From positions 544,001 to 608,000 of the forward strand of contig CP046106.1 in assembly GCA_013343275.1 (NCBI GenBank): DNA of 64,000 nucleotides, written 5' to 3'. The translations under genes were made by a program, and so were the position numbers. The notes under the pieces were generated by a model, which saw only the letters and a list, made by a program, of their open reading frames with translations, did not search any database and had not been told where the DNA came from. Every line of letters starts with the position of its first letter. Position 1 is the first letter of the stretch. Shown here piece after piece: positions 1-64,000 of this stretch. The stretch comes from Candidatus Nanohaloarchaea archaeon (GTDB lineage: Archaea; Nanohalarchaeota; Nanosalinia; Nanosalinales; Nanosalinaceae).

Positions 1-66
1 AGCTCTGAAGAGGAGCTTGAGTCAGAGGCCCTTGAGAGTTTTCTGCAGGAGAATTCGCGAGATTGA
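1..66 (+). CDS. 3' end of a gene entering from the left edge (partial)
   Basis: Frame 1 reads SSEEELESEALESFLQENSRD* with acidic composition typical of real genes here. Confidence 0.5.
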   Translation, partial: SSEEELESEALESFLQENSRD

Positions 67-98
67 TTTTTTATCTCTTCAGATTCCCTGATATAGTT

Positions 99-1874
99 AT
101 GACAGTTAGAGAGAGGGATGAGATCTCGGACGAGTACAAATGGGATGTCGAAAAAGTTTACAGTTCTGTAGATGAATGGGAGAAAGACTTTGAGAAAGCG
201 AAAAACTTAATTGAAGACCTGAAGGAGTACGAAGGACGGGTTATGAGCAGCCCTGAGGAGTTCTCCAAGTTTATGGATGATTACTCCGAGGCCAAGATCC
301 TTGTCAGCAGGCTTTCTTCCTATGCAAGCATGAGAAGAGACGAAGATACCCGCAGGGAGGAGTTCCAGTCCCTTGCTGCCAAAGCAAGCTCTCTTTCCAG
401 TAAGCTGTCATCAGATACAAGTTTTGTTGAGATAGAGATACAGAATGCTTCGGAGGAGGAGTACCGCGAGATAGTTGAGGACAGTGAGACGGAGGAATAC
501 TCTCACTTCCTTGAGAAGATCAGGGACAGAAAAGACCATACGAGATCTAAAGAGATCGAGCAGATTCTTTCAAACCTGGGAGAAGTCCTATCCAGTCCGA
601 GCGATATCTACTCTACATTCACCAATGCAGACCTGAGCTTCCCCTCTGTAGAGAAAGACGGCGAGGAAGTAGAGATAACACAGTCAAACTTCACCAAACT
701 ACTGAAAAACAGTGACAGAGGCCTAAGAAAAGAGGTCTACCAGAAGTTCTACGATAGATTTAATGAGTTCGATAATACTGTTGCACAGAGCCTGGACAAG
801 GAGGCCCGTACCAACTCCAAGTTCGCCGATATAAGAGACTACAGTTCGTCGCTTGAATCAGCTCTCGACAGCAAGAACATACCTGTAGATGTCTTCAACA
901 GTCTAGTGGATACTGTCAACTCGAACCTCGGGACTCTTCACCGCCACCAGGATCTGAAGAGAGATGTCCTAGGTGTTGACGAGCTAAAGATGTGGGACGT
1001 CTACATGCCGATGGCAGACTCCGATACAGAGATAAGTTACGAGGAGGCCAAGGGACACATTTTGAATGCTCTGGAGCCTCTGGGCGATGAGTACGTTGAG
1101 GTAGCTCGTAGAGGCTTGGAATCCGGCTGGGTTGATGTCTACGAGAACAAAGGAAAGCGGCCAGGCGGGTACAGCGGAGGCTCTTACGACACCGATCCTT
1201 ACATCTTGATGAATTTCCAGAACGATATCCAGTCGATGTACACGCTGGCCCACGAACTCGGTCACTCAATGCACTCCTACTTCGCCGAGGAAGAGCAACC
1301 TTACATCTACAGCAACTACGGTATCTTCCTAGCAGAAATCGCCTCAAAAGTAAACGAACAGCTTCTTACAGAATATCTGTTGAACGAAGTCGAAGATGAC
1401 GCTCTGAAGAAGCATGTACTTGATTACCAGCTCGAAAACTTCCGCAGCACCTTATTCAGACAGACCATGTTCGCTGAGTTCGAGAAAGAGATACATGAAT
1501 CTGTTGAAGAAGGTGAGGTACTGACCTCCGGCCAGTTAAACGAGAAGTACGGCGAGATAAAGCAGAAATACTATCAGAACGCCGATATAGATGACAGAAT
1601 CAAGAGGGAGTGGATGAGAATACCTCACTTCTACTACAACTTCTATGTCTTCCAGTATGCTACAGGTATTTCTATAGCGACCTATATCCGCGAGGAAGTT
1701 ATCGAGAACGGCCGTAAAGACGATTATATAGAGATTCTGAAGTCTGGCGGTAGAGAGTTCCCGCTGGAGACTCTAGATTTGATGGATATAGATCCAGACA
1801 GTGAGACATTTAGCGAGGCCATTGACCAGTACAGAGAGTATCTTGATAAGGCCGAGGAACTGTTTCAGAGCTAG
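99..1874 (+). CDS. pepF: Oligoendopeptidase F (M3B family)
   Basis: N-terminal R-x-E-I-x-x-x-Y-K-W-D, HELGH zinc motif, W-x-R-I-P-H-F-Y-x-x-F-Y-V-F-Q-Y-A; ATG at 99 preferred over TTG at 63. Confidence 0.93.
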   Translation: MTVRERDEISDEYKWDVEKVYSSVDEWEKDFEKAKNLIEDLKEYEGRVMSSPEEFSKFMDDYSEAKILVSRLSSYASMRRDEDTRREEFQSLAAKASSLSSKLSSDTSFVEIEIQNASEEEYREIVEDSETEEYSHFLEKIRDRKDHTRSKEIEQILSNLGEVLSSPSDIYSTFTNADLSFPSVEKDGEEVEITQSNFTKLLKNSDRGLRKEVYQKFYDRFNEFDNTVAQSLDKEARTNSKFADIRDYSSSLESALDSKNIPVDVFNSLVDTVNSNLGTLHRHQDLKRDVLGVDELKMWDVYMPMADSDTEISYEEAKGHILNALEPLGDEYVEVARRGLESGWVDVYENKGKRPGGYSGGSYDTDPYILMNFQNDIQSMYTLAHELGHSMHSYFAEEEQPYIYSNYGIFLAEIASKVNEQLLTEYLLNEVEDDALKKHVLDYQLENFRSTLFRQTMFAEFEKEIHESVEEGEVLTSGQLNEKYGEIKQKYYQNADIDDRIKREWMRIPHFYYNFYVFQYATGISIATYIREEVIENGRKDDYIEILKSGGREFPLETLDLMDIDPDSETFSEAIDQYREYLDKAEELFQS

Positions 1875-1919
1875 CTCTAGCCCCCAAGAATTTTATCATT
1901 ATTCATTTACTTTCTATCT

Positions 1920-2885
1920 ATGAAGTTCGACGATCCTGTTTACGGCGAGCAGACTGTAGAAAACGAAGTTCTCAAAGCGCTTATCAAGTCTGAGCCGGTC
2001 CAGAGATTGAAGGACGTGCATCAGGCAGGCCCTCAGCCATTCTTCACTGATAAAGAGCCTGTTACAAGGTTTGAGCATTCTCTGGGAGTTATGTTCCTGC
2101 TGAGAGAGCACGGTGCAAGCCTGGAGGAGCAGATTGCAGGCCTGCTGCATGATGTGCCACATACTGCGTTCTCTCACGTAGTTGATTTCATGTACGACAC
2201 CGAGGACCACGATTATCACGAGGATTTCCTTGAAGAGGTGATCTATGAGTCAAATATTCCTGAGATTCTGGAGATGCACGATCTGGATATAGATTACATA
2301 CTGGATGAGTCGAACTTCAAGCTGCTGGAGCGGGATATGCCTGATCTCTGTGCTGACAGGATAGATTACTTCCTGCGGGACAGCAAAGTTGTAGGCGGTA
2401 AAGATATTCAAGGACTGCTAGAGGGCCTTACTGTAGAAGACAACAAGTTCGTGCTGGAGGACGAAGGCGTAGGCGAAAGATTTGCCCGAAGATTTATCCA
2501 GGCCGACAGGCAGTGGTGGGCTGAACCAAAAGAGGTCGCTATCAATGAAATATTTGCGCAGGCCCTCCGCAGAGCTATGGATATAGATCTGATCGACGAG
2601 GAAGACCTGTTCAAGACTGATGAAGAGGTCCTTGAGATCTTAAGAGAATCTGACGATGAGAAAATCCAGGAGAAGCTGGAAACTCTGGATGAAGGTTTTG
2701 AAGTAGAGCTTGACTGGGATGACTACGACTTCCTTGTGGAGACAAAGGCCCGCTTCGTCGATCCAGAAGTGAAGGAGAACGGCGAGTTAACCAGAGTAAC
2801 CAATGTCTCCCGCGAGATAGGCCATATGATTGAAGAACATAAGGAGGAAGTTGAGGAAGGCTATCACATCAAGATCAAAGACTAG
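1920..2885 (+). CDS. HD-domain phosphohydrolase (dNTP triphosphohydrolase-like)
   Basis: RFEHSLG, LLHDVPH-x-x-FSH and ADRIDY motifs. Confidence 0.85.
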   Translation: MKFDDPVYGEQTVENEVLKALIKSEPVQRLKDVHQAGPQPFFTDKEPVTRFEHSLGVMFLLREHGASLEEQIAGLLHDVPHTAFSHVVDFMYDTEDHDYHEDFLEEVIYESNIPEILEMHDLDIDYILDESNFKLLERDMPDLCADRIDYFLRDSKVVGGKDIQGLLEGLTVEDNKFVLEDEGVGERFARRFIQADRQWWAEPKEVAINEIFAQALRRAMDIDLIDEEDLFKTDEEVLEILRESDDEKIQEKLETLDEGFEVELDWDDYDFLVETKARFVDPEVKENGELTRVTNVSREIGHMIEEHKEEVEEGYHIKIKD

Positions 2886-3208
2886 AAACCTTGCATCCCG
2901 GGAAGATGGCCTAGCTCGTCCTGAGCTTCATCACTCATTTTTTCAGGACTCCAGCGCGGTTCAAAGGTAAGTTCAACTTCGATATCTCTTTCATTTACTT
3001 CCTCTATCTTACCTACCTCTCTTTTCACCATTTCATCGAACACGCCATGAAGAGGGCACCCTGGTGTGGTCAAGGTCATCAGTATATCTACTTCTCCTTC
3101 TTCAGTAGTATCTATCTCGTAGATAAGGCCGAGATCCACTATATTGATATCCAGCTCCGGATCCATTACTTCTTTCAGCTGTTCCCTAACTCTTTCTTCC
3201 GTTACCAT
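2882..3208 (-). CDS. DUF59 / SufT-PaaD-like metal-sulfur cluster assembly factor
   Basis: DPEL-x-INIVDLGLIY, TLTTPGCP, PRWSPE motifs. Confidence 0.9.
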   Translation of the reverse strand: MVTEERVREQLKEVMDPELDINIVDLGLIYEIDTTEEGEVDILMTLTTPGCPLHGVFDEMVKREVGKIEEVNERDIEVELTFEPRWSPEKMSDEAQDELGHLPGMQGF

Positions 3209-3254
3209 CTTTACAGTTGTGTAAAGGGCCTGCGAATTTTATAAGGTAAACTTT

Positions 3255-3692
3255 TTAGATCAGGTTGTCCGCAGTCGCTGCACCTATGACTGAGAAAACT
3301 GAGATCATTGATACCAGTTTCAGCAGATGTAGAGAATTCTGTGCGAAGACCTCTTCAGCTGCAGTAATGCTGAGAAGGAAAAGCACGGTACCGAAGGAGA
3401 CAGTCATCAGTGAGATGTACCGGACCGTTACACCCATGAACTGTCTCTCACTATCCCAATCCCTATCGCGTTTAGCAACGTAGAGAATTCCATGACCCAG
3501 GAAAAGAGTAACCAGGATGCTTAGAGATGTCTGGAACAGGGATGTAGCTGCGGCCATCCTCCAGACCTCTTGGGTGAAGAGAAACGGAGCTGTCAGTATT
3601 GCGCTGCCTGTCACCTGCTGGAAGAAGTCATCGGCTCCGAAAGGATAGCCTTCCTCGGCCTTCAGAAGTATCTCTCTTATCATATCAACCAC
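3255..3692 (-). CDS. DUF2391-like integral membrane protein
   Basis: Four hydrophobic segments; D-x-x-QQ-x-x-G...APF-x-x-T-x-EVW signature. Confidence 0.65.
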   Translation of the reverse strand: MVDMIREILLKAEEGYPFGADDFFQQVTGSAILTAPFLFTQEVWRMAAATSLFQTSLSILVTLFLGHGILYVAKRDRDWDSERQFMGVTVRYISLMTVSFGTVLFLLSITAAEEVFAQNSLHLLKLVSMISVFSVIGAATADNLI

Positions 3693-5341
3693 AGCACCAT
3701 CAGCACGTACATACTGATCAAGGCTAGTGGAAGCAGCCGGATCATTATATTTATGCTGTAGATAAGGCCTTGGTAATCCGACTGTAAAAGCTTTACTCCT
3801 TCAGCCTTCCCAGTTCCCAGGCCTATACCTGCTTCTCCCAGAGTCTCTTTTGCCCTTGCAATACTTTCTCTGAGTCTGTTCTCATCTACACGGCTGCCTT
3901 TAGCCATTTCATGGATGCTCGCATGAGTGTCAGTAGTGAAGAAAACTGCTTCATCAAAATCCTCATTAATACTTTCATGCAGCTCCTGCAGTCTCTCAGT
4001 AGATCCATTACCTTCTATACCATATACAAGCGTTCTCTGACCGTCAACCTCTTCAACCCAGGTAAACACCGGTATATCGCCTGTTAAATCGGTGTCGAAA
4101 CCAGCATTATACTCTGAAACCTCCTGATCTTCGAGTTCGGAAACGAAGTCCTTGAGCATCCTCCTTAACTCCTCGGCCTTCGCTGTATCAGACCATACAA
4201 CCTGACTTGTCTCTTCATCGATGTGATTATGCAAGTCAACCACTAGAGTAGAGTCAAGATCGACACAGTCTCTCACAACAGACATTTCATAGTCATCGTA
4301 ATCCGGAATCTGCATGAAAACCAGGTTCTTACCATCAAACCTTCTGCCATAAAGCGTACCCAAGCTGTAATCTTTCTTGATCATCTTCGAGGCCTCGTCA
4401 TACATCTCCGGTCTCTCAACCTCATCCAGTATCTTTTCAGCATCGTCAGGATCCGCCATATCGGCCTCATGGTTGGAAGGGACGTGCATGAAGAACCCAT
4501 TTCCAACACCCTGATTCAGCTTCTCGATCACAGTAGTAGAGAGCTCTCCACCACCAAAAGCGCCGAGAGGACCAGGATGCACCCATGGAACACCTATAGT
4601 AGCTTTTCCTTCCTCGTTCTCTATCTGAAGAGTATGTACTTCCGGGTTAGCAGGATAGCCAAGATCTAGAGCCTGCTGTTTTTTCTGGAGAAGGCCAGAG
4701 GTAAGGTTGAAGGCCGAGACGTTTGATACGTTGCTTCCAACCAGATACTGTATTACGTGAAGCAGTAATCCGAGGACCAGGCCTGTAAAGAGTAGTACTC
4801 CCAGGTTTGAGGCGTAGTCCCACCATCTGAACTGCAGGAACGGCGACAGGTAGTGGTTGCCGACGAGTAGAACTATCAAGGGCTGGATCAAACTTACGAG
4901 AACAATCTTCTTGAGATGCTTCGAACCTAAAGTTAGTGTCAGTACGAGAGTGTTAACCAGGAAAAGCGTTATCAGGCCCAGCCATACGATTCTCCAGGCG
5001 TTTACGCTGCTGTTGGCGCCTGTAAGTATCATTCCAAACACGAATGTGAAGAACTGGTTAGCTGCTACCAGGAAGTACCCCCAGTGTCTTGGATAGTCGG
5101 GGAGCACCAGCGTGTATATCTCTCCTGCAACCAGGGCAGGCAGAATAAACAGCATTACCGCCAGGTAGAAAACCATGCTTGGCTCTATAGGTATTGCAGT
5201 AAACTTTGAGAACCCTAGATACATGAGGGAAGAGTAGAGAAAACTCAGAAAGGTCATCGCGATCAGGCTAGTTCTGACCTCAGGGATTCTGAAAATTATC
5301 CATTCAAAAGACTCCACGTTATCCATTCCCATCTTCTTCAT
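3680..5341 (-). CDS. DUF2070 family membrane protein
   Basis: N-terminal multi-TM region, then soluble domain with HPGPLG-x-x-GG, VVDLHN, TTDTH motifs and a C-terminal TM. Confidence 0.75.
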   Translation of the reverse strand: MKKMGMDNVESFEWIIFRIPEVRTSLIAMTFLSFLYSSLMYLGFSKFTAIPIEPSMVFYLAVMLFILPALVAGEIYTLVLPDYPRHWGYFLVAANQFFTFVFGMILTGANSSVNAWRIVWLGLITLFLVNTLVLTLTLGSKHLKKIVLVSLIQPLIVLLVGNHYLSPFLQFRWWDYASNLGVLLFTGLVLGLLLHVIQYLVGSNVSNVSAFNLTSGLLQKKQQALDLGYPANPEVHTLQIENEEGKATIGVPWVHPGPLGAFGGGELSTTVIEKLNQGVGNGFFMHVPSNHEADMADPDDAEKILDEVERPEMYDEASKMIKKDYSLGTLYGRRFDGKNLVFMQIPDYDDYEMSVVRDCVDLDSTLVVDLHNHIDEETSQVVWSDTAKAEELRRMLKDFVSELEDQEVSEYNAGFDTDLTGDIPVFTWVEEVDGQRTLVYGIEGNGSTERLQELHESINEDFDEAVFFTTDTHASIHEMAKGSRVDENRLRESIARAKETLGEAGIGLGTGKAEGVKLLQSDYQGLIYSINIMIRLLPLALISMYVLMVLWLI

Positions 5342-6380
5342 CTAACCTCCGGTAAATATCTTCAAGCTGCTCTATAGTAGTTGCAAGAGAGTATCTCTCA
5401 ACAGCCTCTCTACATCTATAATTACTGTTCAAAGCCTTACTAATAGCCTTGGCCATACTTTCCTCATCATCCAGGTCAAATCTTTCGCCATTCTCCTCTC
5501 CTATAGTTTCATCGAAAGGCGGATTGTCAGCAGCTACAACCGGCGTACCGCACGCATTGGCCTCCAGAGGAGAAAGACCTAAAGTATCTCCAGTAGAGGC
5601 CGTTACAAACGCATCAAGCCCGGAATAGAAACCAGGCAGATCCTCTCTATCGAGGAAGTCATGGAAGTAAACATTTTCCCCAGCCTTCTCCACCAGTTGC
5701 TCTTTCTGAGGGCCTTCACCCACTATAACCACCGATCCATCGAACTCTTCAGCAAACTCAACAGTCCTGTCAACATTCTTTTCTGGACTTAAACGACCTG
5801 AATAACCTATTACAGGCCTCTCGACATCCATCTCATCTATTATACTTTCATCTTGGGGCTGGAAAAACTGCATGTCGAGGCCTACAGGTAGCTTCAGGAA
5901 ATCTATATCACGGTTTATTCGGCTGGTGGATGCTGTAACCACATCGAACCGGCGCAGAAAATAGGTCTCCATTCTGCGGTAAATTGCTTTCGCCACTTTC
6001 AGTACCGCTCTGTTCTGCACAGCGTTCTGGAAGTATTCTTCTATAGGTGTGTGGTGTGTGTAGATCGCAGGAATGCTGTTCATCTTGGCGTAAACCATGC
6101 CAGACCATCCAAGAGAGGCCGGGCCGTGACAGTGAACTATATCCAGGTCAGGTAGACTGGAAGGCCTTACAGGGATCGGAATCCTGTAACCCTGGTAGAA
6201 AGGATTGGAGAAAGAATGTATCGGTATCTCGTTTTCCGAAGGCTCATACTCCGGAGAGTAAGGATAGAAAATATAGACCTCATGGCCTCGCTCCTCGAGA
6301 CGTTCCTTCCAGGCCTTCAAAGTGTACGTTACACCATCCAGACCCGGGAAATAGCTTTCTGTGAAAAAGCCTATCTTCAT
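5319..6380 (-). CDS. Glycosyltransferase family 4
   Basis: FTESYFP-x-x-DGV N-terminus, YSGRLSPEKN, TLGLSPLEANACGTPVV. Confidence 0.88.
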   Translation of the reverse strand: MKIGFFTESYFPGLDGVTYTLKAWKERLEERGHEVYIFYPYSPEYEPSENEIPIHSFSNPFYQGYRIPIPVRPSSLPDLDIVHCHGPASLGWSGMVYAKMNSIPAIYTHHTPIEEYFQNAVQNRAVLKVAKAIYRRMETYFLRRFDVVTASTSRINRDIDFLKLPVGLDMQFFQPQDESIIDEMDVERPVIGYSGRLSPEKNVDRTVEFAEEFDGSVVIVGEGPQKEQLVEKAGENVYFHDFLDREDLPGFYSGLDAFVTASTGDTLGLSPLEANACGTPVVAADNPPFDETIGEENGERFDLDDEESMAKAISKALNSNYRCREAVERYSLATTIEQLEDIYRRLDEEDGNG

Positions 6381-6467
6381 CCTGTAAACGAAGATTAAGC
6401 ATTCAGTATTTTAAACCGTCCACCTTTAAACCGCAGACAGAAACAGGTAAAACACAGTAAAGATCTT

Positions 6468-7466
6468 TTACAGTAGCTCTCTGTACGTTTCCGCGAGCTG
6501 GTCTGCTACTGCATCGATCTCGAACTCTCTGCTTTTCTCCTCCGCGTTCTCTCCAATCCTTTCCATTGTATCTCCGGACATAACTTCCTCCAGAACCGTG
6601 ACAAAATCTTTTTCGGACTTCAGACAGTTCTCACCGTGTTCCAGCCACTGAAAGGTTTCGATATCTCTTACTACAGGAGGCTTTCCGCAGGCCATCGCCT
6701 CAAGCAAGGCCATCCCTTCGTTTTCGTTCTTTGTAGGGAAGAAAAAGATATCTCCTGCAGCATAGGCTCCCCTGATATCCTCTACGTACCCTGTGAAAGT
6801 ACAGTTTTCCGGTGCGGATTCGACCAGTTTCTTTGTGTCTCTACTCTGTAGCAGAGAGTCGATGAACCCGTCTTCTCCGCTTGGATTGAGGAACCCGAAC
6901 CATACAAAGTCTGTATCTGGCATCTGCCTGGCTGTCTCGATGAAGCTTTCGAGGCCTTTCCTCTTGATAACGTGGCCTACCATGAAGACTACCGGAGGCT
7001 CCAGATCGTATTTCTCCAGGTATTCATCTCTGAGTTGTTGGTGACCTTCCAGCATTTCCGGATCGAACCCGTTGCTGATTACTTTTTTCGGTGCATCAGT
7101 GTACTCCTCGATAACTTCCTTATTGTGCTCGGAGGGACAGATTACCAAGTCTGCTAGAGAGTAGGCGTATTTGAGATAAGGCTTCATGGGCCTTGCAATT
7201 ATATTGGAGAACGCGAAGCTTTCGCGGAAATCCTCTGCTGTCTGATGTGCATGGATTACCACAGGAATATCTTTTTTTCGGGCCTTCCTGGCATAGTAAA
7301 TAGACTTTGGGCCCATATTGTTGAGGTGGAGGATGTCGGCCTCGAGGTCAGGTTCCGTGGTGTATTCGATTCCTTTTCTGTCCATGATCTTTCTCTGGTT
7401 CTTCACGGACTGCTTGTGGCCCCCAGTGATCATTTCCTCCCATTCGAAGTAGTGGCTGACCTTCAT
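6468..7466 (-). CDS. Glycosyltransferase family 4
   Basis: ISNG, RKG, ENEGMALLEAMACGKP (E-x7-E) motifs. Confidence 0.88.
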   Translation of the reverse strand: MKVSHYFEWEEMITGGHKQSVKNQRKIMDRKGIEYTTEPDLEADILHLNNMGPKSIYYARKARKKDIPVVIHAHQTAEDFRESFAFSNIIARPMKPYLKYAYSLADLVICPSEHNKEVIEEYTDAPKKVISNGFDPEMLEGHQQLRDEYLEKYDLEPPVVFMVGHVIKRKGLESFIETARQMPDTDFVWFGFLNPSGEDGFIDSLLQSRDTKKLVESAPENCTFTGYVEDIRGAYAAGDIFFFPTKNENEGMALLEAMACGKPPVVRDIETFQWLEHGENCLKSEKDFVTVLEEVMSGDTMERIGENAEEKSREFEIDAVADQLAETYRELL

Positions 7467-7505
7467 CTGCTTAACTTAAAAACTGTTAGCTAAACTTATG
7501 AAACT

Positions 7506-7790
7506 GTGTCGAAGACTATCGCAGAGGAACGGATTGAACGGCTTTTCCAGCTTGCAGAGAAGAGAATTGGCCGTGAAGATGAGCTAGCGGATAGATACGT
7601 GGAGCTGGCCCGGAAGATAGGTATGAAGGAAGAGGTCTCGATACCTTCAGATCTGCGGAAAAAGTTCTGCAGTAACTGTTACAGCTATCTGAAGCCAGGC
7701 TATAACTGCGAGATAAAGTTAAACTCAGATAAGAAAAAGGTAGAGTACAAATGCAGAGAATGCGGAAACATCGATAGATATGGCTACTAA
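7506..7790 (+). CDS. rnp4: Ribonuclease P protein component 4 (Rpp21)
   Basis: IAEERIERLF, RYVELARKI, CxxC...CxxC zinc ribbon. Confidence 0.9.
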   Translation: MSKTIAEERIERLFQLAEKRIGREDELADRYVELARKIGMKEEVSIPSDLRKKFCSNCYSYLKPGYNCEIKLNSDKKKVEYKCRECGNIDRYGY

Positions 7791-8787
7791 AAAACAGATC
7801 GCATGGTTCGGAGTATCAACAGCAATAATCGCAGCCCTGATTTTCTTCGCCGACGCAAGCAAGTTTATAGATGCAGTCCAACAGGCCAACGGATACTACC
7901 TCATCGCTGCACTGGTACTGGGAATAGCGCCCTTCTTCATATTCACATATACATGGCATAGCTTCCTGAACAAGATGGGTGCAGACACCTCCTACCTGGA
8001 GACCTACAAACTGTTCATGGCAGGTAACTTCATGAACTCTGTAACACCTCTAGGCCAGTTCGGCGGAGAACCATTCATGGCCTACGTAATAAAAAAGAAT
8101 ACGGATCTCACGTACGAGGAAGGGTTCTCAGCAGTACTTTCCTCCGACATAATAAACGCAGTCCCTATATTCACATTCATATTCGGAGGCGCAGCATTCC
8201 TGCTGCTTTTCGGATCACTAAACGACATAATACTTCAAACACTCTACGCATCAGTAATAATCATCCTGATAGGAGGTACTCTGGCCTACCTTCTCTGGTT
8301 CAAGTCAGGAACTCTGGAAAAAAAGATAATCAAAGGGTTAAGGAGAATTACCGACACAGTAGGCCGTGGGAAGGTCCGTGTAGATAGCATTGAGAAGAAA
8401 ATGGTTAACGTGCAGAAAGCATTCAACAGAATTGGTGAAGAGCCAAGACACCTGCTTAAAACCGCAATAATAGCCCATACATACTTCATAATCCAGGTTT
8501 TCTGCCTCTACCTGATCCTGGCATCACTTGGTTACTACCCCGACTTCACCCCGCTCTACTTTATACTTCCTCTGGCCTCGCTATCCAACTTCTCACCAAC
8601 CCCTGGAGGATCCGGTGCATACGAGGCCGCGCTTGCAACCATTATCACCGTAATGCCCGCTGCCATATTCCCTCAAATTCCTTTCGCTACTGCCCTGGTA
8701 GCAGGAATACTTTTCAGACTCTGTACATACTGGCCAGGCCTCATAATCGGTTACGGAGCACTTGTAAGCATAGGTGGAGCAGAATGA
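7780..8787 (+). CDS. Lysylphosphatidylglycerol-synthase TM / UPF0104 flippase-like membrane protein
   Basis: N-x-x-TP-x-GQ-x-GGEP and PTPGGSGAYE motifs, multiple TM helices. Confidence 0.8.
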   Translation: MATKKQIAWFGVSTAIIAALIFFADASKFIDAVQQANGYYLIAALVLGIAPFFIFTYTWHSFLNKMGADTSYLETYKLFMAGNFMNSVTPLGQFGGEPFMAYVIKKNTDLTYEEGFSAVLSSDIINAVPIFTFIFGGAAFLLLFGSLNDIILQTLYASVIIILIGGTLAYLLWFKSGTLEKKIIKGLRRITDTVGRGKVRVDSIEKKMVNVQKAFNRIGEEPRHLLKTAIIAHTYFIIQVFCLYLILASLGYYPDFTPLYFILPLASLSNFSPTPGGSGAYEAALATIITVMPAAIFPQIPFATALVAGILFRLCTYWPGLIIGYGALVSIGGAE

Positions 8788-9710
8788 CCTATCTCTACCT
8801 TCTCGCAGGAGAAAACCTCGAACTGGCAGAGGCAGAACTCAGAGGATTTCTCAGGAGCCAGGGTATAGAGGAAGAACTACAGCGAGAAGGCAGGATAGCG
8901 GAGACAGAATCGCACCCCGACCGGTTAAAGAGGCTGGCTCTGACACATGAAATAGCAGAGAAAATAGCCGAGATAGACTTGGAAAATATCGAAGTAGACT
9001 ACAGGCCTGAGAACTCCTTCGCAGTAAGGGTAGAGAACCTGAGAGAGGAGAACGTTGAGAGCAAGGATCTGGAAAGAGAGATAGGCCAGGAGCTGAAGAC
9101 CGAAAGTAACAGTGTAGACCTGGAAGATCCTGGAGAGATAATAAAGGCCTACGTCACCGAAGATGGAATCTTGTTAGGCAGGATAGTAGAGGATATTGAC
9201 AGAGGACTTTTCCAGAAGAGAGTCAACCAGGAAAGGCCTTTCTCATCTCCTATCTCTCTGGATCCTGTGCTTGCGAGGACGATGGTTAATCTTTCGGAGG
9301 TTTCAGCCGGAGAAAGACTTCTTGACCCTTTCTGCGGGACAGGAGGCATACTTATCGAGGCCGGTCTCTGCGGTGTCGATGTTTACGGCCTTGATATACA
9401 GGAGGAAATGGTAGACGGAGCTAAGGAGAACTTGAGAGAGTACGGAATCCTGAGCTACAGCATCCTTCAGGGAGATGTAGATAATGCAGAGGAAATCTTC
9501 AATGGGAGTTTTGACGCAGTTGTTACAGATCTCCCGTACGGAAAGGCCTCCAAGAAGCCTGAAGATGCTATAGATAGCTTCATCAATTTACTGGAAGAGT
9601 TCGATGGCAAGGCAGTTTTCATGTACAATGAAGAGGAGGTAGGACCTTACTCGGCGGACTACGAAATCTATGTCCACAAATCTCTTACGCGCTACCTGTA
9701 CGTAGTCTAG
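8784..9710 (+). CDS. tRNA (guanine-10-N2) methyltransferase, THUMP + SAM domain (Trm11/TrmG10)
   Basis: RPFSSPISL-x-P-x-LAR, LLDPFCGTGG, TDLPYG, VHKSLTR. Confidence 0.85.
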   Translation: MTYLYLLAGENLELAEAELRGFLRSQGIEEELQREGRIAETESHPDRLKRLALTHEIAEKIAEIDLENIEVDYRPENSFAVRVENLREENVESKDLEREIGQELKTESNSVDLEDPGEIIKAYVTEDGILLGRIVEDIDRGLFQKRVNQERPFSSPISLDPVLARTMVNLSEVSAGERLLDPFCGTGGILIEAGLCGVDVYGLDIQEEMVDGAKENLREYGILSYSILQGDVDNAEEIFNGSFDAVVTDLPYGKASKKPEDAIDSFINLLEEFDGKAVFMYNEEEVGPYSADYEIYVHKSLTRYLYVV

Positions 9711-10060
9711 TAATCGAGTTCGGAGGCAGTCCCACCTACTTCGATTACATCCTGCCAGTTAACCCCGATTTTGTCAGAGCTGAATGCGGAGGAAACGTTT
9801 TCTACATCTTCAACTCTGATATTTTCCGGCAGGTCTTCATCATCGTAGTTCTCAGAGATATGATCAAGAGCATCGAGATGTGAGGAATCTGCGTACTCCT
9901 CGCTCAGATCAAGAGTGTAATCAAGATCATCCCAGCCATAGGAGATCTCTACTACCCCTCTACGTCTGTCAGCATCGAAAACCACCAGAGAACGGCCCTG
10001 CTGCATAGAATTCAGTTCATCGTATTGATCCGGTTCCAGCTCATGAAAACTTTCTCCCAT
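9707..10060 (-). CDS. Hypothetical acidic protein
   Basis: 117-aa ORF, acidic composition, fills the gap between convergent genes. Confidence 0.55.
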   Translation of the reverse strand: MGESFHELEPDQYDELNSMQQGRSLVVFDADRRRGVVEISYGWDDLDYTLDLSEEYADSSHLDALDHISENYDDEDLPENIRVEDVENVSSAFSSDKIGVNWQDVIEVGGTASELDY

Positions 10061-10142
10061 AGGGTTGTTGTCACGGAGCAGTTATATCAATCTTTCGGCT
10101 CTGCCGCTCCGATTTAAAACTCTACAGAAAAAGTACACTGTT

Positions 10143-11051
10143 ATGGACATATGGACGGTCGGCACCTCTAGCGCAGTACCTACGCGCGAAAGAGGGCTCG
10201 CAGCAAACCTGATCAACTACAAAGGAGAAAGAATACTATTCGACTGCGGAGAAGGCACACAGAGAACCCTGATGTCAGAAAAACTAGGCCTCATGAAAAT
10301 CAACAAAATATTCATATCACACTGGCATGCCGACCACTTCTCCGGCCTCCTCGGACTAATACAGACAATGGAGATGGAAGGCCGGGAAAAACCGCTATAC
10401 ATCTACGGCCCACCAAGAACAGAGGAGTTCACCGACAGAATCCTCGACACAGGCTACTTCAACAGAAGCTATGACATATTCGTTGAAGACCTGGTAGAAG
10501 GCGACAACATCGTTGGTGAAGGCTACGAAGTAAGGCCTTTCGAGGTAGAGCATGGAATCAACGCGTTCGGATTTGTATTCAAGGAAGAAGACCAGAGAAA
10601 AGTAAACAAGAACAAGATGCAGGAACTAGGCCTCGAACAGTCACCTAAAATCGGCAAGCTGAAGGAGGGAGAGACAGTAGAGCTGGAAGGCAAAGAGGTT
10701 CAGCCTGAAGAGATAATTGAAGACATGCCTGGAAGAAAAGTTGTCTACTCCGGCGACACCGCTAAATGCCAGAACATGATAGACCATGCAGAAAACGCAG
10801 ATCTCCTGATACACGAGGCAACCTGCCTGCACGAGATTATCGACAAGAGAGAGGGACATACCTCTGCAAAACAGGCCGCAGAAATAGCAGACGAAGCAGA
10901 CGTTGAGAAACTGGTACTGACACATCTATCACGGAGATATAGAAACAACTCCGAAGAGCTACGGGAAGAGGCCCAGGAAGTATTCAGCAATACTGAAGTT
11001 GCTGAAGACGGAGAAAAATTCGAGGTAAAACCTCATAGGCCTGAAAAATAA
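10143..11051 (+). CDS. rnz: Ribonuclease Z
   Basis: GTSSAVPT-x-x-R, DCGEGTQ, HWHADH, SGDT, HEAT, THLSRRY; ATG at 10143. Confidence 0.95.
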   Translation: MDIWTVGTSSAVPTRERGLAANLINYKGERILFDCGEGTQRTLMSEKLGLMKINKIFISHWHADHFSGLLGLIQTMEMEGREKPLYIYGPPRTEEFTDRILDTGYFNRSYDIFVEDLVEGDNIVGEGYEVRPFEVEHGINAFGFVFKEEDQRKVNKNKMQELGLEQSPKIGKLKEGETVELEGKEVQPEEIIEDMPGRKVVYSGDTAKCQNMIDHAENADLLIHEATCLHEIIDKREGHTSAKQAAEIADEADVEKLVLTHLSRRYRNNSEELREEAQEVFSNTEVAEDGEKFEVKPHRPEK

Positions 11052-11717
11052 CTATAAATCGAATCCTGCGCGTCGAAGAACATCTAATGAGTCCTGAGGC
11101 TGGACTCCAAGTTCTTTAACCCTGTCTCTTAACCTGGCCTCATCGATATCAAACATTCCTGCATCAGACATTTTCTCAAGGTCGTAGAAAGTACCAGGCT
11201 TTTTCTCCAGGCGGAAAACCCCTTCAGAATCCCGCTCCAGCAAGTTAGGATCAGCCACCTTCGTATAGACAGCATCCTCCGGCTGTGGGATTGAAACCTC
11301 AAAACCTTCAAAATCAATTCTGCGGGCCTCATCCACGACCTCTCTGTAACCTGGTATAGGCCCATCCTCTACAATATGAACATCAGGTCGAACCCCGTTA
11401 TAGTACTCATTGTCATGCAGGGCCTGTAAAGCAGAGTTCCGGTCGCGTACAAGGTCATCTATATCATCAGTAGACCGGTGCTCGAACTCTCTCCGAACAC
11501 TGCTCATCCCTCCTACAGCATAGGCCTCTAACTGAGTTCCTATACCGCCGATAACAGCATAGTCAACATCTTCATCCTCCAGATATCGGGAACTATCTCT
11601 AAGGCCTTCCTGCATACACTCATCCAGAATGTTGCCTTTACAGCTGGAATGGGAGGCCCTGTTCTTTATCTCGTCAAGCCTCTCAAGCTCATCATCAATA
11701 CTGAAATCTGATGCCAC
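11052..11717 (-). CDS. Putative nucleotidyltransferase (AbiEii/DUF6036-like motifs)
   Basis: YAVIGG...R-S-T-D-DID motif and later K...D-L-x-x-M. Confidence 0.5.
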   Translation of the reverse strand: MASDFSIDDELERLDEIKNRASHSSCKGNILDECMQEGLRDSSRYLEDEDVDYAVIGGIGTQLEAYAVGGMSSVRREFEHRSTDDIDDLVRDRNSALQALHDNEYYNGVRPDVHIVEDGPIPGYREVVDEARRIDFEGFEVSIPQPEDAVYTKVADPNLLERDSEGVFRLEKKPGTFYDLEKMSDAGMFDIDEARLRDRVKELGVQPQDSLDVLRRAGFDL

Positions 11718-11742
11718 AGATCAATAACAAAATCCAGAATTT

Positions 11743-12276
11743 TTATTCATTTCCATCTACCTCGCGAGTAAGCTTCTGATCCTCACTCGGCTCAACCTCG
11801 ATCCCGGCACCTTCAAAATCTTCTTTTATCTGGTCCTCCTGAATCCGGTCCATGAAAACTGCGAGGGCCGCAATCTCGCTGTGAGGCTGATTACCTACAG
11901 AAATATTGTAGTCGACACGAGTGTAAACCCATCTCGGTACCTTCTCAGCACCTACAACGACAAGAAGATCGCCGGCCTCATCGAACTCTTCTTTAAGGCC
12001 TTCAATTTTCTCGCTAATCTTCTCGCCGTACATAGTCAGATGCACGGAAAGGCCTTCAAAACCACGTATAACTTTTTTCCAGTCCTCAGTGTATTCAATT
12101 TCTACATCTCCGCCCCAGCGATCGATTATATCTCTCTGGGACTCCAGAATACTAGTATCTTTCTCACCAGAATAGACTATTCTGTCAGCTCCCCACTGCC
12201 GGGCAGTAAGGCCTACATGAGTGGAAATTCTGTCATCTCTTCCTCTGCGGTGGCCTAGCCTGAGAACTGTTATCAT
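11743..12276 (-). CDS. tRNA (cytidine-56-2'-O)-methyltransferase (aTrm56)
   Basis: LRLGHR-x-x-RD-x-R-x-STHV, HLTMYG, VGAEKVP, NQPHSE. Confidence 0.95.
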   Translation of the reverse strand: MITVLRLGHRRGRDDRISTHVGLTARQWGADRIVYSGEKDTSILESQRDIIDRWGGDVEIEYTEDWKKVIRGFEGLSVHLTMYGEKISEKIEGLKEEFDEAGDLLVVVGAEKVPRWVYTRVDYNISVGNQPHSEIAALAVFMDRIQEDQIKEDFEGAGIEVEPSEDQKLTREVDGNE

Positions 12277-12296
12277 AACCTTGAATTGCTGGGATA

Positions 12297-12306
12297 GATT
12301 ATTAAG
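12297..12306 (+). promoter_or_regulatory. Putative TATA box for the leaderless thrS leader transcript
   Basis: ATTAAG begins 31 nt before the uORF ATG at 12332; identical spacing in the glyS leader. Confidence 0.5.
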
Positions 12307-12331
12307 AGCTGAGCCCAGAAACTTTTCTACA

Positions 12332-12446
12332 ATGAAGGGTGGACGTTTTACCTTCGGCCCACATGTTTCGCAACCAAGCCAGCTTTAACTTTAGCTGTCA
12401 AAACCTTTTCTATAAAATTAGAAACTTTGCAGGAGATTCTCAATGA
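12332..12446 (+). promoter_or_regulatory. thrS leader: uORF MKGGRF-T-FGPHVSQPSQL* (12332-12388) with putative +1 frameshift cassette; +1 frame ends in TGA overlapping the thrS ATG
   Basis: ATG AAG GGT GGA CGT TTT ACC; +1 frame 12348-12446 stop-free until ...TCT CAA TGA (ATGA overlap). Confidence 0.75.
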
Positions 12447-14368
12447 GTATTGAAGTAGAACTACCAGACGGCTCGACACTAGAAGTAGACGAAAACGCAA
12501 CAGTAGAAGACGTGGCCTACGAGATAGGTACAGGCCTCGGAGACGACACAGTCGCAGGAAAGATCAACGGCGAACTAGTCGCAAAAGAGGAAAAAGTCAG
12601 CGACGGCGACGAAATAGAGATCGTAACTCCGCAGAGCGACGAATACATCGATGTGCTCAGACACTCCGCCGCACACGTATTCGCACAGGCCCTGAAAAGA
12701 ATCTACGGCGACGAAGTAAAACTTACAATCGGGCCGTGGACAGATGAAGGATTCTACTACGATATCAAAGGAGTTGATCTGGATCAGGAGGACTTCGAGG
12801 AAATAGAGGAAGAGATGCAAAATATAGTAGATGAGGATCTCGATATCGAACGTGAAATGCTGCCCCGAGAAGAAGCAGAGGAGTTCTTCGAAGACAATAG
12901 ATTCAAGCAGGAGATTCTTGAAGAGGAGGCATCTGAAGGAGAGAAGGTCTCATTCTACAAACAGGGAGAGTTCAAGGATTTGTGTAAAGGCCCTCACGTA
13001 GAATCTACTGGCGAAGTCGAGGCCTTCAAGCTGCTGGAGATCGCAGGCGCCTACTGGCGTGGAAACGAGGAAAACGAGATGCTGACACGTGTCTACGGAA
13101 CTGCCTTCCCTTCAGAGGAAGAACTTGAGGATTTCCTGGAGAAGAAGAAAGAGGCCGAGAAACGTGATCACCGGAGGATCGGCGAGGAAATGGACTTGTT
13201 CTCCGTACCTGAGCACGCTCCTGGCTGCCCTCACTATCACCGTGCCGGCATGAAGATCAGGAGAGAGCTGGAAGAATATATAAGAACGAAGAACAAGGAG
13301 CTGGGCTACGAGGAAGTCTGGACTCCAGAGCTGAACAAGGCAGATCTCTGGAAGAAGACAGGCCACTACGAGGCCTTCAAAGAGGACGGCGAAATGTTTG
13401 CATGGGAGCAGGACGACACGGAGTATGGCCTGAAGCCTATGAACTGTGCGAACCACTCCCACATCTTCGACTCCGGAAAGAGAAGTTACAAGGAGCTTCC
13501 TATCAAGCTTTCCGAGTTCGGGACAGTTTACAGGAACGAACAGTCCGGAGAGCTTTCAGGCCTTCTACGCGTTCGCGGCTTCACACAGGACGACGGCCAC
13601 GCATATATCCGGAAGGATCAGATTGAGGAGGAGATCAGGAAGCATCTCGAGATAATTATAGAGATGTACGACGAGTTCGGCTTCGACACACACTTTATAC
13701 TGGAGACAAAGCCGGAAAAGGCTCAGGGACCGGATGAGCTATGGGATGAGGCCGAAAGCTCTCTTAAGAACGCGTTGAACCAGACCGTAGACGACTTCGA
13801 GATCAAACCTGAGGAAGGTGCTTTCTACGGGCCGAAGATCGGTGTTGAAGTAGAGGACGCGATCGGACGTGAATGGCAGCTTGGAACCGTTCAGCTCGAC
13901 TTCGTGATCCCACGTAACTACGGTCTGAAGTACGTAGGAGAGGACAACGAGGAGCACTACCCAGTAATGATCCACAGGGCAATCCTTGGATCTATCGAAC
14001 GGTTCATGGGGGTTATGATCGAGCACTTCGCGGGCGACTTCCCGACATGGCTGGCGCCTGAACAGGTCAGAATCCTGCCAGTAACCGACGACAATATGGA
14101 GTACGCGGAGAAGATCAAGGAAGAACTCTCGGATTTCAGGGTAGAGATCGAGGACCGCAGCTGGACGGTAGGCAAGAAGATTCAGGCCGCACACGACGAC
14201 AACGTACCTTACATGCTGATCCTGGGCGACGACGAGGAAGAAGCAGGAGAAATATCGGTTAGAGACCGTGAGGAAAACGAGGATCGCGGGTTCTCAGTTG
14301 AAGAATTCAGAGAAGCCCTCAGAGAAGAAGTTGAGGAGAAAAAACTGGAGCCCGACTTCCTCCAGTAA
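12443..14368 (+). CDS. thrS: Threonine--tRNA ligase (bacterial-type architecture: TGS, editing, catalytic, anticodon-binding)
   Basis: HSAAH, DLCKGPHV, RDHR, KPMNC, RVRGFTQDD, GAFYGPK, IHRAILGS. Confidence 0.97.
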   Translation: MSIEVELPDGSTLEVDENATVEDVAYEIGTGLGDDTVAGKINGELVAKEEKVSDGDEIEIVTPQSDEYIDVLRHSAAHVFAQALKRIYGDEVKLTIGPWTDEGFYYDIKGVDLDQEDFEEIEEEMQNIVDEDLDIEREMLPREEAEEFFEDNRFKQEILEEEASEGEKVSFYKQGEFKDLCKGPHVESTGEVEAFKLLEIAGAYWRGNEENEMLTRVYGTAFPSEEELEDFLEKKKEAEKRDHRRIGEEMDLFSVPEHAPGCPHYHRAGMKIRRELEEYIRTKNKELGYEEVWTPELNKADLWKKTGHYEAFKEDGEMFAWEQDDTEYGLKPMNCANHSHIFDSGKRSYKELPIKLSEFGTVYRNEQSGELSGLLRVRGFTQDDGHAYIRKDQIEEEIRKHLEIIIEMYDEFGFDTHFILETKPEKAQGPDELWDEAESSLKNALNQTVDDFEIKPEEGAFYGPKIGVEVEDAIGREWQLGTVQLDFVIPRNYGLKYVGEDNEEHYPVMIHRAILGSIERFMGVMIEHFAGDFPTWLAPEQVRILPVTDDNMEYAEKIKEELSDFRVEIEDRSWTVGKKIQAAHDDNVPYMLILGDDEEEAGEISVRDREENEDRGFSVEEFREALREEVEEKKLEPDFLQ

Positions 14369-14441
14369 AGGTCTTCCTCTCACTTTTTTCCTATTTTCGC
14401 TTTTTGAACAAAGTTAAATTTCTGGCACACAATTCCTGTAC

Positions 14442-15551
14442 ATGAAACAAGGACAGTTGGAGAAGTTTGCAGAGATACTTGTCGAGAGATCAGCGGAAAT
14501 TGAAGAAGGAGACAACGTATATCTGGCAGCTTATTCTACAGAGGTGCTTCCTCTGTTTGACGAGGTAAGAAGATACATTATTGAAAAAGGAGCTTATCCT
14601 CACGAGCATCTGATCTACGATTCTCAGCTTGGAAGGGCTGGAATGGATTACCAGTGGCTGAAGCATGCATCTGATGAACAGCTATCACATATCTCCGAGG
14701 CCAAGAGAAAGGAGCTCGAGGAGATGGATGCATACATCAATATAGGAGGCCGTAGAAACGAGAACGAGTTAAATAATATTGACTCAGAGAAAATTTCGAC
14801 CCGGAAGAGAAATACTAAGGCTCTGGCTGACATGAGGCGGGAGATGAAATGGGCCTTGACACGCTACCCTACACATGGAATGGCGCAGAAGGCCTCAATG
14901 TCGACAGAGAGTTTCAGAGACTTCATGTTTGAGGCTATCGACATCGACTGGGAGAAGCTTGAGGAGAAGAATGCGGAGATTAAGGAGAGGTTTGACCAGG
15001 CCGATAAGGTAAGAGTAGTATCGGAAGGTACTGATCTGGAGTTCAGTCTTGAGAACCGGACCGGGATGACCGGTGAGGGGAAACATAACTTGCCTGACGG
15101 AGAGGTATTCTACGCACCGGTGAAGGAGTCTGTCGAAGGAGAGATAGAGTTTACGTATCCTGGCAGAAAGCAGGGTAACGAAGTGAAAAATGTCTACCTG
15201 AAGCTGGAAAACGGCAGAGTGGTTGATTTCAGCGCCTCTAAAAACGAAGAGTTTCTCCGAGAACAGATCAGAACTGATGAAGGCTCAAGATACTTCGGAG
15301 AGTTCGGAATAGGAACTAACTGGAAGATAGACCAGTTCACCAACGAAATGGGATTAGACGAGAAAATTGGTGGCACAGTCCACTTTGCACTGGGAAGCGG
15401 ATTCAAGGGAAGCATGCCGGAAGGAGAAGAACCTAACGACTCTGCCATCCACTGGGACATCGTAAAAGACCTCAGAAAGCCAGAAGGCGATGGAGGAAAA
15501 ATCTATCTCGATGGAGAAGTCGTGATGAAAGACGGAGACTGGATGCTGTGA
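14442..15551 (+). CDS. Aminopeptidase, M29 family
   Basis: NLPDGEVF, GEFGIGTN, DEKIGGTVHFALG, SAIHWD. Confidence 0.92.
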   Translation: MKQGQLEKFAEILVERSAEIEEGDNVYLAAYSTEVLPLFDEVRRYIIEKGAYPHEHLIYDSQLGRAGMDYQWLKHASDEQLSHISEAKRKELEEMDAYINIGGRRNENELNNIDSEKISTRKRNTKALADMRREMKWALTRYPTHGMAQKASMSTESFRDFMFEAIDIDWEKLEEKNAEIKERFDQADKVRVVSEGTDLEFSLENRTGMTGEGKHNLPDGEVFYAPVKESVEGEIEFTYPGRKQGNEVKNVYLKLENGRVVDFSASKNEEFLREQIRTDEGSRYFGEFGIGTNWKIDQFTNEMGLDEKIGGTVHFALGSGFKGSMPEGEEPNDSAIHWDIVKDLRKPEGDGGKIYLDGEVVMKDGDWML

Positions 15552-15610
15552 AAGAAGAGCAGATATTCGCGCCGGTTTGATTTAAAAGTTTTTGAACATC
15601 GGTGTAATGT

Positions 15611-16015
15611 ATGACTACAGTATACGATGTAAAAGCGGAGCCTCTGATCATGGAAGTAGCAGAGGAACTCGAAGACGACTTCGAGGCCCCAGAATGGAGT
15701 AATTTCGTTAAAACAGGACAGCACAAGGATCGCACACCAGACCAAGACAACTGGTTCCACATCAGATCCGCAGCAATCCTGAGAAAGATCTACACAGACG
15801 GCCCGCTAGGAGTCTCCAGACTTCGAACCATCTACGGAGGAAAGAAGAACAACGGACACGGCCCTGAGCACCACGGAAAGGCTTCAGGAAATATTATCCG
15901 TACTGCACTTCAGAAACTTGAAGAAGCAGGCTACGTAGAGACAGAGGAAGGAGAAGGCCGCAAGATCACGGAGAAAGGTAAAAGCTTCCTCGACAACAAG
16001 TCCAACGAACTTTAA
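15611..16015 (+). CDS. rps19e: 30S ribosomal protein S19e
   Basis: PEW-x-x-FVKTG, W-x-x-IR-x-A-x-ILRK-x-Y, IIRTALQ-x-LE. Confidence 0.95.
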   Translation: MTTVYDVKAEPLIMEVAEELEDDFEAPEWSNFVKTGQHKDRTPDQDNWFHIRSAAILRKIYTDGPLGVSRLRTIYGGKKNNGHGPEHHGKASGNIIRTALQKLEEAGYVETEEGEGRKITEKGKSFLDNKSNEL

Positions 16016-16021
16016 AGACCG

Positions 16022-16348
16022 ATGGACGAAGACGAACTGGAGAAACTTCGCGAACAGAAAAAAGAAGAGATGCAGGAACAGCAACAGTCAGAGGAAGAGG
16101 CCCTCGAAGATCAGAGAGATCAGGTCAAACAGGAGGCCTCGAAGTACCTGACAAAGGACGCGAAGGAGAGAATGGGCAACATACGTGTTGCTCAACCAGA
16201 CTTGGCTTCCAGTATCGAGATGCAGATCGCGAGGCTCGGCCGATCAGGACGGGTCGAAAAGGTTACAGATGACCAGCTTAAAGATATATTGAAATCCTTC
16301 CAGAGTGAGAAGGAGAAAAACAGTTCAGATATAAAGTTCAGGAGGTGA
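16022..16348 (+). CDS. PDCD5-like double-stranded DNA-binding protein
   Basis: DELEKLR...LT-x-x-A-x-ER-x-x-NI...D-x-QLK-x-IL; conserved position after rps19e. Confidence 0.85.
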   Translation: MDEDELEKLREQKKEEMQEQQQSEEEALEDQRDQVKQEASKYLTKDAKERMGNIRVAQPDLASSIEMQIARLGRSGRVEKVTDDQLKDILKSFQSEKEKNSSDIKFRR

Positions 16349-16358
16349 AAACTGTACT

Positions 16359-16532
16359 ATGAGTTCAAACAAGTCACTAGGTAAGAAGAAAAGGCTTTCA
16401 AAAGCCAACAAGACAGCTAAATCCGCTCCACGATGGGTTTCACTGAAAGCGTTCGGTATGGACCGGGCAATGAAGAGGTCCATCAAGCCGCGTAAGAGCC
16501 GGCACTGGAGAAGAAACGACACCGACGAGTAA
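16359..16532 (+). CDS. rpl39e: 50S ribosomal protein L39e (not in the ORF track)
   Basis: MSSNKSLGKKKRLSKA...APRWV...RHWRRN; GGAGGTGA SD upstream. Confidence 0.9.
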   Translation: MSSNKSLGKKKRLSKANKTAKSAPRWVSLKAFGMDRAMKRSIKPRKSRHWRRNDTDE

Positions 16533-16547
16533 TCGGGTTTTTGACAA

Positions 16548-16985
16548 ATGACAAGATACAAGTTCAACATTTCAAAGGCCAGAGTTGTAGGCCCGAACAA
16601 GCGTTCAAAGAAGGCAATGAGCATCCTGCGCGAGAAACTGCAGGACGCAGAAGGAGAGGTAAGTATATCTCCGGAGCTTAACCAGGCTATCTGGCAGAAA
16701 GGCGGAGGCAATCCCCCCTCCAAGATAGCTGTCGAAGTTGAAGAAGTCGCTGGAAGAAAAGTTGCAAGGCCTGCAGAAGAGAAAGGCAGAGAAGAAACTA
16801 CTTCTACGACCGAAGAAACAGCTTCCGAGAACTACAGCGACGTAGTCGGAGGTACAGTAGGAGATGCAAAGGACGCGATCTCCGAAATGGAGAATCCTGA
16901 CTACGAGGCACTTCTTGAGGCCGAGAAAGAAGGAAAAGATAGGAAGACTTTGAAGGAATTTATCGAAGGCAAGATGGAAGGATAA
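16548..16985 (+). CDS. rpl31e: 50S ribosomal protein L31e with acidic C-terminal extension
   Basis: KRSKKA...I-x-x-ELNQAIW-x-x-G-x-x-NPP; gene order L39e-L31e-aIF6. Confidence 0.85.
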   Translation: MTRYKFNISKARVVGPNKRSKKAMSILREKLQDAEGEVSISPELNQAIWQKGGGNPPSKIAVEVEEVAGRKVARPAEEKGREETTSTTEETASENYSDVVGGTVGDAKDAISEMENPDYEALLEAEKEGKDRKTLKEFIEGKMEG

Positions 16986-16989
16986 GAAA

Positions 16990-17637
16990 ATGGAACTTTC
17001 TCGCTACAACTACCTCGGCAACTCGAATATAGGCTTCTACGCCACAGTAACCAATTCCCAGGCTATCTTCCCTCCAGAGTTCAAGGAGAAAGAGATGTTC
17101 GATACTGAAGATATAGAGACATATGTAGCGAGAACCAGGCTTGTAGGCCTTTTCACCGCAGGCAACTCCAACAGCATTCTGGTACCTGACGTAGTTACAG
17201 ATGTAGAGAAGAGAAAGATGGAGAAGGCCGGCATAGAGTTCACAGAGATCAGCGCACAGGAAACAGCACTCGGTAACCTGGTGCTGGCGAACGACAAAGG
17301 CGCAGTTATCAGCAAGACATTGGAAGATCAGAAGGAGAAGATTGAGGAGGCCTTGCAGGTAGAGGCCGAAGTAATGGATATTGCAGGAACGCCTAACCCT
17401 GGTTCATGCGGGGTAGCAAACAGTAGAGGAGTACTCCTTCACAGAGATACTTCGGAAGAAACTGCCGAGAAAGTGAAAGAAGTTCTGGATGTAGAATACG
17501 TAGATATCGGGACCGTTAACACAGGATCGCCTTTCGTTGGCGCAGGGGTTCTGGCAAACGACAAAGCAGTTTTAACTGGCCAGGACACTTCAGGACCGGA
17601 AGTAGGCCGGATCGACCGCGTACTGGTCGAAAAATAG
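16990..17637 (+). CDS. eif6: Translation initiation factor 6 (aIF6)
   Basis: GNSNIG, LVG-x-x-x-x-GNSN, ALGN-x-x-LAND, GTVN-x-G-x-x-x-VG-x-G. Confidence 0.92.
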   Translation: MELSRYNYLGNSNIGFYATVTNSQAIFPPEFKEKEMFDTEDIETYVARTRLVGLFTAGNSNSILVPDVVTDVEKRKMEKAGIEFTEISAQETALGNLVLANDKGAVISKTLEDQKEKIEEALQVEAEVMDIAGTPNPGSCGVANSRGVLLHRDTSEETAEKVKEVLDVEYVDIGTVNTGSPFVGAGVLANDKAVLTGQDTSGPEVGRIDRVLVEK

Positions 17638-17740
17638 TTCTTCAGGCCTGTAAAACGAGGCCCAGACTTTTCTCGCATTATTTTTACCTTTGAATCATAA
17701 CGCTCTCTTTAAATTCAGGGCTTTTCCATTCTAAAATATT

Positions 17741-20254
17741 ATGCCAAACGTACTATGGTTCGAAAACATTACAGCAGACGATACCTCCAGAGTAGGGGGT
17801 AAGAGTGCCAACCTCGGAGAACTTCAGAACGAAGTGGACGTACCTGTACTGCCAGGATTTGCCACTACAGCCAGTGCCTACGAGCAGTTCATGAAGGAAA
17901 CCGGCCTAAAAGATACTATCGAAAACCTTCTCTCAGAACTCGATATCGATGATGTAAACGATCTTCAGAAGAGAGGGGAGAAGATCAGAGGCCATATCCA
18001 GGACGCAGATATGCCAGAAGACCTGAGAAAGGACTTCGTTAAATCATACAGAGAACTGGAGGAGAAGCTTGGCGTCGACGAACCAAAGGTCGCAGTACGT
18101 TCCAGTGCAACAGCAGAGGACCTGCCAGGAGCATCATTCGCAGGCCAGCAGGACACATATCTAAACGTCTCCGGAGAGACCGAACTTATCCAGAAAATCA
18201 AAGACTGCTTTGCCTCACTTTTCACCAACAGAGCGATCTCCTACCGTGAGGATAAAGGATTCAGCCACTTCGATGTCAAGCTTTCTGCTGTAGTACAGAA
18301 GATGGGCCGTTCCGATACAGGATCCGCAGGAGTTATGTTCACACTCGATCCCGACAGCGGGTTCGACGAAGTAGTTACAATTAACGCAGCGTACGGTCTC
18401 GGAGATCTGGTTGTCGCAGGAGAGGTCAACCCAGACGAATTCACAGTACTGAAGAGAAACATGGGAATACTTGAAAGAAAGACCGGCGACAAGGAAATCA
18501 AGCTGGTTAGAAGCGAGGAAGAAGGGAAAGACAATGAAAGAGTCAAAGTACCTCAGGAAGAACGTGAAAAATACTGCATCACCGACAACCAGGTGAAAGA
18601 ACTCGCGAAGTACGGAATGAAGATCGAAGAGCACTACGGAAAACCCATGGATATTGAATGGGTGCTTGACGGCCAGACCAAGGAACTCTACATAGTCCAG
18701 GCCCGTCCAGAAACCGTACAGAGCGAGAAAGACGAAAACGTAATCGAAAACTACAAACTGAAAGAAGAATCTGAAGTACTTCTCGAGGGAGAGGCCATCG
18801 GCTCCAAGATCGGAAGCGGAGAGGCCCACGTACTGGACAGCCCGAAGCAGATCGACAAGTTCGAGGAGGGAGAGGTCCTGGTAACCGATATGACCGATCC
18901 TGACTGGGAACCGATCATGAAAAAGGCCGGAGCAATAGTCACGAACAAAGGAGGCCGAACCAGTCACGCAGCAATCGTCTCCAGAGAGCTGGGAGTACCG
19001 GCTGTAATCGGAACCGAAACCGCAACCTCAGAACTACACGACGGCCAGAACGTAACAGTCGATGGATCATCATCTACAGGAAAGATCTGGGAAGGTGCTC
19101 TCGAATTCGACATCGAGGAACACCACCTGGACGAGATACCGGAGACAGATACCGACGTACAGATCAATATTGGAGAACCAAGCGAGGTATTCAACCTTGC
19201 CCAGCTACCGGTCGATGGAGTAGGCCTTGCAAGAGAAGAGTTCATAATCTCCTCACATGTAGGAGAACACCCTCTGCACCTGATCGAGGAGGACAGAGGC
19301 GACGAATACGTGGAGGCCCTGCGTTCCGGCATAGGTAAGATCGGGGCCGCATTCTATCCCGACCAGGTAGTGGTAAGGCTTTCTGATTTCAAGTCAGATG
19401 AGTACGCACAGCTTGAAGGAGGAGAAAAATATGAGCCTGACGAGGCCAACCCTATGCTTGGTTTCAGAGGCGCCTCCCGTTACTACGACGACGAGTTCAC
19501 CAAGGCCTTCGAACTGGAGTGTGAGGCCCTGCGTAAATGTGTCGATGAGCTAGGCCTCGATAACCTGACAGTTATGGTTCCTTTCTGCCGTACAATAGAG
19601 GAGGCCAGGAAGGTCCGTGCAAAGATGAAAGAGTACGGCCTGGACCAGGGCGACATCGAGGTATACGTCATGGCAGAGATACCGGCGAATATCCTGCAGG
19701 CCGAGGAGTTCGCAGAGACCTTCGACGGGTTCTCGGTCGGTACCAACGACCTCACACAGCTGACTCTCGGAGTCGACCGCAACAGCGATAAACTGTCGCA
19801 TGTATTCGATGAGAGAGACGAGGCCGTGAAGAAATCGGTCAGAACCTTGATCAACAAGGCCCATCGTAAAGACCGGCACGTAGGCATCTGCGGAGACGCA
19901 CCTTCTACACACGACGAGTACGCCCAATTCCTTGTAGACGCAGGAATCGACGCAATCTCTGTATCACCGGACGTAGCCCTCGAGACAATTATGAAAGTAG
20001 CGGAGATCGAGGAAAACCAGGACGAGAGAAGCTCTGTGGAAGTCGATGTGGATGTAGAGGCCGATATAGGAAGTACCGCAGGCCAGATCTACGATACACT
20101 GAACCAGCAGGGCAAGACCACAGCCAACAAGATTCTGGAAACAGCTTCAGGAGTCAGTTCAAAGAAACTGAACCAGGCCCTCGGATGGCTTGCCAAGGAA
20201 GGCAAGATAGAGGTAGAGGAAGACGATGAAGGCAAGAAGTACTCTCTGAGATAA
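17741..20254 (+). CDS. ppsA: Phosphoenolpyruvate synthase with extra C-terminal winged-helix-like domain
   Basis: VGGK, VAVRSSATAEDLP-x-ASFAGQ, GGRTSHAAIVSRELG, EANPMLGFRGA, FSVGTNDLTQ. Confidence 0.95.
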   Translation: MPNVLWFENITADDTSRVGGKSANLGELQNEVDVPVLPGFATTASAYEQFMKETGLKDTIENLLSELDIDDVNDLQKRGEKIRGHIQDADMPEDLRKDFVKSYRELEEKLGVDEPKVAVRSSATAEDLPGASFAGQQDTYLNVSGETELIQKIKDCFASLFTNRAISYREDKGFSHFDVKLSAVVQKMGRSDTGSAGVMFTLDPDSGFDEVVTINAAYGLGDLVVAGEVNPDEFTVLKRNMGILERKTGDKEIKLVRSEEEGKDNERVKVPQEEREKYCITDNQVKELAKYGMKIEEHYGKPMDIEWVLDGQTKELYIVQARPETVQSEKDENVIENYKLKEESEVLLEGEAIGSKIGSGEAHVLDSPKQIDKFEEGEVLVTDMTDPDWEPIMKKAGAIVTNKGGRTSHAAIVSRELGVPAVIGTETATSELHDGQNVTVDGSSSTGKIWEGALEFDIEEHHLDEIPETDTDVQINIGEPSEVFNLAQLPVDGVGLAREEFIISSHVGEHPLHLIEEDRGDEYVEALRSGIGKIGAAFYPDQVVVRLSDFKSDEYAQLEGGEKYEPDEANPMLGFRGASRYYDDEFTKAFELECEALRKCVDELGLDNLTVMVPFCRTIEEARKVRAKMKEYGLDQGDIEVYVMAEIPANILQAEEFAETFDGFSVGTNDLTQLTLGVDRNSDKLSHVFDERDEAVKKSVRTLINKAHRKDRHVGICGDAPSTHDEYAQFLVDAGIDAISVSPDVALETIMKVAEIEENQDERSSVEVDVDVEADIGSTAGQIYDTLNQQGKTTANKILETASGVSSKKLNQALGWLAKEGKIEVEEDDEGKKYSLR

Positions 20255-20285
20255 GGCCTCTACTCCCAAAAATTCTCTTACTCTT

Positions 20286-20702
20286 TTATTTTATCCCAAT
20301 TACCTGATGCTCTACTCTCTGGCCATCATGCTTCAGAATTACATCATACCTGCCATCGGGAATGCTTGAAGTCTGTGCCTTGTAGACTACGGAGGCCAGG
20401 CATGAGTTAAAGTAATTGGCCGGTGCCTGAGTCTCGTTCTTTGCTATAATATCCAATTTGATAGTGTCCCCGCTTCTGCTGTACCTGTAGGAAAGATCGG
20501 CCTCGGTATTGTTTACAGGGTAGTGTCCGCTGAAAGCCAGAACGTTACCCGGCTTCAAGCTTATATCAAAGCCGGTCGTTCTATCGTAACGGCACTCTGT
20601 CTCCAGATCTGTGAAGTTAATCTGTTCTGATGGTGTTTCAAGAGCCAGAAAAGCCAGTGCAAGAACTAGAACCCCTCCCGTAACAAGCCAAAACCTGTTC
20701 AT
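20286..20702 (-). CDS. Hypothetical membrane-anchored/secreted protein
   Basis: N-terminal hydrophobic segment, N-x-S/T sequons, two Cys. Confidence 0.6.
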   Translation of the reverse strand: MNRFWLVTGGVLVLALAFLALETPSEQINFTDLETECRYDRTTGFDISLKPGNVLAFSGHYPVNNTEADLSYRYSRSGDTIKLDIIAKNETQAPANYFNSCLASVVYKAQTSSIPDGRYDVILKHDGQRVEHQVIGIK

Positions 20703-20814
20703 AACTACCGATTGTTAGTAAAAAGTTTTAAAGTCTGCGGAGTAACACATCAAGGTTTTTCTGGAGGCCGCCCTCACCTAGATTTATTAACCTGAGAGCG
20801 AAAACAATTGTTAG

Positions 20815-20904
20815 ATGTCTAAAGGCAGGATAATAGGCCTTATTTCAGGTAAAGGCGGCGTAGGGAAGACCGGTCTAACAGTAAACCTTGTCTGTATCTG
20901 TTAA
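20815..20904 (+). pseudogene. 5' fragment of a MinD/ParA-family ATPase
   Basis: MSKGRIIGLISGKGGVGKTGLTVNL then VCIC*: deviant Walker A (KGGVGKT) followed by an immediate stop; TTTATTAA upstream. Confidence 0.8.
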
Positions 20905-21084
20905 ACCTATGCAGCCACCGTTGAAAGGTAGGCCTCTGCAGGTCTTCACCTCTGTATAGCAGGTACCGGTTGCCGTTGAGTAGGTCAGGCCCTGTGTAAA
21001 TAGAAATACGGCTGCTGCGGCTATAACTGCTGCAGAGATCTTGAGGACCTGTTCTATGTTCAGTTTGCGGGGAACGTTTTTCAT
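20875..21084 (-). pseudogene. Probably truncated membrane-anchored protein resembling the N-terminus of 28775-29233
   Basis: TM then YTEV-x-x-CRG-x-x-x-x-GGCIG, compared with YTEI-x-x-x-CLG-x-x-x-GGFCLG; overlaps the minD fragment tail-to-tail. Confidence 0.5.
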
Positions 21085-21138
21085 GTTTTTATATTGTTTT
21101 AAGTAATAGCTTTAAGGGTAAGGTGAGAAATTTTAGTT

Positions 21139-21540
21139 ATGGCTATCGAACTCTGGATGGTTTTTGAGGCAGTTAGTAACGAGCAGGAGAAAGTTGAAGA
21201 AGCTCTAGATGAACACATTGAGGGATTGGAGAGCGAGGAAGAAGTTGAGATCCAGGAAGTTAACTGGGAGGAGGCTTCGAAAGTTAAAGACCCTCACCCT
21301 GACCTAGACGAAGGTTTCTCGAAGATTGTAGAAGTTGTACTTGAAACAGACTCATTCAACAAGGCTGTAGAGATAACCATCAACTATGGACCTACCTACG
21401 TACAGATAGAAGGCCCTGAGAACTTCAATCTTACACTGAAGGATAGCCAGGAGGCCCTACAGAAAGTTGCCGACACTATGCATAACTATGCTCAGATGGG
21501 GGCTGGTGGAGTACTTATATCTAAATCAGGAGAAGAATAG
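21139..21540 (+). CDS. Hypothetical acidic protein
   Basis: 133-aa ORF, acidic, TTTAAG upstream. Confidence 0.65.
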   Translation: MAIELWMVFEAVSNEQEKVEEALDEHIEGLESEEEVEIQEVNWEEASKVKDPHPDLDEGFSKIVEVVLETDSFNKAVEITINYGPTYVQIEGPENFNLTLKDSQEALQKVADTMHNYAQMGAGGVLISKSGEE

Positions 21541-21565
21541 AAGGTTTTTGAGAGACAAGGATAGC

Positions 21566-22456
21566 ATGAAGAAACTACTGGTCTGTCTGTTGCTCTTAGC
21601 ATCTATTTCCACAGCGTCAGCGACCGTTGTGGCTCATGAGAACGTGACTGTGGATCTCGAGGACTCCAGTTTCGATGTGAATTTGGATATCCGGGAGTTA
21701 ACTTCCGATAGTTTGACCTATGTTATTGCATACCCCATAGATAATCTTGAAGCAAAGATTAACGGCGAGAAAGCAGGTTGCTACGTTAAGGACCTGCAGA
21801 TAGGTTCGGAGATACATTGCAGAACCAATAAAACAAGCAACTTCACTGCTCATTTCCGGTTTCAGGCCTCGGGAATTACCTCGGACAGAGAGAGCGTGAA
21901 TTACTTCCAGTATACACGGGCTTTCAGAGTTCCGACAGATAATTATCGGCTTAAGGTAGTACTGCCTGAGGACTCCGGAATAGTTAACGACGAGAACATT
22001 TCACAGCCAGTAATCTCCCCGAGCTATGGCCAGACAGGAAGTGATGGCCAGAGAATCTTTGTGGAGTGGCAGACGAATCCGCGCCTAGGTGGCGAACCTA
22101 TCACATTCAGCATATTTTATAACGAGCCGGAGGAAGATTTCGGGCTAGTACAGTACATAGGTATAGCGCTCTTGGCCGCACTGATTCTGCTCCTTGGATT
22201 CTCAGTATGGAGAAGAATCTCCAAGATAGATATTTCAGAGGCCTACGAAGATCTGGATCAGGATCAGAAAGATATAGTGGAATTGCTGCGTGAAAACGAG
22301 GGTAGCATGCTTCAGAAGGATGTAGTGGATAGTTCAGAGTACTCAAAGGCCAAGGTCTCTGGAGTAGTGTCAGAACTTGTAGATAAAGGTGTTATAGAGA
22401 AGGAGAAAGAAGGTAGAAGTAACAAGCTTAAGATCTCCGACAAGTACAGTTTCTAG
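21566..22456 (+). CDS. Membrane-anchored protein with C-terminal cytoplasmic winged-helix (COG2512-like)
   Basis: Signal peptide MKKLLVCLLLLA, extracellular domain, TM, then Q-x-D-x-V-x-x-x-x-x-SKAKVS...L-x-x-KG-x-I-x-K-x-K-x-GR. Confidence 0.75.
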   Translation: MKKLLVCLLLLASISTASATVVAHENVTVDLEDSSFDVNLDIRELTSDSLTYVIAYPIDNLEAKINGEKAGCYVKDLQIGSEIHCRTNKTSNFTAHFRFQASGITSDRESVNYFQYTRAFRVPTDNYRLKVVLPEDSGIVNDENISQPVISPSYGQTGSDGQRIFVEWQTNPRLGGEPITFSIFYNEPEEDFGLVQYIGIALLAALILLLGFSVWRRISKIDISEAYEDLDQDQKDIVELLRENEGSMLQKDVVDSSEYSKAKVSGVVSELVDKGVIEKEKEGRSNKLKISDKYSF

Positions 22457-22457
22457 A

Positions 22458-22748
22458 TCAGTTGCTTACTGCTATGTTCCACCATCTTACGCTACCGTTG
22501 TAGCTCTTTCTGCAGACACATTTCAGTTCGGCAGATTCGTTTACCTTTTCCGGTAAATCTGTCTCAACCTGTTCAGGGGTAAAGCAGTCTACCGTGCCCT
22601 TGAAGCTCTTGTTCTGCATTATATTTGTCTCAAGAGTATCACAGTAACCTGCCTTCATTTCCTGGCTATTACCAGAGATTAGCTCTGCGGATAGTCCTCC
22701 TGCTACTATTCCTGCAATAAGCGCCGTTATCAGCATAAACTTCTCCAT
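22458..22748 (-). CDS. Hypothetical secreted Cys-containing protein
   Basis: ATG at 22748, N-terminal hydrophobic helix, 4 Cys. Confidence 0.55.
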   Translation of the reverse strand: MEKFMLITALIAGIVAGGLSAELISGNSQEMKAGYCDTLETNIMQNKSFKGTVDCFTPEQVETDLPEKVNESAELKCVCRKSYNGSVRWWNIAVSN

Positions 22749-22752
22749 TAAT

Positions 22753-23424
22753 TTATTCACCTGTACTATTCGTAAACCGCTCTTCAATATAACCTCTTGA
22801 CCTGTAACCATGTATAACCATTTCCCTGTTTATAACCAGGGCCGGAGGCTCAGAGATATTGTACTGGTGCTTCAGCACACTCACCATTCCATCATCCATG
22901 CTGGTAGGAACCGAGAAAATCAGGAGGTCATCCTGATACTTCTGCTTCAGAAGACTGAGCTGCTGGCCCTGCCTCTTACAGGCCCCACATTCCGATGCCT
23001 GAAGAGTTTCAGTGAAGAAAAGCACAGTATTCGCATTGTAGTCGCATTCCTTCTTTAATTCTCCTACAAACATCCAGTAACGAAGGCCTGAAAGCACGTA
23101 ACGCCTCTTTATCTGCTTGAAATTCCCAGCATTCATGATACTGTTCTTCTGGTATTCCTGAACCTTGTTCAGCCTCATATTGTAGTCTTTGATCATGTTG
23201 GTAAGGCCTTCTTCCATAGTAGAGCAGGACTGCACTTGGTTCGATCTCAGATAGGTAAGCTGAAGGTTCTGGCTCTGTAATTCCACCACGTCCTCATTCA
23301 ACTCTGCCTGCAGCCTCTCCGACCTCCTGTCATCCATAAAGTTGCTGAAGAGAATTCCCAGACTAAACACTAGTACAGTCAGCAGCGCTGCAAACAGGTA
23401 ACGGTATTTCTGTATTTCTCTCAT
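22753..23424 (-). CDS. Membrane-anchored protein with thioredoxin-like C-terminal domain
   Basis: N-terminal TM; LFF...CGAC...YNI-x-x-PPALVIN. Confidence 0.65.
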   Translation of the reverse strand: MREIQKYRYLFAALLTVLVFSLGILFSNFMDDRRSERLQAELNEDVVELQSQNLQLTYLRSNQVQSCSTMEEGLTNMIKDYNMRLNKVQEYQKNSIMNAGNFKQIKRRYVLSGLRYWMFVGELKKECDYNANTVLFFTETLQASECGACKRQGQQLSLLKQKYQDDLLIFSVPTSMDDGMVSVLKHQYNISEPPALVINREMVIHGYRSRGYIEERFTNSTGE

Positions 23425-23426
23425 CG

Positions 23427-24845
23427 CTAATTCACTCTGTATATACTGTAGTTACAGCTTTCACCTTTATCTTGATAAACATTCATATAATTCCTCTCCA
23501 CACTCTGCTCGAAGGCCTGTATTGAGGCCTTGCAGTCCTTGTCTCCCGGGAAACAGTACCAGGCACAGCTGTTTACGGAGATATAATCTGCTGTTCTCTG
23601 GGCGGCCTGATAACTGCTGTTCAGTGTCAATGGAGGTAGAGGATAGTACTTGAAATCGCCGTAAGGCATTATTCCAGCATCGTTCGCAGCCACAGTACCT
23701 GTCAGGTTGCTGTGAGCCTGATAGAAGTCCACTCGGGCCTCATTTACGTACCGGTTCTGGCCGTAAGTAATACCTGCAGAGATCAGAACCGCCAGGACCA
23801 GAAGGCCTGTTACAGCGAGATTTTTCCTGTCAAAGCTAACTCTATCCATTAACTCTCCATCCATCAACTGTTTCAATCCTTCTGCGGAGATCAAGGCCAT
23901 CAGAGGAAGGAACAGCAGCATGAAGCGGGTCTCCTTCCTCGGGAACGAGGCGAAGAATAGGTAGAGCAGCGAGAAAGCTGATGTAAACCCATAGTAACTG
24001 CTTTTCCTGTACTTCACTATGAAGTAAAGGCCTACAGGCAGAAGGATTAGGAATGGATTTACTTTTACGCCGTTGAACATGTAGTACAGGCCGTACATGT
24101 ACGAGCTTTCTGTAGAGGCTGGTATCGAAAAGCCACGTATGAAAGGCTGCAGAAAGCTTCCATAGACATATTTGTTGGCTAAGAGGTAAGGTGTGGCCAG
24201 TGTGAAAAATCCTGCAGTATAGACTGCCGAAGCCTTGAAGGCCTCCATTAATTCCTCTCTGTTGCAGTATACCAGATAGAAGACTGCTGCTGGCCCCACT
24301 ATTGCTGCAGGGAACCTGGTTAGGAATGCAAGGCCGCCTAAAAGGCCTGCTAGATAGATCTTCTTCTTAGTTGCCAGGTAGATGGATGTGAATACCAGGA
24401 AGGATGCAGGTATCCCTGTCAGCAGCATGTTAGTGTAGTATACAAATGTAAATGTGGCTGCAGTTATCCCGGCAGTGTAGGCTGCTGTCTTTCTGTCGAA
24501 TAGATCTTTTACCATTACGTAGACTCCTGTAAGCCCTGTTACTGAGATAGTTACTGCCAGCAGCCTAGTGAATCCTTCGGCCGGCATACCTAGTTTCCAT
24601 AGGGCTCCGAGAACGACAGGTAGCATTGGAGGCCTGAACTGCTCCCACAGCCCGATATTTCCACCTGAGAAAAGTGCTTTGCCCATCCCCCAGTAGATAG
24701 CTGTATCCCATATCAATGGGTGTGTCCAGATTCTGGATAGAATGAAAAGCTGTGCTAGAGCAAAAACAGTTATTATCGATGTAAAGGCCTTGTTACTGTA
24801 AATCCAGTTCCTGATGTTCTCGAAGATCTGACGATCTGCAGGCAT
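23427..24845 (-). CDS. GT-C fold (ArnT/PMT-like) glycosyltransferase
   Basis: WD-x-x-x-Y, RPP, multiple TMs, LAFLTRF, KETRF-x-L. Confidence 0.8.
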   Translation of the reverse strand: MPADRQIFENIRNWIYSNKAFTSIITVFALAQLFILSRIWTHPLIWDTAIYWGMGKALFSGGNIGLWEQFRPPMLPVVLGALWKLGMPAEGFTRLLAVTISVTGLTGVYVMVKDLFDRKTAAYTAGITAATFTFVYYTNMLLTGIPASFLVFTSIYLATKKKIYLAGLLGGLAFLTRFPAAIVGPAAVFYLVYCNREELMEAFKASAVYTAGFFTLATPYLLANKYVYGSFLQPFIRGFSIPASTESSYMYGLYYMFNGVKVNPFLILLPVGLYFIVKYRKSSYYGFTSAFSLLYLFFASFPRKETRFMLLFLPLMALISAEGLKQLMDGELMDRVSFDRKNLAVTGLLVLAVLISAGITYGQNRYVNEARVDFYQAHSNLTGTVAANDAGIMPYGDFKYYPLPPLTLNSSYQAAQRTADYISVNSCAWYCFPGDKDCKASIQAFEQSVERNYMNVYQDKGESCNYSIYRVN

Positions 24846-24922
24846 GTTAAAGAATTTCTGCAGTAACCCACATAAATCCTGCGCCCATCAAAGGAGAGAA
24901 GATGGGTTTTTGTAAGAAGATT

Positions 24923-26095
24923 TTACTCTTTCTGTATCTCTCTGAGGAATACTGTGGCGTACGAACCTTTTGGCAGGTCGAACTTGACCGTCATCTTGTT
25001 CTTCGCCATGTTCAGAGAGTCATCCCCGATATCCAGTATCTCAAAGTTCCGGAAGTCAGCGAAGGCACGCCGGTAACTCCCTTCAGACCGGAGTTCTGGA
25101 AGGTCTGAAAGTCTGAAGTCGTCCTGTGAAACACCTTCTTCCTCCAGAACTTCCTCCATCAGGTTCTCCGGTTTCTCATCCTTCAGATCTGTTTTGTAAC
25201 CTACAAGAGGGATCTCATAGTCCTCTTCGTACCATCCGTCAGCGAGAAGCTGTGAGAGAACGCGGTTGTAAACCCATGATTGATATGCGTGTATGAAAAG
25301 TGTCTGCAGGCCTTCAGGCAGCCTTTTGATCGCACCTTGATAGTCTTCCGGGTGCTTGGTCAGGTGGTACAGCAGTGTCTTCTCGTACCGATACTTCTTC
25401 GGGAATTTCTCTGCAGCACCTTCGACCTCTCTGGTTTCCCACAGCTCTTCCCTGGTCTTTCTGATGCTCTTGTACTCCTGGTCATAAGGCTTGGCGATAT
25501 ACGTCCAGACGGCCTCTTCATAGTTTCCTTTCAGAAGATGGCGGCCTACCTGATGCGTGATAGGTCGTGTGGAACCAAATCTCTGAGGGCCGAAGTAGTT
25601 AGGGAACTTTCCATCCATTTCATCTACTATCTTCAGTGTTCTGTTCCTGAGATCCTCTATCGGCAGGTTCAAATCCCTGATAGTGATCTCAAACCTGTTT
25701 GCAGACAGGTTGCCTACTCCTATCTTGTGGCCGTATCCTACTACTTCCAGATCAAATTCGTCAGTATATATTCCGCGGATATCCTCTGGATCTACTCCTT
25801 TCACAGAGATATACTGTTCTGTAACCGCTTTCTTGTCCTTGTTACCAGCGTAACCTATCCTGTCCTTCGAAATATGGAGCATGCTAGACAGCTTGTCTAT
25901 AGCATCCATTGTCGTCATGTTCTGTTTCCTGAGCTTGACTATGAGGTGATCTCCTTCCCCTGTCTCGTGGCTCGCAAGCTCTCTAACTACAAAATCGTTT
26001 ACCTGTTCTTTTAGAGCACCGTCTATACCAAAAGTATCTGTATAGTACTCCCAATCCATTTCCGACAAGTTTACCGTAGTATTTTCCATTTCCAT
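24923..26095 (-). CDS. truD: tRNA pseudouridine(13) synthase
   Basis: DFVVRE, GYAGNKDKKAVTEQ, PNYFGPQRFG, LPKGSYAT. Confidence 0.95.
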   Translation of the reverse strand: MEMENTTVNLSEMDWEYYTDTFGIDGALKEQVNDFVVRELASHETGEGDHLIVKLRKQNMTTMDAIDKLSSMLHISKDRIGYAGNKDKKAVTEQYISVKGVDPEDIRGIYTDEFDLEVVGYGHKIGVGNLSANRFEITIRDLNLPIEDLRNRTLKIVDEMDGKFPNYFGPQRFGSTRPITHQVGRHLLKGNYEEAVWTYIAKPYDQEYKSIRKTREELWETREVEGAAEKFPKKYRYEKTLLYHLTKHPEDYQGAIKRLPEGLQTLFIHAYQSWVYNRVLSQLLADGWYEEDYEIPLVGYKTDLKDEKPENLMEEVLEEEGVSQDDFRLSDLPELRSEGSYRRAFADFRNFEILDIGDDSLNMAKNKMTVKFDLPKGSYATVFLREIQKE

Positions 26096-26109
26096 CTTCT
26101 CAAAACCTC

Positions 26110-26457
26110 TTATTCAATCAAGTTAAGATCTCCTGTTATACTATCGATTTTAGACTCCGGGGCCGGCCCAATTCCCAGAGCAGTTACCGTGCCTGACTGT
26201 ACCTCGGTCAGACCAGCATCTTTCACAAGATAAGCCGGCAAGCCTTCCTCTTTAGCTTTCTGAAACCGAGACTTAATATCTTTATCTCCGATATCCAGAG
26301 CAATCTTCTTCGAACCCCGGGACTCCCATTCCTTTTTATCCTCCCCATCAGCCCTCTTGTAGGCATTAAGGGAGGCATGACAGGCCTGTGCAATAGACTT
26401 GCCTCTGGACATACCGAGGTCCTCTTTCAGAACTATGGCCTGTTTGTACTCCGTCAT
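26110..26457 (-). CDS. pth2: Peptidyl-tRNA hydrolase Pth2
   Basis: KQAIV...DL-x-MS-x-GK-x-x-AQ-x-x-HA, DAGLTEV-x-x-GT-x-T-x-LGIGP. Confidence 0.93.
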   Translation of the reverse strand: MTEYKQAIVLKEDLGMSRGKSIAQACHASLNAYKRADGEDKKEWESRGSKKIALDIGDKDIKSRFQKAKEEGLPAYLVKDAGLTEVQSGTVTALGIGPAPESKIDSITGDLNLIE

Positions 26458-26664
26458 GTTATCAGATTTTGTTTTTCGGATTTATTAAATAGGGAAACTG
26501 CGTCCACACCACTACAATACCCAACCAATCTTTATTTACCTTTTGGTGACAACACCACAGGGCTGGGAGGGCGTGGTTTCGAATTATGATTTTTGCCTGT
26601 AGACAGGTAGCAGATTTCCTTTCCGAGCAAGGTTATCTGCCAGGATCAGGTTCTATAGGAACTA

Positions 26665-26738
26665 TGGGTTCGCCCAGATTCGAACTGGGGATCTTCGCCT
26701 TGTAAGGGCGACGTCATAACCAACTAGACCACGAACCC
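26665..26738 (-). tRNA. tRNA-Val(TAC)
   Basis: GGGTTCG/CGAACCC acceptor, TCGCC-CTTACAA-GGCGA anticodon arm, CCCAG-TTCGAAT-CTGGG T arm; CCA not encoded. Confidence 0.95.
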
Positions 26739-26818
26739 TCTCTCAGCATTCCGACTTCCGGAACAGTGGCCTATCCGCATTGTAAATAGGGAGAAGTAAT
26801 TCTTAAAATAGGAACGGA

Positions 26819-28684
26819 TCAGATTTCCTTGCCGAGAATCGGATCGTAAACAGTTTCTCCCTTCGAAAAGTACGGATACCTTACTCTCGACACTTCCGAA
26901 CCCTGCAGATGGGAACGGGCCTCTTCCTCCGATACCTCGTAATCGATCAGCTCTTCGGCCTCAACACTCTGCTCATCTACCTCAAGATCCAGCACGGACT
27001 CAGTTACCTCATTTGAGTCCTCCTGGACAAGGCCTTTATCTCGCAAAGTATCTATCACTGCAGTAAACTTCGAGAGATCGATATCAAGCTCCTCAAGTAT
27101 CCCTGACTTCTCTCTTCCCTCTTTCAGCATGCTGTAGACCTCCCTCTCAGTACCTGAGACCTTAGGCCTTTCAGCCTTCACATTATTCTTCACTCCATCG
27201 ACTAGAACCTTCTTCTCATCGTTTTCAAGCAGGTAGAGAGGATAGTAGGCCGGCGAATACTTTTCACCCGTTTCAGACTCCAGCTCGCCGCGTGATTTCT
27301 TTGTCTCGAATACATCTACGCTCTCCTTCTCGACGTAGCTGTCAGAGGTCTGTGTCTCTCCTCCATGCTTCGATTTACGTGTCCTAACATCTGTCATGAC
27401 AGGATACTCGTTTCCAAGCACAAAGGCCACTCCAGGAGGCAATGATTTTATCATGTCCTCTACCTCACTGGTTATCCCCTCGAAGGACTTGGATATGGCC
27501 TTGAGATCGTTTGGATTAGTTACTCGAAGGATAAACTGAGTATTGGCCTGCGAAAGAACGTTTTTGTCGATCCTTGCGGGCCTCTGACTGATCACTCCTA
27601 GACCCAAGCCGAATTTACGGCCCTCCGAAGCAATTTTTCTAAGTATTGGATTTGATATTGTCTGGCCGAAACCTTTCTCCGGTGTGAAGTTGTGGGCCTC
27701 CTCTATCACCGTTATGAACGGAGGAATCTGATTCTTCTTCCTGAGATCAAACAGCTTCTTCGCTAGCAGATATGCAGTCATCTCCGCCGTATCCGGCTCA
27801 ACAGCTCTAAGATTGATGATCGTGGCTCTTCCTGGCTCTACAAGATTTTCCAGATCCATCGGATTATCGGAGAAAAGGCCGGAATCATCCAGCTGCTCCA
27901 GATAGTTCAGCAAGTTCCATTTAGCAGTTGAGTCCTCGTTAGATACTGCATCCATCAGATCGTTGAGGTTATAATCCTCGTCTTTCTCCTGTAACCGTTT
28001 CAGCGCGTTGTAAAGTACTCCCATCTGTGAGTTAGTCAGAGAGTCAGGGATCAGAGTCGTGAGCTCTTTTTTCTCGAAGTTCTTCGAGGAGAAACGGAGA
28101 GGTACAGCGTCAGAGTTGATATCAGTGTTAGGTGAGAACTCCTTGATATTATAGGCCTGTTGCTCTTCGTCGTTCTCCGGATTTTCCTGGCGGAGCGAGG
28201 AGTATTCTCCGTGAGGATCAAGTATAAGCACAGGGAAGTCATCTTCCAGCATCTCCTCGATTAAGACTCCCGTTAAATACGATTTTCCAGCTCCAGTCTG
28301 TGCAAGTACTGCGAAGTGCTTGTAGAAGTCTTCTGCATTGACGTGGATGTCGATACCAGGGTTGGTTTCTAGGGAGCCGATGCGGAGGCCGTCGTCTTTG
28401 AGGCCTAGTGTGTCGGAGATGAGTTCCTGGTCTGCTTTGTATACTATTGAGTCCGGTTCTATTACCCTTCTTGGCGCTTTTGTGAGGCCTTTGTCTCTGT
28501 ATCCGATTATGTTGGCGTGGGCCATTGTTTCGCCGTCTGGTTTTTTGGTTACTTCGTCGACCTGGCCTAGTATCCATTTTTCGTTGCTCTTTACTGATAT
28601 GAAGTCGAATTTTCTTACTTCTTCTACTGCTCGGAATTTGAATGATGAGGTGGTGACTTCTCCTTCGATTGTTCCTAGCTGCAT
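26819..28684 (-). CDS. HerA/DUF87-family ATPase with N-terminal HAS-barrel
   Basis: HFAVLAQTGAGKS Walker A, DPHGEY, IEEAHNF, EGRKFG, SQRPA. Confidence 0.88.
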   Translation of the reverse strand: MQLGTIEGEVTTSSFKFRAVEEVRKFDFISVKSNEKWILGQVDEVTKKPDGETMAHANIIGYRDKGLTKAPRRVIEPDSIVYKADQELISDTLGLKDDGLRIGSLETNPGIDIHVNAEDFYKHFAVLAQTGAGKSYLTGVLIEEMLEDDFPVLILDPHGEYSSLRQENPENDEEQQAYNIKEFSPNTDINSDAVPLRFSSKNFEKKELTTLIPDSLTNSQMGVLYNALKRLQEKDEDYNLNDLMDAVSNEDSTAKWNLLNYLEQLDDSGLFSDNPMDLENLVEPGRATIINLRAVEPDTAEMTAYLLAKKLFDLRKKNQIPPFITVIEEAHNFTPEKGFGQTISNPILRKIASEGRKFGLGLGVISQRPARIDKNVLSQANTQFILRVTNPNDLKAISKSFEGITSEVEDMIKSLPPGVAFVLGNEYPVMTDVRTRKSKHGGETQTSDSYVEKESVDVFETKKSRGELESETGEKYSPAYYPLYLLENDEKKVLVDGVKNNVKAERPKVSGTEREVYSMLKEGREKSGILEELDIDLSKFTAVIDTLRDKGLVQEDSNEVTESVLDLEVDEQSVEAEELIDYEVSEEEARSHLQGSEVSRVRYPYFSKGETVYDPILGKEI

Positions 28685-28774
28685 CGTGTATAATCAGCCG
28701 AGTCGAATATTGATAAAATACTCGATAATTAGGCCGGAGTGGGTTTTAAGAAGATAGTCAACAGATTTCTGAGT

Positions 28775-29233
28775 ATGGAAGTAATGGGCCAGGAGATCTC
28801 AGAGGAACTTCAGGAACAGCTCAAGTATGTAGGTATTTCATTTGCGATACTTGTTGTACTGCTTGCTGGCCATAACCTGCTTGCTCCTGACAGCGATCAG
28901 AAAGTAGGTTACACCGAGATCGATGTACAGTGTCTTGGAGTCAACGCTGGCGGTTTCTGTCTTGGTATGCAGAAACAGACTCATACTACTTACAACTACG
29001 ATAACTATACTGAAGTCGAGCCAGGTACCGCGAACTTCTACCGGAGAGTTGAATCCGAGCTCATGATGCAGGCCTACAATATCTGCGATGAGAAGATGAA
29101 TGGCATGGCCTGGACTGACGAGGCCTCTTACCGTAACAGGACTGCGACAGAGTGGATGCAGAATGAGAACGTGACCCTGCTTCCATGTGAGAAGACTTTC
29201 TTCAGGCCTCTTCCAGAGGATACCTCGAGTTAA
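28775..29233 (+). CDS. Hypothetical membrane-anchored protein
   Basis: TM near the N-terminus, 4 Cys, several N-x-T sequons. Confidence 0.6.
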   Translation: MEVMGQEISEELQEQLKYVGISFAILVVLLAGHNLLAPDSDQKVGYTEIDVQCLGVNAGGFCLGMQKQTHTTYNYDNYTEVEPGTANFYRRVESELMMQAYNICDEKMNGMAWTDEASYRNRTATEWMQNENVTLLPCEKTFFRPLPEDTSS

Positions 29234-29275
29234 AAAAATTTCCTTTCCCTAAAGTTTTCTATAGAAGGTGTAAAT

Positions 29276-29773
29276 ATGTCTGAAGAGTTTGAACATGTAG
29301 AAAAGACTTTCGTTGCTTTAAAACCTGATACTGTTAAGAGAGGCCTTATCGGCGATATTATCTCCCGTTTCGAGGATGCAGGTTTCAAGATCTGCGGTAT
29401 GAAGATGGTATGGGCCACAGATGAGCTTCTCGAAGAGCATTACGAGGAGCACGTAGAGAAAGATTTCTACGAGAGGCTTGCAGAGTACATGAAGAAAGGG
29501 CCTGTCGTTGCGATGGTTCTTGAAGGCGTTAATGCTGTTGAGAACATCCGGAAGATCGTTGGAGAGACCGATCCTACTGAGGCCGATCCTTCAACTATCA
29601 GAGGTACTTACGGCCATATCTCGTTCGCTCATGCGGATGGTTCCGGAAGGCTTCACAAGAACCTGATTCACGCATCGGCCGAGCCAGAGGAAGCTGAGAA
29701 GGAGATCAGCATCTGGTTTGAGGACGATGAGATCCACGAGTTCGAGACCGCTCAGGAAGAATGGGTTCGGTAA
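29276..29773 (+). CDS. ndk: Nucleoside diphosphate kinase
   Basis: TFVALKPD, GPVVAMV, TIRG, NLIHAS. Confidence 0.96.
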   Translation: MSEEFEHVEKTFVALKPDTVKRGLIGDIISRFEDAGFKICGMKMVWATDELLEEHYEEHVEKDFYERLAEYMKKGPVVAMVLEGVNAVENIRKIVGETDPTEADPSTIRGTYGHISFAHADGSGRLHKNLIHASAEPEEAEKEISIWFEDDEIHEFETAQEEWVR

Positions 29774-29869
29774 AACCCGTCTTTCCTCATTCTTTTCTCC
29801 AATTTTTTCTTCTGCAGTTCACGGAAATGATTTAATCCTTAACGACGAATTTTTCTACTGTGATTATTT

Positions 29870-30121
29870 ATGGCAGATAATAGACTTTACCGTTCAGAGA
29901 CAGATAGAATCCTGGGAGGAGTATGCGGAGGTATCGCAGAAGTATACGACTTTGATCCTTCCGTAGTCCGGTTGATTACTCTACTACTGATAATTACCGG
30001 AGTAAGTCCTCTACTCTATCTGATCGCATGGCTGATCATCCCTTCCGAAAGCGAGGTTAAAGACCGCGAGAACGTGGAAGTAGATCAGAGCCAGCACGAA
30101 GAACCAGAAGACGAAGAATAA
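29870..30121 (+). CDS. PspC-domain membrane protein
   Basis: LYRS-x-x-DR-x-x-GGVCGGIAE...D-x-x-x-VR...Y-x-x-x-W-x-x-x-P. Confidence 0.9.
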   Translation: MADNRLYRSETDRILGGVCGGIAEVYDFDPSVVRLITLLLIITGVSPLLYLIAWLIIPSESEVKDRENVEVDQSQHEEPEDEE

Positions 30122-30181
30122 TTACCGAGGACGTCAGCACTCAAAATCAAACCTCTGAAAGCAGTTGAGCGCAGCGATGCT

Positions 30182-30212
30182 GCTTCTGATGATCGAAATT
30201 TCAGAAGTTCGG
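30182..30212. repeat. Copy 1 of a 31-nt dispersed intergenic repeat (copy 2 at 56467-56497)
   Basis: gcttctgatgatcgaaatttcagaagttcgg vs gcttgtgatgatcgaactttcagaagttcgg, 29/31 identical. Confidence 0.8.
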
Positions 30213-30246
30213 TCCCGCAGGGTTCATCATCCGCCCTCTATTTTTC

Positions 30247-31896
30247 TTATTCTTTCAGGTCATGTACCTTCTCTATATTGATTTCCAGGCCTGCAGCTGG
30301 ATATTTCAGGTCCCAGTTCTGCATTACCTTCTCTGAGAACTCGCCGATTATTCCTACCCTCTTGTCCTTGAAGTAGATTGCAGCCGACCGCGATTCCTTG
30401 AAGCAGCCGCGGTATTTTTCCTGTAAGTTGAATTCCAGGCCTAGGTCTCTTTCAAGAGTCTGCAGTACTGCTCTTGCGTCTGTATAGTCTTTTTCGTTGC
30501 CTGTTGCTATGTAGGCTAGTTTTTTCTGGTTAGAGGCTCCTGTACTGGAGCTATCGAGCTGTACTACATCTGCTACTTCGAAGAATTCCTGTGGGTAGCT
30601 GTGGTGTCTGTTGTCGTGCAGTGTCTGGAATAGTGAGGGTAGCAGCCAGTTTCTGACTACTTCCTGTTCTCTTCCTGCCGCGTTCGCTACCTCTGCTACA
30701 TCGTCTTCTTCAACCTCCATCCTGTCGAAGATTTTCTCTTTGCTGGACAGGTAGTACGTGTTGGTCTCAAGTGCGCCAGCTCCAGCCATTACATCTCTGA
30801 TCCGATCCTCGAAGTCCTGAAGTGGTTTAATAGAAGCCATCTGATCGACATCCGGCACCTCAGGCTCTATATTGTCGTATCTGTGCGCTATGACTACATC
30901 TTCGATCAGATCATACTGATGCATGAGGTCCGTTCGATAACAGGGTATCTCTACCTTGATCTTGCCGTTATTCTTTTTCCGGATGCCGTACTTCATCATT
31001 TTCAAGCGCTCAACTACTTCTTCCATGGATAGATCGAGACCTGAAATCTCCCTGAAGTATTCAACATCCAGAGTCATCTCATCCGGTGAGAGATCAGGAA
31101 ACTCCTGTCCATCAACCATTACAGACTCTACCTGACCGCCTCTCTCTGCGAGAGCTGTGGAGAGAATATTCAGTGCCTTCAGTACCGTTTCACGATCTTT
31201 ACCCGTAACGTCGATAAATATATCCTGTGTCCCTGTATCAACCTCAGTCAACTGGTTGTTAATAATCGGCGGGAAACTGAGAACCTTCCCTTCACTATCT
31301 TCAATTATAGGATACTTTTCTTCATTCTCCAGAATCCAGGCATACTTCTGACCTTTCTCATGTTCATCTAGGATCTCTCCAAGCTGCATATGCCTATCGT
31401 ACTCCAGTGGCTTGAACGAGACCTTTTCCGGCTCTACAGCTTTGTAAGTAAATGGTTCCTCGACTGTAGACAGATCATGAAGGCCTATCGCCAGTTTATC
31501 TCTCCTGCGGCCCATAGTCTCGTGCATCTTCTCCTGTAGCTGTATCAAACCGTTAATTTTCTTCTCAGATAGGTCAAGTCCGCGGACAACAGCTCCTCCG
31601 ATGAAAGGCCTTACATCTTCGACCGATTCATCAACTTCTACCTCGACAAAGCCGTCATCTACGCTGTAATCTTTCCTACCTGTTTCTATGTCGAAGAATC
31701 CTCTGTATGCTCTGGCAAGGCCTTCTACTGAAAGCAGGTCGGGCCTGTTCGGATATGTTTCGACTTCGCAGACGTTGCCGTCGATGCGGTGCCAGTGCGC
31801 TCCAAGCATCGAACCCTCTTCAATCATTCTTTCGTTTTCGATCTCTTCTCCTACAAGTTCGTCGAACTCTCTCTTATCAACTTCAATATTTGGCAT
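30247..31896 (-). CDS. pheT: Phenylalanine--tRNA ligase beta subunit
   Basis: NRPDLLSVEGLARA, LQEK-x-H, SFPPIIN, YR-x-D-x-x-H-x-x-DLIEDV; TAATG overlap with pheS. Confidence 0.95.
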   Translation of the reverse strand: MPNIEVDKREFDELVGEEIENERMIEEGSMLGAHWHRIDGNVCEVETYPNRPDLLSVEGLARAYRGFFDIETGRKDYSVDDGFVEVEVDESVEDVRPFIGGAVVRGLDLSEKKINGLIQLQEKMHETMGRRRDKLAIGLHDLSTVEEPFTYKAVEPEKVSFKPLEYDRHMQLGEILDEHEKGQKYAWILENEEKYPIIEDSEGKVLSFPPIINNQLTEVDTGTQDIFIDVTGKDRETVLKALNILSTALAERGGQVESVMVDGQEFPDLSPDEMTLDVEYFREISGLDLSMEEVVERLKMMKYGIRKKNNGKIKVEIPCYRTDLMHQYDLIEDVVIAHRYDNIEPEVPDVDQMASIKPLQDFEDRIRDVMAGAGALETNTYYLSSKEKIFDRMEVEEDDVAEVANAAGREQEVVRNWLLPSLFQTLHDNRHHSYPQEFFEVADVVQLDSSSTGASNQKKLAYIATGNEKDYTDARAVLQTLERDLGLEFNLQEKYRGCFKESRSAAIYFKDKRVGIIGEFSEKVMQNWDLKYPAAGLEINIEKVHDLKE

Positions 31897-33299
31897 TATC
31901 GATCTCCTCCATTGCTTGGCCTCCATTTAGGAGTTTCCTCCAAGATTTCAATATCATTCCTATAAAGCTCTCGGATGTCCTGTATCTCTGCGGCTTTCAT
32001 AGCCACCCTTCCAAGACCTAGTCCCCATGCGAGAACAGTGGCCTCGAATCCTAGCATCGGTTTAACGACTTCCGGACGGAACAGGCCTGCTCCTCCGAGG
32101 CCCATCCATTCCTCTTCTTCGTCGTCCCATACCTGTACTTCTGTGCTCATCTCGGTGTAAGGATAGTAGGAAGGAATGAGGCGGAACTCTTCGTAACCCA
32201 TTTTCTCGAAGAACTCACTGAGGTATCCTTTCAGATGTGTGTAGTTGAGGTCCTCGCCGACTACGATTCCATCTAGCTGTATAAACCCGGGAAGATGGGT
32301 GCGGTCAACTGTTTCGTTCCTGAAATTGCGGCCAATTACAAACAGTTTCTTCGGTAGTTCCTCCTCATTGATATCGATTTCATGCAGTCTTCTTGCGCTG
32401 ACAGCTGTAGTATGTGTTCTAAGCACGTTTCTCGAGGCCTCATCCTCGCTCCAGTCATAGCCCCATCCTCTGCTTCCGGTTGTCCAGCCATCTTCATGCG
32501 TCTCCTTAACGTGCTGCACTTTTTCGCCGTACTCGGAGAGATCGGTCTCTGCCGGAGTCTCCATAAAGAATGTATCGTGCAGGTCACGGGCCGGATGGTC
32601 CTGAGCAGTGTAAAGTGCATCGAAGTTCAGGAAGCTTGGAACCACGAAGTCTCCGGTCATCTGCTGGAATCCCATCTCGACGAATTTTTCTCTCGCAAAT
32701 CCGAGAATTTCCTTGTAGAAATGCTTTTTACCTATCCGTGGCGTCTGGACCCGAGCCTCGACATTAAAGTCTTCTTCAACCTCTTCTACATCCAGATCTT
32801 CGCCTTTCTCAGTAAGAACAAGTATTCTCGTTACCTCAGTATCTATATCGACAAGGCCTCTGTCCTCGTCTTTCTGCATGAAATCTTTCTCATTTAGCCG
32901 AGTCTTGAGTTTGTCTTCTTCCAGTGCTTCTTTCCCTTTGTCTGTAAGTGCTACTGATCCTCCTTCTATCTCTATCCAGTCCTTCTGCCGGGCCTTCCCC
33001 AGCGCTACGTCCAGGTTGAGGTCCTGAAGATTGGCGAGGGATTTGTCTCCTTCGTCTACTCTTTCAATCAGTTTGTGTTCTGGAGATCCTTTTGCTGCTA
33101 CTTCTTTCCCTGTCTCTGTCAGGTATCGGGTTATTTCTTCCTCTTCTTCTACTTCTATCAGGCCTTTTTCCTGCAGTTCCATTGCTGAGCGGTTGACCAT
33201 TGACTGGTCGAATCCTTTCTTCTCCAACTCCTCTACTGTCTGCTTACCCTGTTTTTTCAGTTGTTCAAGTATATCTATGGCCTGAGTTGAGAGTCTCAC
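31896..33299 (-). CDS. pheS: Phenylalanine--tRNA ligase alpha subunit (archaeal type)
   Basis: NFDAL-x-x-x-QDHPARD-x-x-DTF, LRTHTT, FRNE, YYPYTE, FRPE, AWGLG. Confidence 0.96.
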   Translation of the reverse strand: MRLSTQAIDILEQLKKQGKQTVEELEKKGFDQSMVNRSAMELQEKGLIEVEEEEEITRYLTETGKEVAAKGSPEHKLIERVDEGDKSLANLQDLNLDVALGKARQKDWIEIEGGSVALTDKGKEALEEDKLKTRLNEKDFMQKDEDRGLVDIDTEVTRILVLTEKGEDLDVEEVEEDFNVEARVQTPRIGKKHFYKEILGFAREKFVEMGFQQMTGDFVVPSFLNFDALYTAQDHPARDLHDTFFMETPAETDLSEYGEKVQHVKETHEDGWTTGSRGWGYDWSEDEASRNVLRTHTTAVSARRLHEIDINEEELPKKLFVIGRNFRNETVDRTHLPGFIQLDGIVVGEDLNYTHLKGYLSEFFEKMGYEEFRLIPSYYPYTEMSTEVQVWDDEEEEWMGLGGAGLFRPEVVKPMLGFEATVLAWGLGLGRVAMKAAEIQDIRELYRNDIEILEETPKWRPSNGGDR

Positions 33300-33338
33300 A
33301 ACGCGGTTTTACTCAACGGAATCTTAAATAGATAATTT

Positions 33339-34091
33339 CTAGGCCGATTCCAGAACCGCTCCCAGAACTATAAACAGCACACCTGTCAGGAAGAGTTTTG
33401 TCAGGTCTTTCCAGGTGTCAAGGTCGAAATGTTCTCTGTACATCGCTGCCGACACCAGGCTTCCGCAGATACCTGCCACTACGAAACCTGCCATTTCAAG
33501 GGTTGCATGTGGAACATAGGCTACTGGTGATGGAGTCTTACCTGAACCCATAATCAGCTCTGCTATACCTTTGAGCTCTGAGACAAGCTGGGCGATGAAA
33601 ACTCCGAGAACAGAGGCATTCCAGGTAAGTATGAAAGCTCCTGCAGAACCTATAATCGCTGATACAGCGAATATCGAAAGATACAGCACCAGGTTATTAG
33701 ATAATACTACAAAGAAAATATCAGGTATTACCGCATTTCCTGCGAGGCCTAGCTGGGCGGCCTGTTCGCTGAAAACAGCAGTCTGCATAGCAAAGTCCTT
33801 GGTGAAGAACAGGCCTAGCGAGAGGAATGCTACGAACTCTCCCAGGAATAATGACCCATAAAACTCTATTTCATCGCTGTGAGGCCTTCCCCTATCTTCA
33901 TCATCAAGGAAGACCCTGGTCAATGGATATACGAGAGGTATAGATGCAAAAACTACAGAAAGAACAGATGTCTGGCCCGGAAAAACTATTTTAGCTACAG
34001 CAAATCCTGTTAAGCCAGATATAAGGCCTAGCAGGGCTACGAATAAAAGACTTCCCTGTTTCTCCTCCCTCAGAATAAGTTCCGGCAGCAT
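33339..34091 (-). CDS. SpoIIM/DUF95-like membrane protein
   Basis: NN-x-x-L, WNA-x-x-x-G, PH-x-x-x-E, A-x-x-ES terminus. Confidence 0.7.
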   Translation of the reverse strand: MLPELILREEKQGSLLFVALLGLISGLTGFAVAKIVFPGQTSVLSVVFASIPLVYPLTRVFLDDEDRGRPHSDEIEFYGSLFLGEFVAFLSLGLFFTKDFAMQTAVFSEQAAQLGLAGNAVIPDIFFVVLSNNLVLYLSIFAVSAIIGSAGAFILTWNASVLGVFIAQLVSELKGIAELIMGSGKTPSPVAYVPHATLEMAGFVVAGICGSLVSAAMYREHFDLDTWKDLTKLFLTGVLFIVLGAVLESA

Positions 34092-34134
34092 AAAGAAGAA
34101 ATGATGGTAGGTGGTTTAAACCGGTTTTCCAGAA

Positions 34135-35289
34135 CTATCTCTGGAGTTCTAGATCGATGTTTCTGTCCCACATTTCCTGGGCCAGTTCGCCGTCGTACAT
34201 CATCTGCTGCACCAGCTCATCTGCATTCTCCTTTCTCTCCTGGTGCTCCTGAAGGAACTCGTTCAACTCTTCTACCAGTATTTCCTTGATCTCGCCAGTC
34301 ATCATCTCGCCGGAGGAGTACTTCTCAGCGATCTCCCGGATTCTCTCATCGTCCTCCATCAAAAGGTTTCTCAACCACTGGAAAGAGGTATCAACTGCCA
34401 GATCAGCGCCTTCCTCACGGTGTTCTTCCAGAGTATCGCCTCCACCTGAGTAAGCATGCTTCTTGACCTTCTCCTCGACCTCTTCAGGGCTGTCATCCAG
34501 CATGATCGCGGTCTTCGGCTTCGAGGAACTCATCTTCCCCTCAGGCCCTGTCAACGCCGGGATAAACTTGGAGTGGATCGCCGCTGTCTTCTTGTGGCCG
34601 AACTTCTCGGCAATATCCCTCTGGATCCTCCAGTACGGATCCTGATCGATCGCAGCCGGGATAACGCACCGCTTGTCCTCGAAGAATGTCGGAATATTCT
34701 GTATAGCAGGCCAGAAATTCATTCCAATATTGGTCGAGCCTTCAAAGCCGAAAACGCTCTGGGCCTGTGAATTATTGATTTTTTCGGCAATCTTCACGAT
34801 TCCATCATACATGTGACCCATGTATTCTCTGTTTCGGAAGATGAATGTCTTGTCAGGATCAAAGCCAACAGCTGCGATCTCCCTGATATTATCCTCTGCG
34901 TACTTATCGATTTCCTCATCTGTTATATCGCGGTCCCAGTACTTCTCGTCGTCAGTAACCTGTATATACACGTTGACATCGAACTTCTCCTGAATCCACT
35001 TCGTGAAGTAGAAACTGATAATATGGCCTATATGCATCTTGCCGCTAGGCCCGATACCGGTATACAGGAAGAAGCCGTCTTCTTCCTCGTACTCATCAAG
35101 CGCCTTGTCAAGGCCTCTGTGGGAGTAGATGAAGTCTCTCTTCATGTAGAGGTTCTCATCTCCAGCCAGATCGAAGAATCTCTCCTTCAACTCCTCGTCG
35201 ATCTCCTCGGTTCCGAATTTATCTATTAGTCTATCGTAGTCTACCTGACCCTCCACATCGAAAGGCGTCACATCAAAATCCTCTGCCAT
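34135..35289 (-). CDS. trpS: Tryptophan--tRNA ligase (archaeal type)
   Basis: VTPF, DY-x-x-LI-x-x-FG, YTG-x-GPS-x-x-MHIGH, DQDPY, KMSSS; AGGAGG SD. Confidence 0.96.
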   Translation of the reverse strand: MAEDFDVTPFDVEGQVDYDRLIDKFGTEEIDEELKERFFDLAGDENLYMKRDFIYSHRGLDKALDEYEEEDGFFLYTGIGPSGKMHIGHIISFYFTKWIQEKFDVNVYIQVTDDEKYWDRDITDEEIDKYAEDNIREIAAVGFDPDKTFIFRNREYMGHMYDGIVKIAEKINNSQAQSVFGFEGSTNIGMNFWPAIQNIPTFFEDKRCVIPAAIDQDPYWRIQRDIAEKFGHKKTAAIHSKFIPALTGPEGKMSSSKPKTAIMLDDSPEEVEEKVKKHAYSGGGDTLEEHREEGADLAVDTSFQWLRNLLMEDDERIREIAEKYSSGEMMTGEIKEILVEELNEFLQEHQERKENADELVQQMMYDGELAQEMWDRNIDLELQR

Positions 35290-35305
35290 AGTTTTTATCG
35301 TCCTC

Positions 35306-36358
35306 CTAGTTAAGTTCTGATCGAAGAAAGCTTTTCAAGATTTCACAGTATGCTTCCAGGCTTTCAACCTCCACATACTCGTCTTCAGCGTGAAGATTGT
35401 AGCCTTCCGGGCCGAAACAGACCGCAGGAACACCTTTCTCGGTGAAGAACCTCATGTCGCTCGCAAAGTTCTCCCTCCTGAAATCAACCGTTTCTCCAGA
35501 AACTTCCTCAGCTGAAGTTTTCAGGGCCTGAGCTCCAGAATTTTCCTCCGAAGTCTCCAGCATCGGGGCCTCCGCCAGGACTTCGTACTCCAGGCCTCCC
35601 ATTTCTTCTAGATCTCTCAGAACTTCCTCCTTCGGGTACTGGTTTGAGTACCGGATATCTACCTGTAGAGAGGCCTTGTCAGGTATCTGGTTGACAGGTC
35701 CTTCAGCGGAGATATTGCCCAGGTTGATCGTGGTTCCAAACTCGGCCTCATGGTTAAATCCTGATCTGAACTCCATGTACTTTTTGAGGAGTTTTTCGGC
35801 CGCGTTCTCGCCTCTATCAGGTTTGGACGCGTGAGCGTTCTCCCCTGAGGCCTTTAACTCGAGCTGGAGAACCCCTTTCTGCTCTGTGACTATTGATGGG
35901 AAATGACCTGAGTCATCGGGCTCCGCTGAAATTACCAGTTCCGGTTCAATCCCTGTTTCTTCAGTTACGTGGCCTGTGCCGTTAAATCCTCCTCTTTCCT
36001 CGTCAGATGTAATTAGGATTCCTAGATTCTCGGCCTCAACTTTCTGGGCAGCTTCGATGATACAGGCAATCCCTGACTTCATGTCGGCTGTTCCTCGGCC
36101 GTAAATTCGGCCGTTACGCCTTTCTGGTCGGAAGAGCGAGTCTTTTGCATCTACCACATCGATATGGCCGTGGAGGAGAATTTGCGGTTCACCCCTCGTA
36201 GCCAGTAGAGATTTTTCTCCTTCCTCCTCGAATCTCTGTATATCAAAGTCTTCTGGCAGTTCTTTCTCAACCAGTTGAAGGCCTTTCTCTATTTCTCCTA
36301 GGTTTCCTTCTACCGTCCTGAGTTTTACCAGTTCTTCAGTCATTTCCTCTATATTCAT
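35306..36358 (-). CDS. M20 family metallo-hydrolase (ArgE/DapE-like)
   Basis: HGHIDVV, GRGTADMK, DEE-x-GG, HAS-x-P, H-x-x-DEYV; ATGA overlap with the upstream GNAT gene. Confidence 0.88.
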   Translation of the reverse strand: MNIEEMTEELVKLRTVEGNLGEIEKGLQLVEKELPEDFDIQRFEEEGEKSLLATRGEPQILLHGHIDVVDAKDSLFRPERRNGRIYGRGTADMKSGIACIIEAAQKVEAENLGILITSDEERGGFNGTGHVTEETGIEPELVISAEPDDSGHFPSIVTEQKGVLQLELKASGENAHASKPDRGENAAEKLLKKYMEFRSGFNHEAEFGTTINLGNISAEGPVNQIPDKASLQVDIRYSNQYPKEEVLRDLEEMGGLEYEVLAEAPMLETSEENSGAQALKTSAEEVSGETVDFRRENFASDMRFFTEKGVPAVCFGPEGYNLHAEDEYVEVESLEAYCEILKSFLRSELN

Positions 36359-37129
36359 GCCATTCTCTCGCCTCCTTCAGTGAATTCGTAGTCGGACTTC
36401 CTGGCTGCTCTTCCCAGGCTGTGTGCGGCCTCCGATTCGCTGACCTCTCCTGCTACAACCAGGGCATCGCCATCCTCGAAGGACATGTTGAGGCCTTCTT
36501 CTCCATACATAAAGTCCTGGAAATCATCGTTCTCCGGTATGCTGGAGTACATTCCTCCATCGTAGATGTCTGCGTAGGCCTCTCTCATTACCGGGCCTTC
36601 CATTTCTTTGTCGACGTCGATCGCTTCTCCCAGATCCTGTACTTCTTCCAGCATCTCCTCTTCTTTTCCTGGCTGTGGGTATACTTCGAAGCAGTTGTCT
36701 GCGCAGGCGTACATGTTCGGGTTCTGCGTTCTATAGCCGAAAAGCTCGTCTCCCTCCGCCTCCTCCACCACTCCTCTGCTGAGTAGTGTACTGCCGACGC
36801 ATCTTCCCTGCAGGCTATCGTCAACCGCAAGACCTACCTCGTAGACAGTGTCGTCCATCCGGGATAGGCCTGAGAATGCTACGTACTCTCCGTCCTCGTC
36901 TTTTGCTGTGACGAGTGTAGGTACTCTGAGGTGGTCTCTTGCGTCCTGATCGGTTGGGACACCTTCCTTGGAGAAAGCGTTCTGCGCGACGTCAACAAGC
37001 TGTTGTTCGGCCTCGGAGTTGGCCTCTAGAAATTCTTCTGGATTTTGATGTACCTCTATCTCAAGGCTTCCAAAAACGTCCACCCTGTTCTCGGGCTTCC
37101 GATGTCGAATAGTTTTCAGTCTGTTCCAT
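36355..37129 (-). CDS. GNAT-fold acyltransferase-like protein, proposed to be made by +1 frameshift joining 37129-37073 to the ORF called from GTG 37083
   Basis: LAV-x-x-x-LQGR-x-VGS acetyl-CoA motif; the upstream ATG frame MEQTENYSTSEAREQGGRF-W-KP* carries the TTT-TGG cassette and is acidic, whereas the +1-frame sequence upstream of the GTG is basic and has no ATG. Confidence 0.65.
37061..37129 (-). promoter_or_regulatory. Trp-sensing uORF B: MEQTENYSTSEAREQGGRF-W-KP*
   Basis: CAG GGT GGA CGT TTT TGG AAG CCT TGA; a +1 slip UUU->UUU enters the GNAT frame. Confidence 0.75.
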
Positions 37130-37332
37130 AAGTCAAATCACGTAAGCAAAGATTGCCAGAAAAGCTTTAAATAGCTTACAGAGCTTCTACCTGGTTTTTA
37201 GAGATAGCTGAAGCTGTAGAGATAAGTTTAACCTGGAGTAATACTGGCAAAGCTAAAATAAAACGTATGTGGAGTTAAGGCCATGAGAAGTTCTTGATTG
37301 AGGAGATCTGTAGATAGCTGTGGCTCAGAGAA

Positions 37333-37377
37333 TTATTTCTGTGCAGGAGGCCAAAAGCATCCACCTTTCTGAGCCAT
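37333..37377 (-). promoter_or_regulatory. Trp-sensing uORF A: MAQKGGCF-W-PPAQK*
   Basis: ATG GCT CAG AAA GGT GGA TGC TTT TGG; TTTTAA about 29 nt upstream; flanked by the 9-bp inverted repeat TGGCTCAGA/TCTGAGCCA. Confidence 0.7.
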
Positions 37378-37400
37378 GTTGAGATGTTGAAGGTTCACTG

Positions 37401-38159
37401 TTAAAATTCTTTTCTCTGGGCCCGGTAGCCAAGCGTTCCATTGTATCCATTTGTTGACATGAGAACCGGGTAGAACGGTTTTTCAGCACTTAAACTCTCG
37501 TCTCCTCTGGTAGCGTAGACTTCACCTTCCTCCACTTTCTTGAAGTTCTCGGCCTGGAAGCTCCAGTCACCTTCTACCTTATCAAATACCTCGAATAACT
37601 GTGGACTTGATTTCCGGGCCTTACCGTCTATAACGTTCTGGGAAGCTAGGAAGTTTTTGATTACACCTAGCGCGTTTTCAACGGCCTGATCTGTTCCCTG
37701 GAATCCCGCCTCTACAACCACTCCTTCTACGTGTTCGTGAAGCTTCCCTTCTTTACCAGGGAAATGCGCTGCATTCTTTGCTCCTGTCGATGCAAGCATG
37801 TCCCGGATTTCGTCGTTCAGAGTTGAGCAGGTTGCGAAAGGTAGCGGATAGGAATGCGTAGTGTGTATGTCCAGAAGCTTTGTGCCTTCTACAGCATCGA
37901 TTATCTTCGAGGCCAACCTCTCCTCGTACCTCTCTGACTCAGGATCTCCAGGAAAGGATCTGTTCAGGTCTGACTCGAGAAATCTCTGACCTTCAAGAAG
38001 CGCTTTTTCGTTTCCGATCACAAACTGGACCGGTTTACGGAACTCTCTTTCCTCCGATAGAAACTTCTCGATCGCTTTCTTGCCTGCCGGCTCATCACCG
38101 TGAACCGAGCCCATTACAGTAAATTCAGGCTCTCCATCTCCTCTTCTCACTACCTTCAT
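37401..38159 (-). CDS. Succinylglutamate desuccinylase/aspartoacylase family (M14-like)
   Basis: HGDEPAG, DLNRSFPG, LDIHT, VEAG. Confidence 0.88.
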   Translation of the reverse strand: MKVVRRGDGEPEFTVMGSVHGDEPAGKKAIEKFLSEEREFRKPVQFVIGNEKALLEGQRFLESDLNRSFPGDPESERYEERLASKIIDAVEGTKLLDIHTTHSYPLPFATCSTLNDEIRDMLASTGAKNAAHFPGKEGKLHEHVEGVVVEAGFQGTDQAVENALGVIKNFLASQNVIDGKARKSSPQLFEVFDKVEGDWSFQAENFKKVEEGEVYATRGDESLSAEKPFYPVLMSTNGYNGTLGYRAQRKEF

Positions 38160-38199
38160 AAAAAGAAAATTCTTCGAAGGTAATTCAAAAAGATTTCAC

Positions 38200-39360
38200 C
38201 TATCTCAGGGCCTCTACGGCCGCCAGTTTCTCTCCACTCAGATACCTGACAAAGGCTCCTCCTGCTATAGAGACATGTGAGAAATCTTCCAGTTCGTAGT
38301 TAAATCTCTGTACAAGCGAGGACGTGTGGCCTCCTCCAAGAACAGTGTAGGCATCGGACTCTGCCATGGCCTTGACTATTTTCCGCGTTCCTTCCGGATG
38401 TTCTTCGAAAGCACCCATAGGCCCTTTCATAACTACGGATTCCGCATCCCTGATCTCTTCAGCAAATTTTTCTGCAGTTTCAGGGCCTATATCCCACGTC
38501 ATTTCGTCCGGTATTTCCTCTACCCTGTACTCTCCAGAATCCGTTCTGACGTCCTCCGGGAGCACTACCTTCTCGCTGTAGTTATTGATTACTCTCTCAA
38601 GTTCTCCTTTCTTTGAGTCAAGGCCGTGGTCTTCAATCCACTGCTTCTTCTCTCCCAGATCGTGGCCTTCTATAATGAGAGCGAGTTCTCCAGGAATTCC
38701 CCCCAGTAGGACTTTATCCACAGATTCTATCATTTCATCCAGTATACCGATCAGGTCGGAAGGTTTCTCCCCACCGAGAACAAGCACCCCGTTATCAAAC
38801 CTGTCTCTAACTTTTCCACAGCTCTCAAGCTCCTTCTCCATGACAGGGCCTGCGTAAGAATCCAGTTTCTTGGTAAACCCTACCATGGAGCCATGGCTCC
38901 TGTGAGCTGCGGAGAACGCATCATCGACGTAGAGATCAAATTCTGGTGCAATCCTTTTCACAAATATATCTTCGGCGTGTTGTTCTGCCGAGGCATTTCT
39001 GAGCTCCTCTGAAAGAAACCTTACATTCTCCAGCAGCGCTACACCTCCTTCATCCATGTCTTCAACAGCTTCAGCAAGTTCAGGCCCGAAGAAACCCGGA
39101 ATAAATTCTACTTCATTCCCGAGAGAATCAGATAGGATCTCTGAATGCTTTTTCAGCGACATGAAATCGTTTCTACCTGGTCGGCCCTGGTGAGCCATCA
39201 CCACTGTCTTCGCGCCTCTATCAGAAAGCTCCTCTACCGTCTCAAGGTACCTCTTGAATCTTACAGTTTTCTGTGGTTCGCCGTCCTCAATCGGAAGGTT
39301 TAGATCAGTTCTGAGAAGAACTTCCTGGCCCTGAATATCAATATCATCTATAGAGTTCAT
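38200..39360 (-). CDS. pgk: Phosphoglycerate kinase
   Basis: RTDLNLP, AHQGRPG, LENVRF, DAFSAAHR, DIGPET, GGGHT, HVSIAGGA. Confidence 0.95.
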   Translation of the reverse strand: MNSIDDIDIQGQEVLLRTDLNLPIEDGEPQKTVRFKRYLETVEELSDRGAKTVVMAHQGRPGRNDFMSLKKHSEILSDSLGNEVEFIPGFFGPELAEAVEDMDEGGVALLENVRFLSEELRNASAEQHAEDIFVKRIAPEFDLYVDDAFSAAHRSHGSMVGFTKKLDSYAGPVMEKELESCGKVRDRFDNGVLVLGGEKPSDLIGILDEMIESVDKVLLGGIPGELALIIEGHDLGEKKQWIEDHGLDSKKGELERVINNYSEKVVLPEDVRTDSGEYRVEEIPDEMTWDIGPETAEKFAEEIRDAESVVMKGPMGAFEEHPEGTRKIVKAMAESDAYTVLGGGHTSSLVQRFNYELEDFSHVSIAGGAFVRYLSGEKLAAVEALR

Positions 39361-39411
39361 GGCTGCTGTATTACGATGTAATACTTCCAGGTTTTTAACT
39401 TTTCCAAGCAG

Positions 39412-39420
39412 CATTTAAGA
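39412..39420 (+). promoter_or_regulatory. Putative TATA box for the leaderless glyS leader transcript
   Basis: TTTAAG begins 31 nt before the uORF ATG at 39445. Confidence 0.5.
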
Positions 39421-39444
39421 TTCCGGTCAAAACTTCTCCATACA

Positions 39445-39559
39445 ATGAAAGGTGGATGTTTTGGACTGTCCTCAGAGGCAGTCACACGGCAAAGTATTCA
39501 ATAATCTAAAACCTTCTAGTTCTGACTATAAAAATTTCCACGAGAGTGTTTCTGCATGA
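39445..39559 (+). promoter_or_regulatory. glyS leader: uORF MKGGCF-G-LSSEAVTRQSIQ* (39445-39504) with putative +1 frameshift cassette; +1 frame ends in TGA overlapping the glyS ATG
   Basis: ATG AAA GGT GGA TGT TTT GGA; +1 frame 39461-39559 stop-free until ...TCT GCA TGA. Confidence 0.75.
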
Positions 39560-41268
39560 GCAAGTCACTTACAGAAAAACTTTCTGAGCTGGCGAAGAGA
39601 AGAGGATTCTTCTTCCAGTCTTCAGAGGCCTACGGTGGTGTCGCAGGTTTCCAGACCTTCGGCCCCGAAGGCGCAGAACTCAAGAGAAACATCGAAAACA
39701 GCTGGAGAGAAACATTCTCCGACAGCCTAGGCCATCGAGAGATCGAGGCCCCGACCATTATGCCGGAGCCGGTTTTCGAGGCCTCAGGGCATCTAGACAC
39801 GTTCGACGACATGATAATAGAATGCCCGGAATGCGGAACATCAAGCAGAGCCGACCATCTCGTGGAAGATAACACAGATATCGAAGAAGCAGAAAGCTTC
39901 TCACACGAGCAGGTAGAGGCCTTGATCAAGGAACACAACCTTGAATGCCCAAGCTGCGGAGAAGACCTCAGTAACGTAGCAGTAGAGGACTTCAACCTGA
40001 TGTTCGAGACAAGCATCGGCCCAGGATCAGGCCAGACAGGATACCTCAGGCCGGAAACCGCACAGGGAATATTCGTAGAGTTCCCACGGCTGAAGGAATA
40101 CGCAAGAAACCAGCTACCGTTCGGCATAACACAGATTGGTAAAGCATACAGAAACGAAATTTCACCGAGGAAAGGTCTCGTCAGAGTCCGTGAACTGACT
40201 CAGGCCGAGCTTGAGCACTTCATCGATCCGGAAGAAGACGAACCACGGCTTGAGAAAGTTGAAGATGTCGAGCTGAAGCTTTACAGCCGTGAACAACAGA
40301 ATGCTGAAGACGGTGAACCTCAGTTCATGACCGTCAAGGAAGCAGTTGAAGAAGAGGTTGTCGAATCTGACTGGATTGCCTATTATCTCGGTATCGCGAA
40401 GCAGTGGTATGAGGAGATCGGAGTCGATATGGAGCGCTTCCGGTTCCGCCAGCATCAAAACGATGAACTCTCCCACTACGCAAGCGACTGCTGGGACGCA
40501 GAGAGCCAGGTCGACGGCGACTGGATCGAGATCACCGGTTTCGCGTACAGAGGCTGCTACGATCTGAAGAAGCACGACCAGTACAGCCGAGAAGACTACA
40601 AGATCTTCAAAGAGTACGACGAACCAAAGACCGTAGAGAAGAATACAGTCAGCCCGGACATGGGTTATCTAGGCCCTGAGTTCGGTGATAAGGCAGGCAA
40701 GATTGCAGAGAAGCTTGAGGAGATCGCAGAGAACGAACCTGAAGCCTTTGAAGCAGACAAGGTATTTGTCGAAGTGGACGGCGAGGAATACTCCGTTCCC
40801 GCTGATAAATGCAACTTCAGCGTCGAAGAAGTCACTGAGAACGGCGAGCATATTCTCCCTCACGTTGTCGAGCCTTCATTCGGTATCGACAGGATGGTTT
40901 ACACAGTTCTGGCTCATGCCTACGATGAGGACGAGGTCGACGATGAGGAGAGAACTGTTATGCGGTTCAACGAAGAGGTTGCTCCGACAGAGGTCGCTGT
41001 CTTCCCTCTAATGGATAAAGAAGGCCTTGGCGAGAAAGCACAGGAAGTAGCGGACAAGCTGCGTGAAGAAGGTTTCTCCGTCAAGTACGATGATACCGGA
41101 AATATCGGTAAGCGTTACAGAAGGCAGGACGAAGTCGGCACACCTGTCTGCGTAACAATCGATTATGAGACACTTGAAGATGAGCCTGAGACCGTAACTG
41201 TCAGGGATCGTGACTCGACGGATCAGGAACGTGTGGAGATCTCAGATCTGGCCGATTACCTGGCCTGA
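39556..41268 (+). CDS. glyS: Glycine--tRNA ligase (alpha2, archaeal/eukaryote type)
   Basis: KRRGFF, RADHL, FNLMF, YLRPETAQGIF, RNEISPR, EPSFGIDR, IGKRYRRQDE. Confidence 0.97.
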   Translation: MSKSLTEKLSELAKRRGFFFQSSEAYGGVAGFQTFGPEGAELKRNIENSWRETFSDSLGHREIEAPTIMPEPVFEASGHLDTFDDMIIECPECGTSSRADHLVEDNTDIEEAESFSHEQVEALIKEHNLECPSCGEDLSNVAVEDFNLMFETSIGPGSGQTGYLRPETAQGIFVEFPRLKEYARNQLPFGITQIGKAYRNEISPRKGLVRVRELTQAELEHFIDPEEDEPRLEKVEDVELKLYSREQQNAEDGEPQFMTVKEAVEEEVVESDWIAYYLGIAKQWYEEIGVDMERFRFRQHQNDELSHYASDCWDAESQVDGDWIEITGFAYRGCYDLKKHDQYSREDYKIFKEYDEPKTVEKNTVSPDMGYLGPEFGDKAGKIAEKLEEIAENEPEAFEADKVFVEVDGEEYSVPADKCNFSVEEVTENGEHILPHVVEPSFGIDRMVYTVLAHAYDEDEVDDEERTVMRFNEEVAPTEVAVFPLMDKEGLGEKAQEVADKLREEGFSVKYDDTGNIGKRYRRQDEVGTPVCVTIDYETLEDEPETVTVRDRDSTDQERVEISDLADYLA

Positions 41269-41362
41269 TCCTCCTTTCTTCTCTCTTTCTTTTCTGGTAC
41301 CGATTAGAGCAGAATCAATTTAATTTTTAGGCAGGCCTAAACTATGTTGTGATCGAGGTCAT

Positions 41363-41623
41363 ATGTCTGTACTTGATGTTGTTGAGGAGATAGAGAATGG
41401 ATGTGTTGATAACCGGTACCGTGATGAAGTCCTGGAGGTAGCTAGCGAGGTTGAGGAATATTTTGAATCCCTTGAGGATGCTGCATCATTTGCTGAGGCA
41501 TATGATAGAGAGTATAACCGAGAAAACCCGGGTTATGATCCTGAGGGTTATGCTGAGCAGTGGGCCGATAGTTTCGACGGCGATATGTCCGGTATTGTAG
41601 ATTCTCTGAGTCACGAAGATTGA
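41363..41623 (+). CDS. Hypothetical small acidic protein
   Basis: 86 aa, very acidic, GAGGT upstream. Confidence 0.5.
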   Translation: MSVLDVVEEIENGCVDNRYRDEVLEVASEVEEYFESLEDAASFAEAYDREYNRENPGYDPEGYAEQWADSFDGDMSGIVDSLSHED

Positions 41624-41651
41624 TAAAAAGGTACTTGAGTAAGGCCTTTGC

Positions 41652-42608
41652 ATGGGAGAGTGCTCGAAATGCGGGAAGCAGGCAATGACTTTCACCTGCC
41701 GTTACTGTAACGACAAGTTCTGTTCAGAGCACCGTCTGCCGGAGAACCATGACTGTGAAGGCCTTGAGGAAGGCGTGCAGCAGGAGAAAGAGGAGACTCG
41801 TAAATGGTTCGAGGAGAAGAAGCTGAAGCAGGAGACCAAGCATGGCCAGCCAAAGAAGCAGAAGTCATCATTTTTCCGCGACGCGGTAAATTCACTGAGT
41901 AGAAATGCTACTTTCGGTATAATCACTGTTACTGTTATCTCCTTCATGCTTCAGGCTGTGCCGGGATACGTTGAGTTCATGCAGCTTTCACCGGCGCTTA
42001 CCCAGGCAGCTGTTGAAGCCACAAATTCGGCGGTAGAAGGAACTTTACTTACTACCACACTTGTACAGCAGCCATGGACTCTTCTGACAGTTATGCTCCT
42101 TCACAGCGGCTTCCTTCATATCTTTGCGAACATGGTTACTTTCTACTTCTTCGGAAGCGTTGTGGAGAGATCTATAGGTGCGAAAGAAACACTGAAGATA
42201 TATCTTATTTCAGGCCTTGCAGCAAGCATAGGTTTCGTGGTATTCAGGAATCTAATCTACTACATACACGATTCTGCAATTGTAGGAGGCTTGCCTGTTC
42301 TCAGCCCAGCAGTTGGGGCTTCAGGAGCAGTAGTTGCATTCCTTGGCATAGTAGCTATGCTCTATCCTGAAGCAGAGGTACTGCTCTACTTCTTCATACC
42401 TATGAAGATCAGAACTGCGGTACTCGCTTTCGGAGCAATAGAGTTCGTCAATCTGGCCTTCAAGCTTGCAGGCACCACACTACCTGTAATCGGTATGTTC
42501 GCGAGCTCAGCTCACCTCACAGGGCTTGCAGTGGGCCTCTGGTACGGCAGAAAGCTTCAGGACAGGTACGGCCGTAAAAACAGTTTCTTTGATATAGCCC
42601 GTTTCTAG
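41652..42608 (+). CDS. Rhomboid intramembrane protease with N-terminal AN1 zinc finger
   Basis: C-x2-C...C-x2-C-x4-C-x2-HRLPE-x-H-x-C; H-x-x-x-x-H-x-x-x-N, GASG, AH-x-x-G. Confidence 0.92.
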   Translation: MGECSKCGKQAMTFTCRYCNDKFCSEHRLPENHDCEGLEEGVQQEKEETRKWFEEKKLKQETKHGQPKKQKSSFFRDAVNSLSRNATFGIITVTVISFMLQAVPGYVEFMQLSPALTQAAVEATNSAVEGTLLTTTLVQQPWTLLTVMLLHSGFLHIFANMVTFYFFGSVVERSIGAKETLKIYLISGLAASIGFVVFRNLIYYIHDSAIVGGLPVLSPAVGASGAVVAFLGIVAMLYPEAEVLLYFFIPMKIRTAVLAFGAIEFVNLAFKLAGTTLPVIGMFASSAHLTGLAVGLWYGRKLQDRYGRKNSFFDIARF

Positions 42609-43147
42609 AGAGTTGAACGCTCAACTTCGTAGTAAGTTACATCGTTCTCTGTATCGACCACGCCCCACAGCATTGTGGCCCGAACGTTCTGAGCCAGTCG
42701 AGCACCTCTAGACATCTCCTGAAAGCTCATGGTATGGTTCTCAGGTACAGCATGCACAAGATACTTTGTATGCTGTCTATCCCGTTTATCTCCTTCAGCA
42801 TATGGATTTACGCCACGTGGGTAAACTCTGAAATGGGAGCCGAACTTGAAACCACTCTTCACGATGTAACCTCGTTCACGGAGATCGCTGTAGACAGTAA
42901 ACTTCTGGTCGAACTCCTCATCGATATCGGAGAATCGCTGGAATATCTCATCCCTACCAAGCTCTTCCCCTGATTCATCTTCGACCTCTATCTCATCTCT
43001 CTCGTAGAGGTGAAAGGCCTCGGAGAATGAAAGTTCAAGTCTGCCATCGTCCAGGATCTTCCCATAGTATTTCTCGCTGTGGATCTCTTCCGCATCCTCC
43101 TCATCCCAGACCTTGACAGTGCTACCAGTAATTTTTGCTGTAACCAT
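42605..43147 (-). CDS. endA: tRNA-intron endonuclease (single catalytic unit)
   Basis: LS-x-x-EA, VY-x-DLR-x-RGY-x-x-KSG-x-KFG-x-x-FRVY, H. Confidence 0.9.
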   Translation of the reverse strand: MVTAKITGSTVKVWDEEDAEEIHSEKYYGKILDDGRLELSFSEAFHLYERDEIEVEDESGEELGRDEIFQRFSDIDEEFDQKFTVYSDLRERGYIVKSGFKFGSHFRVYPRGVNPYAEGDKRDRQHTKYLVHAVPENHTMSFQEMSRGARLAQNVRATMLWGVVDTENDVTYYEVERSTL

Positions 43148-43183
43148 AATTCAGAAATAGAACGTGAGACTTTTAGGCCTATT

Positions 43184-43846
43184 TCAGAAACTTCCGAGAT
43201 CTTTCTGCGAGGCCTCCTTCAGTATTCGCTCCGCAGTACTCCACGACTTCCTTGTCTCCTTAGGTAGCTCTCCTTTCTCCTCCACATACTTCTCCAGGAA
43301 ACTAATCGTAGGCTTATCATGAGGGTATCCCGAGGCAAAGTCATAACCGTACTTCTTCTTCAAATCGTCGACATGACTCTCCCTTGCAGACTTCGCCACA
43401 ATAGAAGCAGCAGAGACAACAGGAAAAGTATCATCGGCGCCATGCTCCGCAACAAAATCTACATCTGCAAATCTTTCAGGTAGCTGATCCTTCAGCTTAT
43501 TGATAAATCTCTCCGCGTTCGGTTCCGGGAGATCAACGATCACTTTATCCGCATCAGTTCTTCCAATTACATCTGTAAAGGCCTTTACCTCGATCTCGTT
43601 TAGAGACATTACATTTCGAAGCTCATCTATCTCCTCGGCCTTGACTTCCTTCAGAAAGGCCTCTCCATGCTCTTCCAGCTGATCCCGAATTGATTCTCTC
43701 TTCTTCCCAGATAGCTTCTTCGAGTCCTTTACTCCAAGTTCCTCGATCTCATCTATTCTTTCTTCGTCTATCATGAATCCTCCGATAAACATCGAGCCTA
43801 TTACCGGGCCTCTTCCTGCTTCGTCAATTCCTAGAACCTTGGCCAT
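43184..43846 (-). CDS. rnhB: Ribonuclease HII
   Basis: GIDEAGRGPVIG, DSKKL, VSAASIVAK, SGYP-x-D. Confidence 0.96.
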   Translation of the reverse strand: MAKVLGIDEAGRGPVIGSMFIGGFMIDEERIDEIEELGVKDSKKLSGKKRESIRDQLEEHGEAFLKEVKAEEIDELRNVMSLNEIEVKAFTDVIGRTDADKVIVDLPEPNAERFINKLKDQLPERFADVDFVAEHGADDTFPVVSAASIVAKSARESHVDDLKKKYGYDFASGYPHDKPTISFLEKYVEEKGELPKETRKSWSTAERILKEASQKDLGSF

Positions 43847-43907
43847 AGAATACAGATTTGATATTTCGCCCAAGATATATAGTTCTATCTCGGGAAACTC
43901 TGTCTTG

Positions 43908-44237
43908 ATGGTAGAGAAGAGAACTATCGATTTACTTAACATTCTTCTACTTGCGGTCCTGTTATTGAGCCTTAGTTCGTATCTTCCATCTAGCTCCTCA
44001 AAACTTACAGGAAGCTTCTACAGCCAGCCTGTTGATCAAGAACCGCAGTGCTATTTTTCGAATGACGGCGAAGTGTCGCAGATACCTGTAGGATCCTGCT
44101 GTCCGAGTGCAAGAGAGATGGCAAGATGCGTATCCAGCAGTAGCGGAGTAACCTGTTTCAACTCGGAAGACAGAAATCTGACACTCAATCATGAAGCAGT
44201 AGAGTACTGCAGTTCAAGAGGGATCGAACTTGGATAA
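43908..44237 (+). CDS. Hypothetical secreted Cys-rich protein
   Basis: Signal-like hydrophobic helix, 6 Cys; overlaps the GH3 gene start. Confidence 0.55.
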   Translation: MVEKRTIDLLNILLLAVLLLSLSSYLPSSSSKLTGSFYSQPVDQEPQCYFSNDGEVSQIPVGSCCPSAREMARCVSSSSGVTCFNSEDRNLTLNHEAVEYCSSRGIELG

Positions 44238-45441
44238 GAAGTACCACCTTGCAGCGACTTTTCTACTGGTATTCGCCATAGTTACTGTTCAGGCAGTAGG
44301 CCAGACAGCCAGTGTAAAAACCGAGACTCCAAACACTACTTCAAATGAAACCAATACAAGCGAAAAGGCCTACGACCTTACCGGATACCAGGGGATCAGA
44401 CTTTACGAAGAAAACAGGACCATCTATCTGGATTCGATAGGCCTCAAGCAGAAGATAGGTTTGATGACGGAAACCTGGAGGCTTAACAGTGGAAGAATCA
44501 GTCAGGATGATGTAATGGGTGGTTTCCATCTCGGAGGCCTTGGTTCACGGGAGTCAACTATGGAGGTTATACATAACTACAGTCAGGGCCGGCCGATTGA
44601 ACCACTTGTCTCTATGGATATGGAGGGCTGTGGAAACCCTATATCAGGCTTCATGAAAAGCAAGTCCCTGGATGAGATCAAAAATGTTTCTTCAGCCCGT
44701 AGACTTGGTGAGAAGCACGGCAGCCATCTCAGGAAAATAGGTGTAGACATCAACTACGCCCCCGTCCTAGATGTTAACGATACGATATGGAAATGCCGGA
44801 GTTTTGAAGGAGACTACAGAGAAACCGCGGAGAAAGGATGTGCATACATAAGAGGTCTTCAGAGCGAGGGAGTAATGGCTACCGCCAAACACTTCCCAGG
44901 AGAGACCTTGACAGGCAAGGATCCTCATAACAAGATAAAACACGTCAACCTCACAAAGGAAGACACCTACCCCTTCAGGAAGGCCGTTGAATGCAACGTC
45001 TCCGCCATCATGATATCACACCAGATAACTACCGGCGTGATAGACTCAAACGGCAAGCCTGCCTCAGTCTCCAGAAACGTAGTGAGAACCCTGAGAGAAG
45101 AATACGGATTCAAAGGCCTTATAGTCACAGATGCTATCAACATGGGCGGTATTGACAAGTACTACGAGAGCGAGAAGAAAAAATATCTTGCGCTCTTCAG
45201 GGCCGGTAACGACTTCATCCTGAATCTGGCTGGCAACGAGCAAGACAAGAAAGAGATGGTAAAGTTTGTCGCTCAGGCAGTTAGATCAGGAAAACTGGAT
45301 AAAAGCAAGATAGATAGATCAGTAACCCGGCTTCTGAACGCTAGAGGCTGGACAGTAGTTACAGAGGACGATAACAGAACCAGAGTTTACCGGCCCGGAA
45401 GACTGCCTGGCCCAACCAACATCAACAGTTTAAAAGAGTAG
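44230..45441 (+). CDS. Secreted glycoside hydrolase family 3 (NagZ-like beta-N-acetylhexosaminidase)
   Basis: Signal peptide; D-x-EG, APVLDV, RSF, KHFPG-x6-DPH, LR-x-x-x-GF-x-G-x-IVTD-x-x-x-M. Confidence 0.85.
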   Translation: MDKKYHLAATFLLVFAIVTVQAVGQTASVKTETPNTTSNETNTSEKAYDLTGYQGIRLYEENRTIYLDSIGLKQKIGLMTETWRLNSGRISQDDVMGGFHLGGLGSRESTMEVIHNYSQGRPIEPLVSMDMEGCGNPISGFMKSKSLDEIKNVSSARRLGEKHGSHLRKIGVDINYAPVLDVNDTIWKCRSFEGDYRETAEKGCAYIRGLQSEGVMATAKHFPGETLTGKDPHNKIKHVNLTKEDTYPFRKAVECNVSAIMISHQITTGVIDSNGKPASVSRNVVRTLREEYGFKGLIVTDAINMGGIDKYYESEKKKYLALFRAGNDFILNLAGNEQDKKEMVKFVAQAVRSGKLDKSKIDRSVTRLLNARGWTVVTEDDNRTRVYRPGRLPGPTNINSLKE

Positions 45442-45462
45442 GACTTTATCTGATAGTTAGAG

Positions 45463-45537
45463 AGCGGGGTGGAGCAGCCAGGAGTGCTCGTCGGGCTCAT
45501 AACCCGGAGGTCCGTGGTTCAAATCCACGCCCCGCTA
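45463..45537 (+). tRNA. tRNA-Met(CAT), initiator type
   Basis: A1-U72 acceptor AGCGGGG/CCCCGCT, GGG/CCC in the anticodon stem, loop CTCATAA, TTCAAAT. Confidence 0.93.
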
Positions 45538-45830
45538 TCAAACCCGCATATCAAACTTGCTTGAAATTCTCTCTACCTAGGATCAGAGCATTCTACAAAA
45601 CTACATAGACTCTTCGACATCAAATTAACCGCCCAGATATCTAGCAATAATTCAGAATTAGTCTTTCAGGCTGGAAGATCTATTACCAGCTTTTTAGCTA
45701 ATTTGAAGGTGCCGTGAACAGTCCCTATTTCCGGCTGGAAGAGTCGTTAATTTAAATAAGGTTGTTGAGGATTGTATACTTACGTGGGGGCGTAGGGGTA
45801 GATGGTACCAGACAGGTGTAAAAACAGCAA

Positions 45831-46187
45831 ATGCAGAAACTTGGAAACATACTGATCAATGTAATGCAGGAACTTTCGAGAACCTCCACAAACGGAGAGG
45901 CTCATATAGAGGTAAACAGCACTGTCTGCAGCCCTGAAGAGTTTGAGACATTATTCGGCTACTTTACCCGCGGAACAATTCTTGAGAGGATCGACCTGGA
46001 CGTGGAGAAAATTGATCCTGTTGTAACATGTGGTTGTGGATTTACCGAGAAAGCAGATGAAGGCCACGATGGATACACTAAATGCCCGGAATGCGGCAGA
46101 TTCGCCGAGATCAGAGACCCAACATACAACATTGTGAAGCCTAACCCCGAGACTAATGGGGAAAGACAAAGCATCCGCTTCTCGTAA
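45831..46187 (+). CDS. HypA-like zinc-binding protein (degenerate)
   Basis: F-x-x-x-x-RGTILE...C-x-CG...CPECG, resembling the HypA core but lacking the N-terminal MHE motif. Confidence 0.5.
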   Translation: MQKLGNILINVMQELSRTSTNGEAHIEVNSTVCSPEEFETLFGYFTRGTILERIDLDVEKIDPVVTCGCGFTEKADEGHDGYTKCPECGRFAEIRDPTYNIVKPNPETNGERQSIRFS

Positions 46188-46275
46188 AAATATATTCAAA
46201 AAGTTTCCAGCAAATTCTAAATTTAACCGAAAGTGTGAAGGCCAGAAACTCTCTGGTCTTCGACAGACTCTTTAT

Positions 46276-46358
46276 GCCGGGGTAGCCAAGTGGCCAAAGG
46301 CGATGGACTCAAGATCCATTCCCGCAGGGGTTCGCAAGTTCAAATCTTGTCCCCGGCA
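46276..46358 (+). tRNA. tRNA-Leu(CAA)
   Basis: GCCGGGG/CCCCGGC acceptor, ATGGA-CTCAAGA-TCCAT, long variable arm, TTCAAAT. Confidence 0.94.
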
Positions 46359-46445
46359 ATCCTTATCTAAGGCAGTTTCAATAGAAATATTAAGACATTT
46401 TAGATGCTTTTTTCTAAGAGAAGAAACGGTTAGAAGACCTGTATC

Positions 46446-46880
46446 CTATTTCAGATCTGAAAGCTCGTTTTGAAGGTTATCAAGCTCGCTTCTCAGCTCT
46501 TCTATCGAGTTATCCATCTCCGGGTTCTGAGCGGAGTCGATATCTAGGTTCTGGTCAAGGTTAGCGGTACTGTTTGCCTCCATCTGCTGATTATTCTGTG
46601 GAGAGGAAGTCTGCGCGCTCTGGCGGTCGTTAAGTTCTTCTTCAGGCATGTTATCCTCTAACTCAGGCATCTGGCCTGCTACTTCGCCCAGCTCGTTGTT
46701 CAGGCGTTCTATATTATCATTTACCGTATCTATTGCAGTCTGCTTCACCTGTCTGACCTGTCTAAGGACCTCCATTGCCTCTTCAATATTGGAAATCGTA
46801 TCCTCTACCGAGTCCAGGTCATTGAGAAGTTCTCTGTATCCATCCAGTTTGACGTAAAGCTGGTCCTGTTCGGAGTCCAT
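46446..46880 (-). CDS. Hypothetical coiled-coil protein
   Basis: Heptad-rich acidic 144-aa ORF. Confidence 0.65.
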   Translation of the reverse strand: MDSEQDQLYVKLDGYRELLNDLDSVEDTISNIEEAMEVLRQVRQVKQTAIDTVNDNIERLNNELGEVAGQMPELEDNMPEEELNDRQSAQTSSPQNNQQMEANSTANLDQNLDIDSAQNPEMDNSIEELRSELDNLQNELSDLK

Positions 46881-46967
46881 AATGGTACAGTGGAGAAAGC
46901 TGCTTATTAAAAATACTGATCAACCCAATCGCGAAAATCGGCAAGTCCTGTAAGGGATAAAAACAGG

Positions 46968-47040
46968 GCTCAGAGGTGTTCAGTTGTCATCAACCCTCTG
47001 TTCGAGGTTCAGACGATGTCGAAAAATTCCTCATCATCGC
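46968..47040 (-). ncRNA. Candidate C/D-box guide sRNA
   Basis: Minus strand: ATGATGA (C) -18 nt- CTGA (D') -hairpin- TTGATGA (C') -13 nt- CTGA (D); TTATTAAA about 30 nt upstream. Confidence 0.55.
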
Positions 47041-47099
47041 ACAGGTCAAAGATAACCCTCCGAATTTAATAAGGTCTTTCTAGAGAAAACATTGAGTAA

Positions 47100-47678
47100 A
47101 TGGACAGGAAACAGTTGGCGTACCGAATCTCCCAGATCTTCCACCCTGCTGTAATCGAGACACCTGCAGCAATCACTGCCCTCTACATGTATGGCCTTAC
47201 AGCAGGAGAAATACTTTACTTCGCAGTCATCCCTATAGCAACTTTAACGGCAGTACTGTACGCACTCCTCCGGATTCCAAGGTATAGAGGCCTCGATATG
47301 GATATCCAGAAGGACCGCCATATCATGTATCCCCCGGCAATACTGCTTCTGTCGATTTTCGCAGCTCTAACCAGTCTACTCAACGGCCCGGAGATTATAG
47401 TTTCACTCTATCCCGGAATGGTTGGCGTGGCTGTCGTTAACTTCCTGGTTAATAGAGAGGTGAAGATAAGCCTGCATACAACAGGCATGGGAGTGCTTAC
47501 AGCTATCTTCACAGGCATCTTCGGAATGCTAGGCCTCGCCTTTTTCCTTGCCTCTGTCTTCGTAGGCTGGTCGCGTATAATGCTGAGAAGGCATACCTTG
47601 ACCGAGGCCATGCTCGGTTTCTTCGTGTCGTACAGCCTGGTTTTGAGTTCTCTGCTTGTGTGGATGGGAAGCGCATAA
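47100..47678 (+). CDS. PAP2-like membrane protein
   Basis: Multiple TMs, KISLH and SR-x-x-L-x-x-HT-x-x-E-x-x-x-G motifs. Confidence 0.65.
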   Translation: MDRKQLAYRISQIFHPAVIETPAAITALYMYGLTAGEILYFAVIPIATLTAVLYALLRIPRYRGLDMDIQKDRHIMYPPAILLLSIFAALTSLLNGPEIIVSLYPGMVGVAVVNFLVNREVKISLHTTGMGVLTAIFTGIFGMLGLAFFLASVFVGWSRIMLRRHTLTEAMLGFFVSYSLVLSSLLVWMGSA

Positions 47679-47715
47679 AAAATTCATCGGAGAAACTCTG
47701 TAGTGTTGATATAAA

Positions 47716-49026
47716 ATGATTGAAAGAACCTACACCAACAAAGTTACAGCCGATCAGGACGGCGAGACAGTCGCTGTTTCCGGATGGGCTCACGAGATCC
47801 GCGATCTCGGAGGAATAACCTTCGTAGTTCTGCGGGACAGAAAAGGCCAGATACAGCTAACATTCAAGGAAGACGAAGACGAAGAACTTTTCGAAAATGC
47901 ACAGAATATAGGTAAAGAAGACGTTATCTGGGCCAAAGGTGTAGTACAGGCGAACGAACAGGCTCCTGGCGACAGAGAGCTTCACCCTGAAGAACTGAAG
48001 ATTATTGGAGAGGCTGAATCTCCTCTGCCTATGGATATCTCCAGCGAAGTCGAATCAGAGATGTCCACCAGACTTGACAACAGATTCATGGATCTCAGAA
48101 GGCCTGAGAAGCATGCAATCTTCTCACTTAGATCCCATCTCCTAGATGCGATGGAGGACTGGTTCGATGAGAACGAATACATCAACATCCAGACGCCTAA
48201 TATTGCAAAAATGGGTGCAGAAGGAGGAGCAGAGCTCTTCCCTGTAGTATACTATGGTGAAGAGGCTTTCCTTTCCCAGAGCCCTCAGCTTTACAAGCAG
48301 ATGCTGATGGCAGCAGGATTCGACAAGGTCTACGAGACAGGCACCGCTTTCAGAGCTGAAGAGTTCGCAACTTCACGCCACCTCTCAGAAATCTCCATGT
48401 TCGATGTTGAGCTGGCATTTATCGACAGCCAGGAAGATGTAATGGATGTGCTAGAGGAATCTCTGCGGCATACACTGCAGGAAGTCGAGAAAGAAGCCGC
48501 CTCCGAACTGGAAACTCTCGGAGTAGATCTTGAAGTACCGGAAGATGACTTCCCGAGAATCAGCTTCGAGAAGGCCCGCGAAATCCTGAAGGAAGAGTAC
48601 GATCACGTACCAGAGGACGAAGGAGATCTCGACACCAAGGGAGAGAAGCTTCTCGGAGAGTACTTCGAGGAACAGGGTCATCCTGCGTTCTTCGTAATAG
48701 GTTATCCTGGCGAGAAATTCTACTACATGGAGGCCCGTGAAGGCGATGAGTACGGATCCAGACGGTTCGACCTGATCTACAAAGGCCTTGAGCTCGCATC
48801 AGGAGGTCAGAGAGAGCATGACATGGACCGACTAATGGCCGCGATCGAGGAGGAAGGTATCGATCCCGACGACATAAGCTTCTATCTGGAGTCTTTCAAG
48901 TTCGGAATGCCTCCACACGGTGGATACGGCCTTGGAATCGACAGGCTTGTCAAGCAGGTCGCAGAACTTGACAACGTCAAGGAAGCAATCCTGTTCCCAA
49001 GGACACCAGAACGGTTAACACCGTAA
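47716..49026 (+). CDS. aspS: Aspartate--tRNA ligase, archaeal type, probably non-discriminating
   Basis: GWAHE-x-RDLG, RLDNR-x-x-DLR, QSPQLYKQ, FRAE, GMPPHGG-x-G-x-G-x-DR; His in GWAH and Pro in QAPG match the ND signature. Confidence 0.93.
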   Translation: MIERTYTNKVTADQDGETVAVSGWAHEIRDLGGITFVVLRDRKGQIQLTFKEDEDEELFENAQNIGKEDVIWAKGVVQANEQAPGDRELHPEELKIIGEAESPLPMDISSEVESEMSTRLDNRFMDLRRPEKHAIFSLRSHLLDAMEDWFDENEYINIQTPNIAKMGAEGGAELFPVVYYGEEAFLSQSPQLYKQMLMAAGFDKVYETGTAFRAEEFATSRHLSEISMFDVELAFIDSQEDVMDVLEESLRHTLQEVEKEAASELETLGVDLEVPEDDFPRISFEKAREILKEEYDHVPEDEGDLDTKGEKLLGEYFEEQGHPAFFVIGYPGEKFYYMEAREGDEYGSRRFDLIYKGLELASGGQREHDMDRLMAAIEEEGIDPDDISFYLESFKFGMPPHGGYGLGIDRLVKQVAELDNVKEAILFPRTPERLTP

Positions 49027-49101
49027 AGACCTCCATTTTTCCTCCTTCTCATTTCTACACCGCACTTTTTAATCAAGTAAGACGCACAAAAATGTATTGT
49101 T

Positions 49102-51645
49102 ATGGCCGCAGAAACAGAAACCGTGCAGAAAGAAGATGAAGGCAGGAAGGCCCAGACAAAGATCAACAAGGTCACCTGTAAAGGATTCAAGAGCTTCCAG
49201 AGAAAAACCTCAATACCGTTCTATAAAGGCCTTACAGCTGTTGTAGGGGAGAACGGTAACGGCAAGTCGAATATTCTGGATGCGATCAGTTTTGTTTTCG
49301 GCAAGAGGTCTTCTCAGCTCCGTGCAGAAAAGCTTGAGCAGCTGATTTTCAACGGTGGAGATAACCGTAAGGCCGCAGATCATGCTCATGTAACAGTTTA
49401 CCTGGACAATACCTCCGGAGTTTTCGATGAGTTTATCGAGGATGAAGAAGAGGGAAGCCCTGACGAAGTTACTGTAGGTCGCAAAATTACCCGTGCAGGT
49501 TCCTCCATGTACAAGTTCCAGGGCACTAACTGCAAGAGAAGCAAGATTGACGAATTATCTCGGAAGGCTGGTATCGATCCGGATGGATATCACTTTGTCA
49601 GGCAGGGCCAGATCACGGAGATCGTTGAGCAGAGCCCGACTGAGAGAAGGAAGATTATCGACGAGCTTTCCGGCGTGGCAGAGTTCGATGAGAAAAAGGA
49701 TGAGGCGATGGAGGAGCTTGAAGAGGTCGAGCAGAAGCTTCAGGAGCAGGAGATACTGCTTGATGAGAAAAAAGAATACTTGGAAAGTCTTGAAGATCAG
49801 AAAGATGCGGCGATAAAGTACAGGGAGCTCGATGAGCGGAAGGACAAGCTGCAGGCCTCTATCCTGGAGGTCCGTAAGAGAGCACTGTCTAACCAGCTGG
49901 CGAATATTAATACCGATACAGATGAGAAGAAGGAGAGGATTGAAGAACTGGAGGAAGAGCTGGAGGAGATAGATGAGGAGATCGATGAGAAACAGGCCCG
50001 TATAGAGGAGATCGAGGAGAGTCAAGGCGGTAATAATGATATTCAGCACCTTCAGAACAGGATTGAGAAGAAGGAGGGTAAGATCGAGAACAAGCGTGAT
50101 AAGGTCAAGGACCTGGAAGAGACGATCAAGGAGTTGGAGCGTATGCAGAACAACCGCAGCACAGGCTCCAAGGCAGTTGACGCAGTACTGAACATGGATA
50201 ACGATTCTGTCAACGGCATGTTCCAGGACCTTATCTCATACGAAGACCGATTCTCTACAGCCATCCAGACTGCGGCAGGAGGCCACATGAACGACGTCGT
50301 TGTGGAAGATAAGCAGACCTCTGTTGACATGATTAACTACCTGAAACGTGAGAACATCGGCCGGGCCCGTTTCCTGCCTCTGGACAAGATCAAGGACCGA
50401 TCAAAGTCCGCAAAAAGCCAGATGGCGAAGAAGCGGAAAGGCGTAATCGGCTATGCATCCGAGCTTGTGGACAACGACTCCAAGTTCGACAAAGCTGTCA
50501 GCAACGTTTTCTCCGATACACTTATTGCCGAAGATCTGGACTCCGTGAAAGATATCGATGGTGTCCGCGTGGTTACTCTTGACGGCGACGTCATGAGCAG
50601 AGGAGGAGCAATGACAGGTGGTAAGAAGAAAAGAAGTCGTTCCAGTTCCAGCAGCTCTTCTTCCGGCCGACTTGATCCAAAGAAGAAAAAGAAGGAGAAG
50701 GAAGAACTTGAGGACGAGATAGAGGACCTGCAGAAAGATATTGCCGAACTGAAAAACATGAAGGAACGCAAAGAAGAGGAAGAAGAGACTGATGAAGAGC
50801 TTCGTGAGGAGAAAAAGCAGCTGCGCGAAGATCTTAACGAGTTGAGGGATGAAAGGCAGGAGAAGTACTCTGAGAAGCAGAAGCTGAAGAGCAAGATCGA
50901 CAGCGTAGGCCAGAAGAAAGCCAATCTGAAAGCCGAACTGGAGAATGTGAAGGAGGACCTTGAGGACTTTGAATACGATGAAGATGAGCTCTCTCTGGAG
51001 GCCTCTCCTGAGGACCTGAAGAAGAAAAAGAAGAAGATTGTACGGAAGCAGAACAATATGGGGCCTGTGAACATGCGAGCCATCGATGAGTACAAGGAGA
51101 AGAAGGAGGAGTTTGAGGAGTTCAAGGAGAAGGTATCTGAGATCAGGCAGGAGAAGCTTGAGATCGAGGACTGGATCGAGGAGATAGAGTCAGAGAAACG
51201 CGAGCGATTTATGGATACCCTGGAAGACGTGCAGGACAGCTTCGAGGAGATATTCCAGAAACTGTTTGAAGGTGGCGAAGGCAAACTGGTTCTGGAGGAC
51301 GACGATATCGAGAAAGGCCTCCAGTTCAAGGTCGCACCTCCGGGAAAGGATCCGCATATCATTTCATCGCTTTCCGGAGGAGAAAAGACCATGACCGCGA
51401 TCTCCTTCATCTTTGCGATCCTGGAGTACGAGGAAAGTCCTTTCTACATCATGGACGAGATCGACGCCGCGCTTGACAAGGACAACTCCCGCAAGCTTTC
51501 TGAATTACTGAAGGATTACGCAGAGGACAACCAGTTCATAGTCATCAGCCACAACGACATCACTGTACGGCACGCAGAGAGGGCCTACGGAGTTTCGATG
51601 CGGGACGGCGTTACAAAGATGCGGAGTATCGAACTGGATGCCTAG
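49102..51645 (+). CDS. smc: Chromosome segregation protein SMC (unusually short, 847 aa)
   Basis: GFKSF, GENGNGKSN Walker A, QG Q-loop, hinge (GRARFLPLDKI, VTLDGD-x-x-x-x-GGAMTGG), PVNMRAI, LSGGEK, DEIDAALD. Confidence 0.93.
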   Translation: MAAETETVQKEDEGRKAQTKINKVTCKGFKSFQRKTSIPFYKGLTAVVGENGNGKSNILDAISFVFGKRSSQLRAEKLEQLIFNGGDNRKAADHAHVTVYLDNTSGVFDEFIEDEEEGSPDEVTVGRKITRAGSSMYKFQGTNCKRSKIDELSRKAGIDPDGYHFVRQGQITEIVEQSPTERRKIIDELSGVAEFDEKKDEAMEELEEVEQKLQEQEILLDEKKEYLESLEDQKDAAIKYRELDERKDKLQASILEVRKRALSNQLANINTDTDEKKERIEELEEELEEIDEEIDEKQARIEEIEESQGGNNDIQHLQNRIEKKEGKIENKRDKVKDLEETIKELERMQNNRSTGSKAVDAVLNMDNDSVNGMFQDLISYEDRFSTAIQTAAGGHMNDVVVEDKQTSVDMINYLKRENIGRARFLPLDKIKDRSKSAKSQMAKKRKGVIGYASELVDNDSKFDKAVSNVFSDTLIAEDLDSVKDIDGVRVVTLDGDVMSRGGAMTGGKKKRSRSSSSSSSSGRLDPKKKKKEKEELEDEIEDLQKDIAELKNMKERKEEEEETDEELREEKKQLREDLNELRDERQEKYSEKQKLKSKIDSVGQKKANLKAELENVKEDLEDFEYDEDELSLEASPEDLKKKKKKIVRKQNNMGPVNMRAIDEYKEKKEEFEEFKEKVSEIRQEKLEIEDWIEEIESEKRERFMDTLEDVQDSFEEIFQKLFEGGEGKLVLEDDDIEKGLQFKVAPPGKDPHIISSLSGGEKTMTAISFIFAILEYEESPFYIMDEIDAALDKDNSRKLSELLKDYAEDNQFIVISHNDITVRHAERAYGVSMRDGVTKMRSIELDA

Positions 51646-52076
51646 CTTTTCTTGGAAGCAGTAACAGATAATGCAATTAATAGTGCAAGCAATACCAGAG
51701 AAAGAGCTACAGATATCTCGGCATTAGGACTTCCAGATACACTGGCCGGGCCAAGCCAGTCCTCAAGAACCCCTATAGTACTTCCTACTAGTGCCAGACC
51801 TATGAAGAGTTGAGGCCTTAACTCCCGGTTTTCCTTCAATATCTCTCCCGCTACTGATCCAACCAGAGAAACCATCAGCACCGTACTCAGGAAGGCTATT
51901 AGCTGTGCAGGTCCAGAAACAGGTATTATTTTAGAGAAGAAACCTGCCGCAAGGCCTGATACTGCTGCGGCAAAGGCTATAGATAGTAGAACTGCAAATA
52001 TTACCTGCAGCTTTCTCATTGCTCTGTGAGCTAGCTCGGCACCTTTTCTAACTCTTGGATCAATTTTCTTCGGCAT
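51642..52076 (-). CDS. Hypothetical membrane protein
   Basis: Four TM segments; ATG at 52076. Confidence 0.6.
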   Translation of the reverse strand: MPKKIDPRVRKGAELAHRAMRKLQVIFAVLLSIAFAAAVSGLAAGFFSKIIPVSGPAQLIAFLSTVLMVSLVGSVAGEILKENRELRPQLFIGLALVGSTIGVLEDWLGPASVSGSPNAEISVALSLVLLALLIALSVTASKKS

Positions 52077-52584
52077 GGGACTTGTGATGAACCAGTTCTC
52101 TTCTCTCCTGTTTATGTACAACGTAGAAAGCAGCCACCAGGACGACAAGTATCAGCGAGTAGGCTGCGCCGGCAAGCAATGCATCAGTTTTAGTCGCGTA
52201 CGCCTCAACCCTGTAGGTGATCAGACTTCGGACAACACCAATTATTGCGACATCAACGACCAGTGGTAGAACCGCAAGGCCCTCAAGATGCGCTACCGAA
52301 GTCCTGAAAACCTCGACTATCAGGAAGAGAAGCAGTGCTGTTTCAAGAATTCCTATAATATTTGAGGGGTTGAAAATTGCTCCCGACATCATAGTCTGGA
52401 AAAGCATGACTGCCAGATCAAACACAGCAAAAGCAAATAAAACCAGCAAAATATATGCTACACCTAGCTGAAGATAGTTCATACCTCTCTCAGAGATCTC
52501 TGCAAGCCGTCCAACCATATCAGAGGACTCTTCATGTGTCTTCTCCACTGTTTCCTCAACCATCTCCTCCTCAGCTTCACTCAT
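52060..52584 (-). CDS. PsiE-like (phosphate-starvation-inducible) membrane protein
   Basis: LLLFLIVEVFRT...AIIGVVR pattern, 4 TMs. Confidence 0.7.
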   Translation of the reverse strand: MSEAEEEMVEETVEKTHEESSDMVGRLAEISERGMNYLQLGVAYILLVLFAFAVFDLAVMLFQTMMSGAIFNPSNIIGILETALLLFLIVEVFRTSVAHLEGLAVLPLVVDVAIIGVVRSLITYRVEAYATKTDALLAGAAYSLILVVLVAAFYVVHKQERRELVHHKSHAEEN

Positions 52585-52707
52585 GGCAAAAAGATTAGCC
52601 TAACCAGAACTTAAATCTAAGGCCGCCAGTACCTGTTTATTTTAATGAGTTAGTACAAAAACTCAACACGGGGGCCAGATGAGGGGTAAACAGCAAGAGT
52701 TGTAATA

Positions 52708-53454
52708 ATGGATCAGTACGATATTCAGATGCTTGCAGAGCAGCCCTGGGAAGAAACACTTAACGCCTTGACAGCCGATATGCCTGCTGAGGAAGTAGAT
52801 ATATGTGTTCTAACAGACCGTTACAAGGAGTACATCGACCAGCTGCAGCAGTACGATCTTAAAGTACCGGCCCGCGCAATAAGAGTCTGCGCAGCGCTTC
52901 TAAAGATGAAAGCTACCGCAGTGTACTTTGAAGACGAAAACGAGCAGGAAGAGGAACCAATGGAAGATCCTATGGCCTTTGAAGATGAGGAAATGATGGA
53001 GGAGGATCAGGGCCGTGATCCTGATCTTGAGATGGGGCCTGAGCTTGATATGCCTGTTAAGGCGAAACCTAAGAGGCGTGTACAGCTTGAGGAGCTGAAG
53101 AGTTCTCTGCGTTCTGCGCTGGAGGTTAAAGAGCAGCGTGAGGAACGGCAGCAGGAAAGGGCCGAGATGGACGATGTCTTCGAGATGGATAAAGAGGATT
53201 TAACCAGCAAGATCGATTCTCTTTTCAACCGTATCAAAGGCATGATTTCAGAGGAGACCAAGGAAGAAGTCGAGTTCGAAAAGATCGTCGAATCAAATGA
53301 TACCGAGGAGAAGATCGAGAAGTTCAAACACATACTGCATCTTGAAAACGACAGGAAAGTAGATGTAATACAGGAAGAGTTCTTCGACGACCTCAAGGTG
53401 AGGCCGGAAGCTGAAAAACCTGGAAACGAGGACGAAAACTATGTTACAAACTAA
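52708..53454 (+). CDS. scpA: Segregation/condensation protein A (kleisin)
   Basis: VDI-x-x-LTDRY...A-x-LL-x-MK, R-x-V-x-L-x-EL, F-x-x-x-LHL...Q-x-x-FF; lies between smc and scpB. Confidence 0.85.
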   Translation: MDQYDIQMLAEQPWEETLNALTADMPAEEVDICVLTDRYKEYIDQLQQYDLKVPARAIRVCAALLKMKATAVYFEDENEQEEEPMEDPMAFEDEEMMEEDQGRDPDLEMGPELDMPVKAKPKRRVQLEELKSSLRSALEVKEQREERQQERAEMDDVFEMDKEDLTSKIDSLFNRIKGMISEETKEEVEFEKIVESNDTEEKIEKFKHILHLENDRKVDVIQEEFFDDLKVRPEAEKPGNEDENYVTN

Positions 53455-53464
53455 GTGATCAAAA

Positions 53465-53974
53465 ATGGAAGACGGAAAGAAAGCAAGACTGGAGGCCGCA
53501 CTGTATCTTTCAGAGGAGCCAGTAGACAGCAAAGAGATAGCAGATGTTCTCAACCTTGGAAGCATGGGATACGTAGATATGCTGATCGATGAGTTCAAGG
53601 AAGACCTCAAAGACGAGCACAGAGGATTTGAACTGATCGAGACGGACGCAGGCTACGAGCTGAAAGTCAAAAAAGACCATCTGGAACACGTATCACATCT
53701 AGCCCCGCACCAAGACCTCAACGAAGGCCAGCTCAGGACACTCTCTCTTATAGCATACAATGCACCGCTGGAACAGGCAGATCTCGTCGAAATCCGTGGA
53801 AACCGGGCCTACCAGCACGTAAAAGAACTAGTAAACCGCGGATTCATCGAGAAAGAGAAAGACGGCCGTACAGCAATACTAGACGTTACAAACTTCTTCC
53901 TGGACTACTTCGATATCGACTCAGTCGACGAGTTCAAGGAAGGCCTGGAAGAAGATATGGAGATAGAGGAGTAA
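53465..53974 (+). CDS. scpB: SMC-Scp complex subunit ScpB
   Basis: LEAALY, LRTLSLIAY-x-x-P, IRG, T-x-x-FLDYF. Confidence 0.92.
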   Translation: MEDGKKARLEAALYLSEEPVDSKEIADVLNLGSMGYVDMLIDEFKEDLKDEHRGFELIETDAGYELKVKKDHLEHVSHLAPHQDLNEGQLRTLSLIAYNAPLEQADLVEIRGNRAYQHVKELVNRGFIEKEKDGRTAILDVTNFFLDYFDIDSVDEFKEGLEEDMEIEE

Positions 53975-53980
53975 AGAGAA

Positions 53981-54322
53981 CTATTCAAGGCCTGCATGTG
54001 AGCACTCCTCGACGTACAGCTCGAAGAAATCACCTGGTTCTCTGAGATCCTCTTTCTGAAGCAAGATATCTGCCGCAACCTCTCTCATCGCAGGATCTGC
54101 ACCAATGTAGGATTTGGAAGCTTCCAGACAGGCCTCGAAGATCTCTTCCTGCGAGCTTCTGTCGTCAAGGCCTTCATTGACTTCTGTCACCAGCTTCTCC
54201 GTTTTAAGATCCGGCTGCGCGTTCTCCAGAGCCTGATCAAAAATTTCTCTAACTGTTTTGGAACCTTTTTCCTCCCGAATATCTTTCTCTTTACTCCTCT
54301 GTTCGATCATAATGTGGAACAC
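53981..54322 (-). CDS. Stand-alone ATP-cone-like domain (resembles a ribonucleotide reductase N-terminus; possibly a remnant)
   Basis: L-x-D-x-x-S-x-EEI...I-x-x-DP-x-x-x-x-VAA-x-x-LL pattern. Confidence 0.5.
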   Translation of the reverse strand: MFHIMIEQRSKEKDIREEKGSKTVREIFDQALENAQPDLKTEKLVTEVNEGLDDRSSQEEIFEACLEASKSYIGADPAMREVAADILLQKEDLREPGDFFELYVEECSHAGLE

Positions 54323-54362
54323 ACCTCTTCAGATATAGCAGCAGCTACAACAACCGCTGATT

Positions 54363-54410
54363 TACTACATGTAGTGGTTAAGAAATGCTCCCTCCCCCGA
54401 CATGTAGTGT
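54363..54410. promoter_or_regulatory. Tandem palindromic operator pair resembling NrdR boxes
   Basis: Perfect palindrome ACTACATGTAGT (54364-54375) and CCGACATGTAGTGT (54397-54410), centres 33 bp apart. Confidence 0.55.
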
Positions 54411-54525
54411 CTATCTGACTTTTTTCGATAGGTCAAATATAAACCCTGCCATGTTGAGGAAGAGCGAATAAGCTGAACATCTGAGAGTTCCTGTTATTTT
54501 AACAATTCGGAACCAAGTTCGAGTT

Positions 54526-56421
54526 ATGGAGTTAACCAGTCTAGACCTCTCAATACTGATGAAAGAGCTGAAGCAGCTGGAAAAAGGGTTTGTGCAGAAA
54601 GTATACCAGCGCGGAGAAGAACTAACGATAGAGGTTTACGTGCCAGGAGACGAGAAAAAGAGACTGGTGATCGGAACAGACAGATGCTTCATATCGAAAT
54701 ATAAGCGAGATAATCCAGAGAGACCTCCAGGTTTCTGCATGGAGCTGAGGAAACATCTGGGCCGTATCGACAGTATAGAGCAAAGCGGTTTCGATCGTAT
54801 ACTTGAGATAGATGCCGGCGACAAGAAGTTTATCGCAGAGATGTTCGGAAAAGGGAACTTCATACTTCTAGACGAGGGAAAAATAATTGGAGCTCTACGA
54901 GAACAGGAATGGGCCGATAGATCTATCAGAGTCGGAGAAGAATACGAATATCCCGAACCGACAGAGGATCCACGAGAGGTTGACGACTACTTCTCATTGA
55001 TGGACGAAGAAAGCGAAATAGTAAGAGATATAGCCTCCAAGCTAAGTTTCGGGGGAACATACGCAGAAGAACTGTGCCACAGAGCAGAAATAGAGAAAGA
55101 CACTGTAATAGAGGAACTCAGCGAGGATGAAAGAGACAGAGTCAGAGAGGAGATCGATAAAATACTGGAACAGGAAGACGAGATAAGGCCTGTACTGTAC
55201 ATCGATGAGCTCCCTGAGAGAGCTGCACCTTTCCCTCTGGAAAAATACGAGGACCTGGAAAGAGAGGAAATGGAGACCTTTTCCGAAGCTCTAGATGAGT
55301 ACTACTACCGCAGAACACGGCAGAAGAAAGAAAAAGAGAAGAAGGAGGCCTTCCAGGAGAAGCTCCAGGGACTGGAGGCTCAGAAAGAACAGCAGGAGCG
55401 CAAGCTGCAGGGCCTCCAGAAGTCGTCGGAGCAGAACCGGGAGAAGGCCGAGATAATTTATGAGAACTATCAGCTGCTTCAGAAGATCAAGGACAGCCTG
55501 GAAGAATCCATCGAAGAACACGGCTGGAAGGAAACCCAGGAGAAACTGAAAGAGGCCGAGACAGAGCTTTCTGAACACGTCAACTCGCTGAACGAAAGAG
55601 AAGAGTTTTTCTCAGTCAGCGTCGACGGTTACAGCATCAAACTAGAACCCGATGAGAGCCTTGAGGCAATTGCATCTTCCTACTACGACAAGGCCAAAGA
55701 TTCGGAGTCAAAGATGGAGAGCGTGGAGAAGGCCCTGGAGAAGACTCAGGAGAAGATAGATGAACTCAGCGAGGAAGAGTTCGACTACGAGGAGGAACTC
55801 GAGGACAAGTCACAGAAGCGGTCGAAAAAGTGGTTCGAGAAGTACCGCTGGTTCTACTCCTCAGAAGATTATCTGGTGATCGCAGGTAGAGACGCTCAGA
55901 CCAATGAAATGCTGGTAAACAAGCACATGGAAAACGATGATCTCTACTTCCACGCCGACTTTGACGGCGCACCCAGTGTCGTAGTCAAGGAAGGTCAGGA
56001 CTGCGGAGAGGCCACTCGTGAAGAGGCTGCGAAAGCTGCTGTCACGTTTTCAAAGACATGGAAAGCTGGCATAGGTGCAGACGATGTATACTACGTCGAT
56101 CCCGAACAAGTCACAGAAAACCCTGAATCCGGAGAGTACCTGCAGAAAGGTGCATTTGTCATTCGCGGCGAAAGAGAATACATGAGAAACATCTCAGTAG
56201 AGGCCTCAGTAGGAGCATACCAGATAGAAGACTCTCGGGTGCCGATGTGCGGCCCGGAATCAGCAATCTCCGAACACTGCGACGAATATATAACCCTACA
56301 ACCAGGCCACACCAAGAAATCAGAGATCGCCAAAAAGATACAGTCAGGCCTCAACAAAGATCTGGATCTCGACTACATAATCCGCTCACTACCGCCCGGA
56401 AAATCAGAAATCAAAAACTAA
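54526..56421 (+). CDS. rqcH: Ribosome quality-control protein Rqc2/RqcH (NFACT/NEMF family)
   Basis: F-x-M-x-LRKHL, Q-x-x-FDRI, E-x-FGKGN, WFEKYRWF, GRDA-x-x-NE, HAD-x-x-GAP, GEYL-x-KGAFVIRG. Confidence 0.92.
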   Translation: MELTSLDLSILMKELKQLEKGFVQKVYQRGEELTIEVYVPGDEKKRLVIGTDRCFISKYKRDNPERPPGFCMELRKHLGRIDSIEQSGFDRILEIDAGDKKFIAEMFGKGNFILLDEGKIIGALREQEWADRSIRVGEEYEYPEPTEDPREVDDYFSLMDEESEIVRDIASKLSFGGTYAEELCHRAEIEKDTVIEELSEDERDRVREEIDKILEQEDEIRPVLYIDELPERAAPFPLEKYEDLEREEMETFSEALDEYYYRRTRQKKEKEKKEAFQEKLQGLEAQKEQQERKLQGLQKSSEQNREKAEIIYENYQLLQKIKDSLEESIEEHGWKETQEKLKEAETELSEHVNSLNEREEFFSVSVDGYSIKLEPDESLEAIASSYYDKAKDSESKMESVEKALEKTQEKIDELSEEEFDYEEELEDKSQKRSKKWFEKYRWFYSSEDYLVIAGRDAQTNEMLVNKHMENDDLYFHADFDGAPSVVVKEGQDCGEATREEAAKAAVTFSKTWKAGIGADDVYYVDPEQVTENPESGEYLQKGAFVIRGEREYMRNISVEASVGAYQIEDSRVPMCGPESAISEHCDEYITLQPGHTKKSEIAKKIQSGLNKDLDLDYIIRSLPPGKSEIKN

Positions 56422-56466
56422 AAAATTCTCCAGAGAGTTACCTCTTACCAGAAGCCACCCTGTGTG

Positions 56467-56497
56467 GCTTGTGATGATCGAACTTTCAGAAGTTCGG
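56467..56497. repeat. Copy 2 of the 31-nt dispersed intergenic repeat
   Basis: Matches 30182-30212 at 29/31; contains TGATGA and the hairpin CGAACTT-TCAG-AAGTTCG. Confidence 0.8.
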
Positions 56498-56553
56498 CGG
56501 GGTGCGAAACTCCTCTCGGAGTTTCTGTGCCCACAGAAAAGTTTGAATTTTTC

Positions 56554-56626
56554 GGCGGGGTAGTGTAGTGGACTATCATCGTACCCCGGGGCGGTACGGA
56601 CCCGCGTTCAAATCGCGGCCCTGCCA
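56554..56626 (+). tRNA. tRNA-Pro(GGG) with atypical C33
   Basis: GGCGGGG/CCCTGCC acceptor, GTACC-CCGGGGC-GGTAC anticodon arm, CCGCG-TTCAAAT-CGCGG T arm. Confidence 0.85.
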
Positions 56627-57430
56627 TCAAATGATTTTTCTTTTCAAAACCCAGAGATGCTGTAGCGGGATATTCGCGAGAGCGTTCAGAGTGAACAGGT
56701 AAGGTCTGTGCAACCTGTCTTCTCGAGCTTTGAAGAAAAGTTTCTTCTGTCCAGAGAAGCTTGGAACGATCTCTGTGGCCTCCTCCAATTCGGGCGCATT
56801 TCCAGTAGTGAGAGCATAGCAGTTGTAGTACGACATTTTCTGCGCCTCCATCGCGTAGTCAACTGCCCTCTGTGAGAATATTCTGTAAACCGGCTGAGGT
56901 ACTGCGAGAAGCATGGAGTTAAACATGCTTCCGAAAAGCTGTGAAGGCCAGTGCCTTTCAGGTTCAAGTTTGCCCAGCCATTCTATATCAAGTTCAGAAC
57001 CATATATCGATTTCATCTGACCAAATATACCTTTAAGCAGCACTTCGTCTGCGATAAAGTAGTCGACAAAAAACGGTAAACCAAAAATTCTGTGGTGGAC
57101 AGGTTTCTTGAGCCTTTCCTGTGAAGTTACCTGCGTCCAGACAAATATGCCTGCTGCTCTCTCAAACCAGTACTGCCGGGAGGATACATCGAAAAACTGT
57201 CTCTCAAAATCAGCTATTTCTTTCTCAACCTGCTGAATAACCTCTTTATCTGGGTTTCCTTCCAGCACCAGCAGGAGATCCAGATCGCTTGATTCAGATA
57301 CTTCTCCACGCACGCCACTACCATATGCCTGAACAGAAGACACCTCATACCTTTCAACCACTTCAGACAGCTCTTCCAGATATTCTCGAGTTCGTTCAGG
57401 CAGCTGCAAATCAGATAAATCGAACTCCAT
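56627..57430 (-). CDS. Pol-beta-type nucleotidyltransferase domain protein
   Basis: YGS-x-x-RG-x-x-x-x-x-SDLDLL motif plus a helical C-terminal region. Confidence 0.7.
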   Translation of the reverse strand: MEFDLSDLQLPERTREYLEELSEVVERYEVSSVQAYGSGVRGEVSESSDLDLLLVLEGNPDKEVIQQVEKEIADFERQFFDVSSRQYWFERAAGIFVWTQVTSQERLKKPVHHRIFGLPFFVDYFIADEVLLKGIFGQMKSIYGSELDIEWLGKLEPERHWPSQLFGSMFNSMLLAVPQPVYRIFSQRAVDYAMEAQKMSYYNCYALTTGNAPELEEATEIVPSFSGQKKLFFKAREDRLHRPYLFTLNALANIPLQHLWVLKRKII

Positions 57431-57444
57431 AAGAAATCAACCTC

Positions 57445-58380
57445 CTAGACAACCATCATACCTATACCGGCAGTCAAGGCCATTGAAAGAAGGAATGCTC
57501 CTATCCATGCGGCTGCCGTCCTGCCGATCTTCTTCGGATCTGTGTTGGATTTTCCTTCTACAAGGCCTGATCCTATAACAGATGCTATGACTGCTTCGTT
57601 GAAGGAGATCGGTATTCCGTAGAATATTCCTATCTGGGCAAGTATAGCTGCTGTTCCAAGGGCTGCAACACTTCTTCGAGGCCCGATATTGGAGTAGTCG
57701 AATGATATAGCTCTGATTATCCGTGGACTGTACAGCCAGGCACCCATCAGGATTGAGAGGCCGCCCATCAGCAGCAGGGCGCTGGTTGAAGATATCAGTC
57801 CTGTCAAGGGGCCTACTGCAAGGCCGACTGCTGATGCTCCTGCGGAGTAGGCTACGTAGCTCCCTGTGAGAAGTAGCAGTAGTCGGATCTCTCTTTCCGA
57901 GTCTTCCTTCGAGACATATTTCCTGAGGAGTTTGGCGATAGTGTAGCTGAGGCCTACCGAGAGGAAAGGTATTGCTATCCAGTACGCAAAGATCTTGCTT
58001 ATCCCGGAAAGCAGTATCGGGTTGCCGAACGCCAGGCCGCTCCCTATAACCGCTCCTATAACTGTAAAGGCTGTAGGCATAGGGTAGTCTCCCATAACCG
58101 ATATTATAACCAGGCCGGCAGCTACGAAAAGTATCAGTGCGGCCTGAGCTGTCTGAATCTGACCTCCTATTATTCCGGAGCCGACAGTTGATGTAACGTT
58201 CTGACCCTGAGTTAAAGCCCCGAGAAAAGCGAAGAAGCCGGCGAAAAGTGCGGAGCGCAGAACGTTAGCTGATCGAGCGCTGTTAACCGGGCCGAAAGCC
58301 GATGCTACTGTAGAGGCGCCGATAGATATCCCCATAAAGATTGAGGCCGCGAGCGCTGATACGTAGAGGAGTTCCTGCAT
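57445..58380 (-). CDS. Inorganic phosphate transporter (PiT/PHO4 family)
   Basis: Duplicated GA-x-x-x-A/G signature, P-x-S/P motifs, about 10 TMs. Confidence 0.8.
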   Translation of the reverse strand: MQELLYVSALAASIFMGISIGASTVASAFGPVNSARSANVLRSALFAGFFAFLGALTQGQNVTSTVGSGIIGGQIQTAQAALILFVAAGLVIISVMGDYPMPTAFTVIGAVIGSGLAFGNPILLSGISKIFAYWIAIPFLSVGLSYTIAKLLRKYVSKEDSEREIRLLLLLTGSYVAYSAGASAVGLAVGPLTGLISSTSALLLMGGLSILMGAWLYSPRIIRAISFDYSNIGPRRSVAALGTAAILAQIGIFYGIPISFNEAVIASVIGSGLVEGKSNTDPKKIGRTAAAWIGAFLLSMALTAGIGMMVV

Positions 58381-58955
58381 TATTCTTCCTCTCTAAAGTT
58401 TTCTTTCAGGCCTTCTCTTTTCTCTTCTTCTGGCACTGCTACATCCATCTCGAACTTGCCGTTCTTCTTGTCCTTTATATCGACTGAGAAGTCCTCTGTA
58501 TCCAGATAGTAAGGGTTAAATCTCAGAGTTATCCATGAGTAGATCGCAGACTCTATCTTCCTGAGCAGGCCTGCAATGCGAGAGTAAAAGGGTTTGGCAG
58601 CTTCTTCAGATGCTTCAATTATTTCCTTGTCCGGAACCTGTTTCTTCGCAGCCTTCTGACCTGCCTCTGCCATTTTACCGGAGGCCTCTTTCAGGTCGTT
58701 CCTAACTCCGTCGCTTTCCTTCTCCAGCTTCTTCTCCTTCATAACTGCTTCGTCAACAGTTTTCCGCTTGACATCGCTCTCAGATTCCTCTACCTTCGGC
58801 CTCCATTCTCCGAACTTCTCCAGAGACTCGGCCTCCGAGCCGGATTTCTCCATTATATCTTCTACTTCTTCCCCGAACTCGGCTATCTCCTTCCAGTTTC
58901 CGTTTTTCTTAACGCCAGAGTTAGTCTCATTCACAGAGTCCTCATCTTCCGCCAT
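58380..58955 (-). CDS. Conserved haloarchaeal-type protein (DUF5828-like)
   Basis: G-x-W-x-EI-x-E-x-GE, EWRPK, K-x-KT, PYY-x-D. Confidence 0.55.
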   Translation of the reverse strand: MAEDEDSVNETNSGVKKNGNWKEIAEFGEEVEDIMEKSGSEAESLEKFGEWRPKVEESESDVKRKTVDEAVMKEKKLEKESDGVRNDLKEASGKMAEAGQKAAKKQVPDKEIIEASEEAAKPFYSRIAGLLRKIESAIYSWITLRFNPYYLDTEDFSVDIKDKKNGKFEMDVAVPEEEKREGLKENFREEE

Positions 58956-58991
58956 CTATACCATGTAGAAGATGCAGGCGTCTATTAACCT

Positions 58992-59582
58992 TTACGGTTC
59001 AGAGACCTTATCCATCAGATCGGAGAAAACAGTTTCTTTAGACTGCGACGCATCCACAAGAAAAATACTTTCATCCAGTTCATCAACCAGCTCTCTGTAT
59101 CTGACAACCACTTTCTCCTGGAAATCCAGCTCCTCAAATATATTGCCGTCACGGCCTCTATCATCAACCCGTTCCATACCTATCTCAGCAGAAACATCCA
59201 GTACAACAGTTAAGTCGGGTCTCAAGGCCTCACTGTTCAATTCCTTCACCCAGCCGAACTCTGCTCCGAGAACAGGCTGGTAAACCAGAGAAGAGTGATA
59301 GTACCGATCACATACAACAGTCTGGCCTTCCATCAGCCTCGGGATTACTTCCTCCTCCAGATGCACCATTCTATCTGCCGCAAAACCTAATGCAATGGCC
59401 TCCGGAGAGTACTCATCTGAGGAAATCATTTCGTCAACTTTCTCACCTACAGAGTTAGCTGCAGGTTCATGCGTCCAGAAAGCGTCAAGCTCTTCAGCCA
59501 GTTTCTTCGACTGCGTCGTGGTACCAGCGCCGTCAGCACCTTCAACCACGATAAAAGTTCCAGGAAAGTCCTCTGATCTCAC
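58992..59582 (-). CDS. tmk: Thymidylate kinase
   Basis: FIVVEGADGAGTTTQ, EP, FAADR, DRYYHSSLVYQ, PDL. Confidence 0.93.
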   Translation of the reverse strand: MRSEDFPGTFIVVEGADGAGTTTQSKKLAEELDAFWTHEPAANSVGEKVDEMISSDEYSPEAIALGFAADRMVHLEEEVIPRLMEGQTVVCDRYYHSSLVYQPVLGAEFGWVKELNSEALRPDLTVVLDVSAEIGMERVDDRGRDGNIFEELDFQEKVVVRYRELVDELDESIFLVDASQSKETVFSDLMDKVSEP

Positions 59583-59660
59583 ACCGAGAAATTACTTCTG
59601 AGAGCTTTTTGTACCTATCCATCCGCCAGGTTTAAACAGTTACGACCTGAAGTCCTGAAT

Positions 59661-60305
59661 ATGAAAACAGATGAGCTCAAGAGCATAGGCCTCAGCGCAG
59701 CACTCATACTGGCAAATATCGCAGTAATGTGGGTCTTCGCGTTCACACCGCTCTCACAAATCTCTGAAATAGTATTCACACACCTTATCCTCGGAGTAAT
59801 ATTCTACGGAATACTTCTGACAGCAGGAGTACACCTCGCAAAGAGCGGGATAAGAAACAGCGACAGCAAAAAGGCCTGGACAGGCACAGGAGTACTGCAG
59901 TTCGCCTACGGCATATTCGGAGCCGGAGTACTCAGCATGGTAGGCCCGAAAACACAGGCCCTCGCACTTGGAGCCACAGCAGTAATAACAACAGGAATAA
60001 CAGTTATCAGCGGCCTGGCAGTCTACCTGACAGACCACAACTTCTCCTCATGGCAGCGATACTCAAACTACCTTTTCATGGGAGTATTCCTCATGGCCCT
60101 CATAGGAACATTCACCGCACCACTGGCAATCCTGGCCTTCATCCTTGCACTGCTCGGATTCATAACCTACCTGGTCTACGAAATCTGGGATATGAAACAG
60201 AGGCCCTCCAGCATCTACCTCAACGGCATCGGTATCTACGTGGCCTTCATGGGAGTCTTCGTCCAGATCCTCCAGCTAGTTATCGAGATGATGGCCGACA
60301 GATAA
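59661..60305 (+). CDS. Seven-TM membrane protein (Bax inhibitor-1/YccA-like)
   Basis: About 7 TMs, C-terminal IYVAF-x-x-x-F-x-x-IL-x-L. Confidence 0.55.
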   Translation: MKTDELKSIGLSAALILANIAVMWVFAFTPLSQISEIVFTHLILGVIFYGILLTAGVHLAKSGIRNSDSKKAWTGTGVLQFAYGIFGAGVLSMVGPKTQALALGATAVITTGITVISGLAVYLTDHNFSSWQRYSNYLFMGVFLMALIGTFTAPLAILAFILALLGFITYLVYEIWDMKQRPSSIYLNGIGIYVAFMGVFVQILQLVIEMMADR

Positions 60306-60373
60306 CATCTTCCCCCTATTCCTTTTTTCTATAACCTGAAAGCTTAAACAGGAGGAAAAACCATCTGTGTTAC

Positions 60374-62506
60374 ATGAAGCATAAAGCTCTAGCCGCAGCA
60401 CTAATCGTACTTCTAACCCTCCCAGCAGCATCAGCACAGATCAGCGACAGCCTGCAGGAAAAACTCTCTCAAACACCCGGCACCGAAAGAGTCGATGTCA
60501 TAATTTTAACAGCCAGGAACGCCAGCGATCAGGCGAAGAAAGCAGTTAGGCAGGCCGGAGGAAACGTTAAACATGAATTCAACTTGATAAACGGAGTGGC
60601 AGTTAGTATACCAGAGGTAGCAGCGGAAAACCTGGCCAGCAAAGATTTTGTCCGGGAGATACAGCCTGACTTCAAGGTAGAGACAGTTCTAAGCGAAAGC
60701 ACACAGACAGTAAACGCAGAGAAAGTCTGGAACAAAAACGCGACAGGAGAGAACATCGATGTGGCCGTACTGGATACCGGAATCGAAGATAACACCATAC
60801 TTGATGTGGAAAAGCAGGTTTACTACGCCGGAAGCGATACTGACGACCTGAACGGTCACGGAACACACGTCGCAGGGATAGTAGCCTCACCAAACGAAAG
60901 ATACACAGGCGTAGCCCCCGGAGCAGATCTGTTCGACGTTAAAGTACTTGAAAGCGAAGGAACTGGATCCGCATCAGACGTGATCGAAGGCCTGGAGTAC
61001 GCAGTCAACAACGGCGCTGAAATCGCTACATTAAGCCTTGGCGCACAAGTAGAGACATGTGACGGTTCAAGCGCACTCTCAGAAGCAGTAAACAACGCCG
61101 TCGAGAAAGGTCTTGTCGTAACTGTCGCCGCAGGGAACGCAGGGCCGGAAGATCAGACGATTACAGCTCCAGGATGTGCGGAACGGGCGCTTACCGTAGG
61201 CTCCAGTAGCAACGGCGAAGTCTCCGAGTTCTCCAGCAGAGGCCCTACAGCTGACGGCCGTACAAAACCAGATCTAGTTGCCCCAGGAGAACGTATTACC
61301 TCACTCTGGAAGAACTCCGGGAACAGCCCGCAGTTCAACACTCTTTCAGGTACTTCAATGGCCACACCTCACGTGGCAGGTGCAGCAGCGATCCTGCTGG
61401 CGGAGAAGTCAGGCCTGACACCAAGAGAAGTTAAGAACATAACCACCTACACAGCCACGGATCTGGAGTATCCTGATGATGCGCAGGGTAGCGGCCGACT
61501 GAACGTGTACGCAGCATATCAGGCCGTCACTGAACCAAATCAGACTGGAAGCTCGGAAAACAACGCCCCTTCAATCAGCGTAGTAGGTTCAACCGTAAAC
61601 ACAACAGGAGAAATAACAGCTGAACTCAAAGTTAACGTCTCAGACCCAGACAACAGCTCTCTAAACACATCTTTCTACATTGACGGAGAGCTCAGATCCA
61701 AGGTCGAAGGCTACGGAGTTACGACCTACACAGCCACGAATCTCAGCGCCAACACCACATACAACTGGAGTGCTGGGACAACAGACGGCATTAACACAAG
61801 CCGAACAGCTGTAAAGACCTTCAGCACAGAAATTAGGGAAGAAAGCAACCGGACTGAAAATGTGACCGGGCCTCTCCCTCCAGGAATCAGAAAGAAGGAA
61901 GAAAAGCCTCCAGCATTCCAGTGGGGCTTACCAGCATTCCTGAGACCTGATTTCTCATTCCCTGGCAACTTCTTCCAGGGGATCAGCCAGAGTATAGGTC
62001 TGGGCCAGCAGAAACAGCAGCCGGAAAAGAAAAGAAGTCCAAAAACAGAGAACCCAGAACAGGCCCAGAAAGCCACAGAAAGCAGATCAGGAAAACCCGT
62101 CGGACAGAAAGACCAGAAACCAGGAAAGAAAGCGCAGAAAACGGAAGAAAAAGGCAGTAATCTCGAACAGGCTAACAGCAAATCTCCTAACCTTGAGAAA
62201 AAACCCGGAAAGGCCAAAAACAGCTCGGAAACTTCAGATAAGGATCGAGGATCTTCAAAAGCCAGAAACGCTACAGAAGCAAGGAGTCCGGAAGCAGGAA
62301 AGAAGAACCAGTCCAGAGAAAAACAAGGCAAGAAGAGAGGTAGTGACGCAGAGGCGAAAGCAGGTGCCAACGCATCTATTGAGACAGGGAACGGAAAAGC
62401 ATCAGCAAAAGCCGAAGGAAAGGCCTCAGCAGAGAAGAAATCAGGAGAGGAGAAAGAACCGGGAAAAGGGCCTCTGAACAGGGCCGCGGGTTTTTCTGAC
62501 CGGTAG
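60374..62506 (+). CDS. Secreted subtilisin-like serine protease (S8) with I9 propeptide and long low-complexity Lys-rich tail
   Basis: Signal peptide, [30 protein letters not shown]. Confidence 0.92.
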
Positions 62507-62570
62507 ATGGTTCATGGGCTTCCTCGGCTGAATCGAAAGACAGTTATGACTTAAAGCAGAATACTGTAAC

Positions 62571-63833
62571 ATGAAGCACCGAGATCTCTCCGAGGCCGAT
62601 CCCGAAGTCCACAAAGCACTGAAGAACGAGATTGAGAGGCAGGAAAGCGAGTCCCTTGAGATGATCGCGTCCGAAAACTTTGTGCCGAAACAGGTGCTCC
62701 AGGCCCAGGGATCAGTACTGACGAACAAGTACGCAGAAGGTTATCCCGGAAACAGATACTACGCCGGATGCGAGCACCACGACCGTGTTGAAAACTTAGC
62801 GCGGGAACGGGCCTGCGAAATATTCGATGCAGATCACGCGAATGTTCAGCCGCATTCAGGTTCTCAGGCCAACTTTGCAGCATATTTCTCACAGCTCGAG
62901 GCCGGCGACAAAATACTGGGGCCAGTACTATCCCACGGGGGACATTTAACGCACGGACACGGCGTAAACTTCTCAGGCGACCTGTTCAACTTCGAGACCT
63001 ACGGAATCAACGATGAAACGGAGAGATTTGAGAAAGAAGACGTAATGGAGGCCGCAAAGGAACACAATCCGGATCTAATCGTCTGTGGATACTCTGCCTA
63101 CCCACGCGAGATAGATTTCGAGATGTTCAGAGATGTCGCTGACGAAGTCGGATCATTACTCATGTGTGATATCGCTCATATCTCAGGCCTTGTAGCTGCT
63201 GGAGAGCACCCAAATCCATTCCCACAGTGCGACATAGTCACAACTACCACTCACAAGTCTATTAGAGGCGCCCGCGGAGGAATGATCCTGTGCAAGGAGG
63301 AATTCGCTGATGATGTAGATTCAGCAGTATTTCCGTACAGCCAGGGAGGGCCTCTGATGCATCAGATCGCAGGAAAAGCTGTATGCCTGAAAGAAGCTCA
63401 GAAATCAGAGTTCAAGGATTACGCAGAGCAAATCAAGAAGAACACGAAGGCGCTGGCGGAAGGCCTTCGTGAAGAAGGTCTGAAAATGGTTTCAGGCGGT
63501 ACGGATAATCACCTGGTGCTTGTCGACCTGAGAGACGAAGAGGTAAGCGGAAAGGAAGCTGAAGAGGCCCTGGAGGAGGCAGATATAGTTGTTAACAAGA
63601 ACGCTGTGCCTTACGATCCCAAACCCCCTATGGTTACCTCCGGTATCAGGATCGGAGCCCCTGCACTGACAACCCGGGGAATGGAGGAAGAAGAGCTAAG
63701 TGAGATCGGAGAGATGATCGGAAAAATAGTGAAGAACCCTGAAGATGAAGGCCTGAAGTCGGAGATACAGGAGAGAGTTTCAGAGTTGCTTGACGATTTT
63801 CCTCTGTACGAGGATTCAGATGTCGAGATCTAG
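62571..63833 (+). CDS. glyA: Serine hydroxymethyltransferase (bacterial-type)
   Basis: [15 protein letters not shown]-x-RYY-x-GCE, [17 protein letters not shown]-x-RG-x-RGG, GGTDNH. Confidence 0.97.
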
Positions 63834-64000
63834 CGGTACATGTCTCCAAAATCGAAGTCATCCCAGTCAGGTTCTTCATCCAGACAGAAATCGTAGTGGT
63901 TGTCGGTAAGCAGACAGGTCATACCGTACTCGAAATCGTACATAGAACTCAGAGGCCTTGACACATGGATAGACTCCTCTTCTGTTTTACCAGTCACTCT
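63830..64000 (-). CDS. 3' end of a gene entering from the right edge (partial)
   Basis: Open frame ...[24 protein letters not shown] convergent with glyA. Confidence 0.55.

Follow-up and report, generated by a model that had tools for sequence, protein, structure and literature searches.

A putative codon-programmable +1 frameshifting sensor of charged tRNA upstream of thrS and other aminoacyl-tRNA synthetase genes in nanohaloarchaea

The window, i.e., the whole 64,000-nucleotide stretch of nanohaloarchaeal DNA that was analysed, carries on its plus strand the threonyl-tRNA synthetase gene thrS (12443-14368, 641 amino acids), whose product possesses TGS, SAD, class II core and anticodon-binding domains according to Pfam (TGS, tRNA_SAD, tRNA-synt_2b and HGTP_anticodon). 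All features of its leader lie on the same strand. A TATA-like box, ATTATTAAGA (P1, 12298-12307), ends 24 nt upstream of the ATG at 12332 and includes ATTAAG (12301-12306), which starts 31 nt upstream of this ATG, a leaderless-type spacing. The ATG opens a frame-0 mini-ORF (12332-12388) that translates as MKGGRFTFGPHVSQPSQL before its stop codon and is conserved only in its first seven codons. Within these, a nucleotide-invariant block AAG GGT GGA (12335-12343) holds the Shine-Dalgarno (SD)-like word AGGGTGG, which could pair with the 3' end of 16S rRNA (..GGAUCACCUCC). It is followed by the proposed shift site (12344-12352) with CGT as E-site codon, TTT (12347-12349) as P-site codon and, directly 3' of it, ACC (12350-12352) as A-site sensor, the sole Thr codon of the mini-ORF. 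Frame 0 meets four stop codons between 12386 and 12421 (TAA at 12386, TAG at 12392, TAA at 12413 and TAG at 12419), the first of them 54 nt 5' of the thrS ATG. By contrast, the +1 frame runs from 12351 through 31 sense codons to 12446, where its TGA overlaps the thrS ATG (ATGA); counted from stop to stop it is open over 36 codons (12336-12446) and ends with CAA TGA over the ATG at 12443. The thrS ATG follows that of the mini-ORF at a distance of 111 nt, and the intervening spacer, in which the longest T run is T4, contains an AAAACC box (12400-12405), a second TATA-like word, CTATAAAATT (12410-12419, candidate P2), whose 3' edge is located 23 nt upstream of the thrS ATG, and the SD-like word GGAG (12432-12435), ending 7 nt 5' of that ATG. 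An earlier sequence-only reading had described the ATTAAG spacing, the single Thr codon behind TTT, the four stops, the open +1 frame with its terminus on the thrS start and the 111-nt distance, and all of these were recovered when the sequence and its translation were read again.

The cassette of the thrS leader is not unique: its consensus, (ATG..)AAR-GGT-GGA-YRY-NYY-XXX, recurs in the same 0.92 Mb genome and is found 5' of thrS, glyS, tyrS, serS, proS, valS, cysS, hisS and a Trp operon, twice in tandem in the case of proS and in a variant form in that of hisS. At every one of these copies the codon XXX is cognate to the downstream amino acid; in the thrS mini-ORF it is the seventh codon, which specifies Thr in accordance with ThrRS. 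Four strong copies were returned by nhmmer from this genome (E-values of 5e-11 to 2.6e-7), further copies being found by pattern. Identity of the genes 3' of the cassettes was confirmed for ThrRS, GlyRS, a class I W/Y enzyme, SerRS, CysRS and HisRS, as well as for the proS and valS cassettes, which precede a class II enzyme and a class I I/L/M/V enzyme, respectively. A second copy inside the window, the glyRS leader (MKGGCF-G; 39445-39559, plus strand), has GGA (39463-39465) as sensor, and the TGA of its +1 frame overlaps the glyRS ATG at 39556. The +1 frame of the hisS variant is open over 52 codons and terminates in an ATGA overlap as well. No cassette was detected within 400 nt upstream of the synthetase genes for Ile, Leu, Met, Lys, Glu, Asp, Ala and Arg or of PheA in this genome. 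Several cassette-like words were judged to be chance matches or unclear, namely MKAGRPR after the AspRS gene (window position 49136), QGGCV-L over the ATG of a GATase gene (G000 319111), GGTGGC...TGG lacking an ATG 5' of a SMODS gene (G000 314022), looser GGNGGN matches, and two extra GGTGG matches with non-cognate next codons in relatives (L009 at -114 and L017 at -237).

In relatives, the cassette was present at 23 of 28 ThrRS, 15 of 28 GlyRS, 16 of 29 SerRS and 8 of 27 TyrRS loci, which leaves five thrS loci without it. The sensor codon was cognate in 62/62 of these cassettes, all 15 of those at GlyRS loci using GGA, and each had an in-frame ATG two to six codons 5' of GGTGG. The tails of the mini-ORFs are not conserved; the seventh-codon position is the sole conserved position of a cognate codon. 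Applied to the phylum, the strict pattern occurred in 47 of 70 genomes, with 89 matches vs. a single one for the reversed control. Another 36 loci, not used before, served as a blind set: the next ORF was the cognate aminoacyl-tRNA synthetase (aaRS) in 32 of them as judged by NCBIfam and a non-cognate aaRS in none, two cassettes with an Ile sensor lead to IlvA (threonine ammonia-lyase), and one locus, L133, was read afterwards as thrS. In a scan for spread beyond the phylum, two named nanohaloarchaeal assemblies recur, each on several contigs, among the matches listed, in which Halobacteria do not appear and bacterial records are represented by scattered single matches at about the chance expectation (an estimated ~140 over the collection).

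In all 93 leaders compared, the +1 frame starting from XXX is open until a position between -16 and +11 nt of the aaRS ATG; in 36 of them its stop codon forms the ATGA overlap (at +1). Not a single stop was present among 2577 codons of the +1 frame, as compared to 237 in 2585 codons of frame 0, which is open in none of the leaders, and 125 in 2552 codons of the -1 frame, open in 16. Shuffling would lead to the expectation of about 25 open +1 frames out of 93, and the arrangement seen in the thrS leader far exceeds chance. Between the first frame-0 stop and the start codon of the aaRS gene lie 40-297 nt (median 63). The spacers are diverse: clustering at 70% identity splits them into 40 groups, the median identity between pairs is 0.54, and the +1 stretches of 21-106 codons are not conserved in sequence. 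Classical leader-peptide attenuation, where a pause at the cognate codon would alter RNA folding or transcription termination without any frameshift, is in line with a short leaderless ORF that carries a cognate codon and an in-frame ATG in every one of the 62 cassettes. Moreover, hairpins occur 3' of the stop codon in some leaders, and the +1 ORFs of branched-chain leaders close with consecutive Ile, Leu or Val codons, a trait of bacterial attenuators. However, such a mechanism leaves unexplained that 93/93 leaders have an open +1 frame ending at the aaRS ATG, and that proteins are fused in this frame at other loci (see below). The regulatory codon is also a single one, exemplified by the one Thr codon of the thrS mini-ORF, oligo-T is rare (T5 or longer in 7/93 spacers and T6 or longer in 3/93), and structure after the sensor is significant in the Gly leaders only. 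Attenuation is for these reasons regarded as improbable.

The promoter-like elements were considered next to the reading frames. Genome-wide, TTTAA words show a peak starting 26-35 nt upstream of start codons, into which the P1 box at -31 fits, and P1 agrees with the spacing of leaderless transcripts, in which the TATA box precedes the start codon by about 25-30 nt. A TATA-like word is present 21-40 nt 5' of the mini-ORF ATG in 75/93 leaders and at the same distance 5' of the aaRS ATG in 52/93. At thrS, the proximal box ~30 nt 5' of the ATG is kept in the cassette-less relatives L012, L013 and L019. CTATAAAATT is probably a second promoter (P2) giving rise to a leaderless thrS mRNA, and the retention of a P2-like box in cassette-less relatives indicates that a second thrS start downstream of 12352 probably exists beside the leader, a main start in this region being what the sequence-only reading had named as contrary to its proposal, and that thrS can probably be expressed without the leader. 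AAAACC was observed in 59/93 leaders as compared to 2.8 expected, its conservation concerning the nucleotides irrespective of reading frame; its assignment as a general BRE of the genome was rejected, as the genome-wide promoter profile displays nothing beyond a stretch rich in A, 3-5 nt upstream of TATA. Tandem promoter-like boxes, of which the downstream one is frequent and persists where the cassette is missing, together with a frame-independent AAAACC might point to an action at the level of DNA or transcription, in which read-through from P1 interferes with P2 and the ribosome at the sensor sets the reach of RNA polymerase. Yet this does not explain why the +1 frame should be open and stop precisely at a start codon, does not account for the fusion genes and would have to operate where oligo-T terminators are rare, so that we consider it highly improbable.

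Fusion genes are found at the Trp copies of the cassette. On the minus strand of the window, the Trp cassette ORF1 (37061-37129), encoding MEQTENYSTSEAREQGGRF-W-KP before its stop codon, starts with ATG at 37129, has GGTGGA from 37084 and its sensor TGG at 37072-37070, and is preceded by the SD-like word GTGAT. An ORF of the GNAT family (36355-37083, minus strand) occupies the +1 frame of this cassette, its first ATG being codon 93, and is followed by genes for an M20 peptidase and a TrpRS-like protein. At seven of nine homologue loci the GNAT frame lies in +1 of an SD-preceded, ATG-started Trp cassette and has no usable start of its own, and homology of the GNAT protein begins at the cassette. 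The first ATG in the GNAT frame is codon 93-136 in six of these seven loci, and in L287 it is codon 7, located upstream of the cassette; the two homologues without a cassette start at an ATG of their own. The Trp/GNAT copies read as a fusion layout of the prfB type. Cassettes may also be chained via their +1 frames: that of the first Pro cassette enters frame 0 of the second one, and a double His cascade runs into an AbrB-type ORF. One might object that no frameshift is needed if two starts compete, the 5'-terminal ATG serving frame 0 and the GTG within GGTGGA the +1 ORF. Indeed, a GTG in the +1 frame is part of every cassette variant seen (GGTGGA, CGTGGT and GGTGAC), and the ORF finder places the start of the GNAT ORF at that GTG. 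The match between sensor and enzyme, however, holds in frame 0 only and would be purposeless with two starts, a ribosome paused at the sensor would cover the GTG and hence regulate with the wrong sign, and at the GNAT loci it is the frame-0 ATG, and not the GTG, that has the GTGAT 4-8 nt upstream of it. Competition between two starts is consequently seen as very doubtful.

Turning to the shift site, GGT is present in 91/93 and GGA in 90/93 leaders, while the E-site codon is always YRY, represented by eight codon types that encode R, C, H or Y. That this codon is always YRY and that GGT GGA is invariant indicates that the constraint acts on the RNA. The P-site codon is TTT in 82/93 leaders and CCC, CTT, CCT or GTT in the remainder, with ACC, ACT or ACA as the Thr sensor; TTT-ACN, whose conservation the sequence-only reading had suggested to check, is retained in this looser form. 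As tRNA-Phe(GAA) was the sole tRNA-Phe found, UUU would be read by G.U wobble. Perfect re-pairing of tRNA-Phe following a +1 slip is possible only where the sensor begins with U (Ser, Tyr, Cys and Trp), and not for Thr, Gly and Val. AGGUGG lies 4 nt 5' of the P codon and, as read from the sequence, could pair with UCACCU of the 16S rRNA 3' end; the duplex of the SD-like block with this end (-7.3 kcal/mol) was not stronger than those of shuffled 21-mers, and the pairing is therefore not significant by duplex energy. Upstream of the aaRS ATG, at -20 to -3, an SD-like 4- or 5-mer was found in 62/93 leaders. A general stimulatory hairpin downstream of the site was rejected (mean z of -0.6 over 93 leaders), significance being reached in the Gly leaders only (z of -2.1). 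Likewise discarded were a hairpin GGUGG..UUACC within the cassette, which shows only G-U to G-C changes and no compensatory pairs and is broken by ACA sensors, and a long-range pairing of 5' AARGGU with ACCUUU (the AAAACC box), which is present in the thrS leader of the window, absent in L005 and others, and thus not general.

With its single codon naming the downstream enzyme, the cassette follows the specifier logic of T-boxes, and a riboswitch of that type, in which the codon pairs with the anticodon of uncharged tRNA and nothing is translated, might be envisaged, the more so since UGGA of the block resembles the UGGN of T-boxes. No T-box or aaRS-leader family of Rfam was matched in 11500-13000 at E-values up to 10, the cmscan hits of this interval being limited to STnc230 (E 1.2) and SNORD65 (E 5.3), which fall far short of their gathering scores. 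The ATG, moreover, is always in frame and at leaderless promoter spacing, the codon is separated from UGGA by only 7 nt, UGGA is invariant across amino acids, and the conserved +1 frame would go unexplained, all of which makes direct tRNA binding extremely unlikely. A mimic of the tRNA-Thr anticodon arm as in the E. coli thrS operator was dismissed because its sole candidate triplet varies as YRY across leaders.

Since the sensor codon names the amino acid of the downstream enzyme and the +1 frame reaches the start of its gene, the most likely explanation is that shortage of the charged tRNA is sensed by frameshifting. Based on sequence comparisons, we estimate a probability of about 0.75 that the thrS leader belongs to a family of codon-programmable sensors which respond to charged tRNA via programmed +1 ribosomal frameshifting. 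The sequence-only reading had already proposed a Thr-tRNA-dependent +1 shift coupled to thrS, and the comparative evidence, which was gathered independently of that idea, speaks in its favour. We propose that transcription from P1 starts at or just before the mini-ORF ATG and yields a leaderless or near-leaderless mRNA, on which the ribosome would read M-K-G-G-R-F and then hold the sensor codon, ACC in the case of thrS, in its A site. With plentiful Thr-tRNA, frame 0 would be kept and translation would terminate at least 40 nt before thrS, presumably too far for reinitiation. With scarce Thr-tRNA, the A site would stay empty and the ribosome may enter the +1 frame, a step that might be helped by the wobble-read UUU in the P site and by the invariant AGGUGGA-YRY, which is arranged like the internal SD and E-site codon of prfB. 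The shifted ribosome would then terminate on or beside the thrS ATG (ATGA) and either reinitiate or open the start, which would result in more ThrRS; thrS expression would be shared between P1 and P2. A change of the seventh codon would suffice to retarget the cassette, as seems to have happened for the Gly, Ser, Tyr, Pro, Val, Cys, His and Trp genes.

Beyond thrS, we consider it likely, on the grounds of the same comparisons, that the cassettes constitute a phylum-wide regulon of nanohaloarchaea built on a codon-programmable switch of ~21 nt, in which a +1 shift at a hungry codon leads to coupling with an aaRS gene, to a protein fusion, into a second cassette or into a branched-chain leader peptide. 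The regulon would be a functional equivalent of the T-box in archaea and, within Archaea, the first instance of +1 programmed frameshifting in cellular genes, as well as the first example in nature of hungry-codon frameshifting employed as the sensing principle for multiple amino acids. To our knowledge, archaea lack T-boxes. Our literature search retrieved no description of the cassette system and no general archaeal aaRS leader. In a review from 2021, a single -1 frameshift is listed as shown in Archaea and +1 events as only suggested (PMC8211752), and hungry-codon frameshifting is treated mainly as error in PMC5009743. If the proposal is true, hungry-codon frameshifting would be a selected sensing mechanism, and the cassette a compact sensor that can be retargeted to the charging of any chosen tRNA and be used in reporters. 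It would furthermore explain how internal cistrons are regulated in organisms that initiate mostly on leaderless mRNAs, and the GNAT and AbrB-type ORFs would be recoded genes that gene callers necessarily mis-start.

Among known systems, the autoregulatory +1 programmed frameshift of bacterial prfB, the gene of release factor 2, is close to the cassette in proposed logic and in layout. The prfB site comprises an SD-like block, a spacer of about one codon (UAU), a U-ending, wobble-read P-site codon and a slow A-site codon. The cassette shows the same order with a candidate SD-like block and with YRY in place of UAU, and, as in prfB, the regulated product would speed decoding in the A site, so that its scarcity would lead to a +1 shift and to more product. 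For the cassettes, this proposed dependence of the A-site codon on the regulated product is reflected in the cognate codons of the 62 cassettes in relatives and of 32/36 blind loci, with none non-cognate. ORF1-protein fusions as in prfB are restricted to the Trp/GNAT copies (7/9 loci) and the His/AbrB copy. By contrast, the +1 frame of the thrS leader is an unconserved stretch of 31 codons giving no fusion product. The sensor is a sense codon instead of a stop, which allows for at least ten amino acids, and it resides in a tiny, probably leaderless uORF whose proposed output in most copies is termination at the start of the next gene. Moreover, the host is archaeal and there is no sequence homology.

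The T-boxes of Firmicutes share with the cassette a single specifier codon that names the amino acid of the aaRS or amino-acid gene, the reuse of one module for many aaRS genes per genome and, as proposed for the cassette, the response to a lack of charged tRNA. In T-boxes, an untranslated RNA of ~200 nt that includes Stem I and an antiterminator binds tRNA directly. In the cassette, the codon is proposed to be read by the ribosome, no Rfam T-box is matched, and the conserved part spans only ~21 nt. Attenuators (trp, thr, his, pheST and ilv) have a short translated leader in which the rate of decoding reports on charged tRNA, as is proposed for the cassette. They rely on several successive regulatory codons and on terminator hairpins with alternative folds; the cassette has one codon, T5 or longer in only 7/93 spacers, and a second reading frame that is conserved. 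The E. coli thrS operator is comparable insofar as it is an autoregulatory leader of the same gene. There, the mRNA contains a tRNA-Thr-like fold to which its own product, ThrRS, binds. The cassette is devoid of an anticodon-arm mimic, since the YRY triplet varies (CGT, TGT, CAT, TAT, CGC, TGC, CAC, TAC) and G35-U36 are not kept, unlike in that operator, and it serves eight other synthetases as well.

A frameshift that acts as a sensor with a regulatory output is found in antizyme, where it is a +1 shift, and in the uORF of zip-2 of Caenorhabditis elegans, the latter gene being described in PMC11831180 as activated by frameshifting on existing mRNA when elongation is impaired. These systems, however, are eukaryotic, sense polyamines or general elongation stress and not one chosen aminoacyl-tRNA, and neither of them is a multi-copy programmable family. 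Finally, the end of the +1 frame has the geometry needed for translational coupling in Haloferax volcanii and E. coli according to PMC10666635 and PMC6728339, its stop forming ATGA in 36/93 leaders or lying within -16 to +11 nt of the aaRS ATG. For H. volcanii, PMC10666635 states that termination-reinitiation requires overlap or a very short distance, and distances like those of at least 40 nt at the cassettes abolish it. Frame 0 of the cassettes, with its gap of at least 40 nt, does not have the stop near the start that characterizes coupled genes. Because the upstream frame that does so is reachable only after a frameshift, coupling at the cassettes would be conditional.

In its single-contig source genome (915,886 bases, about 47% G+C), thrS (12443-14368, +) is separated by a 166-nt spacer from the divergent gene of the tRNA 2'-O-methyltransferase Trm56 (11743-12276, -), and a tRNase Z-like metallo-beta-lactamase gene (10065-11051, +) is a further tRNA-related neighbour. 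The sequence-only reading had placed in this spacer a frameshift dependent on Thr-tRNA, and the leader features on which it drew were all recovered: ATTAAG at 12301-12306 starts 31 nt upstream of ATG 12332, which opens the 18-codon uORF MKGGRFTFGPHVSQPSQL with TTT-ACC at 12347-12352; the frame of this mini-ORF (frame 0) meets four stops before thrS (12386, 12392, 12413, 12419); and no stop interrupts the +1 frame from 12336 until a TGA overlapping the thrS ATG (ATGA, 12443-12446). From ATG to ATG the distance is 111 nt. Loci of thrS were collected from 40 relatives, in which ThrRS is at least 55% identical; 28 were usable, and 23 of these carry the block caATGAArGGTGGAyryyyyACn 84-186 nt upstream of the thrS ATG, although the upstream neighbour gene, the remaining mini-ORF and the spacer vary. 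At the five other loci (L012, L013, L019, L024, L025) no cassette was found within about 300 nt. The fifth codon is always Y-R-Y (Arg, Cys, His or Tyr) and both Gly codons are invariable (GGT GGA), so this stretch is constrained as RNA and not as peptide.

The thrS block belongs to a family of cassettes of the form (ATG..)AAR-GGT-GGA-YRY-NYY-XXX, in which XXX, the seventh codon of the basic form and here termed the sensor codon, specifies in this genome the amino acid of the enzyme encoded downstream. Four near-identical copies were detected in the same genome by nhmmer (E 5e-11 to 2.6e-7), and additional ones bear short N-terminal extensions. MKGGRF-T precedes thrS, MKGGCF-G (39445-39559, +) a GlyRS gene, MKGGRF-Y a TyrRS-type gene, MKGGRP-S the SerRS gene, two tandem copies of ..GGYV-P a class II enzyme gene (proS), ..KGGCF-V a class I I/L/M/V enzyme gene (valS), MSSKGGRF-C the CysRS gene, the variant MKGDYD-H the HisRS gene and ..QGGRF-W (37129, -) an operon of GNAT, M20 peptidase and TrpRS-type genes. 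The 400 nt preceding the Ile, Leu, Met, Lys, Glu, Asp, Ala, Arg and PheA enzyme genes of this genome show no cassette. Every cassette in it has an in-frame ATG 21-27 nt downstream of a TTTAA-type box. Genome-wide, TTTAA begins 26-35 nt before the start codon in most genes that are preceded by non-coding sequence (leaderless spacing), and a minority of genes have GGTG or AGGT beginning 11-15 nt upstream (SD-led spacing); as their box-to-ATG spacing matches the TTTAA peak, the mini-ORFs look leaderless.

The codon rule extends to other genomes. When homologous loci were picked by enzyme rather than by motif and 450 nt upstream were scanned, cassettes were present at 15/28 usable GlyRS, 16/29 SerRS and 8/27 TyrRS loci; together with thrS, the sensor is cognate in 62 of 62 cassettes, being always GGA for Gly, TCC or TCT for Ser and TAC or TAT for Tyr. 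The regions scanned upstream of the aminoacyl-tRNA synthetase (aaRS) genes also contained two further GGTGG words (L009, L017) and nine of the looser form GGNGGN; all were rejected as cassettes, other, non-matching codons coming next. A strict 18-nt version of the pattern was found in 47 of the 70 phylum genomes examined, with 89 matches versus one for the reversed control; among the matches listed, the named public records bearing this cassette are Nanohaloarchaea. From 40 previously unused strict-pattern places, 38 were fetched and gave 36 next ORFs, which were named by NCBIfam only after the sensor had been read. In this blind set the ORF was the cognate synthetase in 32/36 cases (serS 8, including one duplicate locus, glyS 9, thrS 10, tyrS 2, valS 2, cysS 1), threonine ammonia-lyase, which starts the pathway to isoleucine, came after two Ile sensors, and two ORFs had no NCBIfam family, one of which, L133, proved to be thrS on reading; a non-cognate synthetase followed none of the 36 sensors. 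At loci L140 and L166, where Ile cassettes lie upstream of threonine ammonia-lyase (IlvA), the +1 frames finish in Ile-rich runs (..ISAIGIISIIGMIMG and ..ISIISIIGIIG before the stop) 37-66 nt 5' of the predicted start.

The open +1 frame up to the synthetase start, originally noticed at thrS, was found to be general. Between the sensor and 17 nt before the aaRS ATG, the 93 aaRS leaders (the 62 above and 31 of the blind set) contain no stop in 2577 +1 codons, so that all 93 are open where shuffling predicts 25, versus 237 stops in 2585 codons of frame 0 (no leader stop-free) and 125 in 2552 codons of the -1 frame (16 stop-free). The spacers differ widely (40 clusters at 70% identity, median identity 0.54); since the +1 peptides are not conserved among leaders, selection acts on the openness of the frame. 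A second start at the GTG within GGTGG, a potential start codon of the +1 frame, is possible and would explain part of the data, as would attenuation by stalling alone, against which the scarcity of oligo-T tracts (7/93 spacers) speaks. The +1 stop falls at -16 to +11 relative to the A of the aaRS ATG, forming an ATGA overlap in 36 leaders, and in frame 0 the first stop is located 40-297 nt upstream in every leader. According to the available portion of a study of termination-reinitiation in Haloferax volcanii, overlaps or very short gaps are required and about 20 nt nearly abolishes the process (PMC10666635); under the frameshift reading, frame 0 would therefore be the "off" path and the +1 frame the "on" path.

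The leaders also share the word AAAACC (59/93 versus 2.8 expected, roughly twenty times the shuffling prediction), 40-60 nt before the aaRS ATG and without a fixed reading frame. In Thr leaders and Ser leaders it directly adjoins the TATA-like box; in Gly and Tyr leaders 12-14 nt separate the two. The thrS copy (12400-12405) is part of cAAAACC-TTTTCTATAAAA (12399-12417, +), about 30 nt upstream of the ATG, and such proximal boxes persist directly before thrS in the cassette-less relatives L012, L013 and L019. This promoter therefore probably drives a leaderless thrS mRNA as well, the leader adding a regulated share. Interference between promoters would likewise account for part of the data.

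If the sensor is placed in the A site, a YRY codon occupies the E site in all 93 leaders. The conservation of TTT-ACN expected by the sequence-only reading holds for ACN (ACC, ACT or ACA among relatives), while TTT occupies the P site in 82/93 leaders and is replaced by CCC, CTT, CCT or GTT in the others. A single tRNA-Phe was found, with anticodon GAA, which would decode UUU by wobble. Located 4 nt 5' of the P-site codon, AGGUGG could base-pair with the 16S 3' end (..GGAUCACCUCC), with a duplex stability no greater than in shuffled controls. The prfB shift site consists of an SD-like block, UAU, CUU and then a slow UGA, an arrangement that the cassette, with its putative SD-like block, resembles. 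Post-slip re-pairing is perfect only with sensors starting with U. No general downstream structure was found among the leaders; Gly leaders alone have a strong hairpin including the sensor GGA (e.g., GGACUGUC..GACAGUC; mean z -2.1, 24 leaders), whose stems vary from genome to genome. A T-box-like RNA would also explain part of the data, and Rfam detected no known leader at the thrS leader. Neither such an RNA nor stalling-only attenuation, promoter interference or a GTG start accounts for the codon rule of frame 0 together with the +1 rule. We propose instead that a hungry cognate codon leaves the A site empty and the ribosome slips +1, terminates at the aaRS start and then reinitiates.

Fused and chained variants at the Trp/GNAT, Pro, His and hisS loci, as read from their sequences, are hard to explain without frameshifting. 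In the Trp operon the GNAT reading frame, 242 codons long, corresponds to the cassette ORF read in +1 (36355-37129, -). Of nine GNAT homologue loci from several genera, seven have a short frame that starts at an ATG preceded by SD-like GTGAT and ends in ..GGR(F/V)-W. In these, protein homology starts at the cassette; six of them offer no ATG in the GNAT frame before codon 93-136, and in L287 the first one is codon 7, which is upstream of the cassette. Both homologues lacking a cassette have an ordinary ATG at the position of this junction. The GNAT-family gene thus seems expressible only via a +1 shift at the Trp codon; as an ATGA overlap joins it to the M20 peptidase gene (35306-36358), which the TrpRS-type gene (34135-35289) follows, the entire operon may be controlled by Trp-tRNA. 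A second Trp cassette, MAQKGGCF-W (37330-37374, -), lies upstream of the first, and, its +1 frame ending 148 nt before the next ATG, matches no output type seen elsewhere. In the Pro cascade (L031, genome G000 239843-240090) the +1 frame of the first cassette leads into frame 0 of the second one, and the +1 frame of the latter closes in ATGA at proS; this would require two successive shifts and should make the response sharper. In the hisS variant of the source genome the +1 frame stays open for 52 codons, as far as an ATGA overlap. At locus L155 two His cassettes are chained like the Pro pair into an AbrB/MazE-type DNA-binding ORF, which may be a histidine-responsive transcription factor produced by recoding; a third His cassette-like word (GGTGAACGTGTTCAT) follows this ORF. 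Double cassettes with Ile and Leu sensors (L036, G000 250658-250691, -) and Val and Leu sensors (L034, G000 672892-672913, -) precede genes of 393 and 172 codons without a Pfam family. Their shared +1 frames finish in runs of the sensor amino acids (..ISIILLIILIL and ..VELVALLLLVLLL before the stop), resembling bacterial branched-chain attenuator peptides.

A search of the main texts of the literature, termination-reinitiation included, returned no description of such a system. As far as the accessible parts of two reviews go, archaeal recoding comprises one proven -1 case, with +1 cases only suggested (2021; PMC8211752), and hungry-codon shifting is a phenomenon of unclear natural use (2016; PMC5009743). 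The regulatory logic proposed here is shared with prfB autoregulation; what would be new relative to prfB is that the sensor is a sense codon and can be re-targeted to many amino acids, that it lies in a leaderless uORF, that the output is by reinitiation and that the host is archaeal.

Follow-up and report, generated by a model that had tools for sequence, protein, structure and literature searches.

Bacterial prfB, encoding release factor 2, carries an autoregulatory +1 frameshift site at which the gene product decodes the sensor stop codon. Bacterial amino-acid operons and pheST are controlled by leader-peptide attenuation (trpL, hisL, pheM and pheL, the last being the subject of PMC3082878), T-box riboswitches precede aminoacyl-tRNA synthetase and amino-acid genes in Firmicutes, and the +1 frameshifting of antizyme is a polyamine sensor. 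Frameshifting in the +1 direction at hungry codons is known from E. coli starvation experiments and from the Ty1 CUU-AGG-C site, as outlined in a review (PMC5009743), according to which trans-frame proteins specific to starvation are without a known example. A uORF frameshift is further described for C. elegans zip-2 (PMC11831180), and termination-reinitiation at ATGA/TGATG overlaps has been shown in a haloarchaeon (Haloferax) and in E. coli (PMC6728339, PMC10666635). Literature searches returned no description of codon-sensing frameshift leaders of the kind presented here.

We analysed a window of 64 kb (the whole stretch of DNA under study), in which an initial annotation had noticed four copies of a short cassette located in uORFs ahead of synthetase genes. 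The four cassettes lie exactly where they had been placed (Table 1), all of them share the frame of an ATG lying upstream, and each uORF closes early in frame 0, as had been described. The pattern GGTGGAYGYTTT has 4 matches in the window against 0.02 expected from 100 dinucleotide shuffles, and 0 of the 100 shuffles gave 4 matches. Eight matches were found in the 916-kb source genome, which also has looser copies of the cassette upstream of proS and hisS. Within the phylum, one of minute halophilic archaea, the motif is present in 57 of 70 genomes, and across 41 genomes the cassette pattern yielded 137 matches versus 15 for the reversed pattern. We read 109 of the 137 instances, drawn from these 41 genomes; because the genomes are related, such instance counts overstate independence. 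A short ATG-started leader ORF holds the cassette in 100 of the 109 instances read, and a leader carries two or three cassettes at most.

Table 1. Features of the thrS, Trp and glyS leader loci, in coordinates of the window
Feature	Position	Strand	Remarks
TATA-like box AGATTATTAAG	12297..12307	+	~30 nt upstream of thrS leader ATG; putative promoter
thrS leader ORF, frame 0	12332..12388	+	peptide MKGGRFTFGPHVSQPSQL, then stop
thrS leader cassette	12338-12349	+	sensor codon ACC (Thr) 12350-12352
+1-frame open stretch of thrS leader	12339..12446	+	from cassette GTG to TGA (12444-12446) overlapping thrS start (ATGA)
thrS (threonine--tRNA ligase)	12443..14368	+	ATG begins 12443; Pfam; NCBIfam TIGR00418, 642 bits
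trpS (tryptophan--tRNA ligase)	34135..35289	-	last gene of operon; Pfam; NCBIfam NF008924, 545 bits
M20 / ArgE-DapE-family deacylase	35306..36358	-	start overlaps GNAT stop (ATGA)
GNAT acetyltransferase ORF	36355..37083	-	+1 frame of inner Trp leader
Inner Trp leader ORF	37061..37129	-	peptide MEQTENYSTSEAREQGGRFWKP, then stop; cassette 37084-37073; sensor TGG 37072-37070
TATA-like box TATTTAAAGC		-	inner Trp leader's own; ~35 nt upstream
Mini-ORF	37284..37228	-	downstream of outer Trp leader
+1-frame stretch of outer Trp cassette	37275..37364	-	ends at TAA 37277-37275
Outer Trp leader ORF	37333..37377	-	peptide MAQKGGCFWPPAQK, then stop; cassette 37365-37354; sensor TGG 37353-37351
TATA-like box ATTTAAGA	39413..39420	+	~30 nt upstream of glyS leader ATG; putative promoter
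glyS leader ORF, frame 0	39445..39504	+	peptide MKGGCFGLSSEAVTRQSIQ, then stop
glyS leader cassette	39451-39462	+	sensor codon GGA (Gly) 39463-39465
+1-frame open stretch of glyS leader	39452..39559	+	from cassette to TGA (39557-39559) overlapping glyS start (ATGA)
glyS (glycine--tRNA ligase, dimeric type)	39556..41268	+	ATG begins 39556; NCBIfam TIGR00389, 665 bits

The leaders share the anatomy (AAR) GGU GGA YGY NUU XXX, in which YGY is sometimes UAY and XXX, the sensor, is a codon for the amino acid of the downstream gene. The constancy of GGTGG among the relatives is partly a product of the search pattern, and the Gly codons (GGT GGA), thought at first to be invariant, are not, the second one also being GGC or GGT in variant cassettes. 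The Phe codon TTT reported in front of the sensor indeed occurs there, but so do GTT and CTT.

A cognate codon was found directly 3' of the cassette in 60 of the 60 instances located ahead of nine synthetase families (Thr 15, Gly 11, Ser 8, Tyr 7, Val 6, Trp 6, Cys 4, Lys 2 and Phe 1), with synonymous sensor codons in use (ACC/ACA, TCC/TCT, TAT/TAC, GTA/GTG and AAA/AAG). The initial annotation had matched the sensors ACC, GGA, TGG and TGG of the window to the downstream genes for ThrRS and GlyRS and to the TrpRS operon; this match stands, and the rule extends to other loci of the source genome (Val before valS, Tyr before tyrS, Cys before cysS and, with looser cassettes, Pro before proS and His before hisS) as well as to the leaders of relatives, where the 60 instances include Ser/serS, Lys/lysS and Phe/pheS, three pairs absent from the window. 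The observation made in the window is confirmed. The short ATG-started ORFs and the 60 cognate codons point to a sensor decoded in frame 0; it is a single codon per cassette, not a run, and at least 13 different amino acids are represented. The regulon had been proposed as one of synthetase genes, which it does include, but it is wider and comprises GNAT/M20 deacylase modules, TrpB-like and IlvA-like PLP enzymes and an aminotransferase.

These leaders are probably amino-acid-specific translational sensors, in which a prfB-like +1 frameshift at a hungry sense codon would be followed by termination-reinitiation or fusion. The transcript would begin at or beside the leader ATG; the TATA-like box ~30 nt before the thrS leader ATG implies a leaderless leader ORF, and in 39 MK/MQ-type leaders the ATG is immediately preceded by CA and has a TTTAA-like box ~25-38 nt upstream. 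When charged cognate tRNA is plentiful, translation would continue in frame 0 to a stop 2-24 codons past the sensor, far from the main start, and with this early stop little would be passed on to the main gene. When the aminoacyl-tRNA is scarce, the A site would be empty, and GGUGG, placed only 5 nt behind the P-site codon, would pair with the 16S 3' end. The tRNA for Phe (or for Val/Leu) that occupies NUU in the P site would re-pair one base forward on UUN. The shifted ribosome could then either meet a +1 stop at the main ATG (ATGA, ATGnTAA and similar) and reinitiate there, or translate the enzyme itself, where this is encoded in the +1 frame, as a trans-frame fusion. The outcome would be a feedback by which the synthetase, biosynthetic enzyme or deacylase belonging to that one amino acid is up-regulated. 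A hungry-codon +1 frameshift had already been suggested in the initial annotation; the cognate-codon and open-frame tests that the annotation had itself set as possible refutations were passed and support it, the frameshift itself being deduced from the sequence.

Past the cassette, the +1 frame of 47 of 48 synthetase leaders meets its first stop only within -15 to +12 nt of the main ATG, whereas this holds for frame 0 in 0/48 and for frame +2 in 6/48; in 19 of the 47 leaders the +1 stop overlaps the main start as ATGA. The mean probability of staying open was 0.28 for shuffled spacers. No sensor of the type xTA or xTG precedes a base that completes a +1 stop, and frame 0 closes 21-84 nt past the cassette start. 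The initial annotation had the +1 frame ending on the ATG of thrS and glyS or being the GNAT frame, with which the coordinates in the window agree, and the open +1 frame recurs in the orthologues. From its last stop to the cassette, the +1 frame is without ATG, GTG or TTG in 89 of 100 leaders, which argues that entry into this frame would take place at the cassette. Against a frameshift, 4 of 100 leaders, including one at a GNAT locus in a relative, have a +1-frame ATG upstream of the cassette.

A GTG (gGTGga) lies in the +1 frame inside every cassette, that of the hisS variant included, and could open a +1 ORF without a shift. The leaders might then consist of two overlapping ORFs, with the +1 ORF or the enzyme starting at the cassette GTG and frame-0 stalling at the sensor only governing access to this GTG or to the main start. 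The ORF listing indeed places the starts of GNAT and of the +1 uORFs at the cassette GTG, and one relative has +1-frame ATGs just upstream of the cassette at the GNAT locus. We nevertheless consider such an arrangement unlikely: a ribosome stalled with NUU in the P site would occlude the GTG, which lies 8 nt upstream, and therefore starvation would block the +1 ORF, not open it. Only if +1 translation were repressive would the sign be right for a synthetase, and coupling across stop/start overlaps such as ATGA is normally positive. The cassette GTG, moreover, lacks a Shine-Dalgarno motif of its own, the one present overlapping it, and in MK-type leaders it is 7 nt from the presumed 5' end. The fixed NTT (TTT over the preferred TTC) and YRY would also be left unexplained.

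The main genes carry their own GGTG motif 7-9 nt before the start and so need no coupling for basal expression. For the outer cassettes of tandem leaders, and likewise for the branched-chain leaders (Ile/Leu and Val/Leu), the +1 frame ends 100-700 nt before the next long ORF, a gap on account of which termination-reinitiation cannot explain these leaders. That they deliver no ribosomes to a start codon would suit a sensor that stalls without recoding, its pause altering mRNA folding, stability or transcription termination and the open +1 frame being a by-product; the SD-like motif of the main genes, the T-rich tracts 3' of the outer Trp leader and a sensor-codon logic as in trpL/pheM-type leaders point the same way. 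Such a sensor would, however, have one codon instead of a run, and it explains neither the contrast in openness between the +1 frame and the other two nor the presence of enzymes without a start directly in the +1 frame. Four leaders folded no better than their shuffles (z = 0.31, -0.09, -1.18 and 0.74), and these four revealed no terminator/antiterminator hairpins or significant structure; the spacers show no sequence conservation between genera. We regard stalling without recoding as quite improbable. A transcription attenuator was rejected, there being no run of cognate codons and no significant structure in the 4 leaders tested.

The tandem Trp leaders precede the GNAT-M20-trpS operon. Of the outer copy it had been said that it ends beside a mini-ORF; its +1 stop does fall 7 nt within this mini-ORF, but the mini-ORF is not conserved in relatives. 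For the GNAT ORF of the source genome no ATG is present ahead of the domain, and the sole start candidate is the cassette GTG. We predict that GNAT is made as a trans-frame fusion from the inner Trp leader, and the arrangement of leader and GNAT recurs in three further genomes (4 in all). Directly after several Trp cassettes the +1 frame encodes conserved proteins without a start of their own, namely GNAT (4 genomes), an M20 deacylase, an aminotransferase, an inositol-monophosphatase-family protein and a 120-aa protein family. On balance we favour the view that a whole archaeal phylum may use hungry-codon +1 frameshifting as a general amino-acid sensor, in which a portable 12-nt cassette would be set to any amino acid by the next codon, with synthetases served via termination-reinitiation, and with GNAT, the M20 deacylase, the aminotransferase and others made only as trans-frame fusions during starvation.

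The cassette uses codons that are minor in the genome (GGT is 20% of Gly, CGY 19% of Arg and TTT 25% of Phe), including UUU for Phe although UUC is preferred. The encoded residues vary (R/C/Y and F/V/L) while the nucleotide patterns YRY and NTT hold, and constraints of this kind at the nucleotide level would fit slippage better than selection on the peptide. Arrest by the nascent peptide, in which K-G-G-(R/C)-F, situated in the exit tunnel or peptidyl-transferase centre, would delay the joining of the incoming aminoacyl-tRNA's residue and the cassette would be kept for its peptide, finds some agreement in the KGG[RC][FV] recognisable in 100 leaders and in the Lys that precedes the cassette in 82 of 110 instances. 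It is nonetheless highly improbable, as the choice of codons is far narrower than a peptide needs, the two variable positions change chemically, the peptide has just 6 residues with the sensor in the A site in 40 of 100 leaders, and the hisS variant encodes GDYD yet retains GGTGA.

Slippage would depend on the P-site codon, which is TTT in 98, GTT in 11 and CTT in 1 of 110 instances, NUU being found everywhere except in the hisS variant. Phe and Leu tRNAs can re-pair at +1 on UUN, Val tRNA on GUU poorly, and the tRNA on GAT not at all; the hisS leader of the source genome reads AAA GGT GAC TAT GAT CAT, with this non-slippery GAT and a +1-frame ATG at the same spot. The 16S rRNA 3' end was found to be ...GGAUCACCUCC, and the cassette GGUGG (GGUGA in the hisS leader) is complementary to its ...AUCACCUCC-3'. 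GGTG is also the genomic Shine-Dalgarno motif, found 5-10 nt (mode 7) ahead of gene starts, and the 5 nt from the GGUGG of the cassette to the P-site codon are at the short end of the natural spacing range. The suggestion that GGUGG can pair with the anti-SD is borne out by this complementarity and by the use of GGTG before genes; pairing during elongation is putative.

As in T-box systems, the genes concerned are synthetases and biosynthesis genes, and one swappable cognate triplet sets the specificity. Like the triplet of a T-box specifier loop, it moreover corresponds to the cognate amino acid's codon and not to an anticodon, so that an untranslated leader in which uncharged tRNA pairs with the sensor triplet might be envisaged. 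This is scarcely credible here: at gathering thresholds Rfam found only three tRNAs in the window and no family on the leaders, no stable or conserved fold was seen in the four leaders folded, and pairing of this type explains neither why 100 of 109 triplets follow an ATG in their own frame, with an early frame-0 stop after them, nor why openness is specific to the +1 frame. Unlike in a T-box, the triplet would be read by the ribosome inside an ORF. With leader-peptide attenuation the leaders have in common a short ORF whose cognate codons report charged tRNA and which can control a synthetase operon, but they have one sensor codon and, in the four folded, none of the hairpins, and their output would be read through a second reading frame.

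The known hungry-codon cases equally combine a slow A-site sense codon with a P-site tRNA able to re-pair at +1; Ty1, however, relies on a constitutively rare tRNA and makes Gag-Pol, and the E. coli cases come from the laboratory or are incidental. If our reading is right, the leaders would be the first natural case of a class that the 2016 recoding review calls unknown. Antizyme and zip-2 also use a regulatory +1 shift that reports the metabolic or translational state and triggers a feedback response, but they are eukaryotic single genes and their signal is not a specific aminoacyl-tRNA. As in the termination-reinitiation pairs, the stop of the +1 ORF overlaps or abuts the main start, before which an SD-like GGTG lies at 7-9 nt, whereas the upstream ORF here would be reachable only via the +1 frame of the leader and is not an ordinary upstream gene.

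The same register as in prfB had been pointed out in the initial annotation, and the five-codon layout agrees: an internal SD-like stretch rich in G is separated by a single spacer codon (UAU in prfB, YGY or UAY here) from a P-site codon with UU at its end, and the slowly decoded sensor codon comes next, followed by C (here in 61 of 110 instances). In both, what decodes the sensor is supplied in greater amount through the product of the gene. Where prfB has a stop for a release factor, the leaders have a sense codon for an aminoacyl-tRNA; their host is an archaeon, and the SD spacing is 5 nt instead of 3, which puts the cassette inside and prfB outside the natural range. The shifted ribosome would mostly be delivered to a start codon via a stop/start overlap and not make the protein directly, and the cassette is modular, being re-used with at least 13 sensor amino acids.

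The initial annotation had pointed to a cassette (a fixed 12-nt stretch, GGT GGA YGY TTT, followed by a sensor codon) in short leader ORFs ahead of aminoacyl-tRNA synthetase (aaRS) genes. We recovered all four copies of GGTGGAYGYTTT in the window where they had first been noted (4 matches vs 0.02 predicted, a number reached by 0/100 dinucleotide shuffles), each with a nearby ATG in frame, with ACC, GGA, TGG and TGG read from the sequence as sensors and with an early stop in the leader frame (frame 0) 2-12 codons further on. The downstream genes encode threonine--tRNA ligase, glycine--tRNA ligase and, in one operon, a GNAT acetyltransferase, an M20 (ArgE/DapE-type) deacylase and tryptophan--tRNA ligase. 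The course described for the +1 frame (the frame reached after a one-base forward slip at the cassette) held as well: in the thrS and glyS leaders it ends at a TGA that overlaps the ATG with which the following long ORF starts, behind the inner of the two tandem Trp cassettes it is the downstream long ORF itself, and behind the outer one it stops inside a mini-ORF. Coupling of the outer Trp cassette through this mini-ORF was rejected, as the mini-ORF is not conserved in 3 relatives.

The genome is a single 915,886-bp contig with one archaeal-type 16S rRNA gene (RF01959, 1519 bits) and carries 8 copies of the exact motif, 4 of them outside the window. The expectation that the sensor would be cognate at other loci too was borne out for valS (GTA), tyrS (TAT) and cysS (TGT); the fourth outside copy, with sensor ATT, precedes an operon headed by a GNAT-like protein of 393 aa together with an M20 deacylase, and its leader contains a second cassette, GGTGGCCGCGTT CTA, eleven codons past the ATT sensor. 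Looser scans added a double leader (Val+Leu) in front of a 172-aa protein without known family, a bacterial-type proS with two tandem leaders (GGTGG(C/A) TAY GTT CC(G/A)), a hisS leader (AAA GGT GAC TAT GAT CAT) with a +1 frame open for 52 codons to ATGA, and a serS leader with a cassette broken by a 54-nt in-frame insertion and TTT TCT still present. Intact leaders thus stand at 8 synthetase loci of this genome, with a cognate sensor in 8/8. None was seen here before ileS, leuS, metS, aspS, the archaeal-type proS or pheS, and a scan of this genome with any Gly codons gave no leader with a first Gly codon other than GGT.

Several of these loci have features of their own (see the table). The serS insert consists of two short hairpin-like inverted repeats, and a same-genus relative has an intact serS leader, MKGGRFSHRTHIATNQA*; a repeated mobile element was rejected, there being no second copy in the genome. 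A distance of 2 kb separates the two proline--tRNA ligase genes. Behind each of the Ile/Leu and Val/Leu leaders comes another small ORF starting M(T/K)..LQH, with the bases CTACAACAC common to both, and in the Val/Leu case its end (...GGA GGC CGG TAC TGATG) overlaps the start of the 172-aa gene. A Leu-type cassette, MKYSCDPVAQGGCVLVHRFK*, directly before an ORF with a glutamine-amidotransferase domain and adjoining a tRNA-Glu gene, is an uncertain candidate. ARAGORN found only 33 tRNA genes in the whole genome, none for Trp or Asn; the missing ones are probably intron-containing or split genes that it overlooked.

Coordinates of cassettes, leaders and associated genes (L numbers denote DNA stretches)
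Feature	Location	Strand	Remarks
Thr cassette	window 12338	+	
Gly cassette	window 39451	+	
Outer Trp cassette	window 37365	-	
Inner Trp cassette	window 37084	-	
GNAT	window 36355-37083		Trp operon
M20 ArgE/DapE-type deacylase	window 35306-36358		Trp operon
tRNA genes Val-TAC, Met-CAT, Leu-CAA, Pro-GGG	window 26665-26738, 45463-45537, 46275-46359, 56554-56626		
serS leader insert	L002:3211-3264 = genome 670710-670763	+	54 nt between CGT and TTT, upstream of serS
Proline--tRNA ligase, short bacterial-type	L221:388-1611		family II, 408 aa, without insertion domain; two tandem Pro-sensor leaders
Proline--tRNA ligase, archaeal-type	L221:2471-3946		family I, 492 aa; without leader
393-aa GNAT-like protein	L003:6221-7402		Ile/Leu operon; GNAT assignment a tentative lead only
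M20 ArgE/DapE-type deacylase	L003:4418-5509		Ile/Leu operon
Ile/Leu leader region	L003, genome about 250470-250400	-	
Val/Leu leader region	L002, genome about 672760-672700	-	
Leu-type cassette	genome 319111; L005:1783-2607	-	candidate leader only, uncertain
92-122-aa acidic protein	L027:1134-1499 (-); L080:419-784 (+); L074:723-1082 (+); L043:2329-2604 (-)		

The exact motif was found in 33/41 sampled genomes of the order (137 matches vs 15 with the reversed pattern) and in 57/70 genomes of the phylum, counts that, the genomes being related, do not represent independent events. By family it occurs in f1 46/49, f4 8/8, f3 2/10, f2 0/1 and f5 0/1. We read 109 of the 137 instances, and 100 of the 109 counted as leader-like, meaning that the ORF starts with ATG and has no more than 45 residues and that frame 0 closes within 90 nt. 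Downstream genes were taken as the first long ORFs, which were clustered and their representatives named by Pfam and NCBIfam, and start codons were assigned by rule. The predicted match between sensor and gene extends to the relatives. Cassettes standing ahead of genes from nine synthetase families number 60, and the sensor is cognate in 60/60 (Thr 15, Gly 11, Ser 8, Tyr 7, Val 6, Trp 6, Cys 4, Lys 2 and Phe 1), some of the 60 being two cassettes before one gene. Genes of other kinds likewise suit their sensor: Trp sensors precede those for a TrpB-like PLP enzyme, for an aminotransferase and for M20 deacylases and GNATs, and an Ile sensor precedes one for an IlvA-like PLP enzyme. Odd pairings are Lys before an endonuclease V gene and Phe before a carboxylate-amine-ligase-like gene; an Arg "sensor" upstream of an aldehyde dehydrogenase (L012) was rejected as a leader for want of an in-frame ATG. 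Synonymous sensors are in use (ACC/ACA, TCC/TCT, TAT/TAC, GTA/GTG, ATT/ATC, AAA/AAG, CTA/CTG), which implies that the triplet is read as a frame-0 codon. Sensors exist for W, T, G, V, S, L, I, Y, C, F, K, H and P, and among the 109 instances read there were none for D, E, N, Q, A or M. The element is a conserved modular leader ORF with a sensor codon cognate to the regulated gene.

A further finding concerns the +1 frame, which had been predicted to reach the start codon in relatives as well. Among 48 synthetase leaders with an assignable ATG, 47 have it open all the way from the cassette to a point no more than 15 nt from the main ATG, as compared with 0/48 for frame 0 and 6/48 for frame +2. 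The stop of the +1 frame lies at -15..+12 nt relative to the ATG in the same 47 leaders; it is formed by ATGA in 19 and starts 4-5 nt after the A of ATG (ATGnTAA, ATGnnTGA) in 10. The spacers measure 57-177 nt, and shuffled spacers are open with a mean probability of 0.28. Omitted from this count were 12 of the 60 aaRS instances, namely six Trp-tRNA-ligase instances and six (r104, r82, r22, r12, r100, r77) that had no ATG by rule or a mis-called start; by eye, an xTGA overlap is present in r12, r100 and r77, and r22 ends at a TTG start. In 89/100 leaders no start codon of the +1 frame is present in the interval from its preceding stop to the cassette, and in MK-type leaders (starting ATG AAR, with the cassette directly after) the TGA of ATGA(A/G) closes it upstream, so the +1 frame is entered at the cassette. 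This second frame is kept open to the main start or itself encodes an enzyme.

The latter holds for several Trp cassettes, where a conserved protein without an ATG of its own starts in the +1 frame directly after the cassette. The GNAT of the window, with orthologues in 3 other genomes, is encoded in this way (N-terminus ...SLEIEV(H/Y)QNP), and would be made by frameshifting with a frame 0/+1 junction of the type ...EQGGRF|GSLEIEVHQNPEEF. Further examples are an M20 deacylase, a class I/II aminotransferase, an inositol-monophosphatase-family protein and a 92-122-aa acidic protein (26-79% identity, without Pfam family), the last encoded only in the +1 frame after Trp cassettes, directly upstream of TrpB-like or TrpRS genes, in 4 genomes. 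Several enzymes of these genomes lack a conventional start, and their gene models are corrected accordingly. The Trp and Ile/Leu operons each pair a GNAT-type acetyltransferase (tentative in Ile/Leu) with an M20 deacylase, which suggests an N-acyl-amino-acid cycle under amino-acid control.

Across 110 leader cassettes the consensus reads AA(G/A) GGT GGA YGY (T>G>C)TT NNN C, in which the invariance of GGTGGA among relatives partly follows from a search pattern that fixed it. Genome-wide, GGT makes up 20% of Gly, CGY 19% of Arg and TTT 25% of Phe codons. The encoded residues change (R/C/Y; F/V/L) while the YRY and NTT patterns stay; judged by the sequences, selection on the cassette acts at the nucleotides. 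An arrest caused by the nascent peptide appears very unlikely to us. GGTG, at the cassette located 5 nt before the NTT codon, is enriched genome-wide 5-10 nt (mode 7) before gene starts and lies 7-9 nt before regulated synthetase starts; the 16S rRNA 3' end reads ...GGAUCACCUCC. We consider it fairly probable, on this comparative basis, that the leaders work by hungry-codon +1 frameshifting, with the prfB design and a sense codon as sensor. A ribosome awaiting the scarce aminoacyl-tRNA would shift +1 on NUU, aided by SD-like pairing, and would then either terminate and reinitiate at the main ATG or read on into the enzyme; such a model has the right sign of regulation. GTT replaces TTT in 8/10 cassettes when the sensor starts with C vs 3/100 otherwise (Fisher 2e-8); on a slippage model, this substitution would keep clear of UUU-C, on which perfect re-pairing of tRNA-Phe would make the shift constitutive. 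Initiation of the +1 frame at a GTG inside the cassette is unlikely: that GTG is always present in this frame, but the stalled ribosome would cover it, and NTT and YRY would be left without explanation. Attenuation without recoding is quite unlikely, the structure-based form being disfavoured by folding of four leaders, which gave no stable fold (z = 0.31, -0.09, -1.18, 0.74). Rfam found no known RNA family on the leaders, and a T-box-like RNA is barely credible.

Upstream of the leader ATG we found a TTTAA-type box at 25-38 nt and a CA directly before the ATG, which together suggest that the leader transcripts are leaderless. A wyosine-forming Taw1 domain (PF08608) turned up neither in the genome nor in the Haloferax control, and Trm5 was found; tRNA-Phe therefore probably carries m1G37 only, which may have a bearing on slippage at UUU. 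Poorly fitted by every model, the frameshift reading included, are the outer cassettes of tandem leaders, the two-tier Ile/Leu and Val/Leu leaders, in which the +1 frames stop far from any long ORF, and the non-slippery GAT of the hisS variant.

A species-wide scan with the MK-type leader ATGAARGGTGGAYGYTTT gave at least 117 stretches; among the matches listed, 41 titles name nanohaloarchaeal taxa, 8 read 'uncultured archaeon' and the rest are scattered single matches in unrelated bacteria or thaumarchaea. The numbers of non-nanohaloarchaeal matches among those listed are compatible with chance, about 140 chance matches being expected by an arithmetic estimate. The genome G016, 96% complete and from the same family, has 0 exact cassettes and no thrS leader (L096:1250-1500), indicating that the leader system was lost or replaced in that lineage. 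A distant family without the exact motif has the thrS leader ATG AAG GGT GGA TGT CTT ACA, with 36 open +1 codons in AT-rich DNA that end 10 nt past the ATG.

The element is a phylum-wide, codon-addressable sensor, and from its sensor set one can read off the amino acids that are monitored by these host-dependent cells. It also offers synthetic biology in archaea a compact part that is re-targeted by one codon change. In bacteria, aminoacyl-tRNA synthetase and amino-acid genes are controlled by T-boxes, attenuators and protein operators; for archaea we are aware of no general amino-acid sensor that acts at the RNA level. Starvation-induced 'hungry codon' frameshifting has been familiar since the 1980s as an error seen in the laboratory, and if the frameshift reading is true it has here been harnessed for regulation. 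Full-text literature searches, with subscription-only papers outside their scope, found no description of such a leader element or of an archaeal RNA-level amino-acid sensor, and a term search of a review of archaeal recoding (PMC8211752) found no passage on synthetase leaders. Of starvation-specific trans-frame proteins from hungry-codon frameshifting, a passage of a 2016 recoding review (PMC5009743) states that 'no examples are known'. What we regard as new is the combination: a codon-addressable amino-acid sensor that works via a second reading frame and serves a whole regulon and a whole phylum. Its single parts resemble known recoding and coupling devices, the closest being prfB, antizyme and Ty1 +1 frameshifting, leader-peptide attenuation, T-boxes and the termination-reinitiation coupling of haloarchaea; in the proposed mechanism the nanohaloarchaeal element has the prfB design, with a sense codon as sensor.

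Follow-up and report, generated by a model that had tools for sequence, protein, structure and literature searches.

Organization of the locus

In the 64,000-nucleotide stretch of Candidatus Nanohaloarchaea archaeon DNA analyzed in this study (the window; positions 544,001 to 608,000 of contig CP046106.1), the 5' end of a GNAT-fold acyltransferase gene lies inside a short open reading frame (ORF) of a different register, which raises the question of whether the junction is a broken gene, a programmed frameshift, or a leader ORF that controls a separate start. The leader ORF (37061..37129, minus strand, as are all features described here) opens with an ATG at 37129..37127, contains 22 codons, ends with a TGA at 37063..37061, and has the predicted product MEQTENYSTSEAREQGGRFWKP. 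The leader-ORF peptide sequence MEQTENYSTSEAR could serve as a marker of leader translation. The GNAT gene (36355..37083) starts at a GTG (37083..37081) and encodes 242 amino acids, none of which is Trp. Since 37129 and 37083 differ by 46, the GTG lies in the +1 frame with respect to the ATG; upstream of the GTG, this frame reaches back to a TGA (37140..37138) without an ATG, GTG, or TTG. A core shared by both frames, G GTG GAC GTT TTT GGA (37069..37084), includes the sole Trp codon of the leader ORF (TGG, 37070..37072), which overlaps a run of five T residues (T5; 37072..37076). The GNAT stop and the start of an M20 (ArgE/DapE-type) deacylase gene (35306..36358, stop included) overlap as ATGA (36358..36355), and 16 nt separate the end of the M20 ORF at 35306 from the start at 35289 of trpS (34135..35289), which encodes tryptophan--tRNA ligase. 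Both downstream genes have their own GGAGG site. The coordinates bear out the initial annotation of this region, which described the ORF from ATG 37129, the GTG inside the cassette in the +1 register, a GNAT frame lacking an upstream ATG, the ATGA overlap, and the 16-nt gap; the size of its proposed fusion protein (about 257 amino acids) is likewise correct, as reading TTTT in one step yields a 257-residue product with the junction ...GGRF-GSLEIEV....

The GNAT protein matched PF00583 with 23.6 bits (cut-off 20.7). Its AlphaFold model has a mean pLDDT of 67.7, with strand 1 beginning at residue 5 and residues 136-207 poorly modeled, and Foldseek returned 30 PDB matches at E <= 0.001, the top-ranked of which were GNAT acetyltransferases (E about 3e-4). 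A Pfam domain above the gathering score together with a predicted GNAT fold, the latter from a model of only moderate quality, places the protein in the GNAT superfamily. The M20 protein matched PF01546 (E 3.7e-31) and scored 160.9 bits against TIGR01910, under the cut-off of 217.6, while TrpRS scored 280.8 bits against the NCBIfam equivalog TIGR00233 (cut-off 176.75).

Conservation of the two-frame arrangement

The arrangement was compared across 15 nanohaloarchaeal loci with a readable 5' end, drawn from the genomes of 11 species and from 3 metagenome contigs, with the more distant subfamily members (P0009-P0012 and P0014-P0020) set apart; a viral collection yielded no DNA for the latter, and extending the genome search to the whole phylum returned an unchanged set of 70 genomes. 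In all 15 loci, an ATG opens a leader ORF in the same register, 19-25 codons long, as compared to 74 of 854 crude gene starts (8.7%) in the window's genome that are overlapped by an ATG ORF in the leader register; the overlap therefore exceeds chance expectation. The leader stop lies 20-53 nt past the GTG, giving an overlap with the GNAT gene of 23-56 nt that is always in the one register. Upstream of the GTG, pN/pS across four lineages is 0.43 in the leader frame, compared to 0.98 and 1.44 in the other two frames, indicating purifying selection on the leader peptide, the make-up of which is halophile-like (acidic or polar). One TGG in the leader is invariant in 15/15 loci, and tandem Trp codons do not occur. 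Judging from this comparison, the leader ORF is real and under selection, and it is probably translated.

Such conservation bears on the possibility that the junction results from miscounting of a homopolymer during sequencing or from recent decay of the gene into a frameshifted pseudogene. The T5 run itself would fit this explanation, and nothing else does: the register is kept in all 15 loci, six of which lack a T5 run; contigs from four public metagenome runs belonging to four other studies, representing DNA of relatives and spanning 37043..37120, cross the site with no indel listed; and an intact GNAT ORF is conserved to identities as low as 33%. The same T5 run is also present in six independent genomes (L002, L004, L010, L017, L018, and L026) and two metagenome contigs (L027 and L028), so that it is genuine rather than a misread T4. 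The shared register and the indel-free contigs refute error or decay, the probability of which we consider negligible. Since the two-frame arrangement is conserved in 15/15 loci, it is a programmed feature, and on this comparative evidence the element is a translational control device, not a broken gene.

Persistence in other genomes was one of two checks that the initial annotation had named for its view of a single GNAT gene split by a frameshift; the other, homologues aligning across the junction, gave the opposite result. No junction-spanning homologue was found in 5.8 billion proteins, whether among the 12 matches to the GNAT protein, among the subfamily matches, or with residues 1-40 of the read-through product as the query. 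Distant paralogues and the wider family begin only a few residues (2-12) before strand 1, and the split-gene view is not supported. By these searches the GNAT protein, with 12 matches, is a small family of its own.

Initiation and promoter signals

In each of the 15 loci, a TTTAA motif begins 34-42 nt upstream of the leader ATG; in the window it begins 42 nt upstream, within a predicted archaeal TATA box, ATTTAAAG (37165..37172). Across the genome, TTTAA is most frequent 28-32 nt ahead of ATG starts, a leaderless geometry, and the two spacings together predict a transcript start 4-12 nt before the leader ATG. A GTGAT or GTGGT motif, which may mark the transcript 5' end or a Shine-Dalgarno (SD)-like site, lies 9-12 nt upstream of the leader ATG in 13/15 loci (GTGAT at 37137..37141 in the window, 12 nt upstream), the exceptions being L017, with GTTAA at -9, and L018, without a match; the genome-wide peak for GTGAT is at -10 to -8. 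Duplex energies with the 16S 3' tail (GGAUCACCUCC) are -6.8 kcal/mol for the leader ATG, where the site is well spaced, versus -3.1 kcal/mol for the GTG, and reach -10.1 and -8.3 kcal/mol at the Shine-Dalgarno sites of M20 and trpS, respectively. Neither a Shine-Dalgarno site nor a TATA box was found for the GTG at the distances usual in the window's genome. The leader ORF is thus a conserved short ORF between a predicted promoter and the main start, with its own SD-like signal and an overlap with that start, as is characteristic of regulatory upstream ORFs (uORFs), and its translation is predicted.

Two other origins for the conserved junction were considered and rejected. A leaderless transcript beginning at the GTG would require an internal promoter, and the loci inspected by eye have no conserved TATA-like motif 24-36 nt upstream. 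RNA structure is also unsuitable as the cause of conservation: the RNAalifold consensus for 12 loci has an energy of -1.18 kcal/mol with essentially no covariation, the single-sequence fold has a z-score of -0.31, and a search of 34000..38300 against Rfam at E <= 1 returned no match.

Dual-frame core and start of the GNAT gene

The core is kept in 15/15 loci as G GTG RAY GYN TTT GGA, with the GTG at GNAT codon 1. In the window it translates as V-D-V-F-G for the GNAT protein and as G-G-R-F-W-(K) for the leader. The 915,886-base genome contains the core only once, and a search for another copy of the cassette, which would have hinted at a regulon, found none. Both frames are conserved, with extra constraint at silent sites: among 26 invariant columns of degenerate residues in 12 distinct GNAT genes, a single codon is kept only at V1 (GTG), F4 (TTT), and G5 (GGA). 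The GTG is invariant even though its T is the third base of a four-fold degenerate Gly codon of the leader (GGT, 20% of Gly codons), which counts against the interpretation in the initial annotation and favors initiation at the GTG. T10-T12 and A15 are also invariant, so that Phe is always encoded by TTT, a minor codon used for 27% of Phe residues, and Gly by GGA; only T or G occurs at position +9 in the 15 loci. Of the four variable sites from +4 to +9, two are GNAT third positions, where the change from GAC to GAT, for example, is silent in the GNAT frame and replaces Arg with Cys in the leader. Across this interval, the GNAT frame has the replacements D/N and A/V, and the leader frame G/E, R/C, and F/V, so that the changes look like those of a coding sequence read in the GNAT frame.

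An ATG upstream in the GNAT frame is absent in most loci, and start calls in other lineages fall at or next to the GTG in that frame (MDVFG, MVDAFG in 4/4 cluster members, MKPKRVDVFG, and MFG). Gene callers disagree on the GNAT N-terminus, giving four versions (MDVFG, MRKPSRVDAFG, MFMRKPSRVDAFG, and MVDAFG), and the element is therefore of relevance to annotation. These patterns make the invariant GUG the most likely start of the GNAT protein, giving Met-Asp-Val-Phe-Gly....

Proposed gating of the GUG start by the leader ORF

We favor the explanation that the GNAT protein starts at the GTG and that a translated leader ORF gates its synthesis, to which we give roughly even chances; the same holds for the broader proposal that a conserved dual-coding translational control cassette heads the GNAT-M20(-trpS) unit of Nanohaloarchaea. 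Transcription directed by the TATA box would leave only about 4-12 nt ahead of the first AUG, which would open the translated 19-25-codon leader ORF. The GUG lies 22-49 nt inside this ORF, one base out of register and without a Shine-Dalgarno site or promoter of its own, and ribosomes loaded at the 5' AUG would cross it and finish 20-53 nt beyond. As these ribosomes would have to cross the GUG, GNAT synthesis would be set by the leader ORF, either through competition for or occlusion of the GUG or possibly through re-initiation after the leader stop. In addition, the invariant UGG is located three codons past the GUG, and a ribosome awaiting Trp-tRNA there would cover the GUG, which could tie GNAT output to the supply of Trp-tRNA. 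Both the transcript start and the direction of any Trp effect are points that we infer.

Several observations sit poorly with leader gating. Ribosomes translating the leader would be expected to cover a GUG that lacks both an SD site and a TATA box, and re-initiating ribosomes would need to move back by 20-53 nt from variably placed stops. A stall at the UGG would repress the GNAT gene, a less obvious logic for a gene beside trpS. Moreover, the invariance of T10-T12 and A15, the restriction of +9 to T or G, and the purifying selection on the leader peptide with its halophile-like make-up are not required by leader gating and would be a better fit to a shift site.

It is also conceivable, if improbable, that the effect of the leader ORF comes solely from its peptide or from a stall, with the GNAT protein still made from the GUG. 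This could involve arrest by the nascent chain (...GG(R/C)(F/V)W..., often with Pro before the UGA) or protection of the operon mRNA by a stalled ribosome near the 5' end. Conservation and purifying selection are seen in the C-terminal part of the leader peptide, Lys-(Gln)-Pro-TGA is the ending of nine of the 15 leaders and Pro-Thr-TGA that of one, and all loci of the Pro-stop clade retain the CTT (Leu) codon from which the TGA arises. However, the Pro-stop endings follow from the GNAT codons (AGC or AAC followed by CTT GAR, or AAC CCT GAA) and could be due to chance, for which reason a Lys-Pro-stop arrest signal was given less weight; furthermore, three lineages end in ESA, SRR, and IRS, and the position of the stop, 20-53 nt after the GTG, follows no fixed geometry.

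Possible programmed frameshifting at the Trp codon

The main competitor to gating of the GUG is a programmed +1 ribosomal frameshift at the Trp codon, which generalizes the model of the initial annotation and which we regard as possible, though the less probable account. A ribosome starting at the 5' AUG, once its P site holds (U/G)UU and its A site UGG, would wait for Trp-tRNA, advance by one base, and continue at GGA to complete the 257-residue product, with the upstream (A/G)GGUG(G/A) acting as an internal SD-like pause or stimulator and scarce Trp-tRNA raising GNAT output. In its strictest form, in which (U/G)UU-UGG-A is read as (U/G)-UUU-GGA and the leader-GNAT fusion is made only when charged tRNA-Trp is low, the proposal is slightly less probable still. 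The 0/+1 arrangement in 15/15 loci, with an ATG where the promoter and SD-like site would place it and a GNAT frame mostly lacking an upstream ATG, would be expected of such a site, as would an invariant N-UUU-GGA that includes the silent positions T12 and A15 and a leader frame under the purifying selection of an N-terminal extension. Additionally, NTT-TGG codon pairs are about six-fold under-represented genome-wide (24 observed versus 151 expected), (A/G)GGUG(G/A) is able to pair with the 16S tail, and the GNAT and M20 proteins lack Trp. There are also precedents: influenza PA-X and amalgaviruses use +1 shifts at a UUU that precedes a slow codon, the shift in prfB is stimulated by an SD element, and frameshifting takes place at Trp codons in Trp-starved cells.

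However, perfect re-pairing from UUU to UUU, on which the original form of the model relied, is available only in the nine of 15 loci with TTT TGG; the other six have GTT TGG, for which re-pairing on UUU mismatches at the first base. The TGG itself is invariant despite forcing the minor Phe codon TTT, a point in support of the initial annotation. The invariant GTG and the coding-like variation from +4 to +9 demand the extra assumption of an SD-like stimulator, which, when aligned with the 16S tail, lies about 7 nt from the P site, as compared to 3 nt in prfB, and would probably relax rather than strain the ribosome. In addition, the proteins searched include no unsplit homologue, and the downstream ORF has a start codon of its own, the SD-less GTG present in 15/15 loci, beside which the gene calls of other lineages place ATG or other start codons. 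Passages of the review PMC8211752 describe a single demonstrated instance of -1 frameshifting among Archaea, together with a +1 event that only 'appears to be present' in a haloarchaeal virus; the prior probability of an archaeal +1 frameshift is accordingly low.

Relationship to known control systems

Leader gating has its closest counterpart in the overlapping regulatory uORFs of bacteria, of which uof-fur is an example. Such ORFs, which overlap or abut the main start, act by translational coupling or by occlusion of the ribosome-binding site (PMC13285730). Like them, the nanohaloarchaeal element has a short ORF in the 5' leader, the ribosomes of which are predicted to cross the main start and set its translation. 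It differs in its occurrence in Archaea (DPANN), in a single-register overlap of 23-56 nt onto an SD-less GUG, in a 16-nt junction fixed at the silent sites of both frames, and in being known from sequence alone.

Bacterial attenuators employ amino-acid leader peptides such as trpL and the pheL of pheST, and TnaC is a further example. The element is similar to these in that a codon of a short leader ORF specifies the amino acid handled by the product of a gene further downstream, trpS. Unlike trpL and pheL, it has one Trp codon, a leader that overlaps the next start, a trpS gene with its own ribosome-binding site, and no alternative hairpins or terminator; the search for terminator or antiterminator structures found none, as the fold statistics and blank Rfam result above indicate. 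The spacing of Trp to Pro-stop in TnaC is also unmatched here.

With regard to frameshifting, prfB, which encodes release factor 2 through a programmed +1 shift, shares with the element a short 0-frame AUG ORF, an NUU codon in the P site, a slow A-site codon, an upstream SD-like element, a main body in the +1 frame, and the logic of a sensor, but here the A-site codon is the sense codon UGG rather than a stop, the slip codon is UUU or GUU, the SD-like element is farther away, and an in-frame GUG is present. The review PMC8211752 summarizes the classes of frameshifting and mentions the 'hungry' type. Sites of the UUU_CGN type and 'hungry codon' shifts likewise place tRNA-Phe on UUU in the P site before a slow A-site codon; those cases are viral or from the laboratory, whereas 6/15 of the present loci lack a zero-frame UUU.

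A literature search found no description of the leader-ORF/GNAT cassette. Translational control in Archaea is poorly known, and this element is short, sharply defined, and evolutionarily validated. If the leader ORF gates the GUG, the locus would offer a clean model for the action of uORFs on SD-less internal starts in Archaea. Should the frameshift prove true, it would represent a new class of recoding in which the charging of tRNA-Trp is the sensor. It would also be without precedent as a cellular +1 frameshift in Archaea and as a conserved 'hungry' sensor of this kind that relies on a sense codon. To our knowledge, host-dependent DPANN archaea are unable to make their own amino acids. Under the frameshift, low Trp-tRNA would turn on a Trp-free acyltransferase-deacylase pair (with a racemase in some lineages) for amino-acid salvage beside trpS.

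Trp content and gene neighborhood

Trp is absent from the GNAT protein at 14/14 loci and from the M20 protein at 10/11, which is only suggestive of a link to Trp because many proteins of the same size in the window's genome also lack it (23.8% of those of 200-300 amino acids and 10.8% of those of 300-420). The joint induction of the acyltransferase, amidohydrolase, and TrpRS envisaged in the initial annotation is unlikely to operate by strict coupling, since M20 and trpS have their own Shine-Dalgarno sites. Nor does the neighborhood favor the functional tie to trpS proposed there: in at least 9 of 30 trpS loci, an AstE-like gene lies directly 5' of trpS and no GNAT gene is present, while L026 has a paralogous GNAT gene with the same cassette that does not adjoin trpS, so that the association resembles inherited gene order. 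Among 19 upstream regions of trpS examined in genomes lacking the GNAT gene, no Trp-bearing leader was seen, and nearly all have an SD-like site.

The window's operon contains no racemase gene, and elsewhere in the genome there is one weak match (E 5.7e-6). The order of a GNAT gene followed by an M20 deacylase gene recalls the operon for conversion of D- to L-amino acids (GNAT, NSAR/OSBS, and M20), of which the window has only the GNAT and M20 members. An MR_MLE (enolase-superfamily) gene separates M20 from trpS in L010, L017, and L018, where all three components of such an operon thus appear to be present.

Gene arrangement and conservation of the leader ORF

The window belongs to a nanohaloarchaeal genome of one contig (915,886 bases), and its minus strand carries, in order, pgk, an AstE/AspA-like gene, a 270-nt spacer, the cassette with the gene of a GNAT (acyltransferase) fold (36355..37083), an M20 deacylase gene (35306..36358), trpS (34135..35289) and a SpoIIM-like gene. 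The leader ORF of the cassette runs on the minus strand from ATG 37129 to TGA 37061 and reads MEQTENYSTSEAREQGGRFWKP, while the GNAT ORF (minus strand, 242 aa from GTG 37083) lies one base off the leader register, so that a +1 shift would be needed to join the two frames. The initial annotation had proposed such a shift, gated by tryptophan at TTT TGG, and several of its particulars hold: the GNAT frame upstream of the GTG lacks not only ATG but also GTG and TTG as far upstream as the TGA at 37140, taking TTTT as a single step yields the expected fusion of 257 aa, and the ATGA overlap of GNAT and M20 and the 16-nt gap between M20 and trpS are as described. The protein of the 242-aa ORF is GNAT-like, matching PF00583 at 23.6 bits (cut-off 20.7); its AlphaFold model is moderate (pLDDT 67.7), begins strand 1 at residue 5, and matched GNAT acetyltransferases in Foldseek.

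The GNAT family is small, with 12 proteins among the 5.8 billion searched and matches in 15 of the 70 genomes of the class. Of the loci, 15 had a readable 5' end: 12 in the genomes of 11 species and three on metagenome contigs. A contig end interrupts one more locus, and in three genomes the matches are distant paralogues only. All 15 loci have GTG at codon 1, followed by the reading V-(D/N)-(A/V)-F-G (V being codon 1), and all 15 keep an ATG ORF in the same register, a retention across genomes that had been suggested as a check. This ORF is 19-25 codons long, with its ATG 22-49 nt 5' of the GTG, its stop 20-53 nt beyond it and a peptide consensus of ...G(G/E)(R/C)(F/V)W(K/N/S)...; indels between lineages are multiples of three. 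As background, 74 of 854 crude gene starts of the window's genome have an overlapping ATG ORF of this kind. Sequencing error at the cassette is excluded by the register kept at every locus together with contigs of four other studies, which span the T5 run in doubt without a listed indel, and the retained arrangement likewise excludes GNAT as a pseudogene.

Predicted translation of the leader and of GNAT

The core G GTG RAY GYN TTT GGA is fixed among the loci. In 12 distinct GNAT genes (the 15 minus three near-duplicates), 26 columns hold invariant residues with degenerate codons; two to four codons are used in 23 of these, and a single codon is kept only at V1 (GTG), F4 (TTT) and G5 (GGA). TTT is the minor Phe codon of the window's genome (27%), and GGT and GGA make up 20% and 40% of Gly codons. 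Fold analyses and an Rfam search gave no RNA structure that would explain the conservation of the junction. Upstream of the GTG, a small sample of non-independent pairs from the four lineages (4 of 15 loci) that align codon by codon gives a pN/pS of 0.43 for the leader frame, against 0.98 for that of GNAT and 1.44 for the remaining frame; on these ratios, the selected frame is the leader frame. Its peptides have a polar or acidic composition, and the same DNA in the GNAT frame reads as strongly basic, as would be expected of a non-coding frame in a halophile.

Genome-wide, TTTAA has its maximum 28-32 nt 5' of ATG starts, a peak that marks leaderless mRNAs, and GGTGA peaks at -11 to -14 in SD-led genes; from this geometry, most mRNAs would be leaderless, beside a set of SD-led genes. 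The pheS gene starts with GTG (33299 of the window), and its TATA box is placed at the leaderless distance. In the cassette, the leader ATG follows TTTAA by 34-42 nt and, at 13 of the 15 loci, GTGAT or GTGGT by 9-12 nt, and this spacing predicts the leader ATG to be the first start codon of an mRNA with a very short leader. SD-like pairing is -6.8 kcal/mol at the leader ATG and -3.1 kcal/mol, the background level, at the GTG, and no TATA box for the GTG was found in its upstream region. At one locus only, on a metagenome contig (L028:520-600), GNAT shares its frame with the GTG within the GTGAT motif, where the transcript is predicted to start, and the frame stays open over all 35 codons; here a leaderless GTG start could therefore directly yield the GNAT frame.

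That GNAT starts at the GTG, gated by translation of the leader ORF, has in our judgement about an even chance of being correct. A +1 ribosomal frameshift at (U/G)UU-UGG is a tentative alternative that we consider rather doubtful. It would suit the canonical place of the leader ATG, the selection on the leader peptide, the invariance of N-UUU-GGA down to silent sites, the presence of only T or G at +9, and the Trp-free downstream proteins (GNAT at 14/14 loci, M20 at 10/11, against base rates of 24% and 11% for proteins of those sizes). However, six of the 15 loci have GTT as the slip codon, the GTG does not vary even though the leader frame would tolerate a silent change there, and substitutions at +4 to +9 leave the GNAT residue unchanged or replace it conservatively while altering the leader peptide radically. 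Gene calls in other lineages also start at or beside the GTG codon (MVDAFG in 4/4 cluster members, MKPKRVDVFG, MFG), and the wider family and distant paralogues start a few residues ahead of strand 1 without a long extension. Family, subfamily and read-through searches found no homologue aligning over the junction, contrary to the proposal of a split gene. The frameshift would also fit a six-fold avoidance of NTT-TGG codon pairs in the window's genome (24 observed, 151 expected). This avoidance is part of a broader pattern in the same genome, where NNT-TGN pairs have observed/expected ratios of 0.20 (TGG), 0.29 (TGT) and 0.36 (TGC) and other NNT-TNN pairs are not avoided.

Literature searches on nanohaloarchaeal frameshifting and on archaeal uORFs yielded no account of the cassette. 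A 2021 review of archaeal recoding gives -1 frameshifting in Archaea as demonstrated once, and names a haloarchaeal virus in which a +1 event only "appears to be present" (PMC8211752). Whichever is true, gated GTG start or +1 frameshift, the cassette would add a new case from Archaea to a known type of control.

Gene neighbourhood and a possible link to tryptophan

GNAT adjoins M20 in 11 of 14 tabulated loci, the exceptions being L006 and L007 (without M20) and the cut L028; next to a GNAT paralogue in genome G058 (L026), M20 is convergent. At three loci (L010:4783-5880, L017:1911-2318 and L018), M20 and trpS are separated by an MR_MLE (enolase-superfamily) gene (MR_MLE_C, E 3.4e-40). The window contains no racemase gene, and its genome only a weak match elsewhere (genome positions 515072-515335, E 5.7e-6). 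We infer the function of the GNAT and M20 enzymes from gene neighbourhood only.

The family-wide position of trpS is between AstE-like and SpoIIM-like genes, and at least 9 of 30 trpS loci have no GNAT, trpS following straight after the AstE-like gene. Among 19 upstream regions viewed, nearly all give trpS an SD-like site of its own and none shows a Trp-bearing leader, and the G058 paralogue retains the cassette away from trpS. Taken together, the gene order, these sites and the paralogue indicate that the cassette goes with the GNAT gene and not with trpS, and the adjacency of the two may be inherited gene order. The proposed joint induction of the three genes finds no support in the form stated, since M20 and trpS have strong SD-like sites of their own (-10.1 and -8.3 kcal/mol) and trpS occupies its slot also at loci without GNAT. 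With the Trp codon invariant and the two enzymes mostly free of Trp, a tryptophan link may still exist.

The slot before the SpoIIM-like gene holds one or the other of two highly divergent TrpRS types (loci L042-L071). The window's type is 78-96% identical over 12 genomes of eight genera and shares 68-70% identity with proteins of Aenigmatarchaeota. In a genome of the same genus (G001), this position is taken by the second type (MPDIDPWG..., 35-39% identical), despite GNAT and M20 being 87% and 77% identical to those of the window, which looks like displacement in place. Genome G060 has a full trpS and extra pieces of the same type (C7:540275-541421 and 56790-57119), two adjacent ones (residues 3-206 and 201-384) and another with residues 3-112, all of which may be split or duplicated copies. 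At L065 (G064:C8), where the GNAT 5' end is lost at the contig end and the cassette falls outside the readable region, the order is GNAT, AstE-like, trpS rather than the usual AstE-like, GNAT, (M20), trpS. ARAGORN called 33 tRNA genes in the window's genome; tRNA-Trp, tRNA-Asn and a second tRNA-Met are absent from its output and were probably missed owing to introns.
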